From NCBI GenBank assembly GCA_036785375.1, contig JAWMAR010000478.1, positions 930,001 through 994,000 on the forward strand: a stretch of DNA of 64,000 bases, in the 5' to 3' direction. This stretch comes from Leucoraja ocellata. Its lineage: Eukaryota. The notes beneath the pieces are model-generated. The model worked only from the letters and a program-made list of their open reading frames with translations, made no database searches and had not been told where the DNA came from. Made by a program: the position numbers and the translations under genes. Shown piece by piece: positions 1 to 64,000 of this stretch (its first letter is position 1; each line of letters opens with the position of its first letter).

Positions 1-236
1 TTCAAAGGTTATTTATAGGTCACATACACCATAGGTGTAGTTAAATGCTTGTTGCCAATGCAGCACATAAAAACAAAAATACAGACATAACAATAATAAC
101 GAGATTTAAACATAAAAAACATCTCCCCACAATGGTTCCCATTATGAGGGAAGGCACAATGTCCAGTCCCCATCCCATGTCCATCCACAATCGGGCCTGT
201 TGAGGCCTCCGCAGTCGCCTTTATGGAGGCCCGATG
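1..236 (-). mobile_element. Truncated copy of the SINE-like element (representative of ~14 similar copies)
   Basis: Homologous to 45845-46090 and cut at ggcccgatg. Confidence 0.6.
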
Positions 237-488
237 CAGTTGAGTGTAGTTTAAGGCAGTTGTGTTGATGTTAGTTTTGCTACCTGCTTTCCCTGACTTC
301 CAGGTGTATTTTTAGGTTGTGAAGGTTTGGGCACGATCCGATAACTTGTCATCGAATACATTTTTCTCCACGGGTACTGATAGACTCCAAGATTCCTTAG
401 ATACAAAATAAACTGTATACGACTTCTTTAATGTTTATTTCTGAATTCATTATCAAATATTACTCACGGCAGTCTGTTTCTCCCACAG

Positions 489-521
489 GAGGGTCAAGTG
501 GATACGATAATGGAGGCTACG
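489..521 (+). CDS. micro-exon 1 GGSSGYDNGGY
   Basis: cacAG|33 nt|GTaaat. Confidence 0.7.
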
Positions 522-3500
522 GTAAATATATTATAGTTTAATACATTCTTTACTTAATCCACAAAGCACTGATAGACAGGTGACAGTCAATGTTAGAATA
601 CCGCAGAAGGCTAAAGGACCAGGGTTAATGTTCCATGTCGACGATCTGCCGGTGGTGACCCCGTCAGTGATAGGAGCAGAAATCCCTCACAGTTGGCTTT
701 ACAAGGAGGGAAAAGGTAGTGAATGAAGCAGGAATCAACACGGCCGATGTTGTCGAATTGAGTTCAGTGCAGTTAAGTTGGATTTAGATGAGTCGTGCAG
801 TTGAGATGAGTTGAGGTTGGTCTAATTGAGTTGAATATAATACAGTTCAGTTCATGCAGTTGAGTTAAGTAGGTTGGTGCAGTTGTGTTTCGTGCAGTCG
901 TCTTGAGTTTAGTGCTGTTGAGTTGATGTTAATGCTGTTGAGTTGAAAGGTTCAAAGGTTATTTATAGGTCACATACACCATAGGTGTAGTGAAATGCTT
1001 GTTGCCAATGCAGCACATAAAGAAAAAAAACAGACATAACAATAATAAAGAGATTTAAACATAAAAAACATCTCCCTACAATGGTTCCCATTATGAGGGA
1101 AGGCACAATATTCAGTCCCCATCCCATTCCCACCCATTGTCGATCCTATTGAGGCTCCACTTCTCCTTTATGGAGGCCCGATGCAGTTCAGTGTAGTTTA
1201 AGGCAGTTGTGTTGATGTTAGTCTTGCATCCTGCCTTCCTTGACTTCCAGGTGTATTTTTAGGTTGTGAAGGCTTGGGCCCGATCCGATAACATGTCATC
1301 ACATACATTGTTCTCCACAGATATTGGTAGACTCCAAGATTCCTTAGCTACAAAATAAACTGTATACGACTGCTTTAATGTTTATTTCTGAATTCGTCAT
1401 CAAATATTACTCACGGCAGTCTGTTTCTCCCACAGGAGGGTCAAGTGGATACGATAACGGAGGCTACGGTAAATATATTATAGTTTAATATATTATACAC
1501 TTAATCCACAAAGCACTGATAGACAGGTGACAGGCAATGTTAGAATACCACAGAACGCTAAAACACCAGGGTTAATGTTCCATGTTGACGATCTGCCGGT
1601 AGTGACCCCGTCAGCGAGAGGAGCAGAATTCCCTCACGGCTGGCTTTACAAGGAGGGAAAAGGCAGTGAATGAAGCGGGAATCCCAGGGATCAACACGGC
1701 TGATGTTGTTGTGATGAGTTGAGCTTGGGTCAGTTGAGTTGAATATAGCTGAGTTTAGTACAGTTGAGTTAAGTCCAATTGAGTTGAGTTGGATTTATGT
1801 AGTTACGTTCATGCAGCTGAGTTGAGCTTAGCGCAGTTGTGTTGAATGCAATTAGGTTGAGTTTAGTGGAGTTGATTTGAGTAAAGAAGTTGAGTTGAGT
1901 TCATGTTGAGTTTTTAGTGCAGTTGAGTAGCCTTGAGATTCGTGCAGTTGAGTTTAATACAGTTGAATTGGTTGCAATTTAGTTGATTTGTTTATTGCAG
2001 TTGAGTGTACTGCAGTTGAGTTGCAATGGTTTAAGTGCAGTTGAGTTGGGTTTAGTGCAGTTGATTTTAGTATGGTGCACTTGAGTCAAGCTCAATGCAG
2101 TTGAGTGTAGTTTAAGGCAGTTGTGTTGAAGCGTTGATGTTAGTTTTGCAACCTGCCTTCCCCGACTTCCAGGTGTATTTTTAGTTTGTGAAGGTTTGGG
2201 CCCGATCCGATAACATGTCATCGCATACATTTTTCTCAACATGTACTGGTAGACTCCAAGATTCCTTAGCTACAAAATAAACTGTATACGACTGCTTTAA
2301 TGTTTATTTCTGAATTCGTCATCAAATATTACTCACGGCAGTCTGTTTCTCCCACAGGAGGGTCAAGTGGATACGATAACGGAGGCTACGGTAAATATAA
2401 AGTGGTTTAGTACATTCTTCACTTAATCCACAAAGCACTGATGGACAGGTGACAGTCAATGTTAGAACACCACAGAGGCTAAAGAACCTGGGTTCATGTT
2501 CCATGTCAACAACCTGCCAGTGGTGACCCTGTCAGTGAGAGGAGCAGAATTCCCCCACGGTTGGCTTTACAAGGAAGGAAAAGGTAGTGAAGGAATCTGG
2601 AATCCCAGGGATCAACAGGACTGTTGTTGTTGTGATGAGTTGAGCTTAGACCAGTTTAGTTGAATTTAGCTGAGTTTAGTACAGTTGAGTTAAGTCCAAT
2701 TGAGTTGAGTTGGATTTATGTAGGTACGTTCATGCAGCTGAGTTGAGCTTAGCCCAGTTGTGTTGAATGCAATTGGGTTGAGGTTGGTTGAGTTTAGTGG
2801 GGTTGATATGAGTAAAGAGTTGAGTTGAGTTCATGTTGAGTTTTTAGTGCAGTTAAGTTGAGTTTAGTGCAGTTGAGTTTAATACAGTTGAATTCGTTGC
2901 AATTTAGTAGATTTGTTTATTGCAGTTGAGTGTACTGCAGTTGAGTTGCAATAGTTTATATGCAGTTGAGTTGGGTTTAGTGCAGTTGATTTTAGTATGG
3001 TGCACTTGAGTCAAGCTCAATGCAGTTGAGTGCAGTTTAAGGCAGTTGTGCTGATGTTAGTTTTGCAAATTGCCTTCCCTGACTTCCAGGTGTATTTTTA
3101 GTTTGTGAAGGTTTGGGCCCGATCCGATAACATGTCATCACATACATTTTTCTCTAAAGGTACTGGGAGACTCCAAGCTTCCTTAACTACAAAATAAACT
3201 GTATACAACTTCTTTAATGTTTATTTCTGAATTTGTCATCAAATATTACTCACGCCAGTCTGTTTCTCCCACAGGAGGGTCAAGTGGATACGATAACGGA
3301 GGCTACGGTAAATATAATGTGGTTTAGTCCATTCTTCACTTAATCCACAAAACAATGATGGACAGGTGACAGTCAATGTTAGAATACCGCAGAAGGCTAA
3401 AGGACCAGGTTAATGTTCCATGTCGACAACATGCCGGTGGTGACCCCGTCAGTGAGAGGAGCAGAATTCCCTCATGGTTGGCTTTACAAGGAGGGAAAAG

Positions 3501-6500
3501 GTAGTGAATAAAGCAGGAATCCCAGAGATCAACATGATGGATGTTGTTGAGTTGAATTCAGTGCAGTTAAGTTGAATTTAGATGATTCGTGCAGTTGAGA
3601 TGAGTTGAGGTTGGTCTAATTGAGTTGAATATAATACAGTTGAGTTCATGCAGCTGAGTTGAGTAGGTTAGTGCAGTTGAGTTTCATGCAGTCGTCTTGA
3701 GTTTCGAGCAATTGAATTGGTTTTTGTGCAGTTGAGCTGGGTTTAGTGCAGTTTAGTTCGGTTTAGTGCAGTTATCGTTGGTTTAGTTGAATGTAGTTAA
3801 GGTGAGTTAAGTTTAGCTTAGTGCAGTTGAGTTTGGTGTAGTTGAGTGCAGTTGTTGAGTTGAGTTTAGTGCAGATGCGTTGAATTAAGTGCAGTCGAAT
3901 TAAGTGCAGTTGAGTTGCTTTTAATGCAGTTGGGTTGAGTTGAATGCAGATAAGTTGTGTTCAGGTAAATGCAGTTGAGTTGAGTGGAGTTAAGTTTTGT
4001 GCAGTTGATTTGTGTTGAGTTTAGTGCAGTTGGGTTTACTCCACTTGAGGTGAGTTTAGTGCTGTTGATGTAGTTGATGTAGTTCAGTTGAATATAATGG
4101 AGTTGAGTTGTTGAGTTTGAGTTGAGTTGAGTGTCATTGAGTGCAATGCAGTTGAGGTGAGTGCGGTTGAGGTGATAGCGGTTAACGTTATACTTGAGTT
4201 CAGTACAGTTGTGTTGAGGTAAATGCAGCTGGGTTGAGATGAGTTGAGTGGAGTGGAGTTTATTGCATTCGCGTTGAGTAGGTACTGTTGAGTTTAATGT
4301 AGATCAGTTGAATTTAATGCATTTGACTTTAGTTTAGTATAGTGAAGCGGAGTTGAGTGCAGTTGTGTTGATGTCAGTGCAGCTTCTCTGAGTTGAATTT
4401 AGTGCAGTTGATTTGGTGCAGTTGAGTTGGGTTAAGAGTAGTTTTGTAAATGTTCGTGTAGTTGAGGAGATGTGTTTAGTGAAGCTGCATTGCGTATGGC
4501 GCATCTGAGTTAAGTGCAGGTGAGTTGAATTGTGTTTACTGCAGTTGAGTTGTGATGAATAGTGTTGAGTTGCGTTGAGATGAGTGCAGTTCAGTTGATT
4601 TTTATTTAGTTTAGTGAATTTCGGTTTAGATTGGTTTAGATATGTTTTCTAACCTGAAGATCGTACCCATCACTCTGAGATAATAATGTTCAATATCTTC
4701 TGTGCTCTTTTCTCTGTTTCTCCAACAGGAGGATCAAGTGGATACAATAAGAACAAAGGCTACGGTAAATATAATGTAGTTTAATATATTCTTCACTTAA
4801 TCCACAAAACAATGATGGACAGGAGACAGTCAATGTTAGAATACCGCAGAAGGCTAAAGGACCAAGGTTAATGTTCCATGTCGACAACCTGCTGGTGGTG
4901 ACCCCGTCAGTGAGAGGAGCAGAAATCCCTCACAGTTGGCTTTACAAGGAGGGAAAAGGTAATGAATGTAGCAGGAATCCCAGGGATCAACACGGCCGAT
5001 GTTGTCGAATTGAGTTCAGTGCAGTTAAGTTGGATTTAGATGAGTTGTGCAGTTGAGATGAGTTGAAGTTGGTCTAATTGAGTTGAATATAATACAGTTG
5101 AGTTCATGCAGTTGAGTTGAGTAGGTTGGTGCAGTTTTAGTTTTGTGCAGTCATCTTGAGTTTCGAGCAGTTGAGTTGGCTTTCCTGCAGTTGAGCAGGG
5201 TTTAGTGCGGTTTAGTGCGGTTTAGTGCGGTTGTCGTTATTTTAATTGAATGTAGTTAAGGTTAGTTAAGTTTAGCTTAGTGCGGTATGGTTGAGTTTGG
5301 TGTAATTGGGTTCCATTGAGTGACGTTGTGGAGTTCAGTCACTGCGGTTGAGTGGAACGCGTTTGTAGAATGCCGTTGAGTGGAACAGAGTTGAGTGCAG
5401 TTGTGATGAGTTTATTGCTGGAGTTCACTGCAGTTGAGTTTAGTGCTGTTGAGTTGATGTTAATGCTGTTGAGTTGAAAGGTTCAAAGGTTATTTATAGG
5501 TCACATACACCATAGGTGTAGTTAAATGCTTGTTGCCAATGCAGCACATAAAAACAAAAATACAGACATAACAATAATAATGAGATTTAAACATAAAAAA
5601 CATCTCCCCACAATGGTTCCCATTATGAGGGAAGGCACAATGTCCAGTCCCCATCCCATGTCCATCCACAATCGGGCCTGTTGAGGCCTCCGCAGTCGCC
5701 TTTATGGAGGCCCGATGCAGTTGAGTGTACTTTAAGGCAGATGTGTTGAAGTGTTGATGTTAGTTTTGCTACCTGCCTTCCCTGACTTCCAGGTGTATTT
5801 TTAGGTTGTGAAGGTTTGGGCCCGATCCGATAACTTGTCATCGCATACATTTTTCTCCACGGGTACTGATAGACTCCAAGATTCCTTGGCTACAAAATAA
5901 ACTGTATACGACTTCTTTAATGTTTATTTCTGAATTCATTATCAAATATTACTCACGGCAGTCTGTTTCTCCCACAGGAGGGTCAAGTGGATACGATAAT
6001 GGAGGCTACGGTAAATATATTATAGTTTAATACATTCTTTACTTAATCCACAAAGCACTGATAGACAGGTGACAGTCAATGTTAGAATACCGCAGAAGGC
6101 TAAAGGACCAGAGTTAATGTTCCATGTCGACGAGCTGCCGGTGGTGACCCCGTCAGTGATAGGAGCAGAAATCCCTCACAGTTGGCTTTACAAGGAGGGA
6201 AAAGGTAGTGAATGAAGCAGGAATCAACACGGCCGATGTTGTCGAATTGAGTTCAGTGCAGTTAAGTTGGATTTAGATGAGTCGTGCAGTTGAGATGAGT
6301 TGAGGTTGGTCTAATTGAGTTGAATATAATACAACTGAGTACATGCAGTTGAGTTAAGTAGGTTGGTGCAGTTGTGTTTCGTGCAGTCGTCTTGAGTTTA
6401 GTGCTGTTGAGTTGATGTTAATGCTGTTGAATTGAAAGGTTCAAAGGTTATTTATAGGTCACATACACCATAGGTGTAGTGAAATGCTTGTTGCCAATGC

Positions 6501-9500
6501 AGCACATAAAGAAAAAAAACAGACATAACAATTATAAAGAGATTTAAACATAAAAAAACATCTCCCTACAATGGTTCCCATTATGAGGGAAGGCACAATA
6601 TTCAGTCCCCATCCCATTCCCACCCATTGTCGATCCTATTGAGGCTCCACTTCTCCTTTATGGAGGCCCGATGCAGTTCAGTGTAGTTTAAGGCAGTTGT
6701 GTTGATGTTAGTCTTGCATCCTGCCTTCCTTGACTTCCAGGTGTATTTTTAGTTTGTGAAGGCTTGGGCCCGATCCGATAACATGTCATCACATACATTG
6801 TTCTCCACAGATATTGGTAGACTCCAAGATTCCTTAGCTACAAAATAAACTGTATACGACTGCTTTAATGTTTATTTCTGAATTCGTCATCAAATATTAC
6901 TCACGGCAGTCTGTTTCTCCCACAGGAGGGTCAAGTGGATACGATAACGGAGGCTACGGTAAATATATTATAGTTTAATATATTATACACTTAATCCACA
7001 AAGCACTGATAGACAGGTGACAGGCAATGTTAGAATACCACAGAACGCTAAAACACCAGGGTTAATGTTCCATGTTGACGATCTGCCGGTAGTGACCCCG
7101 TCAGCGAGAGGAGCAGAATTCCCTCACGGCTGGCTTTACAAGGAGGGAAAAGGCAGTGAATGAAGCGGGAATCCCAGGGATCAACACGGCTGATGTTGTT
7201 GTGATGAGTTGAGCTTAGGTCAGTTGAGTTGAATATAGCTGAGTTTAGTACAGTTGAGTTAAGTCCAATTGAGTTGAGTTGGATTTATGTAGTTACGTTC
7301 ATGCAGCTGAGTTGAGCTTAGCGCAGTTGTGTTGAATGCAATTGGGTTGAGTTTAGTGGAGTTGATTTGAGTAAAGAAGTTGAGTTGAGTTCATGTTGAG
7401 TTTTTAGTGCAGTTGAGTAGCCTTGAGATTCGTGCAGTTGAGTTTAATACAGTTGAATTGGTTGCAATTTAGTTGATTTATTTATTGAAGTTGAGTGTAC
7501 TGCAGTTAAGTTGCAATGGTTTAAGTGCAGTTGAGTTGGGTTTAGTGCAGTTGATTTTAGTATGGTGCACTTGAGTCAAGCTCAATGCAGTTGAGTGTAG
7601 TTTAAGGCAGTTGTGTTGAAGCGTTGATGTTAGTTTTGCAACCTGCCTTCCCCGACTTCCAGGTGTATTTTTAGTTTGTGAAGGTTTGGGCCCGATCCGA
7701 TAACTTGTCATCGCATACATTTTTCTCCACGGGTACTGATAGACTCCAAGATTCCTTGGCTACAAAATAAACTGTATACGACTTCTTTAATGTTTATTTC
7801 TGAATTCATTATCAAATATTACTCACGGCAGTCTGTTTCTCCCACAGGAGGGTCAAGTGGATACGATAATGGAGGCTACGGTAAATATATTATAGTTTAA
7901 TACATTCTTTACTTAATCCACAAAGCACTGATAGACAGGTGACAGTCAATGTTAGAATACCGCAGAAGGCTAAAGGACCAGAGTTAATGTTCCATGTCGA
8001 CGATCTGCCGGTGGTGACCCCGTCTGTGATAGGAGCAGAAATCCCTCACAGTTGGCTTTACAAGGAGGGAAAAGGTAGTGAATGAAGCAGGAATCAACAC
8101 GGCCGATGTTGTCGAATTGAGTTCAGTGCAGTTAAGTTGGATTTAGATGAGTCGTGCAGTTGAGATGAGTTGAGGTTGGTCTAATTGAGTTGAATATAAT
8201 ACAACTGAGTACATGCAGTTGAGTTAAGTAGGTTGGTGCAGTTGTGTTTCGTGCAGTCGTCTTGAGTTTAGTGCTGTTGAGTTGATGTTAATGCTGTTGA
8301 ATTGAAAGGTTCAAAGGTTATTTATAGGTCACATACACCATAGGTGTAGTGAAATGCTTGTTGCCAATGCAGCACATAAAGAAAAAAAACAGACATAACA
8401 ATAATAAAGAGATTTAAACATAAAAAACATCTCCCTACAATGGTTCCCATTATGAGGGAAGGCACAATATTCAGTCCCCATCCCATTCCCACCCATTGTC
8501 GATCCTATTGAGGCTCCACTTCTCCTTTATGGAGGCCCGATGCAGTTCAGTGTAGTTTAAGGCAGTTGTGTTGATGTTAGTCTTGCATCCTGCCTTCCTT
8601 GACTTCCAGGTGTATTTTTAGGTTGTGAAGGCTTGGGCCCGATCCGATAACATGTCATCACATACATTGTTCTCCACAGATATTGGTAGACTCCAAGATT
8701 CCTTAGCTACAAAATAAACTGTATACGACTGCTTTAATGTTTATTTCTGAATTCGTCATCAAATATTACTCACGGCAGTCTGTTTCTCCCACAGGAGGGT
8801 CAAGTGGATACGATAACGGAGGCTACGGTAAATATATTATAGTTTAATATATTATACACTTAATCCACAAAGCACTGATAGACAGGTGACAGGCAATGTT
8901 AGAATACCACAGAACGCTAAAACACCAGGGTTAATGTTCCATGTTGACGATCTGCCGGTAGTGACCCCGTCAGCGAGAGGAGCAGAATTCCCTCACGGCT
9001 GGCTTTACAAGGAGGGAAAAGGCAGTGAATGAAGCGGGAATCCCAGGGATCAACACGGCTGATGTTGTTGTGATGAGTTGAGCTTGGGTCAGTTGAGTTG
9101 AATATAGCTGAGTTTAGTACAGTTGAGTTAAGTCCAATTGAGTTGAGTTGGATTTATGTAGTTACGTTCATGCAGCTGAGTTGAGCTTAGCGCAGTTGTG
9201 TTGAATGCAATTAGGTTGAGTTTAGTGGAGTTGATTTGAGTAAAGAAGTTGAGTTGAGTTCATGTTGAGTTTTTAGTGCAGTTGAGTAGCCGTGAGATTC
9301 GTGCAGTTGAGTTTAATACAGTTGAATTGGTTGCAATTTAGTTGATTTGTTTATTGCAGTTGAGTGTACTGCAGTTGAGTTGCAATGGTTTAAGTGCAGT
9401 TGAGTTGGGTTTAGTGCAGTTGATTTTAGTATGGTGCACTTGAGTCAAGCTCAATGCAGTTGAGTGTAGTTTAAGGCAGTTGTGTTGAAGCGTTGATGTT

Positions 9501-12500
9501 AGTTTTGCAACCTGCCTTCCCCGACTTCCAGGTGTATTTTTAGTTTGTGAAGGTTTGGGCCCGATCCGATAACATGTCATCGCATACATTTTTCTCAACA
9601 TGTACTGGTAGACTCCAAGATTCCTTAGCTACAAAATAAACTGTATACGACTGCTTTAATGTTTATTTCTGAATTCGTCATCAAATATTACTCACGGCAG
9701 TCTGTTTCTCCCACAGGAGGGTCAAGTGGATACGATAACGGAGGCTACGGTAAATATAAAGTGGTTTAGTACATTCTTCACTTAATCCACAAAGCACTGA
9801 TGGACAGGTGACAGTCAATGTTAGAACACCACAGAGGCTAAAGAACCTGGGTTCATGTTCCATGTCAACAACCTGCCAGTGGTGACCCTGTCAGTGAGAG
9901 GAGCAGAATTCCCCCACGGTTGGCTTTACAAGGAAGGAAAAGGTAGTGAAGGAATCTGGAATCCCAGGGATCAACAGGACTGATGTTGTTGTGATGAGTT
10001 GAGCTTAGACCAGTTTAGTTGAATTTAGCTGAGTTTAGTACAGTTGAGTTAAGTCCAATTGAGTTGAGTTGGATTTATGTTGGTACGTTCATGCAGCTGA
10101 GTTGAGCTTAGCCCAGTTGTGTTGAATGCAATTGGGTTGAGGTTGGTTGAGTTTAGTGGGGTTGATATGAGTAAAGAGTTGAGTTGAGTTCATGTTGAGT
10201 TTTTAGTGCAGTTAAGTTGAGTTTAGTGCAGTTGAGTTTAATACAGTTGAATTCGTTGCAATTTAGTAGATTTGTTTATTGCAGTTGAGTGTACTGTAGT
10301 TGAGTTGCAATGGTTTATATGCAGTTGAGTTGGGTTTAGTGCAGTTGATTTTAGTATGGTGCACTTGAGTCAAGCTCAATGCAGTTGAGTGCAGTTTAAG
10401 GCAGTTGTGCTGATGTTAGTTTTGCAAATTGCCTTCCCTGACTTCCAGGTGTATTTTTAGTTTGTGAAGGTTTGGGCCCGATCCGATAACATGTCATCAC
10501 ATACATTTTTCTCTAAAGGTACTGGGAGACTCCAAGCTTCCTTAACTACAAAATAAACTGTATACAACTTCTTTAATGTTTATTTCTGAATTTGTCATCA
10601 AATATTACTCACGCCAGTCTGTTTCTCCCACAGGAGGGTCAAGTGGATACGATAACGGAGGCTACGGTAAATATAATGTGGTTTAGTCCATTCTTCACTT
10701 AATCCACAAAACAATGATGGACAGGTGACAGTCAATGTTAGAATACCGCAGAAGGCTAAAGGACCAGGTTAATGTTCCATGTCGACAACATGCCGGTGGT
10801 GACCCCGTCAGTGAGAGGAGCAGAATTCCCTCATGGTTGGCTTTACAAGGAGGGAAAAGGTAGTGAATAAAGCAGGAATCCCAGAGATCAACATGATGGA
10901 TGTTGTTGAGTTGAATTCAGTGCAGTTAAGTTGAATTTAGATGATTCGTGCAGTTGAGATGAGTTGAGGTTGGTCTAATTGAGTTGAATATAATACAGTT
11001 GAGTTCATGCAGCTGAGTTGAGTAGGTTAGTGCAGTTGAGTTTCATGCAGTCGTCTTGAGTTTCGAGCAATTGAATTGGTTTTTGTGCAGTTGAGCTGGG
11101 TTTAGTGCAGTTTAGTTCGGTTTAGTGCAGTTATCGTTGGTTTAGTTGAATGTAGTTAAGGTGAGTTAAGTTTAGCTTAGTGCAGTTGAGTTTGGTGTAG
11201 TTGAGTGCAGTTGTTGAGTTGAGTTTAGTGCAGATGCGTTGAATTAAGTGCAGTCGAATTAAGTGCAGTTGAGTTGCTTTTAATGCAGTTGGGTTGAGTT
11301 GAATGCAGATAAGTTGTGTTCAGGTAAATGCAGTTGAGTTGAGTGGAGTTAAGTTTTGTGCAGTTGATTTGTGTTGAGTTTAGTGCAGTTGGGTTTACTC
11401 CACTTGAGGTGAGTTTAGTGCTGTTGATGTAGTTGATGTAGTTCAGTTGAATATAATGGAGTTGAGTTGTTGAGTTTGAGTTGAGTTGAGTGTCATTGAG
11501 TGCAATGCAGTTGAGGTGAGTGCGGTTGAGGTGATAGCGGTTAACGTTATACTTGAGTTCAGTACAGTTGTGTTGAGGTAAATGCAGCTGGGTTGAGATG
11601 AGTTGAGTGGAGTGGAGTTTATTGCATTCGCGTTGAGTAGGTACTGTTGAGTTTAATGTAGATCAGTTGAATTTAATGCATTTGACTTTAGTTTAGTATA
11701 GTGAAGCGGAGTTGAGTGCAGTTGTGTTGATGTCAGTGCAGCTTCTCTGAGTTGAATTTAGTGCAGTTGATTTGGTGCAGTTGAGTTGGGTTAAGAGTAG
11801 TTTTGTAAATGTTCGTGTAGTTGAGGAGATGTGTTTAGTGAAGCTGCATTGCGTATGGCGCATCTGAGTTAAGTGCAGGTGAGTTGAATTGTGTTTACTG
11901 CAGTTGAGTTGTGATGAATAGTGTTGAGTTGCGTTGAGATGAGTGCAGTTCAGTTGATTTTTATTTAGTTTAGTGAATTTCGGTTTAGATTGGTTTAGAT
12001 ATGTTTTCTAACCTGAAGATCGTACCCATCACTCTGAGATAATAATGTTCAATATCTTCTGTGCTCTTTTCTCTGTTTCTCCAACAGGAGGATCAAGTGG
12101 ATACAATAAGAACAAAGGCTACGGTAAATATAATGTAGTTTAATATATTCTTCACTTAATCCACAAAACAATGATGGACAGGAGACAGTCAATGTTAGAA
12201 TACCGCAGAAGGCTAAAGGACCAAGGTTAATGTTCCATGTCGACAACCTGCTGGTGGTGACCCCGTCAGTGAGAGGAGCAGAAATCCCTCACAGTTGGCT
12301 TTACAAGGAGGGAAAAGGTAATGAATGTAGCAGGAATCCCAGGGATCAACACGGCCGATGTTGTCGAATTGAGTTCAGTGCAGTTAAGTTGGATTTAGAT
12401 GAGTTGTGCAGTTGAGATGAGTTGAAGTTGGTCTAATTGAGTTGAATATAATACAGTTGAGTTCATGCAGTTGAGTTGAGTAGGTTGGTGCAGTTTTAGT

Positions 12501-15500
12501 TTTGTGCAGTCATCTTGAGTTTCGAGCAGTTGAGTTGGCTTTCCTGCAGTTGAGCAGGGTTTAGTGCGGTTTAGTGCGGTTTAGTGCGGTTGTCGTTATT
12601 TTAATTGAATGTAGTTAAGGTTAGTTAAGTTTAGCTTAGTGCGGTATGGTTGAGTTTGGTGTAATTGGGTTCCATTGAGTGACGTTGTGGAGTTCAGTCA
12701 CTGCGGTTGAGTGGAACGCGTTTGTAGAATGCCGTTGAGTGGAACAGAGTTGAGTGCAGTTGTGATGAGTTTATTGCTGGAGTTCACTGCAGTTGAGTTT
12801 AGTGCTGTTGAGTTGATGTTAATGCTGTTGAGTTGAAAGGTTCAAAGGTTATTTATAGGTCACATACACCATAGGTGTAGTTAAATGCTTGTTGCCAATG
12901 CAGCACATAAAAACAAAAATACAGACATAACAATAATAATGAGATTTAAACATAAAAAACATCTCCCCACAATGGTTCCCATTATGAGGGAAGGCACAAT
13001 GTCCAGTCCCCATCCCATGTCCATCCACAATCGGGCCTGTTGAGGCCTCCGCAGTCGCCTTTATGGAGGCCCGATGCAGTTGAGTGTACTTTAAGGCAGA
13101 TGTGTTGAAGTGTTGATGTTAGTTTTGCTACCTGCCTTCCCTGACTTCCAGGTGTATTTTTAGGTTGTGAAGGTTTGGGCCCGATCCGATAACTTGTCAT
13201 CGCATACATTTTTCTCCACGGGTACTGATAGACTCCAAGATTCCTTGGCTACAAAATAAACTGTATACGACTTCTTTAATGTTTATTTCTGAATTCATTA
13301 TCAAATATTACTCACGGCAGTCTGTTTCTCCCACAGGAGGGTCAAGTGGATACGATAATGGAGGCTACGGTAAATATATTATAGTTTAATACATTCTTTA
13401 CTTAATCCACAAAGCACTGATAGACAGGTGACAGTCAATGTTAGAATACCGCAGAAGGCTAAAGGACCAGAGTTAATGTTCCATGTCGACGATCTGCCGG
13501 TGGTGACCCCGTCAGTGATAGGAGCAGAAATCCCTCACAGTTGGCTTTACAAGGAGGGAAAAGGTAGTGAATGAAGCAGGAATCAACACGGCCGATGTTG
13601 TCGAATTGAGTTCAGTGCAGTTAAGTTGGATTTAGATGAGTCGTGCAGTTGAGATGAGTTGAGGTTGGTCTAATTGAGTTGAATATAATACAACTGAGTA
13701 CATGCAGTTGAGTTAAGTAGGTTGGTGCAGTTGTGTTTCGTGCAGTCGTCTTGAGTTTAGTGCTGTTGAGTTGATGTTAATGCTGTTGAATTGAAAGGTT
13801 CAAAGGTTATTTATAGGTCACATACACCATAGGTGTAGTGAAATGCTTGTTGCCAATGCAGCACATAAAGAAAAAAAACAGACATAACAATTATAAAGAG
13901 ATTTAAACATAAAAAAATATCTCCCTACAATGGTTCCCATTATGAGGGAAGGCACAATATTCAGTCCCCATCCCATTCCCACCCATTGTCGATCCTATTG
14001 AGGCTCCACTTCTCCTTTATGGAGGCCCAATGCAGTTCAGTGTAGTTTAAGGCAGTTGTGTTGATGTTAGTCTTGCATCCTGCCTTCCTTGACTTCCAGG
14101 TGTATTTTTAGGTTGTGAAGGCTTGGGCCCGATCCGATAACATGTCATCACATACATTGTTCTCCACAGATATTGGTAGACTCCAAGATTCCTTAGCTAC
14201 AAAATAAACTGTATACGACTGCTTTAATGTTTATTTCTGAATTTGTCATCAAATATTACTCACGGCAGTCTGTTTCTCCCACAGGAGGGTCAAGTGGATA
14301 CAATAACGGAGGCTACGGTAAATATATTATAGTTTAATATATTATACACTTAATCCACAAAGCACTGATAGACAGGTGACAGTTATGTTAGAATACCACA
14401 GAACGCTAAAACACCAGGGTTAATGTTCCATGTTGATGATCTGCCGGTAGTGACCCCGTCAGTGAGAGGAGCAGAATTCCCTCACGGCTGGCTTTACAAG
14501 GAGGGAAAAGGTAGTGAATGAAGCGGGAATCCTAGGGATCAACACGGCTGATGTTGTTGTGATGAGTTGAGCTTAGGCCAGTTGAGTTGAATATAGCTGA
14601 GTTTAGTACAGTTGAGTTAAGTCCAATTGAGTTGAGTTGGATTTATGTAGTTACGTTCATGCAGCTGAGTTGAGCTTAGCGCAGTTGTGTTGAATGCAAT
14701 TGGGTTGAATTTAGTGGAGTTGATTTGAGTAAAGAAGTTGAGTTGAGTTCATGTTGAGTTTTTAGTGCAGTTGAGTTTAGTGCAGTTGAGTAGCCTTGAG
14801 ATTCATGCAGTTGAGTTTAATACAGTTGAATTGGTTGCAATTTAGTTGATTTGTTTATTGAAGTTGAGTGTACTGCAGTTGAGTTGCAATGGTTTAAGTG
14901 CAGTTGAGTTGGGTTTAGTGCAGTTGATTTTAATATGGTGCACTTGAGTCAAGCTCAATGCAGTTGAGTGTAGTTTAAGGCAGTTGTGTTGAAGTGTTGA
15001 TGTTAGTTTTGCAACCTGCCTTCCCCGACTTCCAGGTGTATTTTTAGTTTGTGAAGGTTTGGGCCCGATCCGATAACATGTCATCGCATACATTTTTCTC
15101 TACATGTACTGGTAGACTCCAAGATTCCTTAGCTACAAAATAAACTGTATACGACTGCTTTAATGTTTATTTCTGAATTTGTCATCAAATATTACTCACG
15201 GCAGTCTGTTTCTCCCACAGGAGGGTCAAGTGGATACGATAACGGAGGCTACGGTAAATATAAAGTGGTTTAGTGCATTCTTCACTTAATCCACAAAGCA
15301 CTGATGGACAGGAGACAGTCAATGTTAGAATACCACAGAGGCTAAAGGACCTGGGTTCATGTTCCATGACGACAACCTGCCAGTGGTGACCCTGTCAGTG
15401 AGAGGAGCAGAATTCCCCCACGGTTGGCTTTACAAGGAAGGAAAAGGTAGTGAATGAATCTGGAATCCCAGGGATCAACAGGACTGATGTTGTTGTGATG

Positions 15501-18500
15501 AGTTGAGCTTAGACCAGTTTAGTTGAATTTAGCTGAGTTTAGTACAGTTGAGTTAAATCCAATTGAGTTGAGTTGGATTTATGTAGTTACGTTCATGCAG
15601 CTGAGTTGAGCTTAGCCCAGTTGTGTTGAATGCAATTGGGTTGAGGTTGGTTGAGTTTAGTGGGGTTGATATGAGTAAAGAGTTGAGTTGAGTTCATGTT
15701 GAGTTTTTAGTGCAGTTAAGTTGAGTTTAGTGCAGTTGAGTTTAATACAGTTTAATTAGTTGCAATTTAGTAGATTTGTTTATTGCAGTTGAGTGTACTG
15801 CAGTTGAGTTGCAATAGTTTATATGCAGTTGAGTTGGGTTTAGTGCAGTTGATTTTAGTATGGTGCACTTGAGTCAAGCTCAATGCAGTTGAGTGCAGTT
15901 TAAGGCAGTTGTGCTGATGTTAGTTTTGCAAATTGCCTTCCCTGACTTCCAGGTGTATTTTTAGTTTGTGAAGGTTTGGGCCCGATCCGATAACATGTCA
16001 TCGCATACATTTTTCTCTAAAGGTACTGGGAGACTCCAAGCTTCCTTAACTACAAAATAAACTGTATACGACTTCTTTAATGTTTATTTCTGAATTTGTC
16101 ATCAAATATTACTCACGCCAGTCTGTTTCTCCCACAGGAGGGTCAAGTGGATACGATAACGGAGGCTACGGTAAATATAATGTGGTTTAGTCCATTCTTC
16201 ACTTAATCCACAAAACAATGATGGACTGGTGACAGTCAATGTTAGAATACCGCAGAAGGCTAAAGGACCAGGGTTAATGTTCCATGTCGACGACCTGCCG
16301 GTGGTGACCCCGTCAGTGAGAGGAGCAGAATTCCCTCACGGTTGGCTTTACAAGGAGGGAAAAGGTAGTGAATGAAGCGGGAATCCCAGAGATCAACATG
16401 ATGGATGTTGTTGAATTGAGTTCAGTGCAGTTGTTGAATTTAGATGATTTGTGCAGCTGAGATGAGTTGAGGTTGGTCTAATTGAGTTGAATATAATACA
16501 GTTGAGTTCATGCAGCTGAGTTGAGTAGGTTAGTGCAGTTGAGTTTCATGCAGTCGTCTTGAGTTTCGAGCAGTTGAATTGGTTTCTGTGCAGTTGAGCT
16601 GGGTTTAGTGCAATTTAGTTTGGTTTAGTGCAGTTATCGTTAGATTAATTGAATGTAGTTAAGGTGAGTTAAGTTTAGCTTAGTGCAGTTGAGTTTGGTG
16701 TAGTTGAGTGCAGTTGTAGAGTTGAGTTTAGTGCAGATGCAGTGAATTAAGTGCAGTCGAATTAAGTGCAGTTGAGTTGCTTTTAATGCAGTTGGGTTGA
16801 GTTGAATGCAGATAAGTTGTGTTCAGGTAAATGCAGTTGAGTTGAGTGGAGTTAAGTTTTGTGCAGTTGATTTGTGTTGAGTTTAGTGCAGTTGGGTTTA
16901 CTCCACTTGAGGTGAGTTTAGTGCTGTTGATTTAGTTGATATAGTTCAGTTGAATATAATGGAGTTGAGTTGTTGAGTTTGAGTTGAGTTGAGTGCCATT
17001 GAGTGCAGTGCAGTTGAGGTGAGTGCGGTTGAGGTGATAGCGGTTAACGTTATACTTGAGTTCAGTACAGTTGTGTTGAGGTAAATGCAGCTGGGTTGAG
17101 ATGAGTTGAGTGGAGTGGAGTTTATTGCATTTGCGTTGAGTAGGTACTGTTGAGTTTAATGTAGATCAGTTGAATATAATGCATTTGACTTTAGTTTAGT
17201 ATAGTTAAGCGGAGTTGAGTGCAGTTGTGTTGATGTCAGTGCAGCTTCTCTGAGTTGAATTTAGTGCAGTTGATTTGGTGCAGTTGAGTTGGGTTAAGAG
17301 TAGTTTTGTAAATGTTCGTGCAGTTGAGGAGATGTGTTTAGTGAAGCTGCATTGCGTATGGCGCATCTGAGTTGAGTTAAGTGCAGGTGGGTTGAATTGT
17401 GTTTACTCCAGTTGAGATGTAGTGAATTGTGTTGAGTTGCGTTGAGATGAGTGCAGTTGAGTTGATGTTTATTTAGTTGAGTGAATTTCAGTTTAGATTG
17501 GTTTAGATATGTTTTCTAACCTGTAGATCGTACCCATCACTGCGATAATAATGGTCAATATCTTCTGTGCTCTTTCTAAAACCACCATATACTTCTTGGT
17601 TTGGGGTGAACATAACTGAACAAAATACACCCTAACCTAATTGCTGTAAGCTTGCAGCATGCCTTCCCTGACTTCAGGGTGTATTTTTAGGTTGTGATGG
17701 TTTGGGCACGATCCTATAACTTGTCATCGCATACTTTTTTCTCCACAGGTATTGGTAGACTCCAAGATTCCTTAGCTACAGAATAAACTGTATGCGACTG
17801 ATTTAGTGCTTATTTCTGAATTTGTCATCAAATATTACTCACGCCAGTCTGTTTCTCCAACAGGAGGGTCAAGTGGATACAATAAGAACAGAGGCTCTGG
17901 TAAATATAATGTAGTTTAATATGTTCTTCATTTAATCCACAAAACAATGATGGACAGGTGACAGTCAATGTTAGAATACCGCAGAAGGCTAAAGGACCAG
18001 GGTTAATGTTCCATGTTGACAACATGCCGGTGGTGAATCCGTCAATGATAGGAGCAGAAATCCCTCACAGTTGGCTTTACAAGGAGGGAAAAGGTAATGA
18101 ATGAAGCAGGAATCAACACGGCCGATGTTGTCGAATTGAGTTCAGTGCAGTTAAGTTGGATTTAGATGAGTCGTGCAGTTGAGATGAGTTGAGGTTGGTC
18201 TAATTGAGTTGAATATAATACAATTGAGTTCATGCAGTTGAGTTAAGTAGGTTGGTGCAGTTGTGTTTCGTGCAGTCGTCTTGAGTTTAGTGCTGTTGAG
18301 TTGAAAGGTTCAAAGGTTATTTATAGGTCACATACACCATAGGTGTAGTTAAATGCTTGTTGCCAATGCAGCACATAAAACAAAAATACAGACATAACAA
18401 TAATAACGAGATTTAAACATAAAAAACACCTCCCCACAATGGTTCCCATTATGAGGGAAGGCACAATGTCCAGTCCCCATCCCATGTCCATCCACAATCG

Positions 18501-20338
18501 GGCCTGTTGACGCCTCCGCAGTCACCTTTATGGAGGCCCGATGCAGTTGAGTGTAGTTTAAGGCAGATGTGTTGAAGTGTTGATGTTACCTGCTACCTGT
18601 TTTGCTACCTGCCTTCCCTGACTTCCAGGTGTATTTTTAAGTTGTGCAGGTTTGGGCCCAATGCGATAACATGTCATCGCTTACATTTTTCTCCACAGGT
18701 ACTGGTAGACTCCAAGATTCCTTAGCTACAAAATAAATTGTATACGACTTCTTTAATGTTTATTTCTGAATTTGTTATCAATTATTACTCACGGCAGTCT
18801 GTGTCTCCCACGGGAGGGTCAAGTGGATACGATAATGGAGGCTACGGTAAATATAATGTGGTTTAGTACATTTTTCACTTAATCCACAAAGCACTGATGG
18901 ACAGGTGACAGTCAATGTTAGAATACCGCAGAAGGCTAAAGGACCTGGGTTAATGTTCCATGTCGACAACCTGCCAGTGGTGACCCCGTCAATGAGAGGA
19001 GCAGAATTCCCTCATGGTTGGCTTTACAAGGAGGGAAAAGGTAGTGAATGAAGCGGGAATCCCAGGGATCAACACGGCTGATGTTGTTGTGATGAGTTGA
19101 GCTTAGGCCAGTTGAATTGAATTTAGCTGAGTTTAGTACAGTTGAGTTAAGCCCAATTGAGTTGAGTTGGATTTATGTAGTTACGTTCATGCAGCTGAGT
19201 TGAGCTTAGCGCAGTTGTGTTGAATGCAATTGGGTTGAGGTTGGTTGAGTTTAGTGGGGTTGATTTGAGTAAAGAGAGTTGAGTTCATGTTGAGTTTTTA
19301 GTGCAGTTAAGTTGAGTTTAGTGCAGTTGAGTAGCCTTGGGATTCGTGCAGTTGAGTTTAATACAGTTGAATTAGTTGCAATTTAGTTGATTTGTTTATT
19401 GCAGTTGAGTGTACTGCAGTTCAGTTGGGTTTAGTGCAGTTGATTTTAGTATGGTGCACTTGAGTCAAGATCAATGCAGTTGAATGCAGTTTAAGGCAGT
19501 TGTGTTGATGTTAGTTTTGCAACTTGCCTTCCCTGACTTCCAGGTGTATTTTTAGTTTGTGAAGGTTTGGGCCCGATCCGATAACATGTCATCGCATACA
19601 TTTTTCTCTAAAGGTACTTGGTAGACTCCAAGATTCCTTAGCTACAAAATAAACTGTATACGACTTCTTTAATGTTTATTTTCTGAATTTGTCATCAAAT
19701 ATTACTCACGCCAGTCTGTTTCTCCCACAGGAGGGTCAAGTGGATACGATAACGGAGGCTACGGTAAATATATTATTGTTTAATATATTCTTCACTTAAT
19801 CCACAAAACAATGATGGACAGGTGACAGTCAATGTTAGAATACCGCAGAAGGCTAAAGGACCAGGGTTAATGTTCCATGTCGACGACCTGCCGGTGGTGA
19901 CCCCGTAAGTGAGAGGAGCAGAATTCCCTCGCGGTTGGCTTTACAAGGAGGGAAAAGATAGTGAATGAAGCGGGAATTTAGTTGAATGTCGTTAAGGTGA
20001 GAGGTTTAGCTTAGTGCAGTTGAGTTGAGTTCGGTGTAATTGGGTTGCGTTGAATGCAGTTTTGGAGTTCAGTCACTGCGATGGAATTGGAATGCGGTTG
20101 TGTAATGTGATTGAGTGGAACGTAGTTAAATGTTGAGTTGTCCGGTAGGCGGCGCGACTCTCGTCAACAGCAGCCTCTGCAGCCCGTCCGCATTTTTATT
20201 ATTTTTGTCTATGTTTTTATGTAGTTTTTGTTATTTTTTGTTGGGGTGTGTGTGTGGGGGGGGGGGGGGGGGGGGGGGGGGGGAGGGGGGGGGGGGGAGG
20301 GGAGGGGGGGGGGGGGGGGGGGAGGGGAGGGGGGGGGG

Positions 20339-20392
<54 letters not shown>

Positions 20393-23300
20393 GCGGTGGT
20401 GGAGCGCTGCTGCTGCTGCGGCCCGACCTCCAGATATTCGGAGGCTGCAATTGCGGGTCTGGCAGACGGCGGCACCGGGAGCCCGTGGGTCCCTGGAGGG
20501 AGACCGCTTTTCAGGGCTCCTGCAACGGCGACTTCTCCCGCCCGAGTTGCGGGGTTGAAGAGCTCCTGGAGCGGGGCCTGACATCACCGCCCCGCGCGTT
20601 TTGGAATGGCCGCAGGACTCTGCGAGCGCACGCCGGTGGCTCTAACACTAAGACCCGGTGTGCGACCTTGCACCACCCGGCGTGGCTTTAATGGCCGCGG
20701 GACAATCGCCATCGCCAGCCAGGGGCTTTGACTTTGACTCTGACATCGGGGGGGGGGGGGGGGGGGAAGAGTGCAGTGGAGAGATAAGTTTTTTTGGCCT
20801 TCCATCACAGCGATGTGATGGATGTTTATGTAAATTATGTTGTGTCTTGGGTCTATTTGTTTGTAATGTACGGCTGCAGAAACGGCATTTCGTTTGGACC
20901 TCAAGGGGTCCAAATGACAATTAAATTGAATCTTGAATCTTGAAATGCAGTTGTGATGAGTTTATTGCTGGAGTTCACTGCAGTTGAGTTTAGTGCTGTT
21001 GAGTTGATGTTAATGCTGTTGAGTTGAAAGGTTCAAAGGTTAAATATAGGTCACATACACCATAGGTGTAGTGAAATGCTTGTTGCCAATGCAGCACATA
21101 AAAAAATACAGACATAACAATAATAACGAGATTTAAACATAAAAAACATCTCCCCACAATGGTTCCCATTGTGAGGGAAGGCACAATGTCCAGTCCCCAT
21201 CCCATGTCCACCCACAATCGGGCCCGTTGAGGCCTCCGCAGTCGCCTTTATGGAGGCCCGATGCAGTTGAGTGTAGTTTAAGGCAGTTGTGTTGAAGTGT
21301 TGATGTTAGATTTTCTACCTGCCTTCAGGTGTATTTTTAGGTTGTGAAGGTTTAGGCCCGATCCGATAACTTGACATCACATACATTTTTCTCCACGGGT
21401 ACTGGTAGACTCCAAGATTCCTTAGCTACAAAATAAACTGTATACGACTGCTTTAATGTTTATTTCTGAATTCGTCATCAAATATTACTCACGCCAGTCT
21501 GTTTCTCCCACAGGAGGGTCAAGTGGATACGATAACGGAGGCTACGGTAAATATACTGTAGTTTAATATATTATTCACTTAATTCACAAAGCACTGATAG
21601 ACAGGTGACAGTCAATGTTAGAATACCGCAGAAGGCTAAAGGACCAGGGTTAATGTTCCATGTCGACGATCTGCCGGTGGTGACCCCGTCAGTGAGTGGA
21701 GCAGAATTCCCCCACGGTTGGCTTTACAAGGAGGGAAAAGGTAGTGAATGAAGCGGGAATCCCAGGGATCAACACGGCTGATGTTGTTGTGATGACTTGA
21801 GCTTAGGTCAGTTGAGTTGAATATAGCTGAGTTTAGTACAGTTGAGTTAAATCCAATTGAGTTGAGTTGGATTTATGTAGTTACGTTCATGCAGCTGAGT
21901 TGAGCTTAACGCAGTTGTGTTGAATGCAATTGGGTTGAGGTTGGTTGAGTTTAGTGGAGTTGATTTGAGTAAAGAGATTTGAGTTAAGTTCATGTTGAGT
22001 TTTTAGTGCAGTTAAGTTGAGTTTAGTGCAGTTGAGAAGCCTTGGGATTCCTGCAGTTGAATTAGTTGCAATTTAGTAGATTTGTTTATTGCAGTTGAGT
22101 GTACTGTAGTTGAGTTGCAATGGTTTATATGCAGTTGAGTTGGGTTTAGTGCAGTTGATTTTAGTATGGTGGACTTGAGTCAAGCTCAATGCAGTTGAGT
22201 GTAGTTTAAGGCAGTTGTGTTGATGTTAGTTTTACAACCTGCCTTCCCTGACTTCCAGGTGTATTTTTAGTTTGTGAAGGTTTGGGCCCGATCCGATAAC
22301 ATGTCATCACATACATTTTTCTCTAAAGGTACTGGTAGACTCCAAGCTTCCTTAGCTACAAAATAAACTGTATACGACTTCTTTAATGTTTATTTCTGAA
22401 TTTGTCATCAAATATTACTCACGGCAGCCTGTTTCTCCCACAGGAGGGTCAAGTGGATACAATAACGGAGGCTATGGTAAATATAATGTGGTTTAGCACA
22501 TTCTTCACTTAATCCACAAAACAATGATGGACAGGTGACAGTCAATGTTAGAATACCGCAGAAGGTTAAAGGACCAGGGTTAATGTTCCATGTCGACGAC
22601 CTGCCAGTGGTGACCCCGTCAATGAGAGGAGCTGAATTCCCTCACGGTTGGCTTTACAAGGAAGGAAAAGGTAGTGAATGAAGCGGGAATCCCAGAGATC
22701 AACACAATGGATGTTGTTGAGTTGAGTTCAGTGCAGTTACGTTGAATTTAGTTGATTCGTGCAGTTGAGATGAGTTGAGGTTGGTCTATTTGAGTTGAAT
22801 ATAATACAGTTGAGTTCATGCAGCTGAGTTGAGTAGGTTAGTGCAGTTGAGTTTCGAGCAGTTGAGTTGGTTTTCGTGCAGTTGAGCTGGGTTTAGTGCA
22901 GTTTAGTTCGGTTTAGTGCAGATGTCATTAGTTTAGTTGAATGTCGTTAAGCTGAGAAGTTTAGCTTAGTGCAGTTGAGTTGAGTTCGGTGTAATTGGGT
23001 TGCGTTGAATGCAGTTGTGGAGTTCAGTCACTGCGATGGAATTGGAATGCGGTTGTGTAATGTGATTGAGTGGAACGTAGTTAAATGTTGAGTTGTCCGG
23101 TAGGCGGCGCGACTCTCGTCAGCAGCGGACTCTGCAGCCCGTCCATGTTTTTATTATTTTTGTCTATGTTTTTATGTAGTTTTTGTTATTTTTTGTTGGG
23201 GTGTGTGTGTGTGTGTGGGGGTGGGGGTGGGGTGGGAGCGAGGTGGTAACTTTTAAATCTCTCCCTGCACGGGAGACCCAACCTTTTCTTTGTCGGGTCT

Positions 23301-26300
23301 CCGTTGTCGTTGGGGCTGCAACGTGGAGCGGCCTCCAACAGGAGAAGACCGGGGACTCTGGTGCCGATGACTCGCCTCACTGTCGCGGGGCTGGCCGAGT
23401 CAAGAGCGGGTGGAGCGGTGGTGGAGCGCTGCTGCTGCTGCGGCCCGACCTCCGGAGATTCGGAGGCTGCAACTGCGGGTCTGGCGGACGGCGGCAGCGG
23501 GAGCCCGTGGGTCCCTGGAGGGAGACCGCTTTTCAAGGCTCCTGCAACGGCGACTTCTCCCGCCCGAGTTGCGGGGTTGAAGAGCTCCTGGAGCGGGGCC
23601 TGACATCACCGCCCCGCGCGGCTTGGAATGGCCGCGGGACTCTGCGAGCGCACGCCGGGGGCTCTAACACCAAGACCCAGTGTTCGACCTCGCACCACCC
23701 GGCGTGGCTTTAATGGCCGCGGGACAATCGCCATCGCCAGCCGGGGGCTTTGACTTTGACTCTGACATCGGGGGGGAGAGCGCAGTGGAGAGAAGTTTTT
23801 TTGGCCTTCCATCACAACGATGTGATGGATGTTTATATAAATTATGTTGTGTCTTGGGTCTATTTGTTTGTAATGTATGGCTGCAGCAACGGCATTTCGT
23901 TTGGACCTCAAGGGGTCCAAATGACAATTAAATTGAATCTTGAATCTTGAAATGCAGTTTTGATGAGTTTATTGCTGGAGTTCACTGCAGTTGAGTTTAG
24001 TGCTGTTGAGTTGATGTTAATGCTGTTGAGTTGAAAGGTTCAAAGGTTAATTATAGGTCACATACACCATAGGTGTAGTTAAATGCTTGTTGCCAATGCA
24101 GCACATAAAAAAATACAGACATAACAATAATAACGAGATTTAAACATAAAAAACATCTCCCCACAATGGTTCCCATTATGAGGGAAGGCACAATGTCCAG
24201 TCCCCAACCCATGTTCACCCACAATCGGGCCCGTTGTGGCCTCCGCAGTTGCCTTTATGGAGGCCCGATGCAGTTGAGTGTAGTTTAAGGCAGTTGTGTT
24301 GAAGTGTTGATGTTAGATGTGCTACCTGTCTTCGGGTGTATTTTTAGGTTGTGAAGGTTTGGGCCCGATCCGATAACTTGACATCGCATACATTTTTCTC
24401 CACGGGTACTGATAGACTCCAAGATTCCTTAGCTACAAAATAAATTGTATACGACTTCTTTAATGTTTATTTCTGAATTCGTTATCAAATATTACTCACG
24501 CCAGTCTGTTTCTTCCACAGGAGGGTCAAGTGGATACGATAACGGTGGCTATGGTAAATATATTATAGTTTAATACATTCTTCACTTAATCCAGAAAACA
24601 ATGATGGGCAGGTGACAGTCAATGTTAGAATACCGCAGAAGGCTAAAGGACCAGGGTTAATGTTCCATGTCGACAACCTGCCGGTGGTGACCCCGTCAGT
24701 GAGAGGAGCAGAATTCCCTCACGGTTGGCTTTACAAGGAGGGAAAAGGTAGTGAATGAAGCGGGAATCCTAGGGATCAACACGGCTGATGGTGTTGTGAT
24801 GAGTTGAGCTTAGGTCAGTTGAGTTGAATATAGCTGAGTTTAGTACAGTTGAGTTAAATCCAATTGAGTTGAGTTGGATTTATGTAGTTACGTTCATGCA
24901 GCTGAGTTGAGCTTAGCGCAGTTGTGTTGAATGCAATTGGGTTGTGTTTAGTGGAGTTGATTTGAGTAAAGAAGTTGAGTTGAGTTCATGTTGAGTTTTT
25001 AGTGCAGTTGAGTTTAGTGCAGTTGAGTAGCCTTGAGATTCGTGCAGTTGAGTTTAATACAGTTGAATTGGTTGCAATTTAGTTGATTTGTTTATTGAAG
25101 TTGAGTGTACTGCAGTTGAGTTGCAATGGTTTAAGTGCAGTTGAGTTGGGTTTAGTGCAGTTGATTTTAGTATGGTGCACTTGAGTCAAGCTCAATGCAG
25201 TTGAGTGTAGTTTAAGGCAGTTGTGTTGAAGTGTTGATGTTAGTTTTGCAACCTGCCTTCCCTGACTTCCAGGTGTATTTTTAATTTGTGAAGGTTTGGG
25301 CCCGATCCGATAACTTGTCATCGCATACATTTTTCTCTAGAGGTACTGGTAGACTGCAAGATTCCTTAGCTACAAAATAAACTGTATACGACTGCTTTAA
25401 TGTTTATTTCTGAATTTGTCATCAAATATTACTCACGGCAGTCTGTTTCTCCCACAGGAGGGTCAAGTGGATACGATAACGGAGGCTACGGTAAATATAA
25501 TGTGGTTTAGTACATTCATCACTTAATCCACAAAACAATGCTGGACAGGTGACAGTCAATGTTAGAATACCGCAGAAGACTAAAGGACCTGGGTTAATGT
25601 TCCATGTCGATGACCTGCCGGTGGTGACCTCGTCAGTGAGAGGAACAGAATTCCCTCACGGTTGGCTTTACAAGGAGGGAAAAGGTAGTGAATGAAGCAG
25701 GAATCCCAGAGATCAACATGATGGATGTTGTTGAATTGAGTTCAGTGCAGTTGTTGAATTTAGATGATTTGTGCAGCTGAGATGAGTTGAGGTTGGTCTA
25801 ATTGAGTTGAATATAATACAGTTGAGTTCATGCAGCTGAGTTGAGTAGGTTAGTGCAGTTGAGTTTCATGCAGTCGTCTTGAGTTTCGAGCAGTTGAATT
25901 GGTTTTTGTGCAGTTGAGCTGGGTTTAGTGCAGTTTAGTTCGGTTTAGTGCAGTTATCGTTAGTTTAATTGCATGTAGTTAAGGTGAGTTAAGTTTAGCT
26001 TAGTGCAGTTGAGTTTGGTGTAGTTGAGTGCTGTTGTAGAGTTGAGTTTAGTGCAGATGCGTTGAATTAAGTGCAGTCGAATTAAGTGCAGTTGAGTTGC
26101 TTTTAATGCAGTTGGGTTGAGTTGAATGCAGATAAGTTGTGTTCAGGTAAATGCAGTTGAGTTGAGTGTAGTTCAGTTTTGTGCAGTTGATTTGTGTTGA
26201 GTTTAGTCCAGTTGGGTTTACTCCACTTGTGGCGAGTTTAGTGCTGTTGATTTAGTTGATATAGTTCAGTTGAATATAATGGAGTTGAGTTGTTGAGTTT

Positions 26301-29300
26301 GAGTTGAGTTGAGTTGAGTGCCATTGAGTGCAGTGCTGTTGAGGTGAGTGCGGTTGAGGTGATATCGGTTAACGTTATACTTGAGTTCAGTACAGTTGTG
26401 TTGAGGTAAATGCAGCTGGGTCTGAGATGAGTTGAGTGGAGTGGAGTTTATTGCATTTGCGTTGAGTAGGTACTGTTGAGTTTAATGTAGATCAGTTGAA
26501 TATAATGCATTTGACTTTAGTTTAGTATAGTGAAGCGGAGTTGAGTGCAGTTGTGTTGATGTCAGTGCAGCTTCTCTGAGTTGAATTTAGTGCAGTTGAT
26601 TTGGTGCAGTTGAGTTGGGTTAAGAGTAGTTTTGTAGATGTTCGTGCAGTTGAGGAGATGTGTTTAGTGAAGCTGCATTGCGTATGGCGCATCTGAGTTG
26701 AGTTAAGTGCAGGTGAGTTGAATTGTGTTTACTCCAGTTGAGTTGTGGTGAATAGTGTTGAGTTGCGTTGAGATGAGTGCAGTTGAGTTGATGTTTATTT
26801 AGTTGAGTGAATTTCGGTTTAGATTGGTTTAGATATGTTTTCTAACCTGTAGATCGTACCCATCACTCTGCGATAATAATGGTCAATATCTTCTGTGCTC
26901 TTTCTAAAACCACCATATGCTTCTTGGTTTGGGGTGAACATAACTGAACAAAATACACCCTAACCTAATTGCTGTAAGCTTGCAGCATGCCTTCCCTGAC
27001 TTCAGGGTGTATTTTTAGGTTGTGATGGTTTGGGCACGATCCTATAACTTGTCATCGCATACTTTTTTCTCCACAGGTATTGGTAGACTCCTAGATTCCT
27101 TAGCTACAAAATAAACTGTATGCGACTGATTTAGTGCTTATTTCTGAATTTGTCATCAAATATTACTCACGCCAGTCTGTTTCTCCAACAGGAGGGTCAA
27201 GTGGATACAATAAGAACAGAGGCTCTGGTAAATATAATGTAGTTTAATATGTTCTTCATTTAATCCACAAAACAATGATGGACAGGTGACAGTCAATGTT
27301 AGAATACCGCAGAAGGCTAAAGGACCAGGGTTAATGTTCCATGTCGACAACATGCCGGTGGTGACCCCGTCAATGATAGGAGCAGAAATCCCTCACAGTT
27401 GGCTTTACAAGGAGGGAAAAGGTAATGAATGAAGCAGGAATCAACACGGCAGATGTTGTCGAATTGAGTTCAGTGCAGTTAAGTTGGATTTAGATGAGTC
27501 GTGCAGTTGAGATGAGTTGAGGTTGGTCTAATTGAGTTGAATATAATACAGTTGAGTTCATGCAGTTGAGTTAAGTAGGTTGGTGCAGTTGTGTTTCGTG
27601 CAGTCGTCTTGAGTTTAGTGCTGTTGAGTTGATGTTAATGCTGTTGAGTTGAAAGGTTCAAAGGTTGTTTATAGGTCACATACACCATAGGTGTAGTGAA
27701 ATGCTTGTTGCCAATGCAGCACGTAAAGAAAAAAACAGACATAACAATAATAAAGAGATTTAAACATAAAAAACATCTCCCCACAATGGTTCCCATTATG
27801 AGGGAAGGCACAATATTCAGTCCCCATCCCATTCCCACCCATTGTCGATCCTATTGAGGCTGCACTTCGCCTTTATGGGGGCCCGATGCAGTTCAGTGTA
27901 GTTTAAGGCAGTTGTGTTGATGTTAGTCTTGCATCCTGCCTTCCTTGACTTCCAGGTGTATTTTTAGGTTGTGAAGGTTTGGGCCCGATCCGATAACATG
28001 TCATCACATACATTGTTCTCCACAGGTATTGGTAGACCCCAAGATTCCTTAGCTACAAAATAAACTGTATACGACAGCTTTATTGTTTATTTCTGAATTT
28101 GTCATCAAATATTACTCACGCCAGTCTGTTTCTCCCACAGGAAGGTCAAGTGGATACAATATCGGAGGCTACGGTAAATATATTATAGTTTAATATATTA
28201 TTCACTTAATCTACAAAGCACTGATAGACAGGTGACAGTCAATGTTAGAATACCGCAGAACGCTAAAACACCAGGGTTAATGTTCCATGTTGATGATCTG
28301 CCGGTGGTGACCCCGTCAGTGAGAGGACCAGAATTCCCTCACGGCTGGCTTTACAAGGAGGGAAAAGGCAGTGAATGAAGCAGGAATCCCAGGGATCAAC
28401 ACGATGGATGTTGTTGAGTTGAGTTCAGTGCAGTTACGTTGAATTTAGATGATTTGTGCAGTTGAGATGAGTTGAGGTTGGTCTATTTGAGTTGAATATA
28501 ATACAGTTGAGTTCATGCAGCTGAGTTGAGTAGGTTAGTGCAGTTGAGTTTCGAGCAGTTGAGTTGGTTTTCTTGCAGTTGAGCTGGGTTTAGTGCAGTT
28601 TAGGTCGGTTTAGTGCAGATGTCATTAGTTTAGTTGAATGTCGTTAAGGTGAGAAGTTTAGCTTGGTGCAGTTGAGTTGAGTTCGGTGTAATTGGGTTGC
28701 GTTGAATGCAGTTGTGGAGTTCAGTCACTGCGATGGAATTGGAATGCGGTTGTGTAATGTGATTGAGTGGAACGTAGTTAAATGTTGAGTTGTCCGGTAG
28801 GCGGCGCGACTCTCGTCAGCAGCGGCCTCTGCAGCCCGTCCACGTTTTTATTATTTTTGTCTATGTTTTTATGTAGTTTTTGTTATTTTTTGTTGGGGTG
28901 TGTGTGGGGGTGGGGGTGGGGGTGGGGAGGGAGGGAGGGAGGGGGTAACTTTTAAATCTCTCCCTGCACGGGAGACCCGACCTTTTCTTTGTCGGGTCTC
29001 CGTTGTCATTGGGGCTGCAACGTGGAGCGGCCTCCAACAGGAGGAGACCGGGGACTCTGGTGCCGACGACTCACCTCACCGTCGCGGGGCTGGCCGATTC
29101 CAGAGCGGGTGGAGCGGTGATGGAGCGCTGCTGCTGCTGCGGCCCGACCTCTGGAGATTCGGAGGTTGCAACTGCGGGTCTGGCGGACGGCAGCACCGGG
29201 AGCCCGCGGGTCCCTGGAGGGAGACCGCTTTTCAAGGGTCCTGCAACGGCGACTTCTCCCGCCCGAGTTGCGGGGTTGAAGAGCTCCTGGAGCGGGGCCT

Positions 29301-32300
29301 GACATCACCGCCCCGCGCGGCTTGGAATGGCCGCGGGACTCTGCGAGCGCACGCCGGGGGCTCTAACACCAAGACCCGGTGTTCGACCTTGCACCACCCG
29401 GCGTGGCTTTAATGGCCGCGGGACAATCGCCATCGCCAGCCGGGGGCTTTGACTTTGACTCTGACATCGGGGGGGAGAGTGCAGTGGAGAGAAGTTTTTT
29501 TGGCCTTCCATCACAACGATGTGATGGATGTTTATATAAATTATGTTGTGTCTTGGGTCTATTTGTTTGTAATGTATGGCTGCAGAAACGGCATTTCGTT
29601 TGGACCTCAAGGGGTCCAAATGACAATTAAATTGAATCTTGAATCTTGAAATGCAGTTGTGATGAGTTTATTGCTGGAGTTCACTGCAGTTGAGTTTAAT
29701 GCTGTTGGGTTAATGTTAATGCTGTTGAGTTGAAAGGTTCAAAGGTTAATTATAGGTCACATACACCATAGGTGTAGTTAAATGCTTGTTGCCAATGCAG
29801 CACATAAAAAAAATACAGACATAACAATAATAACGAGATTTAAACATAAAAAACATCTCCCTACAATGGTTCCCATTGTGAGGGAAGGCACAATGTCCAG
29901 TCCCCATCCCATGTCCACCCACAATCGGGCCCGTTGAGGCCTCCGCAGTCGCCTTTATGGAGGCCCGATGCAGTTGAGTGTAGTTTAAGGCAGTTGTGTT
30001 GAAGTGTTGATGTTAGATTTGCTACCTGTCTTCAGGTGTATTTTTAGGTTGTGAAGGTTTGGGCCCGATCCGATAACTTGACATCGCATACATTTTTCTC
30101 CACGGGTACTGATAGACTCCAAGATTCCTTAGCTACAAAATAAATTGTATACGACTTCTTCAATGTTTATTTCTGAATTCGTTATCAAATATTACTCACG
30201 CCAGTCTGTTTCTCCCACAGGAGGGTCAAGTGGATACGATAACGGTGGCTATGGTAAATATATTATAGCTTAATACATTCTTCACTTAATCCAGAAAACA
30301 ATGATGGGCAGGTGACAGTCAATGTTAGAATACCGCAGAAGGCTAAAGGACCAGGGTTAATGTTCCATGTCAACAACCTGCCAGTGGTGACCCCATCAGT
30401 GAGAGGAGCAGAATTCCCTCACGGTTGGCTTTACAAGGAGGGAAAAGGTAGTGAATGAAGCGGGAATCCTAGGGATCAACACGGCTGATGTTGTTGTGAT
30501 GAGTTGAGCTTAGGTCAGTTGAGTTGAATTTAGCTGAGTTTAGTACAGTTGAGTTAAATCCAATTGAGTTGAGTTGGATTTATGTAGTTACGTTCATGCA
30601 GCTGAGTTGAGCTTAGCGCAGTTGTGTTGAATGCAATTGGGTTGAGTTTAGTGGAGTTGATTTGAGTAAAGAAGTTGAGTTGAGTTCATGTTGAGTTTTT
30701 AGTGCAGTTGAGTTTAGTGCAGTTGAGTAGCCTTGAGATTCGTGCAGTTGAGTTTAATACAGTTGAATTGGTTGCAATTTAGTTGATTTGTTTATTGAAG
30801 TTGAGTGTACTGCAGTTGAGTTGCAATGGTTTAAGTGCAGTTGAGTTGGGTTTAGTGCAGTTGATTTTAGTATGGTGCACTTGAGTCAAGCTCAATGCAG
30901 TTGAGTGTAGTTTAAGGCAGTTGTGTTGAAGTGTTGATGTTAGTTTTGCAACCTGCCTTCCCTGACTTCCAGGTGTATTTTTAATTTGTGAAGGTTTGGG
31001 CCCGATCCGATAACTTGGCATCGCATACATTTTTCTCTAGAGGTACTGGTAGACTCCAAGATTCCTTAGCTACAAAATAAACTGTATACGACTGCTTTAA
31101 TGTTTATTTCTGAAATTGTCATCAAATATTACTCACGGCAGTCTGTTTCTCCCACAGGAGGGTCAAGTGGATACGATAACGGAGGATACGGTAAATATAA
31201 TGTGGTTTGGTACATTCATCACTTAATCCACAAAACAATGATGGACAGGTGACAGTCAATGTTAGAATACCGCAGAAGACTAAAGGACCAGGGTTAATGT
31301 TCCATGTCGATGACCTGCCGGTGGTGACCCCGTCAGTGAGAGGAACAGATTTCCCTCACGGTTGGCTTTACAAGGAGGGAAAAGGTAGTGAATGAAGCAG
31401 GAATCCCAGAGATCAACATGACTGATGTTGTTGAATTGAGTTCAGTGCAGTTGTTGAATTTAGATGATTTGTGCAGCTGAGATGAGTTGAGGTTGGTCTA
31501 ATTGAGTTGAATATAATACAGTTGAGTTCATGCAGCTGAGTTGAGTAGGTTAGTGCAGTTGAGTTTCATGCAGTCGTCTTGAGTTTCAAGCAGTTGAATT
31601 GGTTTTTGTGCAGTTGAGCTGGGTTTAGTGCAGTTTAGTTCGGTTTAGTGCAGTTATCGTTAGTTTAGTTGAATGTTGTTAAGGTGAGTTAAGTTTAGCT
31701 TAGTGCAGTTGAGTTTGGTGTAGTTGAGTGCAGTTGTAGAGTTGAGTTTAGTGCAGATGCGTTGAATTAAGTGCAGTCGAATTAAGTGCAGTTGAGTTGC
31801 TTTTAATGCAGTTGGGTTGAGTTGAATGCAGATAAGTTGTGTTCAGGTAAATGCAGTTGAGTTGAGTGGAGTTAAGTTTTGTGCAGTTGATTTGTGTTGA
31901 GTTTAGTGCAGTTGGGTTTATTCCACTTGTGGCGAGTTAAGTGCTGTTGATGTTGTTGATATAGTTCAGTTGAATATAATGGAGTTGAGTTGTTGAGTTT
32001 GAGTTGAGTTGAGTGCAGTGCAGTTGAGGTGAGTGCGGTTGAGGTGATAGCAGTTAACGTTATACTTGAGTTCAGTACAGTTGTGTTGAGGTAAATGCAG
32101 TTGGGATGAGATGAGTGGAGTGGAGTTTATTGCATTTGCGTTGAGTAGGTACTGTTGAGTTTAATGTAGATCAATTGAATGTAATGCATTTGACTTTAGT
32201 TTAGTATAGTGAAGCGGAGTTGAGTGCAGTTGTGTTGATGTCAGTGCAGCTTCTCTGAGTTGAATTTAGTGCAGTTGATTTGGTGCAGTTGAGTTGGGTT

Positions 32301-35300
32301 AAGAGTAGTTTTGTAAATGTTCGTGCAGTTGAGGAGATGTGTTTAGTGAAGCTGCATTGCGTATGGCGCATCTGAGTTGAGTTAAGTGCAGGTGGGTTGA
32401 ATTGTGTTTACTCCAGTTGAGTTGTGGTGAATAGTGTTGAGTTGCGTTGAGATGAGTGCAGTTGAGTTGATGTTTATTTTGTTTAGTGAATTTTGGTTTA
32501 GATTGGTTTAGATATGTTTTCTAAGCTGTAGATCGTACCCATCACTCTGGTGTAATAATGGTCAATATCTTCTGTGCTCTTTCTAAAACCACCATATACT
32601 TCTTGGTTTGGGGTGAACATAACTGAACAAAATACACCCTAACCTAATTGCTGTAAGCTTGCAGCATGCCTTCCCTGACTTCAGGGTGTATTTTTAGGTT
32701 GTGATGGTTTGGGCACGATCCTATAACTTGTCATCGCATACTTTTTTCTCCACAAGTAATGGTAGAATCCACATTCCTTAGCTACAAAATAAACTGTATG
32801 CGACTGATTTAGTGCTCATTTCTGAATTTGTCATCAAATATTACTCACGCCAGTCTGTTTCTCCAACAGGAGGTTCAAGTGGATACAATAAGAACAGAGG
32901 CTCTGGTAAATATAATGTAGTTTAATATGTTCTTCATTTAATCCACAAAACAATGATGGACAGGTGACAGCCAATGTTAGAATACCGCAGAAGGCTAAAG
33001 GACCAAGGTTGGTCCTCCGACAACATGCCGGTGGTGACCCGTCAATGATAGGAGCAGAAATCCCTCACAGTTGGCTTTACAAGGAGGGAAATGGTAATGA
33101 ATGAAACAGGAATCAACACGGCCGATGTTGTCGAATTGAGTTCAGTGCAGTTAAGTTGGATTTAGATGAGTCGTGCAGTTGAGATGAGTTGAGGTTGGTC
33201 TAATTGAGTTGAATATAATACAGTTGAGTTCATGCAGTTGAGTTAAGTAGGTTGGTGCAGTTGTGTTTCGTGCAGTCGTCTTGAGTTTAGTGCTGTTGAG
33301 TTGATGTTAATGCTGTTGAGTTGAAAGGTTCAAAGGTTGTTTATAGGTCACATACACCATAGGTGTAGTGAAATGCTTGTTGCCAATGCAGCACATAATG
33401 AAAAAAACAGACATAACAATAATAAAGAGATTTAAACATAAAAAACATCTCCCCACAATGGTTCCCATTATGAGGGAAGGCACAATATTCAGTCCCCATC
33501 CCATTCCCACCCATTGTCGATCCTATTGAGGCTCCACTTCGCCTTTATGGAGGCCCGATGCAGTTCAGTGTAGTTTAAGGCAGTTGTATTGATGTTAGTC
33601 TTGCATCCTGCCTTCCTTGACTTCCAGGTGTATTTTTAGGTTGTGAAGGTTTGGGCCCGATCCGATAACATGTCATCACATACATTGTTCTCCACAGATA
33701 TTGGTAGACTCCAAGATTACTTAGCTACAAAATAAACTGTATACGACTGCTTTAATGTTTATTTCTGAATTTGTCATCAAATATTACTCACGCCAGTCTG
33801 TTTCTCCCACAGGAGGGTCAAGTGGATACGATAACGGAGGCTACGGTAAATATATTATAATTTAATATATTATTCACTTAATCCACAAAGCACTGATAGA
33901 CAGGTGACAGTCAATGTTAGAATACCGCAGAACGCTGAAACACCAGGGTTAATGTTCCATGTTGACGATCTGCGGGTGGTGACCCCGTCAGTGAGAGGAG
34001 CAGAATTCCCTCACGGTTGGCTTTACAAGGAGGGAAAAGGCAGTGAATGAAGCGGGAATCCCAGGGATCAACACGGCTGATGTTGTTGTGATGAGTTGAG
34101 CTTAGGTCAGTTGAGTTGAATATAGCTGAGTTTAGTACAGTTGAGTTAAATCCAATTGAGTTGAGTTGGATTTATGTAGTTACGTTCATGCAGCTGAGTT
34201 GAGCTTAGCGCAGTTGTGTTGAATGCAATTGGGTTGAGTTTAGTGGAGTTGATTTGAGTAAAGAAGTTGAGTTGAGTTCATGTTGAGTTTTTAGTGCAGT
34301 TGAGTTTAGTGCAGTTGAGTAGCCTTGAGATTCGTGCAGTTGAGTTTAATACAGTTGAATTGGTTGCAATTTAGTTGATTTGTTTATTGAAGTTGAGTGT
34401 ACTGCAGTTGAGTTGCAATGGTTTATATGCAGTTGAGTTGGGTTTAGTGCAGTTGATTTTAGTATGGTGCACTTGGGTCAAGCTCAATGCAGTTGAGTGC
34501 AGTTTAAGGTAGTTGTGTTGAAGTTAGTTTTGCAACTTGCCTTCCCTGACTTCCAGGTGTATTTTTAGTTTGTGAAGGTTTGGGCCCGATCTGATAACTT
34601 GTCATCGCATACATTGTTCTCCACAAGTACTAGTAGACTCCAAGATTCCTTAGCTATAAAATAAACTGTATACGACTGCTTTAATGTTTATTTCTGAATT
34701 TGTCATCAAATATTACTCACGCCAGTCTGTTTCTACCACAGGAGGGTCAAGTGGATATGATAACGGAGGCTACGGTAAATATATTATAGTTTAATATATT
34801 ATTCACTTAATCCACAAAGCACTGATAGACAGGTGACAGTCAATGTTAGAATACCGCAGAACGCTAAAACACCAGGGTTATTGTTCCATGTTGATGATCT
34901 GCTGGTGGTGACCCCGTCAGTGAGAGGAGCAGAATTCCCTCACGGTTGGCTTTACAAGGAAAGAAAAGGTAGTGAATGATGCGGGTTTAGTGCAGTTTAG
35001 TTCGGTTAAGTGCAGATGTTCTTAGGTTTAGTTGAATGTAGTTAAGGTGAGTTATGTTTAGCTTAGTGCAGTTGAGTTGAGTTTGGTGTAATTGGGTTGC
35101 GTTGAATGCAGTTGTGGAGTTCAGTCGCTGCGATGGAGTGGAATGCGGTTGTGTACTGTGATTGAGTGGAACGTAGTTAAATGATGTTGTTGTGATGAGT
35201 TGAGCTTAGGTCAGTTGAGTTGAATATAGCTGAGTTTAGTACAGTTGAGTTAAGTCCAATTGAGTTGAGTTGGATTTACGTAGTTACGTTCATGCAGCTG

Positions 35301-38300
35301 AGTTGAGCTTAGCGCAGTTGTGTTGAATGCAAATGGGTTCAGTTTAGTGGATTTGATTTGTGTAAAGAGAGTTGAGTTGAGTTCATGTTGAGTTTTTAGT
35401 GCAGTTGTGTTGAATGCAAATGGTTGAGGTTAGTGCAGTTGAGTTTTTTGTGCAGTTAAGTTCATTGAGATTCGTGCAGTTGAGTTTAATACATTTGAAT
35501 TAGTTGCAATTAGATTTAATTGCAGTATAATGTGGATAAATGTGAGGTTATCCATTTTGGTGGCAAAAACGGGAAAGCAGACTATTATCTAAATGGTGGC
35601 CGATTGGGAAACGGGGAGATGCAGCGAGACCTGGGTGTCATGGTACACCAGTCATTGAAGGTAGGCATGCAGGTGCAGCAGGCAGTAAAGAAAGCAAATG
35701 GTATGTTAGCTTTCATTGCAAAAGTATTTGAGTATAGGAGCAGGGAGGTTCTACTGCAGTTGTACAGGGTCTTGGTGAGACCACACCTGGAGTATTGCGT
35801 ACAGTTTTGGTCTCCAAATCTGAGGCAGGACATTATTGCCATAGAGGGAGTGCAGAGAAGGTTCACCAGACTGATTCCTGGGATGTCAGGACTGTCTTAT
35901 GAAGAAAGACTGGATAGACTTGGTTTATACTCTCTAGAATTTAGGAGATTGAGAGGGGATCTAATAGAAACTTACAAAATTCTTAAGGGGTTGGACAGGC
36001 TAGATGCAGGAAGATTGTTCCCGATGTTGGGGAAGTCCAGGACAAGGGGTCACAGCTTAAGGATAAGGGGGAAATCCTTTAAAACCGAGATGAGAAGAAC
36101 TTTTTTTCACACAGAGAGTGGTGAATCTCTGGAACTCTCTGCCACAGAGGGTAGTTGAGGCCAGTTCATTGGCTATATTTAAGAGGGAGTTAGATGTGGC
36201 CCTTGTGGCTAAGGGGATCAGAGGGTATGGAGAGAAGGCAGGTAGGGGATACTGAGTTGGATGATCAGCCATGATCATATTGAATTGCAGTGCAGGCTCA
36301 AAGGGCCGAATGGCCTACTCCTGCACCTAATTTCTATGTTTCTATGTTTATTGCCGTTGAGTTGCAATGGTTTAAGTGCAGTTGAGTTGGGTTTAGTGCA
36401 GTTGATTTTAGTATAGTGCACTTGAGTCAAGCTCAATGCAGTTTAGTGTAGTCTAATGCAGTTGTGTTGAAGTGTTGATGTTAGTTTTGCAACCTGCCTT
36501 CGCTGTCTTCCAGGTGTATTTTTAGGTTGTGCAGGTTTGGGCCCATTCCGATAACTTGTCATTGCATACATTTTTCTCCACAGGTACTGGTAGACTCCAA
36601 GATTGCTTAGCTACAAAATAAACTGTATACGATTGCATTAATGTTTATTTCTGAATTCGTCATCAAATTTTACTCACGCCAGTCTGTTTCTCCCACAGGA
36701 GGGTCAAGTGGATACGATAACGGAGGCTACGGTAAATATATTATTGTTTAATATATTCTTCACTTAATCCACAAAACAATGATGGACAGGTGACAGTCAA
36801 TGTTAGAATACCGCAGAAGGCTAAAAGACCAGGTTAATGTTCCATGTCGACGACCTGCCGGTGGTGACCCCATCAGTGAGAGGAGCAGAATTCCCTCACG
36901 GTTGGCTTTACAAGGAGGGAAAAGATAGTGAATGAATCAGGAATCCCAGGGATCAACACGATGGATGTTGTTGAATTGAGTTCAGTGCAGTTAAGTTGAA
37001 TTTAGATGATTCGTGCAGTTGAGATGAGTTGAGGTTGGTCTAATTGAGTTGAATATAATACAGTTGAGTTCATGCAGCTGAGTTGAGTAGGTTAGTGCAG
37101 TTGAGTTTCGTGCAGTCGTCTTGAGTTTCGAGCTGTTGAATTGGTTTTTGTGCAGTTGAGCTGGGTTTAGTGCAGTTTAGTTCGGTTTAGTGCAGTTATC
37201 GTTAGTTTAGTTGAGTGTAGTTAAGGTGAGTTAAGTTTAGCTTAGTGCAGTTGAGTTTGGTGTAGTTGAGTGCAGTTGTAGAGTTGAGTTTAGTGCAGAT
37301 GCGTTGAATTAAGTGCAGTCGAATTAAGTGCAGTTGAGTTGCTTTTAATGCAGTTGGGTTGAGTTGAATGCAGATAAGTTGTGTTCAGGTAAATGCAGTT
37401 TAGTGGAGTGGAGTTCAGTTTTGTGCAGTTGAGTTTAGTGCAGTTGGGTTTACTCCACTTGAGGTGAGTTTAGTGCTGTTGATGTAGTTGATGTAGTTCA
37501 GTTGAATATAATGGAGTTGAGTTTGAGTTGAGTTTAGTGCCATTGAGTGTAATGCAGTTGAGGTGAGTGCGGTTGAGGGGTTAACGTTATACTTGAGTTC
37601 AGTACAGTTGTGTTGAGGTAAATGCAGCTGGGTTTGAGATGAGTTGAGTGGAGTGGAGTTTATTGCATTCGCGTTGAGTAGGTACTGTTGAGTTTAATGT
37701 TGATCAGTTGAATATAATGCATTTGACTTTAGTTTAGTATAGTGAAGCGGAGTTGAGTGCAGTTGTGTTGATGTCAGTGCAGCTTCTCCGAGTTGAATTT
37801 AGTGCAGTTGATTTGGTGCAGTTGAGTTGGGTTAAGAGTAGTTTTGTAGATGTTCGTGCAGTTGAGGAGATGTGTTTAGTGAAGCTGCATTGCGTACGGT
37901 GCATCTGAGTTGAGTTAAGTGCAGGTGAGTTGAATTGTGTTTACTGCAGTTGAGTTGTGGTGAATAGTGTTGAGTTGCGTTGAGAGGAGTGCAGTTGAGT
38001 TGATGTTTATTTAGTTTAGTGAATTTCGGTTTAGATTGGTTTAGATATGTTTTCTAACCAGTAGATCGTAGCCATCACTCTGGGATAATAATGGTCAATA
38101 TCTTCTGTGCTCTTTCTAAAACCACCATATACTTCTTGGTTTGGGGTGAACATAACTGAACAAAACACACTCTAACCTAATTGCTGTAAGCTTGCATCCT
38201 GCCTTCCCTGACTTCAGGGTGTATTTTAAGGTTGTGATGGTTTGGGTACAATCCGATAACTTGTCATTGCATACTTTTTTTCTCCACAGGTATTGGTAGA

Positions 38301-41300
38301 CTCCAAGATTCCTTAGCTACAAAATAAACTGTATGCGACTGATTTAATACTTATTTCTGAATTTGTCACCAAATATTACTCACGCCAGTCTGTTTCTCCA
38401 ACAGGAGGATCAAGTGGATACGATAATAACAGAGGCTACGGTAAATATAATGTAGTTTAATATATTCTTCACTTAATCCACCAAACAATGATGGACAGGT
38501 GACAGTCAATGTTAGAATACCGCAGAAGGCTAAAGGACCAAGGTTAATGTTCCATGTCGACAACATGCCGGTGGTGACCCCGTCAGTGAGAGGAGCAGAT
38601 TTCCCTCACAGTTGGCTTTACAAGGAGGGAAAAGGTAATGAATGAAGCAGGAATCCCAGGGATCAACACGGCCGATGTTGTTGAATTGAGTTCAGTGCAG
38701 TTAAGTTGGATTTAGATGAGTCGTGCAGTTGAGATGAGTTGAAGTTGGTCTAATTGAGTTGAATATAATACAGTTGAGTTCATGCAGTTGAGTTGGTTTT
38801 CCTGCAGTTGAGCTGGGTTTAGTGCAGTTTAGTGCGGTTTAGTGCGGTTGTCGTTAGTTTAATTGAATGTAGTTAAGGTTAGTTAAGTTTAGCTTATTGC
38901 GGCATGGTTGAGTTTGGTGTAATTGGGTTCCATTGAGTGAAGTTGTGGAGTTCAGTCACTGCGGTTGAGTGGAACGCGTTTGTAGAATGCCGTTGAGTGG
39001 AACGGAGTTGAGTGCAGTTGTGATGAGTTTATTGCTGGAGTTCACTGCAGTTGAGTTTAGTGCTGTTGAGTTGAAAGGTTCAAAGGTTATTTATAGGTCA
39101 CATACACCATAGGTGTAGTTAAATGCTTGTTGCCAATGCAGCACATAAAAACAAAATTACAGACATAACAATAATAACGAGATTTAAACATAAAAAACAT
39201 CTCCCCACAATGGTTCCCATTATGAGGGAAGGCACAATGTCCAGTCCCCATCCCATGTCCATCCACAATCGGGCCTGTTGAGGCCTCCGCAGTCGCCATT
39301 ATGGAGGCCCGATGCAGTTAAGTGTAGTTTAAGGCAGTTGTGTTGAAGTGTTGATGTTAGTTTTACTACCTGCCTTCCCTGACTTCCAGGTGTATTTTTA
39401 GGTTGTGAAGGTTTGGGCCCGATCCGATAACTTGTCATCGTATACATTTTTCTCCACGGGTACTGATAGACTCCAAGATTCCTTAGCTACAAAATAAACT
39501 GTATACGACTTCTTTAATGTTTATTTCTGAATTCATTATCAAATATTACTCACGGCAGTCTGTTTCCCCCACAGGAGGGTCAAGTGGATACGATAATGGA
39601 GGCTACGGTAAATATATTATAGTTTAATACATTCTTCACTTAATCCACAAAGCACTGATAGACAGGTGACAGTCAATGTTAGAATACCGCAGAAGGCTAA
39701 AGGACCAGGGTTAATGTTCCATGTCGACAACTTGCCGGTGGTGACCCCGTCAGTGAGAGGAGCAGAATTCCCTCACGGTTGGCTTTACAAGGAGGGAAAA
39801 GGTAGTGAATGAAGCAGGAATCACAGGGATCAACACGGCTGATGTTGTTGTGATGAGTTGAGCTTAGGTCAGTTGAGTTGAATATAGCTGAGTTTAGTGC
39901 AGTTGAGTTAAGTCCAATTGAGTTGAGTTGGATTTATGTGGTTTCATTCATGCAGCTGAGTTGAGCTTAGCGCAGTTGTGTTGAATGCAATTGGGTTGAG
40001 GTTGGTTGAGTTTAGTGGAGTTGATTTGAGTAAAGAGTTGAGTTGAGTTCATGTTGAGTTTTTAGTTCAGTTGAGTTGAGTTGAGTGCAGTTAAGTTGAG
40101 TTTAGTGCAGTTGAGTAGCCTTGGGATTCGTGCAGTTGAGTTTAATACAGTTGAATTAGTTGCAATTTAGTAGATTTGTTTATTGAAGTTGAGTGTACTG
40201 CAGTTGAGTTGCAATGGTTTATATGCAGTTGAGTTGGGTTTAGTGCAGTTGATTTTAGTATGGTGCACTTGAGTCAAGCTCAATGCAGTTGAGTGCAGTT
40301 TAAGGCAGTTGTGCTGATGTTAGTTTTACAACCTGACTTCCAGGTGTATTTTTAGTTTGTGAAGGTTTGGGCCCGATCTGATAACATGTCATCGCATACA
40401 TTTTTCTCTAAAGGTACTGGTAGACTCCAAGATTCCTTAGCTACAAAATAAACTGTATACGACTTCTTTAATGTTTATTTCTGAATTTGTCATCAAATAT
40501 TAGTCACGCCAGTCTGTTTCTCCCACAGGAGGGTCAAGTGGATACGATAACGGAGGCTACGGTAAATATATTATTGTTTAATATATTCTTCACTTAATCC
40601 ACAAAACAATGATGGACAGGTGACAGTCAATGTTAGAATACCGCAGAAGGCTAAAGGACCAGGGTTAATGTTCCATGTTGACGACCTGCCGGTGGTGACC
40701 CCGTCAGTGAGAGGAGCAGAATTCCCTCACGGTTGGCTTTACAAGGAGGGAAAAGATAGTGAATGAAGCGGGAATCCCAGGGATCAACATGATGGATGTT
40801 GTTGAATTGAGTTCAGTGCAGTTGTTGAATTTAGATGATTCGTGCAGTTGAGATGAGTTGAGGTTGGTCTAATTAAGTTCAATATAATACAGTTGAGTTC
40901 ATGCAGCTGAGTTGAGTATAATTATGAGGGAAGGTACAATGTCCAGTCCCCATCCCATGTCCACCCACAATCGGGCCCGTTGAGGCCTCCGCAGTCGCCT
41001 TTATAGAGGCCCGATGCAGTTGAGTGTAGTTTAAGGCAGTTGTGTTGGAATGTTGATGTTAGATTTTCTACCTGCCTTCAGGTGTATTTTTAGGTTGTGA
41101 AGGTTTGGGCCCGATCCGATAACTTGACATCGCATACATTTTTCTCCACGGGTACTGGTAGACTCCAAGATTCCTTACCTACAAAATAAACTGTATACGC
41201 CTTCTTTAATGTTTATTTCTGAATTCGTCATCAAATATTACTCACGCCAGTCTGTTTCTCCCACAGGAGGGTCAAGTGGATACGATAACGGAGGCTACGG

Positions 41301-44300
41301 TAAATATATTATAGTTTAATATATTATTCGCTTAATCCACAAAGCACTGATAGACGGGTGACAGTCAATGTTAGAATACCGCAGAAGGCTAAAGGACCAA
41401 GGTTAATGTTCCATGTCGACGATCTGCCGGTGGTGACCCCGTCAGTGAGAGGAGCAGAATTCCCTCACGGTTGGCTTTACAAGGAGGGAAAAGGTAGTGA
41501 ATGAAGCGGGAATCCCAGGGATCAACATGGCTGATGTTGTTGTGATGAGTTGAGCTTAGGCCAGTTGAGTTGAATTTAGCTGAGTTTAGTGCAGTTGAGT
41601 TAAGTGCAATTGAGTTGAGTTGGATTTATGTAGTTACGTTCATGCAGCTGAGTTGAGCTTAGCGCAGTTGTGTTGAATGCAATTGGGTTGAGGTTGGTTG
41701 AGTTTAGTGGAGTTGATTTGAGTAAAGAGTTGAGTTGAGTTCATGTTGAGTTTTTAGTGCAGTTGAGTTGAGTTGAGTGCAGTTGAGAAGCCTTGGGATT
41801 CCTGCAGTTGAATTAGTTGCAATTTAGTAGATTTGTTTATTGCAGTTGAGTGTACTGTAGTTGAGTTGCAATGGTTTATATGCAGTTGAGTTGGGTTTAG
41901 TGCAGTTGATTTTAGTATGGTGCACTTGAGTCAAGCTCAATGCAGTTGAGTGCAGTTGAGATGAGTTGAAGTTGGTCTAATTGAGTTGAATATAATACAG
42001 TTGAGTTCATGCAGTTGAGTTGAGTAGGTTGGTGCAGTTTTAGTTTCATGCAGTCGTCTTGAGTTTCGAGCAGTTGAGTTGGTTTTCCTGCAGTTGAGCT
42101 GGGTTTAGTGCAGTTTAGTTCGGTTTAGTGCGGTTGTCGTTAGTTTAATTGAATGTAGTTAAGGTTAGTTAAGTTTAGCTTGAGTTTGGTGTAATTGGGT
42201 TGCGTTCAGTGCAGTTGTGGAGTTCAGTCACTGCGGTTGAGTGGAACGCAGTTGTAGAATGCCGTTGAGTGGAACGGAGTTAAGTGCAGTTGTGATGAGT
42301 TTATTGCTGGAGTTCACTGCAGTTGAGATTAGTGCTGTTGAGTTGATGTTAATGCTGTTGAGTTGAAAGGATCAAAGGTTATTTATAGGTCACTTACACC
42401 ATAGGTGTAGTGAAATGCTTGTTGCCAATGCAGCACATTAAGAAAAAAATAGACATAAATAGACATAGGGGGAGGAGACGGCGGGGGCTGGCAGGGCTGG
42501 GGGAGTTCGGTGTTTGTGCCCCCGGGATGTGGACTCCCCAGGCGGAGTGTGGGATGCTGTTCCTCCAGTTTCCGGTGTTGCTCGCTCTGGCGGTGGAGGG
42601 GACCCGGGACGGAGAGGTCGGGTTGGGAGTGGGAGGGGGAGTTGGGGTGCTGAGCCGTCGGGAGCTCAGATGGGTTGTTGCGGGCCGGGAGGAGGTGTTC
42701 GGCGAGGCCTGGGGAGGGGGTGGTGCGGGAGGGAGGGGAGGGGTTGGCGGGGGAGTTTCGGAGGGAGCGGTCTTTGCGGGGGGCAGACATGGGGGGGATG
42801 GGAGGATGTGGCGAGTGGTGGGAGCCCGTTGGAGGTGGCGGAGGTGGCGGAGGATTATGTGTTGTATTTTCCAGCTGGTGGGTGAAAGGTGAGGACTAGG
42901 GTGACTCTGCCCTTGTTGTGGGTGCGGCGATGGGGAGAGAGAGCAGTGTTACGGGGTATGGATGAGACCCTGGTGCGAGCCTCATCTATGGTGGCGGAGG
43001 GGAATCCCCGTTCCTATTATCTAAATGGTGGCCGATTGGGAAAGGGGGAGATGCAGCGAGACCTGGGTGTCATGGTACACCAGTCATTGAAGGTAGGCAT
43101 GCAGGTGCAGCAGGCAGTAAAGAAAGCGAATGGTATGTTAGCTTTCATTGCAAAAGGATTTGAGTATAGGAGCAGGGAGGTTCTACTGCAGTTGTACAGG
43201 GTCTTGGTGAGACCACACCTGGAGTATTGCGTACAGTTTTGGTCTCCAAATCTGAGGAAGGACATTATTGCCATTGAGGGAGTGCAGAGAAGGTTCACCA
43301 GACTGATTCCTGGGATGTCAGGACTGCCTTATGAAGAAAGACTGGATAGACTTGGTTTATACTCTCTAGAATTTAGGAGATTGAGAGGGGATCTTATAGA
43401 AACTTACAAAATTCTTAAGGGGTTGTACAGGCTAGATGTAGGAAGATTGTTCCCGATGTTGGGGAAGTCCAGGACAAGGGGTCACAGCTTAAGGATAAGG
43501 GGGAAATCCTTTAAAACCGAGATGAGAAGAACTTTTTTCACACAGAGTGGTGAATCTCTGGAACTCTCTGCCACAGAGGGTAGTTGAGGCCAGTTCATTG
43601 GCTATATTTAAGAGGGAGTTAGATGTGGCCCTTGTGGCTAAGGGGATCAGGGGGTATGGAGAAAAGACAGGTACGGGATACTGAGTTGGATGATCAGCCA
43701 TGATCATATTGAATGGCGGTGCAGGCTCGAAGGGCCGAATGGCCTACTCCTGCACCTAATTTCTATGTTTCTATGGTTCTATAACAATAATAAAGAGATT
43801 TAAACATAAAAAACATCCCCCCACAAAGGTTCCCATTGTGAGGGAAGGCACAATATCCAGTCCCCATCCCATGTGCACCCATAGTCGGGCCTATTGAGGC
43901 TTCCACATTCGCCTTTATGGTTGCCCAATGCAATTGAGTGTAGTTTAAGGCAGTTGTGTTGAAGTGTTGATGTTAGTCTTGCAACCTGCCTTCCTTGACT
44001 TCTAGGTGTATTTTTAGGTTGTGTAGGTTTGGGCCCGATCCGATAACTTGTCATCGCATACATTTTTCTCCACAGGTATTGGTAGACTCCAAGATTCCTT
44101 AGCTACAAAATTGTATATGACTGCTTTAATGTTTATTTCTGAGTTCGTTATCAAATATTACTTACGCTAGTCTGTTTTTTTGTCCCACAGGTGGGCCAAG
44201 TGGATATGATAACGGAGGCTACGGTAAATATATTATAGTTTAATATATTATTCACTTAATCCACAAAACAATGATGGACAGGTGACAGTCAATATTAGAA

Positions 44301-47300
44301 TACCGCAGAAGGCTAAAGGACCAGGGTTAATGTTCCATATCGACGACCTGCCGGTGGTGACCCCGTCAATGAGAGGAGCAGAATTCCCTCACGGTTGGCT
44401 TTACAAGGAGGGAAGGAAGGAAAAGGTAGTGAATGAAGCGGGAATCCCAGGGATCAACACGGCTGATGTTGTTGTGATGAGTTGAGCTTAGGTCAGTTGA
44501 ATTGAATATAGTTGAGTTTAGTGCAGTTGAGTTAAGTCCATTTGAGTTGAGTTGTATTTATCTAGTTACGTTCACGCAGCTGAGTTGAGCTTAGCGCAGT
44601 TGTGTTGAATGCAATTGGGTTCAGTTTAGTAGAGTTGAGTTGAGTTCATGTTGAGTTTTTAGTGCAGTTGAGTTTAGTGCAGTTGAGTAGCCTTGAGATT
44701 CGTGCAGTTGAGTTTAGTACAGTTGAATTAGTTGCAATTTAGTAGATTTGTTTATTGCAGTTGAGTGTACTGCAGTTGAGTTGCAATGGTTTAAGTGCAG
44801 TTGAGTTGGGTTTAGTGCAGTTGATTTTAGTATGGTGCACTTGAGTCAAGCTCAATGCAGTTGAGTGTAGTTTAAGGCAGTTGTGTTGAAGTGTTGATGT
44901 TAGTTTTGCAACCTGCCTTCCCTGACTTCCAGGTGTATTTTTAGCATGTAAACGTTTGGGCCCGATCCGATAACTTGTCATCGCATACATTTTTCTCCAC
45001 GGGTACTGGTAGACTCCAAGATTCGTTAGCTACAAAATAAACTGTATACGACTGCTTTATGTTTATTTCTGAATTTGTTATCAAATATTACTCACGCCAG
45101 TCTGTGTCTCCCACAGGAGGGTCAAGTGGATACGATAACGGAGGCTACGGTAAATATATTATTGTTTAATATTCTTCACTTAATCCACAAAACAATGATG
45201 GACAGGTGACAGTCAATGTTAGAATACCGCAGAAGGCTAAAGGACCAGGGTTAATGTTCCATGTCGACAACATGCCGGTGGTGACCCCGTAAGTGAGAGG
45301 AGCTGAATTCCCTCACAGTGGCTTTACAAGGAGGGAAAAGGTAGTGAATGAAGCAGGAATCCCCGAGATCAACACGATGGATGTTGTTGAATTGAGTTCA
45401 GTGCAGTTAAGTTGAATTTAGATGATTCGTGCAGTTGAGATGAGTTGAGGTTGGTCTAATTGAGTTGAATATAATACAGTTGAGTTCATGCAGTTGAGTT
45501 GAGTAGTTTAGTGCAGTTGAGTTACGTGCAGTCACCTTGAGTTTCGAGCAGATGAGTTGGTTTCCGTGCAGTTGAGCTGGGTTTACTTCAGTTTAGTGCA
45601 GTTGTTGTTAGTTTAATTGAATGTAGTTAAGGTGAGTTAACTTTAGCTTAGTGCAGTTGAGTTGAGTTTGGTGTAATTGGGTTGCGTTGAGTGCAGTTGG
45701 GGAGTTCAGTCACTGCGGTTGAGTGGAACGCGGTTGTGTAATGTGATTGAGTGGAATGGAGTTGATTGCAGTTGTGATGAGTTTATTGCTGGAGTTCACT
45801 GCAGTTGAGTTTAGTGCTGTTGAGTTGATGTTAATGCTGTTGAGTTGAAATGTTCAAAGGTTATTTATTGGTCACATACACCATAGGTGTAGTGTAATGC
45901 TTGTTGCCAATGCAGCACATTAAAAAGAAAATACAGACATAACAATAATAAAGAGATTTAAAAATAAAAAAACTGCTCCCCACAATGGTTCCCATTACAA
46001 GGGAAGGCACAATGTCCAGTCCCCATCCCATGTCCACCCATAGTCGGGCCTATTGAGCCCTCCGCAGTCGTCTTTATGGAGGCACGATGTTCCAGGCCTT
46101 TCTCGCCACATGATGGTGCTCCGTCGTCGGGGGAATCCTCTCAGCGGCATGGGAAACCTGGAACGGCCCCTTCCTCCCCGGAGACCGCAGCTTCCGAAGC
46201 TGGCAGGGCGCGCTGGATGGAGCTCCACCATTGGCGATCTTGTAGAGATATCCCAGGCTCCCGATGTTAAAATCAGCGCCGCTGCCCGCGGCTGACCGCT
46301 CCACAGACCTGCAGCTCCACGATGCTTCATTGCAGTTGAGTTGAAGTTAATGCTGTTGAGCTGATGATAATGACGATGAGCTGATGATAATGACGTTGAG
46401 CTGATTATAATGACGTTGAGATGATGATAATGACGTTGAGATGATGATAATGACGTTGAGATGATGATAATGGTGTTGAGTTGATGTTACTGCTGTTGAG
46501 TTGAGTTTACTGCTGTTGAGTTGAGTTTAGTACAGTTGGGCTGAGTTCAGTGCAGTTGAGTTCAGTGTCGTCGAGCGCAGTAGAGTAGAATGTAGATCAG
46601 TTCGGTTGTGTTTAATGATGTGCAGTCGAGTTTAGTGCAGCGGAGTTGTATGCAGTTGTGTTGAGTTTAATGCTGTTGAAGAGTTGAGTTCAGTGCATTT
46701 GAGTTTAGTGAAGGGGATTGTAGTGGATCTGAGTTGTGTTTGGTGCAGTTGTTATGAATTTCGTTCAATTAAGTATGGTGCACTTGGATTGAGCGGAGTT
46801 GAGTAGTTTTTTTTTAATTTAGCGCAGTTGAGGAGTTGGGTTGAGGGCTGTTAAGCTGTGTTGAGCTGAGTTGAGTTGTGTTTCGTGCGGTTGAGATGAA
46901 TGCAGTGGAGTCGGGTGCAGCGCAGTTCAGTTGAATTGAGAATAATGCAGTTGATTTCAGTGAAGTTGAGTTGCAAGTAGTTGAGTTGAATACAGCTGTG
47001 TTGCAGTAAATGCAGTTATGTTCAGTGGTGTTAAATATTGGAGGAATTGTGTGTTGTGTTGAGGTTAATGCAGTTGAGGAGTTGAGTTTAGTGCAGATGC
47101 GTTGAGTTTAGTGCAGTTGAACTGAGTGCAGTTGAGTTGCGTTTAATGCAGTTGGGTTGAGTTGAATGCAGATAAGTTGTGTTCAGGTAAATGCATTTGA
47201 GTGGAGTTGAGTATTGTGCAGTTGATTTGTGTTCAGTTTAGTGCAGTTGGGTTTATTCCACTTGAGCTGAGTTTAGTGCTGTTGATATAGTTCAGTTGAA

Positions 47301-50300
47301 TATAATGTAGTTGAGTTTGTGTTGGGTTTGTGTTGGGTTTGTGTTGGGTTTGTGTTGGGTTTGTGTTGGGTTTGTGTTGGGTTTGTGTTGGGTTTGTGTT
47401 GGGTTTGTGTTGGGTTTGTGTTGGGTTTGTGTTGGGTTGAGTGCGGTTGAGGTGAGAGTGGTTGACGTTATACTTGAGTTCAGTACAGTTGTGTTGAGGT
47501 AAATGCAGCTGGGTTGAGATGAGTTGAGTGGAGTGGAGTTTGTTGCATTTGAGTTGAGTAGGTACTGTTGAGTTTAATGTAGTTTGTTGAATATAATGCA
47601 TTTTACTTTAGTTTAGTATAGTGAAGCGGAGTTGAGTGCAGTTGTGTTGATGTCAGTGCAGCTTCTCTGAGTTGAGTTTAGTGCAGTTGGTTTAGTGCAG
47701 TTGAGTTGGGTTAAGTGTAGTTTTGTGGATGTTCGTGCAGTTGAGGAGATGAGTTTAGAGCTGCTGCGTTGCGTATGGTGCATCTGACTTGAGTTAAGTG
47801 CAGGTGAGTTGATTTGTGTTTACTGCAGTTGAGTTGTGGTGAATAGTGTTGAGTTGCGTTGAGATGAGTGCAGTTGAGTTGATTTTAATTCAGTTTAGTG
47901 AATTTCGGTTTAGATTGGTTTAGATCAGTTTTCTAACCTGTAGATCGTACCCATCACTCTGGGATAATAGTGGTCAACATCTTCTGTGCTCTTTCTAAAA
48001 CCACCATATGCTTCTTGGTTTGGGGTGAACATAACTGAACAAAATACACCCTAACCTAATTGCTGTAAGCTTGCATCCTGCCTTCCCTGACTTGAGTGTA
48101 TTTTTAGGTTGTGAAGGTTTGGGCACGATCCGATAACTTGTCATCGCATACATTTTTCTCCCCAGGTATTGGTAGTCTCTAAGATTCCTTAGCTGCAAAA
48201 TAAACTGTATACGACTTCTTTAATGTTTATTTCTGAATTCGTCATCAAATATTACTCACGCCAGTCTGTTTCTCCCACAGGAGGGTCAAGTGGATGTGAT
48301 AACGAAGGCTACGGTAAATATATTATAGTTTAATATATTGTTCATTTAATCCACAAAGCACTGATGGACAGGTGACAGTCAATGTTAGAATACCGCAGAA
48401 GGCTAAAGGACCAGGGTTAATGTTCCATGTCGACGACCTGCCGGTGGTGACCCCGTCAGTGAGAGGAGCAGAATTCCCTCACAGTGGCTTTACAAGGCGG
48501 GAAAAGGTAGTGAATGAAGCGGGAATCCCTGAGATCAACATGATGGATGTTGTTGAATTGAGTTCAGTGCAGTTATGTTGAATTTAGATGAGTCGTGCTG
48601 TTGAGATGAGTTGAGGTTGGTCTAATTGAGTTGAATATAATACAGTTGAGTTCATGCAGTGGAGTTGAGTAGGTTAGTGCAGTTGTGTTTCGTGCAGTCG
48701 TCTTGAGTTTCGAGCAGTTGAATTGGTTTTTGTGCAGTTGAGCTGGGTTTAGTGCAGTTTAGTTCGGTTTAGCGCAGTTATCGTTAGTTTAGTTGAATGT
48801 AGTTAAGGTGAGTTAAGTTTAGCTTAGTGCAGTTGAGTTGAGTTTGGTGTAATTGGGTTGCGTTGAGTGCAGTTGGGGAGTTCAGTCACTGCGGTTGAGT
48901 GGAATTCTGGTTGTGTAATGTGATTGAGTGGAACGGAGTTGAGTGCAGTTGTGATGAATTTATTGCTGGAGTTCACTGCAGTTGAGTTTAGTGCTGTTGA
49001 GTTGATGTTAATGCTTTTGAGTTGAAAGGTTCAAAGGTTATTTATTGGTCACATACACCGTAGGTGTAGTGAAATGCTTGTTGCCAATGCAGCACATAAA
49101 AAAAAATAAAAAAAAATACAGACATAACAATAATAAAGAGTCTTAAACATAAATGGTGCATCTGAGTTGGGTTGTGTACAGGTGAGTAAATTTGTGTTTA
49201 CTGCAGATGAGCTGTGATGAATTGTGTTGAGTTGCGTTGAGATGAGTGCAGTTGAGTTGATTTTTATTTAGTTTAGTTAATTTCAGTTTAGATTGGTTTA
49301 GATATGTTTTCTAACCTGTAGATCGTACCCATCACTCTGGGATAATACTGGTCAACATCTTCTGCGCTCTTTCCAAAACCACCATATGCTTCTTGGTTTG
49401 GGGTGAACATAACTGCACAAAATACATCCTAACCTAATTGCTGTAAGGTTGCACCCTGCCCTCCCCGAATTTGGGGTGTATTTTTATGTTGTGATGGTTT
49501 GGGCCCGATCCAATAACTTGTAATCACATACCTTTTTATCCACAGGTATTGGTAGACTCCAAGGTTCCTTAGCTACAAAATAAACGGGATAAGACAGAGT
49601 TAATGTTTATTTCTGAATTCGTCATCAAATATTACTCACGCCAGTCTCTTTCTCCCACAGGAGGGTCAAGTGGATACGATAAAGGAGGCTACGGTAAATA
49701 TATGTGGTTTAGTACATTCTTCACTTAATCCACAAAGCACTGATGGACAGGTGACAGTCAATGTTAGAATGCCGCAGAAGGCTAAAGGACCAGGGTTAAT
49801 GTTCCATGTCGATGACCTGCCAGTGGTGACCCCGTCAGTGAGAGGAGCAGAATTCCCTCACGGTTGGCTTTACAAGGAGGGAAAAGGTAGTGAATGAAGC
49901 AGGAATCCCAGGGATCAACACGGCTGATGTTGTTGTGATGAGTTGAGCTTAGGTCAGTTGAGTTGAATTTAGCTGAGTTTAGTACAGTTGAGTTAAATTC
50001 AATTGAGTTGAGTTGGTTTTATGTAGTTACGTTCATGCAGCTGAGTTGAGCTTAGCACAGTTGTGTTCAATGCAATTGGGTTGAGGATGGTTGAGTTTAG
50101 TACAGTTGAGTTCATGTTGAGTTTTTTGTGCAGTTGTGTTGAATGAAAATGGTTGAGGTTATTGCAGTTGAGTTTTTTGTGCAGTTGAGTTTTGTGCATT
50201 TGATTTGAGTTTAGTGCAGTTGAGTTGCCTTGAGATTCGTGCAGTTTAATACAGTTGAATTAGTTGCAATTTAGTTGATTGTTTATTGCAGTTGAGTGTA

Positions 50301-53300
50301 CTGCAGTTGAGTTGCGATGGTTTTAGTGCAGTGCAGTTGATTTTAGTATGGTGCACTTGAGTCAAGCTCAATGCAGTTGAGTGTAGTTTAAGGCAGTTGT
50401 GTTGATGTGTTGATGTTAGTGCAGCTTCTCTGAGGAGTTTAGTGCAGTTGAGTTGGGTTATGTGTAGTTTTGTTGATGTTCGTGCAGTTGAGGAGATGAG
50501 TTTAGTGCAGTTGTGTTGCGTGTGGTGCAGTTGAGTTAAGTGTAGGGGATTTTATTTCTGTTTACCGCAGTTGAGTTGATGTGAATTGTGTTGAGTTGAG
50601 ATTAGTGCAGTTGAGTAGATATTAATTTAGTTTACTGAATTTCAGTTTAGAATGGTTTAATTAAGTTTACTAACCTGTAGCTCCCACCCACCACTCTGGG
50701 AATAATTCTGGTTAACCTCTTCTGCACTCTTTTGAAAACCACCATGACTTTCTCAGATTATGTTGAACATAACTGAACACAATACACCCAAACCAAATTG
50801 CTGTAAGGTTGCATCCCGCCTTGCCTGACTTTGGGGTGTATTTTTAAGTTGTGAAGGTTTGTGCATGATCCGATCAATTGTCATCACAATCGTTTTTTCT
50901 CCACAGGTACTGATCAACTCCACGATTCCTTAGCTATGAAATAAACTGCATACGACTGAGTTAAAATGTCAATTTCTGAATTCTTGTCATGCAATATTAT
51001 TGACGCTTGTCTGTTTCCCCCACAGGAGGGTCAAGTGGATCCGATAAGAACGAAGGCTATGGTAAATTTATAGTAGTTTAATATATTCTTTACTTAATCC
51101 ACAAAACGCTGATGGACAGGTGACAGCCAATTTTGGAATAACGCTGAAGGCTAAAGGACCAGAGATAATATTTCATGTCGACGACCTGCCAGTGCAGACA
51201 ACGTCAGCGAATGGAGCAGAATTCCCTCACGGTTTGCTTTTCACCGAGGGAAATGGTAGTGAATGAAGCAGGAATCCCAAGGATCAACATGACAGATGTT
51301 GTTGAGTTGAGTTCAGTGCAGTTGAGTTGAATTTAAATGAGTTGAATGCATTTGCGATGAGTTGAGTTTAGTCCAATTGAGTTGAATATAATGGCATTGA
51401 ATTAATGCAGTTTAGTTGAGTAGGTTAGCGGAGTTGAGTTGTGTTGGGTTTCGTGCAGGTGTGTTGGGTTTCGTGCAGTTGTCGTTAGTGAAGGTGAGTT
51501 ACGTTTAGCTTTGTGCAGTTGAGTTCTGTGCAATTCTGTTGTGATGAGTGTAATTGAGGAGTTCAGTTACTGCGTTTGAGTGGAATGCTGTTGAGTGGAA
51601 CATAGTTGAGTGCAGTTGTGATGACTTTATTGCTGGAGTTCACTGAAGTTGAGTTTAGTGCTGTTGAGTTGATGTTAATGCTGGTGATGTTAATGTTGTT
51701 GAGCTAATGTTAATGCTCTTGAGTTGATGTTATAAATATGAAGTTATCCATTTTGGTGGCAAAAACGGGAAAGCAGACTATTATCTAAATGGTGGCCCAT
51801 TGGGAAAGGGGGAGATGCAGCGAGACCTGGGTGTCATGGACGTCATTGAAGGTAGGCATGCAGGTGCAGCAGGCAGTAAAGAAAGCGAATGGTATGTTAG
51901 CTTTCATTGCAAAAGGATTTGAGTATAGGAGCAGAGAGGTTCTACTGCAGTTGTACAGGGTCTTGGTGAGACCACACCTGGAGCATTGCGTACAGTTTTG
52001 GTCTCCAAATCTGAGGAAGGACATTATTGCCATAGAGGGAGTGCAGAGACGGTTCACCAGACTGATTCCTGGGATGTCAGGACTGTCTTATGAAGAAAGA
52101 CTGGATAGACTTGGTTTATACTCTCTAGAATTTAGAAGATTGAGAGGGGATCTTGTAGAAACTTCCAAAATTCTTAAGGGGTTGGACAAGCTAGATGCAG
52201 GAAGATTGTTCCCGATGTTAGGGAAGTCCAGGACAAGGGGTCACAGCTTAAGGATAAGGGGGAAATCCTTTAAAACCGAGATGAGGAGAACTTTTTTCAC
52301 ACAGAGAGTGGTGAATCTCTGGAACTCTCTGCCACAGAGGGTAGTTGAGGCCAGTTCATTGGCTATATTTAAGAGGGAGTTAGATGTGGCCCTTGTGGCC
52401 AAGGGGATCAGAGGGTATGGAGAGAAGGCAGGTACGGGATACTGAGTTGGATGATCAGCCATGATCATATTGAATGGCGGTGCAGGCTCGAAGGGCCGAA
52501 TGGCCTACTCCTGCACCTAATTTCTATGTTTCTATGTTTCTATGATGTTAATGCTGTTGAGGTTATGTTAGTGCTGTTGAGCTGTGTTTAGTGCAGTTCG
52601 GTTGAGTTCAAAGCAGTTGAGTTTGATGCAGTCGAGTGCATTTGAGTTGAGTTTAGTGCAGTTCATTCGAGTTAAATGATGTTGAGTCGAGTTTAAAGCG
52701 GCGGAGATGTCTGCAGTTGTGTTAAGTTTAATGCTGTTGTGGAGTTGAGTTCAGTGCATTTGAATTTGGTGCAGTTGTGTGTAGTTTATTTCAGTGAACG
52801 TGTTGAGTTTAGTGAAGGTGATTGTAGTGGAGCTGGGTTGTGTTTAGTGCAGTTGGTTGAAGTTCGTCCAATTGAGTTCAGTTGAGTATGGTGCACTTGG
52901 ATTGAGCGGAGTTGAGTTTATTTTTTATGAAGTTAGTGCAGTTGAGGAGTTGAATTGAGGGCTGTTAAGCTGTGTTGAGCTTAGTGCAGCTGAGTGGAGT
53001 TGTGTTTTGTGCGGTAGAGATGAATATAGTGCAGTGGGGTTTAGTGCAGTTCAGTTGAATTGAGTATAATGCAGTTAATTTTAGTGAAGTTGAGTTTCAA
53101 GTAGTTGAGTTGAATACAGTTATGTTGCGGGAAATGCAGTTGGGTTCAGTGGTGTTAAATATCGTGCAGATAAGTTGAGTGTAGTTGAGGAATTATGTGT
53201 TGTGATGAGGTTAATGCAGTTGAGGTGTTGAGTTGAGTGCAGATACGTTGCGTTGAGTTCAGTTGATTTAAGTGCAGTTGAGTTGCGTTTAATGCAGTTG

Positions 53301-56300
53301 GGTTGAGTTGAATTCAGATAAGTTGTGTTACGGTAAATGCAGTTGAGTTTCGTGCAGTTGATTTGTGTTGAGTTTAGTGCAGTTGGGTTTATTCCATTTG
53401 AGTTAAGTTTGGTGCTGTTGATGTAGTTCAGTTGATCATAATGGAGATGAGTTGAGTTGAGTTTAGTTTAGTTCTGTGGAGCGGAGTTGAGTTGAGTGCG
53501 GTTGACATGGGTGTGGTTGATGTGAGAATTGAGTTCAAAACAGTTGTGTTGAGGTAAATGCAGTTGAGTTGAGATGGTTTTAGTGGAGTGAAGTGGGTAC
53601 TGTTGAGTTTAATGTAGTTCAGTTGAATATAATGCATTGCGTATGGTGCATCTGAGTTGACTTTAGTTTAGTATAGTGAAGCGGAGTTGAGTGCAGTTGT
53701 GTTGATGTCAGTGCAGCTTCTCTGAGTTGAGTTTAGTGCAGTTGGTTTAGTGCAGTTGAGTTGGGTTAAGTGTAGTTTTGTGGATGTTCATGCAGTTGAG
53801 GAGATGAGTTTAGAGCTGCTGCGTTGTGTATGGTGCATCTGAGTTGAGTTAAGTGCAGGTGAGTTGATTTGTGTTTACTGCAGTTGAGTTGTGGTGAATA
53901 GTGTTGAGTTGCGTTGAGATGAGTGCAGTTGAGTTGATTTTAATTTAGTGTAGTGAATTTCGGTTTAGGTTGGTTTCGATCAGTTTTCTAACCTGTAGAT
54001 CGTACCCATCACTCTGGGATAATAATGGTCAATATCTTCTGTGCTCTTTCTAAAACCACCATATGCTTCTTGGTTTGGGCTGAACATAACTGAACAAAAT
54101 ACACCCTAACCTAATTGCTATAAGTTTGCATCCTGCCTTCCCTGACTTCAGGGTGTATTTTTAAGTTGTGATGGTTTGGGCATGATCCGATAACTTGTCA
54201 TCGCAAACTTTTTTCTCCACAGGTATTGGTAGACTCCAAGATTCCTTAGACTACAAAATAAACTGTATACGACTGAGTTCATGCTTATTTCTGAATTTGT
54301 CATCAAATATTACTCACGCCAATCTGTTTCTCCCACAGGAGGGTCAAGTGGATACGATAACGGAGGCTACGGTAAATATATTATTGTTTAATATATTCTT
54401 CACTTAATCCACAAAACTATGATGGACAGGTGACAGTCAATGTTGGAATACCGCAGAAGGCTAAAGGACAATGTTCCATGTCGACGATCTGCCAGTGGTG
54501 ACCCCGTCAGTGAGAGGAGCAGAATTCCCTCACAGTTGGCTTTACAAGGAGGGAAAAGGTAGTGAATGAAGCAGGAATCCCAGAAGTCTACACTGCCGAT
54601 ATTGTGATAAGTTGAGTTTATGGCGGTTGAGTTGAATTTAGCTGAGTTTAGTGCAGTTAAGTTGAGTTTCGTCCAATTGAGTTGAGTTGAATTTAATGTT
54701 GTTATGTTCATGCAGTTGAGTTGGGTTTAGAGCAGTTGAGTTGAATGCAATTAGTTTGAGGTTAGTGCAGTTGACTTGAGTTTAGTGTAGTAGAGTTGAG
54801 TTTAGTGCAGTTCAGTTACGTTGAAATTAGTGCAGTTGAGTTTATTACAGTTGAGATAGTTGCTATTTAGTTGATTTGTATTTTGCAGTAGAGTTGGGTG
54901 TACGGCAGTTGTGTTGCGATGGTTTATGTGCAGTTGATGGGTTTAGTGCAGTTGATTTTAGTATGGTGCACTTGTGTCAAGTTCAAAGCGGTTGAGTGGA
55001 GTTTAATGCAGTTGTGTTGATGTTAGTGCAGTTTCTCTGAGTTGAGTTTAGTGCAGTTGCTTTAGTGCAGTTGCTTTAGTGCAGTTGCTTTAGTGCAGTT
55101 GCTTTAGTGCAGTTGCTTTAGTGCAGTTGCTTTAGTGCAGTTGCTTTACTGCAGTTGAGTTAGTGCAGTTGAGTTGGGTTAAATGAGTTGTGTTGATGTT
55201 CGTGCAGTTGAGGAGATGAATTTAGTGCAGCTGCGTTGCGTATAGTGCACCTGAGTTGAGTTCACTGCAGGTGAGTTTATTTCTGTTTACCGCAGTTGAG
55301 TTGATGTGAATTGTGTTGAGTTGAAATTAGTGCAGTTGAGTTGATATTAATTTAGTTTACTGAATTTCAGTTTAGAATGGTTTAGTTAAGTTTACTAACC
55401 TGTAGCTCGTACCCACCACTCTGGGAATAATTCTGGTCAACCTCTTCTGCACTCTTTCGAAAACCACCATATGCTTCTTAGATTAGGTTGAACATAACTG
55501 AACACAATACACCCAAACCAAATTGCTGTAAGGTTGTATCCTGCCTTGCCTGACTTTGAGGTGTATTTTTAGGTTGTGAAGGTTTGTGCACGATCCGATC
55601 AATTGTCATCAAAATCGTTCTTTCTCCACAGGTACTGATAGACTACAATATTCCTTAGCTATGAAATAAACTGTACACGACTGAGTTAAAATGTAAATTC
55701 CTGAATTAATGTCCTGCAATATTATTCACGCTAGTCTGTTTCTCCCACAGGAGGGTCAAGTGGATCCGATAAGAACACAGACTACGGTAAATTTAATGAC
55801 GTTTAATATTCTTTACTGCATCCACAAACACTGATGGACAGGTGACAGCCAATGTTGGAATAACGTTGAAGGCTAAAGGACCAGAGTTAATACTTCATGT
55901 GGCGACCTGCCAGTGCAGACAACGTCAGCGAATGGAGCAGAATTCGCGCACGGTTTGCTTTTCACGGAGGGGAAAGGGTAGTGAATGAAGGAGGAATCCC
56001 AGGGATCAACATGACAGATGTTGTTGAGTTGAGTTCAGTGCAGTTGAGTTGAATTTGGATGAGTTTAATGCATTTGAGATGAGTTGAGTTTAGTCCAATT
56101 GAGTTCAATATAATGGAGTTGAGTTAGTGCAGTTGAGTTGTGTTGAGTTTTGTGCAGTTATGTTGGGTTTCGTGCAATTAAGTTGAGTTCAGTGCATTCG
56201 AATTTGGTGCAGTTGTGTGTAGTTTATTTCAGTGGACTTGAGTTGAGCTTAGTGAAGGTGATTGTAGTGGAGCTGGGTTGTGTTTAGTGCAGTTGGTTGA

Positions 56301-59300
56301 AGTTTGTGCAATTGAGTTCAGTTGAGTATAGTGCACTTGGATTGAGCGGAGTTGAGTGTAGTTGTGTTGAGGTTAGCGCAGTTGAGGAGTTGAGTTTAGT
56401 GCAGCTGAGTTGAGTTGTGTTTCGTGCGGTTGAGTATAGTTTAGTTGAGTTCAGTGAAGTTGAGTTGAATGTAGTTGAGTGGTGTACAGTTGTGTTGATG
56501 TGAATGCATTTGTGTTCAGTGGTGTTAAATTTAGTGCAGTTGAGTTGAGTGTAGTTGAGGAATTGAGTGTTGTGATGAGGTTAATGCAGTTGAGGAGGTC
56601 AGTTTAGTGCAGATGCGTTGAGTTTAGTGCAGATTAATTAAGTGCAGTTGGGTTGAGTTGAATTCAGGTAAGTTGTGTTCAGGTATTGCAGTTGAGTTGA
56701 GTTTCGTGCAGTTGATTTGTGTTGAGTTTAGTGCAGTTGGGTTTATTCTATTTGAGTTTAGTGTTGTTAAGTTTAATGTAGTCCAGATAAATATAATGCA
56801 GTTGAGTTTAGCTTAGTTATCGGAGCGGAGTTGAATGCAGTTGTGGAGTTGAGTTCATTGTGATTAAGTTGAATATAGTTGAGTTTAGTGTAGTTGAGTT
56901 GGGTACAGTTGTGCTGTGGTAAATGCAGTTGAATTTAGTGGTCTTAAATTTCGTGCAGTTAAGTTGAGTGCAGTTGAGGAATTGAGTTTAGTTGTGATGA
57001 GGTTAATGCAGATGAGTTGGGTTTAGTGCAATTGGGTTGAGTTGAATGCAGATTAGTTGAATTTAGTTGTGTTGAGGTGAGTTGAGTTTATTCCATTTGA
57101 GTTGATTTGAGATAAGTGTTGTTGAGTTTAATGTTATTCAATCGAATACAAGTTGTTGAATACATGTGAGTTTAGTTTAGTTATTGGAGCGGAGTTGAGT
57201 CCAGTTATGTTGAGTTTAATGCAGTTGTGGAGTTGAGTCTAGTGTTGTTTAGTGTAGTTGAGGTGAGTACAGTTGAGTTTAGTGTAGTTGAGTTCAGTTG
57301 AGTTTCGTGCAGTTTTGTGTGGTTGTGTTTAGTGCAGTTGGGTTTATTCCATTTGAGTTTAGTGCTGTTGAGTTTAATGTAGTTCAGTTAAATATAATGC
57401 AGTTGAGTTTAGTTTAGCTTAGTTATTGGAACAGAGTTGAGTGCAGATGTGGAGGAGTTTAGTGCAGATGTGCGGAGGTGAATTGAGCTTAGTTGTTGAG
57501 TTTATTGCAGTTGAGTTGAATTCATTGGAGTTGCGATGATTGAAGTTGAGTTGGGTTTAGAGCAGTTGATTTTAGTATGGTGCACTTGAGTTAAGTTCAA
57601 TGCCGTTGAGTGCAGTTGAGTGCAATTGTGTTGAGATTAGTGCAGTTGAGTTGTGTTAAGTGTAGTTTTGTTGATGTTAGTGCAGTTGAGGAGTTGAGTT
57701 TAGTGCAGTTGCGTTTGCTGCAACAGCATTGTGTTTGGTGCAGCTTAGTTGAGTTAAGTGCAGGTGAATTGAATTGTGTTTAGTGCAGTTAAGGAGAATC
57801 ATGTTGATTTGAGATTAGTGCAGAGTTGTTGATATTAATTTAGTTTAGTGAATTTCAGTTTGGATTGGTTCAGTTAAGTTTTCTAACCTGTAGCTCATAC
57901 CTACTACTCTAAGAATAATTCTGGTTAACGTCTTAGAAACATAGAAAATAGGTGCAGGATGAGGTCATTCGGCCCTTCGAGCCAGCACCACCATTCATTC
58001 TGATCATGGCTGATCATCCCCTATCAATAACCCATGCCTGCCTTCTCCCCATATCCCTTGACTCCACTAGCCCCTAGAGCTCTATCTAACTCTCTCTTAA
58101 ATCCATCCAGCGACTTGGCCTCCACTGCCCTCTGTGGCAGGGAATTCCATAAATTCACAACTCTCTGGGTGAAAAAGTTTTTACTCACCTCAGTCTTAAA
58201 TGATCCCCCCTTTATTCTAAGACTGTGGCCCCTGGTTCTGGACTCGCCCAACATTGGGAACATTTTTCCTGCATCTAGCTTGTCCAGTCCTTTTATAATT
58301 TTATATGTTTCTATAAGATCCCCCTCATCCTTCTAAACTCCAGTGAATACAAGCCTAGTCTTTTCAATCTTTCCTCATATGACAGTCCTGCGATCCCAGG
58401 GATCAATCTCGAGAACCTAGGCTGCACAGCCTCAATCACAAGGATGTCCTTCCTCAAATTAGGAGACCAACACTGTACACAATACTCCAGATGTGGTCTC
58501 ACCAGAGCCCTATACAAATGCAGAAGAACCTCTTTAATCGTATACTGAAATCTTCTGCACTCTTTCTAAAATAACCATACCCTTCTTGGATTAGGGTGAA
58601 CATAACTGAACACAATACAACCTAATCTAATTGCTGCAAAGTTGCATCCTGTAGTCCCTGACTTCGGGGTGTATTTTTAGGTTGTGAAGAATGGGCCCGA
58701 TCCGATAACTCGTCAACAAATACTTTCTCTCTTCACAGGAACTGGTAGACTCCAATATTCCTTGGGTACAAAATAATCTGTATGCGACTGAGTTAAAATG
58801 TTCATTTCTGAATTCACGTCATCAAATATTATTCACGCCAGTCTGTTTCTCTAAAGTGGATATGATAAGTACGGAGGCCACGGTTAATTTATTGGAGTTT
58901 AATATATTCTTTAATTAATCCACAAACCACTGATGGACATGTGACAGCCAATGCTGAAATAACGCAGACGTCTAAGGACCAGGGTTAATGTTTCATGTTG
59001 ACGACCTGCCAATGGAGACCCCGTCAGTGAAGGGGGCAGAATTTCCTCACGGATGTATTTTTAAGGAGGGAAAGGGTAGTGAATGGAACAGGAATTCGAC
59101 GGATTAATACTGCAAATGTTGTTGAGTTCATTGCAGTTGAGTTGATCTGAGTATAGTTCAATTTAGTTGAGTTGAATTGAATGCAGTTGAGTTTATGCTG
59201 TCGAGTTGAATGGTTGAGTGCAGTTGAGTTGATTTTAGAGCAGTTGAGATAAGTTGAATACAATTGGGTTGAGGTTAGTGGAGCTTAGTTGAGTTCAGTG

Positions 59301-62300
59301 CAGTTGAGTTTAGAGTAGTTGAAATGAATTAAGTTTAGAGCAGTTGAATCGAGTGCAGTTGAGTTTAGTTCAATTGGGTTGAATGCAGATAAGTTGAATT
59401 GAGTTATGTTCAGTTGTGTTGAGGTAAATGCACTCGAGTTGAATGCTGTTGATTTGTGTCGAGTTGAGTTTAGTGCAGTTGGGTTTATTGCATTTGAGTT
59501 GAATTGAGCGTAGTGCTATTGTGTTTAATGTGGTTCAGTTGAATATAACGCAGTTGAGTTTAGTTTAGTGGAACGGAGTTTAGTGCAGTTGTGCTGAGTT
59601 TTGTGGAGATGTGATTAGAGTAGTTGAGATGAGTGTAGTTGAGTCGAGTTTAGTGCAGTTGATTTGAGATTAGTGCAGTTGAGTTTAATGCAGTTGTTGT
59701 GTTAGGTATAATTTAGTTGACTTGATTATTGCAGTTGAGTTGAGTGTGCTGCAGTTGAGTTGCGATGATTTAAGTGCAGTTAAGTTGGGTTTAGTGTAGT
59801 TGATTTCCGTATTGTGCACTTCAGTCAATGCAATTGAGCACAGTTATGTTGATAGTGTGGTTTCTCTGTGTTTTGTGGAGTTGAGTTGGTTTAAATGCAG
59901 GTGAGTTGATTTGTGTTTACTGCAGTTGACTTGAGGTGAATTGAGTTGTTGAATTGAGATTAGTGCAGTTGAGTTGATTTTAATTTAATTTAAGTAATTT
60001 CAGTTTAAATTGGTTTAGATAAGTTCACTAACCAGCTGCTCATACCCACAACTCTGGGAATAATTCTGGTCAAAGTCTTCTGCACTCTTCCTAAGACCGC
60101 CACATCCTTCTTGGTTTAGGGTGAACATAACTGAACACAATACACCCTAACCTAATTGCTGTAAGGTTGCATCCTGCCGTCCCTGATTTCAGGGTGTATT
60201 TTTAGGTTTTGAAGGTTTGGGCCCGATCCGATAATTTGTCATTAAAATGTTTCTTTCTCCACAGGTACTGGTAGACCCCAAGAGTCCTTTGCTACAAATT
60301 AATCTGTATACGACTGAGTTGAAATGTTCATTTCTGAATTCATGTCATTAAATGTTATTCACACCAGTTTGTTTCTCCTACAGGAGTGTCAAGTGGATAC
60401 GATGAGAGCGGAGGCTCAGGTACATTTATTGTCCTTTAATATATTCTTCACTTAATCCACAAAGCACTGATGGACAGGTGACAGTCAATGTTGGAATAAC
60501 GCAGAAGACTAAAGGACCAGGGTTGATGTTCCATGTCGACGACCTGCCAATGGTGACCCTGCCAGTCAGAGGAGCAGGTTTGCCTTTTCAAGTAGGGGAA
60601 GGGTAGTGAATGAAGCGGGAATCCCAGGGATCCACACGGTGGATGTTGTTGCGTTGAGTTCAGTTCGGTGCAGTAGAGCTGAATTTAGCTGAGTTTAGTG
60701 CAGTTGAGTTTTTAGTCCAATTGGGTTGAGTTGTGTTTGGGTTCATGCAGGTGAGTTGAGTTTAGTGCAGTTTCGTTGAGTTGAATGCAATTGTGTTGAG
60801 GTAAGTGCAGTTGAATTCAGTTCAGTGCTGTTGAGTTGGGTAAAGTGAGTTGAGTTCATGCAGTTGAGTTGTGTCCAATTGGCTTGAGATCAGTGCAGTT
60901 TAGTGCAGTTAAAATGAGTTGAGTTTAGTGCAGTTGAGCTGAGTGTATTTGAGTTAGATTTAGTGCAGTTGAGTTGATTTAAGTTTCGAGCAGTTGAGTT
61001 GAGTTTAGTGCAGTTGTTGTTAGTTGAGTTGAGACTAGTGATGGTGAGTTAAGTTGGGCTTTATGCAGTTTAGTTGAGTTCAGAGTAACTGGGTTGCTCT
61101 GAGTGCAGTTGTGCAGTTATTGAGTGCAGTTATTAAAAATAACTGTGCATAGTTCCCTGAAGGTGGAATCTCATGTAGATAGGATGGTAAAGAAAGCTTT
61201 TGGTGTGCTAGCCTTTATAAATCAGAGCATTGAGTATAGAAGTTGGGATGTAATGTTAAAATTGTACAAGGCATTGGTGAGACCAATTCTGGAGTATGGT
61301 GTACAATTTTGGTCGCCCAATTATAGGAAGGATGTCAACAAAATAGAGAGAGTACAGAGGAGATTTACTTGAATGTTGCCTGGGTTTCAGCAACTAAGTT
61401 ACAGAGAAAGGTTGAATAAGTTAGGTCTTTATTCTTTGGAGCGCAGAAGGTTAAGGGGGGACTTTATCAAGACCTCTATCGTCTTTAAAATGATGAGAGG
61501 GATAGACAGAGTTGACGTGGATAAGCTTTTCCAATTGAGAGTAGGGAAGATTCAAAAAAGGACATGACTTCAGAATTAAGGGACAGAATTTTAGGGGTAA
61601 CATGAGGGGGAACTTCTTTACTCAGAGTGGTAGCTGTGTGGAATGAGCTTCCAGTGGAAGTGGTGGAGGCAGGTTCGATTTTATCATTTAAAAATAAATT
61701 GGATAGGTATATGGACGGGAAAGGAATGGTGGGTTATGATCTGGGTGCAGGTAGATGGGACTAGGGGAAAATAAGTGTTCGGCACGGACTTGTAGGGCCG
61801 AGATGGCCTGTTTCCGTGCTGTAATTGTTATATGGTTATATGGTGTTGACGTTAGTGCAGACTAGGAGTTGAGTTACTGCAGTTGAGTTACTGCAGTTGA
61901 GTTACTGCAGTTGAGTTACTGCAGTTGAGTTACTGCAGTTGGCTTGAGTTGACTTCAGTGCAGTTGATTTCGGCGCAGTTGCGTGCAGTTGACTAGAGTG
62001 CAGTTCAGTTTTTTGTGCAGTTCAGTTGAGTTTAATGATGTTGAGTTTAGTACAGCGCAGTTGTATGCAGTTGTTGTCAGTTTAAAGCAGTTGAATGGTT
62101 ATTTGCTGTGCATTTGAATTTGCTGACGTTGAGTGGCGTTGAAGTTGAGTGGCGTTTAGTGCTGTTGAGTTGAGGTTAGTAGATTTGAGGTTAGTAAATT
62201 TGAGCCGAGTGCGGTTGAGTCGAGTGCGGTTGAGCAGACTTGTTTACTGCAGTTGAGTTGAGTGCACGTGAGCTGAGTTGAGTGCAGTTGGGTTGAAATT

Positions 62301-63054
62301 TGGGCAAGTTCGCTGAGTTGTGTTTAGTGCAGTTGGGTTTAGTGCAGTTGTTTACAGTTGAGTTGGGTTATGTGTGTTGGGTTTAGTGAACTTGAGTTGA
62401 GTTTAATGCAGATGTGTTGAGATTAGTGCAGATTTTCAGAGTTGAGTTTTGTGCAGTTTGGTTTAGTGCAGTTGATTTGTGTTGATGTTAGTGCAGTTGA
62501 GTAGATGAGCTTAGTAGGGTTGCACTGAATTTAGTGCAGGTGAGTTGAGGTGAGTTTAGTGCCGTTGAGTTTAGGTAAGCATAATGCAGTAATCGCTGCA
62601 ATCTAGTGCAGAGATTATTGCATTTGAGTTGATTTTAACTTAGTTTAGTGAATTTCAGTTTAGATTAGTTTAGTTTAGTAACGTGCAACTAGTACCCACT
62701 ACTCTAGGAATTCTGGTCAACCTCTAATGCAATATTTTTAAAACCACCATATTCTTTTCGTATTAGGGCAAACATAGCTGAACTCAATACACCGTAACCA
62801 AATTGTTGTAAGGATGCATCATGACTTCACTGACTTCGGAGTGGATTATGGAAAGTTTTGGCCCAATCTGATGATGTCATCACAACTTACTTTCTCCACA
62901 GATGCTGGTTGACTCCAAGATTAATCTGCTACAGATGTAACTGTATATGACTGAGCTAATATGTTAATTACTGAATTCATTCCATCAAATTATTCACACC
63001 AGTCTGTTTCTCCCACAGGAGGGTCAAGTGTATCCTACATCACTGGCAGCTATG
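489..63054 (+). CDS. Internal part of a putative multi-micro-exon gene encoding a Gly/Ser/Tyr-rich repeat protein (GGSSGYDNGGY)n; 43 intact exons, ~483 aa in window
   Basis: Recurrent tactcac..tctgtttctcccacAG|33 or 36 nt|GTaaat. All intact exons are 3n long, symmetric phase 1-1 and stop-free, and many variants are synonymous in this frame. No start or stop exon is visible. Confidence 0.75.
1436..1468 (+). CDS. micro-exon 2 GGSSGYDNGGY
   Basis: cacAG|33 nt|GTaaat. Confidence 0.7.
2358..2390 (+). CDS. micro-exon 3 GGSSGYDNGGY
   Basis: cacAG|33 nt|GTaaat. Confidence 0.7.
3275..3307 (+). CDS. micro-exon 4 GGSSGYDNGGY
   Basis: cacAG|33 nt|GTaaat. Confidence 0.7.
4729..4764 (+). CDS. micro-exon 5 GGSSGYNKNKGY
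   Basis: aacAG|36 nt|GTaaat; upstream branch-point block deleted. Confidence 0.65.
5978..6010 (+). CDS. micro-exon 6 GGSSGYDNGGY
   Basis: cacAG|33 nt|GTaaat. Confidence 0.7.
6926..6958 (+). CDS. micro-exon 7 GGSSGYDNGGY
   Basis: cacAG|33 nt|GTaaat. Confidence 0.7.
7848..7880 (+). CDS. micro-exon 8 GGSSGYDNGGY
   Basis: cacAG|33 nt|GTaaat. Confidence 0.7.
8795..8827 (+). CDS. micro-exon 9 GGSSGYDNGGY
   Basis: cacAG|33 nt|GTaaat. Confidence 0.7.
9717..9749 (+). CDS. micro-exon 10 GGSSGYDNGGY
   Basis: cacAG|33 nt|GTaaat. Confidence 0.7.
10634..10666 (+). CDS. micro-exon 11 GGSSGYDNGGY
   Basis: cacAG|33 nt|GTaaat. Confidence 0.7.
12088..12123 (+). CDS. micro-exon 12 GGSSGYNKNKGY
   Basis: aacAG|36 nt|GTaaat; same upstream deletion as exon 5. 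Confidence 0.65.
13337..13369 (+). CDS. micro-exon 13 GGSSGYDNGGY
   Basis: cacAG|33 nt|GTaaat. Confidence 0.7.
14285..14317 (+). CDS. micro-exon 14 GGSSGYNNGGY
   Basis: cacAG|33 nt|GTaaat. Confidence 0.7.
15221..15253 (+). CDS. micro-exon 15 GGSSGYDNGGY
   Basis: cacAG|33 nt|GTaaat. Confidence 0.7.
16138..16170 (+). CDS. micro-exon 16 GGSSGYDNGGY
   Basis: cacAG|33 nt|GTaaat. Confidence 0.7.
17864..17899 (+). CDS. micro-exon 17 GGSSGYNKNRGS
   Basis: aacAG|36 nt|GTaaat. Confidence 0.7.
18814..18846 (+). pseudogene. micro-exon copy 18 with acceptor AG>GG (probably skipped)
   Basis: ctcccacGG|gagggtc...; donor intact. Confidence 0.6.
19731..19763 (+). CDS. micro-exon 19 GGSSGYDNGGY
   Basis: cacAG|33 nt|GTaaat. 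Confidence 0.7.
20133..20942 (+). mobile_element. GC-rich non-autonomous retroposon (SINE-like/LINE-derived), copy 1, with internal poly-G
   Basis: Ends in aattaaa(ttgaatc)n tail; flanked by aaatg on both sides (probable TSD); homologous to 23088-23949 and 28785-29648. Confidence 0.75.
20256..20391 (+). repeat. ~135-nt poly-G tract
   Basis: Almost pure G with a few A. Confidence 0.95.
21514..21546 (+). CDS. micro-exon 20 GGSSGYDNGGY
   Basis: cacAG|33 nt|GTaaat. Confidence 0.7.
22444..22476 (+). CDS. micro-exon 21 GGSSGYNNGGY
   Basis: cacAG|33 nt|GTaaat; synonymous TAC>TAT. Confidence 0.7.
23088..23949 (+). mobile_element. GC-rich non-autonomous retroposon, copy 2
   Basis: (ttgaatc)n tail, aaatg TSD, same flanks as copies 1 and 3. 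Confidence 0.78.
24521..24553 (+). CDS. micro-exon 22 GGSSGYDNGGY
   Basis: cacAG|33 nt|GTaaat; synonymous GGA>GGT and TAC>TAT. Confidence 0.7.
25458..25490 (+). CDS. micro-exon 23 GGSSGYDNGGY
   Basis: cacAG|33 nt|GTaaat. Confidence 0.7.
27192..27227 (+). CDS. micro-exon 24 GGSSGYNKNRGS
   Basis: aacAG|36 nt|GTaaat. Confidence 0.7.
28141..28173 (+). CDS. micro-exon 25 GRSSGYNIGGY
   Basis: cacAG|33 nt|GTaaat. Confidence 0.65.
28785..29648 (+). mobile_element. GC-rich non-autonomous retroposon, copy 3
   Basis: (ttgaatc)n tail, aaatg TSD, same flanks as copies 1 and 2. Confidence 0.78.
30221..30253 (+). CDS. micro-exon 26 GGSSGYDNGGY
   Basis: cacAG|33 nt|GTaaat; synonymous GGT, TAT. Confidence 0.7.
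31158..31190 (+). CDS. micro-exon 27 GGSSGYDNGGY
   Basis: cacAG|33 nt|GTaaat; synonymous GGC>GGA. Confidence 0.7.
32870..32905 (+). CDS. micro-exon 28 GGSSGYNKNRGS
   Basis: aacAG|36 nt|GTaaat; synonymous GGG>GGT. Confidence 0.7.
33813..33845 (+). CDS. micro-exon 29 GGSSGYDNGGY
   Basis: cacAG|33 nt|GTaaat. Confidence 0.7.
34742..34774 (+). CDS. micro-exon 30 GGSSGYDNGGY
   Basis: cacAG|33 nt|GTaaat; synonymous TAC>TAT. Confidence 0.7.
35520..36347 (+). mobile_element. 5'-truncated CR1 (HER1-like) LINE: RT C-terminus and 3' UTR
   Basis: ORF with YNVDKCEVIHFG, LVRPHLEYCVQFWSP, LEFRRLRGDLIETYK; (ttctatg)n tail. Confidence 0.95.
36699..36731 (+). CDS. micro-exon 31 GGSSGYDNGGY
   Basis: cacAG|33 nt|GTaaat. 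Confidence 0.7.
38405..38440 (+). CDS. micro-exon 32 GGSSGYDNNRGY
   Basis: aacAG|36 nt|GTaaat. Confidence 0.7.
39575..39607 (+). CDS. micro-exon 33 GGSSGYDNGGY
   Basis: cacAG|33 nt|GTaaat. Confidence 0.7.
40529..40561 (+). CDS. micro-exon 34 GGSSGYDNGGY
   Basis: cacAG|33 nt|GTaaat. Confidence 0.7.
41267..41299 (+). CDS. micro-exon 35 GGSSGYDNGGY
   Basis: cacAG|33 nt|GTaaat. Confidence 0.7.
42467..43013 (-). mobile_element. Penelope-like element fragment (linker and GIY-YIG C-terminal region), internally deleted and hypermutated
   Basis: Minus-strand translation includes RKDRSLRNS, AEHL, NSPSHS.DLSV and RKLEEQH..RLGS..PGG.N.E, matching the vertebrate PLE ORF end. Confidence 0.85.
43014..43781 (+). 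mobile_element. 5'-truncated CR1 LINE fused to the Penelope fragment
   Basis: Near-identical to the 35.5 kb and 51.7 kb copies; ttctatgtttctatggttct tail. Confidence 0.95.
44191..44223 (+). CDS. micro-exon 36 GGPSGYDNGGY
   Basis: cacAG|33 nt|GTaaat. Confidence 0.65.
45117..45149 (+). CDS. micro-exon 37 GGSSGYDNGGY
   Basis: cacAG|33 nt|GTaaat. Confidence 0.7.
45845..46330 (-). mobile_element. Longest copy of a second SINE-like/LINE 3'-end element carried by the array
   Basis: The minus strand ends in aaataacctttgaac.tttcaa, a short tandem tail. Truncated ~240-bp copies lie at about 1, 943, 5474, 6433, 8302, 12833, 13791, 18301, 21024, 24031, 27649, 29730, 33321 and 39071; partial copies at 40922, 42363/43781 and 49022. 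Confidence 0.65.
46358..46480. repeat. 20-bp minisatellite (GAGATGATGATAATGACGTT) ~6x
   Basis: Seen directly. Confidence 0.9.
47315..47438. repeat. 11-bp perfect minisatellite (GTTTGTGTTGG) ~11x
   Basis: Seen directly. Confidence 0.95.
48281..48313 (+). CDS. micro-exon 38 GGSSGCDNEGY
   Basis: cacAG|33 nt|GTaaat. Confidence 0.65.
49661..49693 (+). CDS. micro-exon 39 GGSSGYDKGGY
   Basis: cacAG|33 nt|GTaaat. Confidence 0.68.
51026..51061 (+). CDS. micro-exon 40 GGSSGSDKNEGY
   Basis: cacAG|36 nt|GTaaat. Confidence 0.65.
51733..52544 (+). mobile_element. 5'-truncated CR1 LINE
   Basis: RT C-terminal ORF; (ttctatg)3 tail; TSD tgatgtta at 51725-51732 and 52543-52550. Confidence 0.95.
54339..54371 (+). 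CDS. micro-exon 41 GGSSGYDNGGY
   Basis: cacAG|33 nt|GTaaat. Confidence 0.68.
55047..55148. repeat. 14-bp minisatellite (TTTAGTGCAGTTGC) ~7x
   Basis: Seen directly. Confidence 0.9.
55751..55786 (+). CDS. micro-exon 42 GGSSGSDKNTDY
   Basis: cacAG|36 nt|GTaaat. Confidence 0.65.
57935..58550 (-). mobile_element. 5'-truncated CR1 LINE, different subfamily, antisense
   Basis: Minus-strand YRALVRPHLEYCVQCWSP and FFTQRVVNLWNSLP; tail agaaacatagaaa; 4-bp tctt duplication. Confidence 0.93.
58857..58882 (+). pseudogene. Decayed micro-exon copy 43
   Basis: A deletion removes cacag-gagggtc; the remainder is 26 nt; the donor is weakened to gttaat. Confidence 0.6.
60384..60419 (+). CDS. micro-exon 44 GVSSGYDESGGS
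   Basis: tacAG|36 nt|GTacat. Confidence 0.55.
61136..61844 (+). mobile_element. 5'-truncated CR1 LINE, third subfamily
   Basis: LYKALVRPILEYGVQFWSP and LERRRLRGD; (ttatatgg)n tail. Confidence 0.92.
61867..61941. repeat. 14-bp minisatellite (AGTTGAGTTACTGC) ~5x
   Basis: Seen directly. Confidence 0.9.
63019..63054 (+). CDS. micro-exon 45 GGSSVSYITGSY
   Basis: ttctcccacAG|36 nt|GTaaat in the most diverged unit. Confidence 0.6.
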
Positions 63055-63269
63055 GTAAATTTATTGTGATTCAATATATTTTTCTCTTATTCCACAAAGC
63101 ACTGATGGACAGGGGACAGTCAGTAGTGGGATAACACAGAAGGTTAACGAACAAGGGTTAATATTTTATGTCGGCGACCTGCCAGTAGAAACCCCGTCAG
63201 TGAGAGGTGCAGATTTCACTCACTGTTCAAGGAGGGAGGGTGTAATGAATGAAGCAGGTATCCTCGGTT

Positions 63270-64000
63270 AAGCACTGTCTTTTGAGGGTGAGAGGGCCCT
63301 AGAGTGGAGGTCCCTCTATGCAGGTACACAAAAATGCTGGAGAAACTCGGCAGGTGCAGCAGCATCTATGGAGAGAAGGAAATAGGCAACATTTCGGGCC
63401 AAAACCATTCTTCAGTCCCCTCTAAGCAGGAATTGTATCCCTTTACATTGGGGACCTGGGGTGACGGGTACTAAACCGAGTAGTCCCATGCAATCTGTTT
63501 CTAACGCGTTTCACAGAGTTGCCAGCAACCTGCCACTTTTGCCGGCTGGATGAGTCTGTGCTCCACCTACATATGGAGTGTGTGGTTTTACAGCCTCTGT
63601 ACCAATATCTAAAGGGGCTGCTCCTTGCCGTCTGGCTGCAAATCACACCCACCATTCTCATCTTTGGATACCCTGAGCGTAGGGGACTGGGTAGGGGTGA
63701 ACATGTCCTGGTTGGCTTGCTCCTAAGCCTGACCAAGCAGGTCATCGCGAGTCACGGCGCCAGGCGGAAGGGAGCTCCACCCGAGTCGACTGCCTGACCC
63801 TTGCCCGAAGTTACATCCACGCCTGGGTGGTACCAGAGAGGGACAACCCAGGCACGCGCTCTCTGGGGGTGTTCACCGACTGCTGGGTGCCACGGGGATA
63901 GGAATGCACCCTTAAGGATGCGGAAATAGTTATTTAAGAATGTTTCCTTTATTTGTATTACGATGGGTGGGTTTGTTTGTATTCTTTTGTTTGTTCATAT
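63270..64000 (+). mobile_element. Degenerate L1/Tx1-clade non-LTR retrotransposon ORF2 3' end
   Basis: zf-RVT-like C-H-F-C...ESVLHLHMEC followed by PTILIFG; T-rich 3' UTR. Confidence 0.8.
63326..63415 (-). mobile_element. Short Penelope-type terminal fragment inserted in the Tx1 element
   Basis: acacaaaaatgctggagaaactc...ttcttcag, flanked by the imperfect duplication tccctctatgcagg / tcccctctaagcagg. Confidence 0.7.

Follow-up and report, generated by a model that had tools for sequence, protein, structure and literature searches.

A satellite-like array in Leucoraja ocellata very probably forms the repeat region of a spliced gene for a secreted Gly/Tyr/Ser-rich protein

The window analysed here, a 64,000-nucleotide stretch of a Leucoraja ocellata contig (JAWMAR010000478.1, hereafter C478), resembles satellite DNA, raising the question of whether a protein-coding gene is hidden within it. 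An initial annotation had proposed an array of micro-exons encoding a (GGSSGYDNGGY)n protein. A fuzzy scan of the window identified 44 units between positions 489 and 63054, every one on the + strand and roughly 1 kb in size, lengthening toward the 3′ end (Table 1). Both AG and GT are present in 43 of the 44 units (33 exons measure 33 nt and 10 measure 36 nt, together 1449 nt), while the acceptor of unit 18814 reads GG instead of AG. A 45th unit (~58854-58882) has suffered deletion of its acceptor and exon 5′ end. The scan confirmed the unit counts of the initial annotation (45 units, 43 with AG/GT), and, of 51 gene-1 micro-exon units, 45 have the branch-point-like motif it had described, in the form TA(C/T)T(C/G)AC, no more than 40 nt upstream. 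Donors mostly read GTAAAT after an exonic G and do not carry a +5 G. Coding density within the window is only ~2%, and the array resembles a satellite because GTTGA/AGTTGAGTT-type simple repeats fill the introns. Further, the duplication spanning 234..15467 adds entire exon-intron units.

Flanking contig sequence places the window wholly inside a gene of ~108 kb, from now on referred to as gene 1 (C478 about 890197-998085, + strand; the window corresponds to 930001-994000). First and last exons, which the initial annotation had suggested seeking in neighbouring sequence, were found in frame on both sides (signal-peptide, symmetric phase-1, stop and polyadenylated non-coding exons). In gene 1, 57 of 59 units are splice-intact, giving a model of 57 coding exons and 666 aa (39% Gly, 17% Tyr and 17% Ser) in which every coding intron is in phase 1, all internal exons are multiples of three and the earliest stop is the last coding exon. 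The hydrophobic leader of 17 aa is in frame with the rest of the model and is followed by a His/Gly/Tyr-rich segment, ahead of 49 intact repeats which form the body of the protein. The proposed (GGSSGYDNGGY)n description covers the repeats and is incomplete with respect to the signal peptide, the N-terminal part and the membership of a family. Three gene 1 units are broken (18814, ~58854-58882 and contig 914874), the first of which is presumably skipped with the frame kept. Phase-1 joining is stop-free as claimed; from the window alone it is not the sole open frame, as phase 0 (EGQVDTITEAT-like) is stop-free too. Phase 1 is fixed because the upstream ATG exon ends in phase 1, and this together with a dN/dS of 1.18 rules out the phase-0 reading. 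The 17-mer put forward as a splice-junction marker is, as stated, absent from genomic DNA (window and 610 kb of contig, both strands).

Table 1 Features of the array and of gene 1 (window coordinates unless marked contig, which refers to C478).
Feature	Position	Strand	Basis
Window inside gene 1	1..64000	+	flanking contig sequence
TATA-like CATAAAAGG	upstream of signal-peptide exon, 40 kb 5′ of window	+	contig C478
Signal-peptide exon, phase-1 donor after 52 nt	contig, ATG 890231	+	
Exon, 24 nt	contig 894688	+	
Exon, 30 nt	contig 896738	+	
Exon, 30 nt	contig 898079	+	
Exon, 30 nt	contig 899793	+	
Exon, 30 nt	contig 903269	+	
Exon, 132 nt	contig 913184	+	
Broken unit	contig 914874	+	
Six micro-exons upstream of window	contig 917633-929268	+	
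Decoy acceptor-like site, example, ~115 nt upstream of exon	360..396	+	
33-nt phase-1 micro-exon	489..521	+	fuzzy scan
Degenerate GTTGA/AGTTGAGTT-type simple repeat, intron example	750..946	+	
33-nt micro-exon	1436..1468	+	fuzzy scan
33-nt micro-exon	2358..2390	+	fuzzy scan
33-nt micro-exon	3275..3307	+	fuzzy scan
36-nt micro-exon	4729..4764	+	fuzzy scan
33-nt micro-exon	5978..6010	+	fuzzy scan
33-nt micro-exon	6926..6958	+	fuzzy scan
33-nt micro-exon	7848..7880	+	fuzzy scan
33-nt micro-exon	8795..8827	+	fuzzy scan
33-nt micro-exon	9717..9749	+	fuzzy scan
33-nt micro-exon	10634..10666	+	fuzzy scan
36-nt micro-exon	12088..12123	+	fuzzy scan
33-nt micro-exon	13337..13369	+	fuzzy scan
33-nt micro-exon	14285..14317	+	fuzzy scan
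33-nt micro-exon	15221..15253	+	fuzzy scan
33-nt micro-exon	16138..16170	+	fuzzy scan
36-nt micro-exon	17864..17899	+	fuzzy scan
33-nt unit, broken acceptor	18814..18846	+	fuzzy scan
33-nt micro-exon	19731..19763	+	fuzzy scan
33-nt micro-exon	21514..21546	+	fuzzy scan
33-nt micro-exon	22444..22476	+	fuzzy scan
33-nt micro-exon	24521..24553	+	fuzzy scan
33-nt micro-exon	25458..25490	+	fuzzy scan
36-nt micro-exon	27192..27227	+	fuzzy scan
33-nt micro-exon	28141..28173	+	fuzzy scan
33-nt micro-exon	30221..30253	+	fuzzy scan
33-nt micro-exon	31158..31190	+	fuzzy scan
36-nt micro-exon	32870..32905	+	fuzzy scan
33-nt micro-exon	33813..33845	+	fuzzy scan
33-nt micro-exon	34742..34774	+	fuzzy scan
33-nt micro-exon	36699..36731	+	fuzzy scan
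36-nt micro-exon	38405..38440	+	fuzzy scan
33-nt micro-exon	39575..39607	+	fuzzy scan
33-nt micro-exon	40529..40561	+	fuzzy scan
33-nt micro-exon	41267..41299	+	fuzzy scan
33-nt micro-exon	44191..44223	+	fuzzy scan
33-nt micro-exon	45117..45149	+	fuzzy scan
33-nt micro-exon	48281..48313	+	fuzzy scan
33-nt micro-exon	49661..49693	+	fuzzy scan
36-nt micro-exon, diverged	51026..51061	+	fuzzy scan
33-nt micro-exon	54339..54371	+	fuzzy scan
36-nt micro-exon, diverged	55751..55786	+	fuzzy scan
Decayed unit, normal acceptor and exon 5′ end deleted	58854..58882	+	
36-nt micro-exon, diverged, donor GTACAT	60384..60419	+	fuzzy scan
36-nt micro-exon, most diverged, last before stop exon	63019..63054	+	
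Stop exon, 42 nt, 3′ of window	contig 995101	+	
Non-coding last exon	from contig 997929; AATAAA at 998064 and 998080	+	
Recent block duplication, 234-8095 vs 7585-15467, 98.7% identical	234..15467	+	
Further duplicated blocks	14958-19982 / 29968-34991		
Further duplicated blocks	22189-28550 / 27886-34220		

Two paralogues (genes 2 and 3) follow gene 1 in tandem and repeat its layout, with promoter, signal exon and 3′ exon conserved, which supports the earlier claim of an unannotated repetitive gene with one repeat per exon. What unites the family is its signal exon, a short DS(Y/F)P exon, a stop exon reading GY*/DY* and a last exon without coding sequence. Such shared exons also occur in four further genes on C478 and in one on contig C4290. 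Across the assembly there are 34 matches to the signal exon, many of which are probably haplotig duplicates. Some copies look truncated, so the family includes decaying members. The ends of the long exon could be placed in 3 of 7 copies; the genes of the other four are only putatively intact. No Gly/Tyr exons were found in five contigs carrying the 3′ exon or in the copy on contig C428. The frame is open in both arms of a mirror in the contig. A real 280-kb palindrome with a second gene set was considered and judged unlikely, given N gaps at its centre and end, a second mirror around the next gap and the pairing of other genes as well. The best named match of a neighbouring GPCR is from Amblyraja (72%, vs 43-48% for sharks), which places the genome among skates and, at the level of the clade, supports the chondrichthyan origin suggested by the initial annotation.

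A plain satellite or transposon-derived repeat with coincidental splice-like motifs would account for introns full of simple repeats and for units that are recent duplicates. However, an in-frame signal exon, a stop exon, polyadenylation signals and paralogues combining the same layout with different repeats already largely refute this reading, which is extremely improbable. With a promoter-like element, start codon, in-frame AG/GT exons, stop and polyadenylation signal all present in gene 1, the window is very probably the repeat part of a skate gene that is spliced and encodes a protein, with a deceptive satellite look.

Homology searches with family sequences, all insensitive to low-complexity sequence, returned little. 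The long exon of gene 2 gave 0 hits among 8000 scored in a protein search and that of gene 3 five weak hits, of which the named ones are all non-vertebrate; a protein atlas search gave no usable hit and six family-exon queries matched nothing in Pfam. Because of this insensitivity, such failures do not imply novelty. No published description of the family was found in a literature search covering mostly non-subscription journals.

Selection was measured by pairwise and per-column counts. An acceptor-like decoy site, present in 45 of 50 gene-1 units, loses its AG freely: among unique units the true acceptor AG is kept in 38/39 and the decoy AG in 26/39 (Fisher p = 0.0006). Splice columns are less variable than random flank columns (58 units, P = 0.0004; P = 0.033 when restricted to the window). 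The initial annotation had held that exon length varies only by 3 nt while flanks tolerate frame-breaking indels. This was borne out, as all exon lengths are multiples of three whereas 22 of 24 flank indels are not, and all four flank indels it cited were located (about 3408, 14384, 19679 and 45171). None of 56 exons contains a stop codon. Divergence equal to that of the flanks, in exons and splice sites, had been named beforehand as evidence against a gene; exon divergence is roughly equal at the base level (pairwise p in the window 0.088 for exons vs 0.107/0.116 for flanks; across genes 1-3 0.205 vs 0.203/0.186), whereas splice sites and frame are clearly constrained. All four non-CpG synonymous changes reported earlier are visible among the scanned units. 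In the window, dN/dS is 0.38-0.40, with 0.38 in phase 1 vs 1.18 in phase 0, but it rises to 0.75 across genes 1-3 and to 0.86 across genes 2-3, a span of 0.4-0.9 derived from pairwise, non-independent figures in which CpG decay inflates synonymous rates. Amino-acid-level constraint appears weak, and exon bases are not clearly more conserved than flanks. Selection acts on splicing and frame.

The near-equality of exon and flank divergence, the three broken units, donors mostly lacking a +5 G and the modest window-only P of 0.033 are also what would be expected of a once-functional unit that is now a neutral tandem repeat, with gene 1 a pseudogene or most of its micro-exons skipped. The contrast between true and decoy acceptors speaks against such decay, as do the absence of any frameshifting exon length, the stop-free exons, intact first, stop and last exons and the open frame in both mirror arms, making neutrality quite improbable.

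In the functional gene, each ~1-kb unit would comprise one intron and one symmetric phase-1 exon (33 or 36 nt). Unequal crossing-over would then gain or lose entire units, so that the protein changes in length while the frame is preserved; skipping of a broken exon could likewise stay in frame. The predicted product is a secreted, presumably disordered Gly/Tyr/Ser-rich protein of ~63 kDa in a family of Gly/Tyr/His-rich proteins that span 20-63 kDa in genes 1-3, the three modelled in full (predicted mature masses of 63.3, 37.2 and 19.9 kDa). Genes 1, 2 and 3 encode 9, 5 and 2 Pro residues, 4, 1 and 0 Cys residues and 7, 4 and 0 Gly-Pro-type triplets; their Gly-every-third runs of 5, 7 and 20 triplets are free of Pro. 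The tail of gene 2 is acidic, with Asp/Glu, and carries 4 SxE sites; genes 1 and 3 have no SxE. Judged by its predicted sequence, the product is likely a bulk structural protein hardened via oxidative tyrosine cross-linking, and high gene copy number suits bulk secretion. Many secreted materials that are unrelated to one another are Gly/Tyr-rich, and such a composition is not diagnostic of a tissue.

To our knowledge, all skates lay egg capsules. Koob and Cox reportedly found that catechol oxidase tans Gly/Ser/Pro/Tyr-rich proteins of ~20-95 kDa in little-skate capsules. The family described here agrees with this profile in Gly, Ser, Tyr and size but not in Pro. Production in the oviducal (shell) gland, as a component of the tanned egg capsule, is a plausible assignment, to which we give slightly less than even probability. 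According to PMC8471067, the capsule is formed by the baffle zone of this gland, a zone that is better developed where species are oviparous, and PMC10230700 names collagen as the major capsule component. Since its members contain almost no Pro and few Cys, the family could represent at most the non-collagen capsule fraction. More doubtfully, it may be the missing non-collagen Tyr-rich egg-case framework, amplified in skates, with gain, loss and skipping of 11-12-residue exon cassettes in gene 1 tuning the material and producing a ladder of chain lengths; alleles might then differ by ~111 residues and a single gene might yield such a ladder, which we regard as similarly speculative. The passages searched in PMC9999432, PMC8513177 and PMC11496042 hold nothing on skate capsule protein composition. 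Four of five listed sequencing runs were compared with the stretch of the last three exons and are silent on expression either way: X1 and X3 cover introns (DNA-like), and X4 and X5 show zero depth in exon bins, their identity as RNA being a guess.

The same gene-level evidence applies if this secreted Gly/Tyr-rich structural family is used elsewhere, whether in epidermis, clasper or other glands, in a mucus coat, or for defence as a Gly/His-rich protein. Barrier tissues commonly contain Gly/Tyr/His-rich proteins, and the genes in the regions examined included no collagen-like member. The strong amplification of the family in a lineage that lays eggs, and its range of sizes, are in keeping with bulk material that is secreted rapidly, and no result points to skin; use elsewhere has a rather low probability. 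Lower still is that of a Tyr-rich non-collagen part of fin rays (elastoidin of ceratotrichia) or of an actinodin- or SCPP-like odontode/enameloid matrix protein, toward which the acidic, SxE-bearing tail of gene 2 points. The actinodin motif, C(N/D)PxxDPxC, is absent from genes 1-3, and none of 12 SPARC-domain matches lies on family contigs in this fragmented assembly. PMC6497306 describes the non-collagen proteins of elastoidin as Tyr-rich and attributes this role to actinodins. Elasmobranch Scpp combines a signal peptide with regions rich in Tyr and in D/E, and has phase-0 coding introns and a sparc-L locus (PMC9122587), whereas all coding introns here are in phase 1 and gene 1 has no SxE. 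If the egg-capsule assignment is true, the family would supply sequences for a tanned, tough marine biomaterial characterised chiefly by amino-acid analysis, and capsule assembly and evolution in egg-laying and live-bearing lineages would become testable. The array illustrates how a vertebrate gene of such low coding density can mimic satellite DNA, stay invisible to ORF and homology searches and be missed, and it provides a clean natural test of splice-site selection.

Among known systems, vertebrate elastin and further structural genes with one repeat per exon, such as Xenopus FIM-B.1, likewise combine many small symmetric exons, phase-1 Gly-codon splits and a secreted Gly-rich product. Elastin is defined by symmetric phase-1 small exons, Lys-Ala cross-link domains and Val/Pro-rich hydrophobic domains. 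Gene 1 has no KAA/AAK, 1.4% Pro and 0.5% Val; unlike elastin, the skate proteins are Tyr-rich, almost free of Pro and Val, without Lys-Ala runs, and encoded by a tandem multigene family. Skate egg-capsule and other tanned eggshell proteins are similarly secreted, Gly/Ser/Tyr-rich and of similar size range. In addition, Pro or hydroxyproline and disulfides occur in capsule proteins, and the collagen type possesses a Pro-rich Gly-X-Y domain, in contrast to the few Pro residues here. With actinodin, the family shares a Tyr-rich secreted protein but not the Cys/Pro motif. Elasmobranch Scpp proteins are secreted, low-complexity, Tyr-rich and missed by annotation, yet are distinguished from Gly-rich gene 1 by intron phase, locus, SxE sites and a PDYXXPXX motif (PMC9122587, in part). 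Schistosome MEGs, according to an excerpt of PMC5825161, are secreted and have ~80% of their coding sequence in symmetric 6-36 bp exons; the share is 90% in gene 1 but falls to 45% in gene 2 and 20% in gene 3. Variation by alternative splicing is confirmed in MEGs, whereas the exons here are near-identical repeats. The Schistosoma mansoni SmPoMuc genes place one short exon (27 bp, compared with 33/36 in the skate) in a ~1 kb repeat with simple-sequence DNA, and form a multigene family with homogenised introns and repeat numbers differing between copies (PMC2576457). They encode a parasite mucin with up to ~20 N-terminal repeats, whereas the 49 intact Gly/Tyr/Ser repeats of the skate gene form the body of the protein. 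The layout of the skate family is one known from SmPoMuc and MEG genes.

A fuzzy scan of both strands of the window (C478:930001-994000, part of a 3.44-Gb assembly) recovered 44 units, all on the plus strand, between positions 489 and 63054. The micro-exon array claimed in the initial annotation is real: AG and GT flank the exon in 43 of the 44 scanned units, comprising 33 exons of 33 nt and ten of 36 nt with a total length of 1449 nt. AG is missing from the unit at 18814, and a 45th unit near 58854 has its acceptor deleted. The flank indels and synonymous changes cited in support of the array were likewise found in the window. The proposed phase-1 frame, reading (GGSSGYDNGGY)n, is indeed open; from the window alone, however, it is not the sole open frame, as phase 0 is open too, while the third frame holds 45 stops. 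Degenerate GTTGA-type repeats occupy the introns. One intron contains a G-rich tract of 136 nt (91% matches; window 20256-20391), and retroelement-like fragments, possibly LINE-derived, are inserted in introns toward the 3' side of the array (window ~57930-58560 and 61140-61830).

Gene 1 was completed by profile and paralogue comparisons across 610 kb of flanking contig. The first and last exons suspected to lie in neighboring sequence are present, with an ATG exon upstream and a stop exon and non-coding exon downstream of the window. The ATG exon ends one base into a codon and thus fixes phase 1. In the resulting model, spanning ~108 kb, 57 of 59 units are splice-intact, all internal exon lengths are multiples of 3 and the product is 666 aa long. 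The mature chain has a predicted mass of 63.3 kDa, and the composition after the leader is dominated by Gly (38.8%), Tyr (16.8%) and Ser (16.5%). Gene 1 is very probably a real gene, its sequence encoding a predicted secreted repeat protein built from symmetric cassettes.

Features of gene 1 and inverted duplications on contig C478 (assembly G000)
Feature	Position	Description
TATA-like element	upstream of the ATG exon of gene 1	CATAAAAGG, then short leader
ATG exon	C478:890231	17-residue hydrophobic peptide; ends one base into codon
Exons after ATG exon, in order		24, 30, 30, 30, 30, 132 nt; Gly/His/Tyr-rich
Micro-exon units		51, of which 49 intact
Stop exon	C478:995101	42 nt; reads Gly-Tyr-stop; donor still at end
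Non-coding exon	from C478:997929	two AATAAA
Inverted duplication 1	C478 ~560000-834858 vs 835059-1114707	centered on 200-N gap
Inverted duplication 2	C478 1114908-1164017 vs 1164218 to ~1204000	centered on 200-N gap

An acceptor-like decoy site, ~115 nt upstream of each gene-1 micro-exon and leading into a stop if used, served as a natural control within each unit. Among 39 unique gene-1 units, AG is retained at 38 true acceptors versus 26 decoys (Fisher p = 0.0006, an optimistic value because units share ancestry). The four splice columns are less variable than random flank columns (0.026 vs 0.19, P = 0.0004; 58 unique units, broken ones included), also within the window only (P = 0.033). All exon lengths are divisible by 3, in contrast to 22 of the 24 distinct flank indels. 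None of 56 intact exons contains a stop, with stop-making single changes amounting to 9 of 105. The exon-to-flank comparison called for at the outset had a divided outcome: splice columns vary less than flanks, but exon bases vary about as much, at 0.088 against 0.107/0.116 in the window and 0.205 against 0.203/0.186 across genes 1-3. dN/dS was 0.38 for the window, 0.75 for genes 1-3 and 0.86 for genes 2-3. Judged from these sequence comparisons, the reading frame, splicing and general composition are preserved and individual residues drift, as a low-complexity material protein would show. The weak residue-level constraint leaves some room for partial decay.

Downstream of gene 1 stand two tandem paralogues that share its layout. 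Gene 2 (18 exons, 382 aa) combines 13 acidic micro-exons with one Gly/Tyr/His exon of 573 nt; gene 3 has 8 exons and encodes 218 aa. The stop exon of each gene (C478:1058590, 1103366 and 995101) is an altered micro-exon in which codon 3 is a stop, its length still being 42 nt; the former repeat sequence is untranslated and the donor retained. One pair of gene-2 micro-exons lies merely 224 nt apart (C478:1035473-1035697), the branch-point region of the second being shortened. Searches of the assembly gave 34 matches to the signal exon on 9 contigs and at least 40 to the 3' exon on 14. Shared exons occur in four more C478 genes and one on contig C4290, one of these lacking an intact ATG-to-donor call, and the long-exon end was resolved in three of seven copies tried. 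A copy on C428 (C428:1655199-1672723) and related stretches on C1622, C1568, C3280, C3810 and C3492 carry the 3' exon, C428 also the signal and second exons; they are multiplied at 95-98% identity, no Gly/Tyr exons were found in them, and they look truncated. The true family copy number is below the match count.

Genes 1-3 sit in a 280-kb block that recurs in inverted orientation at 97-99% identity; N gaps lie at the center and end. Around the next gap there is a second mirror, and the two duplications taken together are 96-99% identical. SPARC and tyrosinase genes likewise appear paired in the assembly. The mirror arms are probably two haplotypes scaffolded head to head, which would inflate the assembly's gene counts. 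Gene 1's twin, also stop-free, has 39 intact micro-exons versus 49 and is 333 nt shorter, a length polymorphism provided that the assembly of both arms is correct. Elsewhere on C478, three or four blocks of AGAGGGACAC-type simple repeat, together ~13 kb (845500-858700), produce long spurious ORFs. A single-exon lysophosphatidic-acid-receptor-like GPCR lies on the plus strand ~240 kb downstream (C478:1235816-1237090; L083:1816-3090). Its best named matches are from Amblyraja radiata (72%), Rhinoraja longicauda (57%), Pristis (50%), Mobula (49%) and sharks (43-48%); it appears to evolve fast, even the most similar named skate protein reaching 72%. By this single gene, the genome is placed at clade level among the skates.

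Duplicated blocks within the array are 92-99% identical. Unequal crossing-over between homogenized units would gain or lose repeats in frame, and a splice-site mutation would drop one repeat with the frame intact. The Gly-rich, flexible chain, with Tyr at about every sixth residue, could be cross-linked by oxidation, Lys, His and Cys serving as partners, and a cross-linked structural role is likely. Skates are oviparous, and the oviducal gland, the skate tissue known for bulk secretion of tanned protein, may be the source. Older work on little-skate capsules reportedly described Gly/Ser/Pro/Tyr-rich proteins of ~20-95 kDa tanned by catechol oxidase, a range that the predicted masses of 63, 37 and 20 kDa for genes 1-3 fit. 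The baffle zone of the oviducal gland forms the capsule, according to PMC8471067. Against an egg-capsule role stand the near-absence of Pro from all three proteins and the naming of collagen as main capsule component in PMC10230700; we put this role forward tentatively, at slightly below even chances. A tyrosinase-family gene on the minus strand of contig C134 (L100:1899-3341), unlike the paired tyrosinase loci from the same search, has an open frame of 480 aa that contains a whole tyrosinase domain and, after it, GYD/GFD-type repeats; it is a candidate tanning enzyme.

Several known families were considered and rejected for gene 1: SCPP (phase-1 introns and no SxE, versus the criteria in PMC9122587), elastin (no Lys-Ala runs) and actinodin (the actinodin motif is absent; compared with PMC6497306). 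No description of the family was found in the literature searched, most subscription journals lying outside its scope; the gene and family are apparently undescribed so far, although partial models with generic names may already sit in public skate annotations. The architecture itself is already known. In SmPoMuc, a multigene family with varying repeat number, a 27-bp exon is repeated up to ~20 times in units of ~1 kb with microsatellites between them (PMC2576457). Schistosome MEGs are secreted and ~80% encoded by symmetric exons of 6-36 bp (PMC5825161), compared with 90% for gene 1.

Follow-up and report, generated by a model that had tools for sequence, protein, structure and literature searches.

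A tandem array of micro-exons in skate DNA, probably the central part of an unannotated Gly/Ser/Tyr polymer protein gene

Extracellular polymers such as elastin are typified by dozens of symmetric, Gly-rich phase-1 exons. Among skates, Raja erinacea is said by Koob and Cox to have Gly/Ser/Tyr-rich non-collagen proteins in its egg capsule, and the amino-acid signature of the capsule, as given in a first-pass annotation of the DNA studied here, also includes Pro. To our knowledge, the Tyr-tanned biomaterial of capsules or fin fibres has so far been described by amino-acid analyses only. Collagen is given as the main egg-capsule component (PMC10230700), lamprin as an elastin-like matrix protein of lamprey cartilage (PMC3142159), and actinodins as the Tyr-rich non-collagen part of elastoidin (PMC6497306). 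The coding region of schistosome micro-exon genes (MEGs) consists mostly of very small symmetric exons; these genes are apparently confined to flatworms, every one of them encodes a signal peptide, and immune pressure drives their variation (PMC4350168). The accessible portion of PMC9999432 contains nothing on elasmobranch capsules. Our literature searches returned nothing relevant by title for the repeat motif, and no sequence paper for skate or shark capsule proteins, including the work of Koob and Cox.

The window analysed here, a stretch of 64 kb, contains 45 copies of an exon-plus-intron unit on the + strand, whose near-identical tiny exons lie between 489 and 63054, a run of ~63 kb. Motif matches were found 45 times on the + strand and 0 times on the - strand, and unit-like sequence makes up 92% of the window. 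Units measure 0.7-4.6 kb, with introns of 705-4597 nt (median 1173). An AG, 33 or 36 nt and a GT are intact in 43 of the 45 copies, ten of which are 36-nt variants, several with Lys/Arg. The features are the following:

234..63263, + strand: tandem array of 45 exon-plus-intron units, with a ~430-bp conserved core and a GAGTT-type satellite spacer
234-8095 versus 7585-15467 (span 234..15467), + strand: recent higher-order duplication, 7.9 kb at 98.7%
360..385, + strand: relic acceptor/6-nt/donor-like site, found ~110 nt 5' of each exon; internal neutral control
460..488, + strand: branch-point-like heptamer, pyrimidine tract and CAG acceptor of copy 1; layout alike in most copies
489..521, + strand: copy 1, 33-nt symmetric micro-exon with the majority type of peptide
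522..527, + strand: donor GTAAAT of copy 1; hexamer present in 43/45 copies
1436, 2358, 3275, 5978, 6926, 7848, 8795, 9717, 10634, 13337, 14285, 15221, 16138, 19731, 21514, 22444, + strand: starts of the other intact 33-nt copies, first half
24521, 25458, 28141, 30221, 31158, 33813, 34742, 36699, 39575, 40529, 41267, 44191, 45117, 48281, 49661, 54339, + strand: starts of the other intact 33-nt copies, second half
4729..4764, + strand: copy 5, earliest 36-nt variant, carrying Lys/Arg
12088, 17864, 27192, 32870, 38405, 51026, 55751, 60384, 63019, + strand: starts of the remaining 36-nt copies
18814..18846, + strand: copy 18, without its acceptor (AG to GG); skipping is predicted and would be frame-neutral
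48281..48313, + strand: copy 38, with the sole Cys (Tyr to Cys)
58851..58882, + strand: copy 43, lacking the acceptor through a deletion and altered at donor +3; predicted dead exon
60384..60419, + strand: copy 44, diverged but intact 36-nt exon
63019..63054, + strand: copy 45, most diverged intact exon and last seen, 75% core identity

We confirm that the repeat recognised in the first-pass annotation is real, and its motif matches all lie on the + strand, but the array had been ended at 49693, which is wrong: six copies lie beyond, at 51026, 54339, 55751, 58851 (broken), 60384 and 63019. Copies 1-39 average 92% core identity among themselves, and the amplification is recent, since the introns are ~92% identical. 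In five of the last six copies, divergence is greater, core identity to copies 1-39 being 75-84%; copy 41 stands at 91%. A two-base change in copy 44 leaves a codon that reads Ser, not a stop. Within the 64-kb window we found neither a 5' nor a 3' terminal exon of the array gene, and no start exon, stop exon or signal peptide. The array probably forms the central stretch of a gene that is not annotated and whose product would be a Gly/Ser/Tyr polymer protein.

The DNA has skate affinity, as previously suggested: the best named matches of an intronic LINE ORF are from Leucoraja erinacea (93% and 90%), followed by Mobula (86%), Hypanus (77%), Callorhinchus (70%) and Chiloscyllium (67%). Skates are egg-layers, and by its LINE relatives the repeat gene belongs to an oviparous chondrichthyan.

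Changes are much rarer in the splice signals than in the adjoining intron sequence. In a tree of 42 of the 45 copies (copies 5, 12 and 43 were left out), with expectations taken from flanking-intron rates, the donor (-1 to +6) carried 1 change versus 10.8 expected, the acceptor (-3 to +1) 1 versus 6.1, and the branch region 6 versus 14.2; among 348 overlapping intronic 7-column windows, just 2 matched the donor in quietness. Within the same unit, the relic site resembling a splice site carried 9 changes versus 5.2 expected. As the splice signals are conserved relative to their own introns while the upstream look-alike decays, the array exons are probably working exons, and the exon status already proposed for the repeat units is supported. 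We considered a second, upstream micro-exon of 6 nt but do not take it to be functional, since just 23 of 43 copies retain AG together with GT, and one copy has 7 nt. Indels within the exons are of one type, +3 nt, and the interior indel types of the flanks are non-triplet in 27 of 27 (6 alignment-end artefacts were removed by hand). In both broken copies (18 and 43), the inactivating damage is to splice sites and is neither a stop nor a frameshift.

The same data bear on the alternative that the array is non-coding or recently dead, consisting of lncRNA exons, a macrosatellite-homogenised pseudogene or a silent satellite with an old exon. Such an array would account for the exon as a whole being hardly quieter than the introns (43 steps over 33 columns, or 1.30, versus 1.40) and for an omega not significantly below 1, and the absence of stops and frameshifts is modest evidence against it, because just ~4 such events were expected. 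It accounts poorly for the constraint on the splice signals, for all 43 intact copies measuring 33 or 36 nt, and for the LINE insertions, which are old (79% to others) and sit between intact diverged exons, indicating that the exons have long been kept intact. A further point against it is that Rfam gave 0 matches at the gathering threshold in the window, which also leaves a snoRNA or miRNA host array without support.

RNA reads from four runs (tissues coded; 5-6% of X7 and X11 sampled) were aligned to one unit (1230-1710), yielding 5 reads for X1, 5 for X7, 1 for X11 and 0 for X14. There were 0 spliced joints and no exon-only pile-up in these alignments, from which exon pieces of 33-35 nt may escape; the lack of a spliced read in the four runs would suit a non-coding or dead array. 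All five X7 reads, one of which runs across the exon unspliced, are oriented as expected if the + strand is transcribed and the library is of the usual stranded kind, a weak sign from few, unspliced reads, and the one read from X11 points the other way. Searching sequencing runs with 1-10000 gave no RNA run among the matches listed; three runs of one study, of unstated kind, share 0.43-0.47 of the words of this segment. Protein searches without a match would likewise suit a non-coding array, and they were weak because the queries were single-exon unspliced frames with just 11-12 exonic residues each. In phase 1, 13 candidates, none at E<=10, came from a collection including little-skate NCBI proteins, and 0 matches from 1.84 billion representatives; in phase 0 there was no candidate and no protein sharing three 5-mers. 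Pfam, searched in six frames, gave nothing above cut-off. On balance, we consider a non-coding or dead array unlikely.

With regard to the reading frame, phase 2 was ruled out by stops in 41 of the 43 intact exons, and phase 1 has no stop in any of the 43. Phase 0 is likewise open in 43/43 and would yield a Thr/Glu/Asp-rich repeat (EGQVDTITEAT type), that is, a mucin-like or acidic secreted protein without Tyr chemistry; no feature of the window fixes the phase. Substitutions fit phase 1 better than phase 0, with an omega of 0.69 versus 1.33, identical peptides in 27 versus 19 of the 43 exons, 13 versus 18 distinct peptides, and recurrent CpG changes that are silent in phase 1 but turn Thr into Met 11 times in phase 0. 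The absence of a protein with three common 5-mers also counts, weakly, against phase 0. Amino-acid constraint is weak and non-significant (P ~0.08 in one test and 0.15 in another). We regard phase 1, which is assumed rather than proven, as the likelier frame, and the Gly/Ser/Tyr low-complexity product of the first-pass annotation as the likelier product; translation in phase 0 seems quite unlikely.

Read in phase 1, the majority exon would encode GGSSGYDNGGY, with the 5 Gly, 2 Ser, 2 Tyr, 1 Asp and 1 Asn per 11 residues previously given as the consensus, and the 43 intact exons would give at least 483 residues (Gly 41.6%, Ser 19.5%, Tyr 16.4%), with Tyr every 5-6 residues. The collagen Gly-X-Y period, described as missing, is indeed absent from these 483 exonic residues (the termini lie outside the window and may differ). 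A further claim, that Pro and aliphatic residues are lacking, holds for the consensus but fails for the whole, which contains 1 Pro, 2 Ile and 2 Val (0 Ala). The single Cys assigned to exon 38 is the sole one and lies in copy 38; however, with the acceptor of copy 18 lost, this is the 37th intact exon.

The G/S/Y/N/D composition and the regular Tyr spacing would also suit a low-complexity domain inside the cell, of FUS/hnRNP-like or keratinocyte-envelope-like kind, whose evenly spaced Tyr drive phase separation, as would termini outside the window and an N-glycosylation sequon in 0 of 43 exons. However, FET/hnRNP prion-like domains are short and vertebrate-conserved and are not known to be built of more than 40 amplifying identical exons, and the 0 matches among the 1.84 billion representatives, from a weak query, also speak against such a domain. 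No RRM, RGG or zinc-finger exon was found in the non-repeat, LINE-like parts of the window, beyond which the termini lie. We judge this reading improbable. A secreted bottle-brush proteoglycan or gel core (egg jelly, ampullary gel or cartilage), with Ser-Gly beside Tyr-Asp bearing glycosaminoglycan or with Tyr sulfated rather than crosslinked, is very improbable: there are 43 Ser-Gly dipeptides in the 43 exons (present in 42; 39 as SGY) and the Ser-Ser-Gly codons (exon positions 7-12) are the least variable exon part, with 0 steps, but xylosyltransferase sites usually require acidic clusters, against one Asp per module here, and the synonymous positions of Ser-Ser-Gly are invariant too, which a splicing enhancer would fit equally.

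We favour, with about even confidence, a Gly/Ser/Tyr matrix polymer that is secreted and crosslinked through Tyr and that has grown as its exons were duplicated. The array would be the central, repeat-coding part of a single large skate gene, in which each unit supplies one 33/36-nt symmetric exon that, spliced in phase 1 into a single mRNA, adds a Gly/Ser/Tyr module. The gene would lengthen and shorten through unequal crossing-over of whole exon-plus-intron units, and a copy with a lost splice site would be skipped, leaving the frame unshifted. The product would be disordered and at least 483 residues long, with mostly acidic modules and basic ones interspersed every few units. Most likely it would be secreted and serve in a structure or matrix, condensing by Tyr contacts and then being fixed by Tyr oxidation (DOPA/quinone or dityrosine), such crosslinking or phase separation being suggested by composition. 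Candidate sites are the egg capsule, fin ceratotrichia, skin and other gland secretions. From composition and taxon, we further raise, with considerable doubt, the idea that the protein is what becomes tanned in skate egg capsules, as a Tyr-rich substrate other than collagen. In that case, the array would still be changing in length by duplication of whole exon-intron units, acidic and basic modules would be patterned for coacervation before quinone crosslinking, and the gene would have escaped annotation because its dozens of 33-nt exons lie inside a macrosatellite.

An exon-per-repeat polymer hidden in satellite-like DNA would represent a vertebrate gene class apparently missed by protein databases and, if it builds capsules or fin fibres, would supply sequence for a tough Tyr-tanned biomaterial. 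Its 11-residue module offers a simple unit for condensation and crosslinking assays, the array gene provides a marker by which skates that lay eggs can be compared with rays that bear live young, and exon birth, skipping and death are recorded inside one gene's array.

Compared with the Gly/Ser/Tyr proteins of skate egg capsules, the array product would be alike in skate taxon and, if phase 1 is correct, in high Gly, Ser and Tyr, whereas it is nearly Pro-free (1/483) and the capsule signature has Pro. It is not a collagen and has no Gly-X-Y in its 483 residues, unlike the bulk of the capsule (PMC10230700). Tropoelastin and zebrafish calymmin have many small symmetric Gly-rich exons, as does the array with its 43 intact exons of 33/36 nt, but the array product has no Pro/Val/Ala hydrophobic repeats (Ala 0, Pro 1, Val 2) and no KA/KP crosslink domains. 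With lamprin it would have in common a GY-rich repeat polymer of fish skeletal matrix; lamprin, however, is small and Leu-rich, and the array repeat is polar, acidic and without Leu. Actinodins are a Tyr-rich collagen partner in a fish fibre, and ceratotrichia are a candidate tissue for the array product, although the Cys/Pro repeat of actinodins is missing from it. FUS, TAF15 and hnRNP prion-like domains have G/S/Y/N composition and regular Tyr spacing in common with it, whereas the array product is without Gln and is a strict tandem exon repeat, with no RRM or RGG seen in the window. Finally, small symmetric exons, whose skipping preserves the frame, are common to the array and to MEGs, but here near-identical exon-intron units amplify in tandem, and they do so in a vertebrate, a skate, not a platyhelminth.

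A core of ~430 bp is repeated in 45 copies, 45/45 on the + strand, as found by a splice-pattern scan and by searching the window with one unit in BLAST. Its centre is a 33-nt segment in 34 copies and a 36-nt segment in 10 (copy 43 is truncated), flanked 5' by a pyrimidine tract and CAG and 3' by a GT donor. The donor is present in 45/45 copies and the AG acceptor in 43/45, having changed to GG in copy 18 and been deleted in copy 43. These two exons were lost through splice-site damage that left the frame intact; the exons are symmetric (33/36 nt). The first-pass annotation had delimited the array to 489..49693, a range that holds copies 1-39, but copies 40-45 continue to 63054. Mean core identity is 92% for copies 1-39 and 91% for copy 41, and copies 40, 42, 43, 44, and 45 are more diverged (82, 82, 83, 84, and 75%), which suggests that the repeat domain is close to its 3' limit. 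Neither a poly(A) signal nor a strong acceptor was found in 63055-64000. The features of the window are as follows.

489 to 63054, + strand: core array, copies 1-45 (splice-pattern scan, BLAST)
20145-20943, 23100-23950, 28797-29649: GC-rich interspersed element of 850 bp, three copies, 94-96% alike
35520-36155: intronic LINE frame (protein matches, 120 of 1977 listed)
35527-36342, about 42950-43771, 51728-52545, + strand: three 3' fragments of a young CR1-type LINE, 96-97% alike
57920-58559 (- strand), 61132-61842 (+ strand): older LINE fragments of other subfamilies, between diverged 3' exons
46090-46325, 63264-63400: single-copy non-unit inserts, no second match within the window
63465-63794, + strand: 110-codon frame, no match in a Pfam search, which we take to resemble the end of a Tx1/L1-type LINE ORF2

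Intact exons are separated by introns of 705-4597 nt, filled with LINE fragments and a degenerate, strand-biased satellite of GAGTT/GTGCA pentamers (1287 matches on the + strand vs 52 on the -). The satellite is rich in AG and has few pyrimidine tracts, a scarcity that may limit cryptic acceptors. Amplification occurred in tandem, whole units at a time; the array contains a 7.9-kb duplicate with 98.7% identity, and the GC-rich element was apparently duplicated along with its units. A 136-nt G run in its first copy (20256-20391) may be artificial, introduced during sequencing or assembly. The young LINE fragments occupy different intronic sites, and their ORF piece (35520-36155) is closest to skate LINE proteins: among the 120 of 1977 matches listed, the best named relatives are from Leucoraja erinacea (93%, 90%), followed by Mobula (86%), Hypanus (77%), Callorhinchus (70%), and Chiloscyllium (67%). 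A skate origin of the window is on this basis very probable. The older fragments are 79% and about 70% identical to the young element.

Because the introns are nearly as similar as the exons, an exon-shaped piece might merely ride in the satellite, and the array could be non-coding or dead. We counted independent changes per column on a tree of 42/45 cores (copies 5 and 12, without their upstream half, and broken copy 43 were excluded; including the latter would add about two events), with expected rates taken from intronic columns by base and CpG context. The donor (-1 to +6) showed 1 change vs 10.8 expected, a quietness matched by 2/348 overlapping intronic windows, the acceptor (-3 to +1) 1 vs 6.1, and the branch-point region 6 vs 14.2. 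As an internal control, an acceptor/donor-like site ~110 nt upstream of the exon, where AG and GT are both retained in just 23/43 copies, showed 9 changes vs 5.2 expected. This decaying site (e.g. window 360-385), which resembles the main acceptor, encloses 6 nt and is possibly a lost micro-exon of the ancestral unit. Intact exons carry +3-nt indels only, whereas in the interior flanks 27/27 indel types are not multiples of three (after 6 artefacts at alignment ends were removed by hand); no frameshift was present where ~2.2 were expected (2.8 with the artefacts), and 0 stops vs ~1.9. Counting against real exons, changes per column were 1.30 in exons and 1.40 in introns, and non-synonymous changes were only mildly depleted (24 vs 32.5 expected, P about 0.08, probabilities being rough since gene conversion makes a single tree approximate). 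The pattern is that of constraint on splicing and frame, loose on residues, as a low-complexity polymer would show, and we regard a non-coding or dead array as unlikely. The Ser-Ser-Gly codons at exon positions 7-12 are invariant, silent positions included, which suggests a candidate exonic splicing enhancer.

Phase 2 was ruled out by stops in 41/43 exons. Phase 1, assumed at first pass, gives the same majority peptide, GGSSGYDNGGY, and is favoured by substitutions, but phase 0 is also stop-free (43/43) and would yield a Thr/acidic repeat protein. Omega was 0.69 in phase 1 vs 1.33 in phase 0, with neither departing significantly from neutrality; 27/43 vs 19/43 exons encode identical peptides, and recurrent CpG changes are silent in phase 1 and Thr to Met in phase 0. 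Phase 1 is very likely the frame, provided that the exons are coding, and the phase-0 protein is improbable. In phase 1 the 43 intact exons (1449 nt) encode 483 aa, comprising Gly 201, Ser 94, Tyr 79, Asn 48, Asp 35, Lys 10, Arg 5, Glu 3, Ile, Thr, and Val 2 each, and Pro and Cys 1 each, the sole Cys lying in copy 38, as noted originally. Net charge is -23; acidic modules are in the majority, and basic 36-nt modules occur at copies 5, 12, 17, 24, and 28.

Four sequencing runs with coded tissues were aligned to one array unit. X1 (contigs whose RNA origin is a guess) yielded only intronic matches, 5 pieces in all. X7 (oligo-dT), sampled to about 5%, gave 5 reads of 90-99% identity; 5/5 were oriented as a + strand transcript would be in a usual stranded library, and one spanned the exon without splicing. 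X11, sampled to about 6%, contributed a single read in the opposite orientation, and X14 none, which has no test value. No splice joint appeared in X1, X7, or X11 on one unit, with exon pieces only 33 nt long, and the sampled portions gave no evidence of spliced mRNA. These data neither favour nor rule against a gland-restricted gene. Phase-1 and phase-0 queries, which are weak, matched no protein in a collection containing little-skate NCBI proteins, which fits an unannotated gene.

Taken together, the array is probably a Gly/Tyr-rich polymer gene of exon-duplication type with no database relative found. A single mRNA would encode a disordered Gly/Ser/Tyr chain with one Tyr per 5-6 residues, which would be secreted, condense via aromatic and charge contacts, and be fixed through Tyr oxidation; with only one Cys and little Lys, Tyr would be the main crosslinkable group. 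We give this scheme an even chance. The same Tyr-rich chain could instead form an intracellular prion-like domain, which we doubt, and its Ser and Gly residues could mark a Ser-Gly proteoglycan core, the least probable alternative. The original observation was largely right if incomplete, and its biomaterial interpretation plausible, though unproven; within the secreted-polymer reading, an egg-capsule protein specifically is a minority prospect.

Skates are egg-laying, and their capsule proteins have a Gly/Ser/Pro/Tyr signature and catechol tanning; our literature searches found no publication on this signature, the tanning, or capsule-protein sequences. The signature includes Pro, whereas the array product is nearly Pro-free, a mismatch. 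Elastin and calymmin genes have a similar architecture, but composition excludes the array from the elastin type. The capsule consists mainly of collagen, which the baffle zone secretes (PMC10230700), whereas the array repeat is not collagen; schistosome MEGs are alike in architecture (PMC4350168), although taxon excludes the array from membership; lamprin, from lamprey cartilage, is an elastin-like protein (PMC3142159); and actinodins are the Tyr-rich non-collagen portion of elastoidin (PMC6497306), so that fin fibres are a further candidate tissue.
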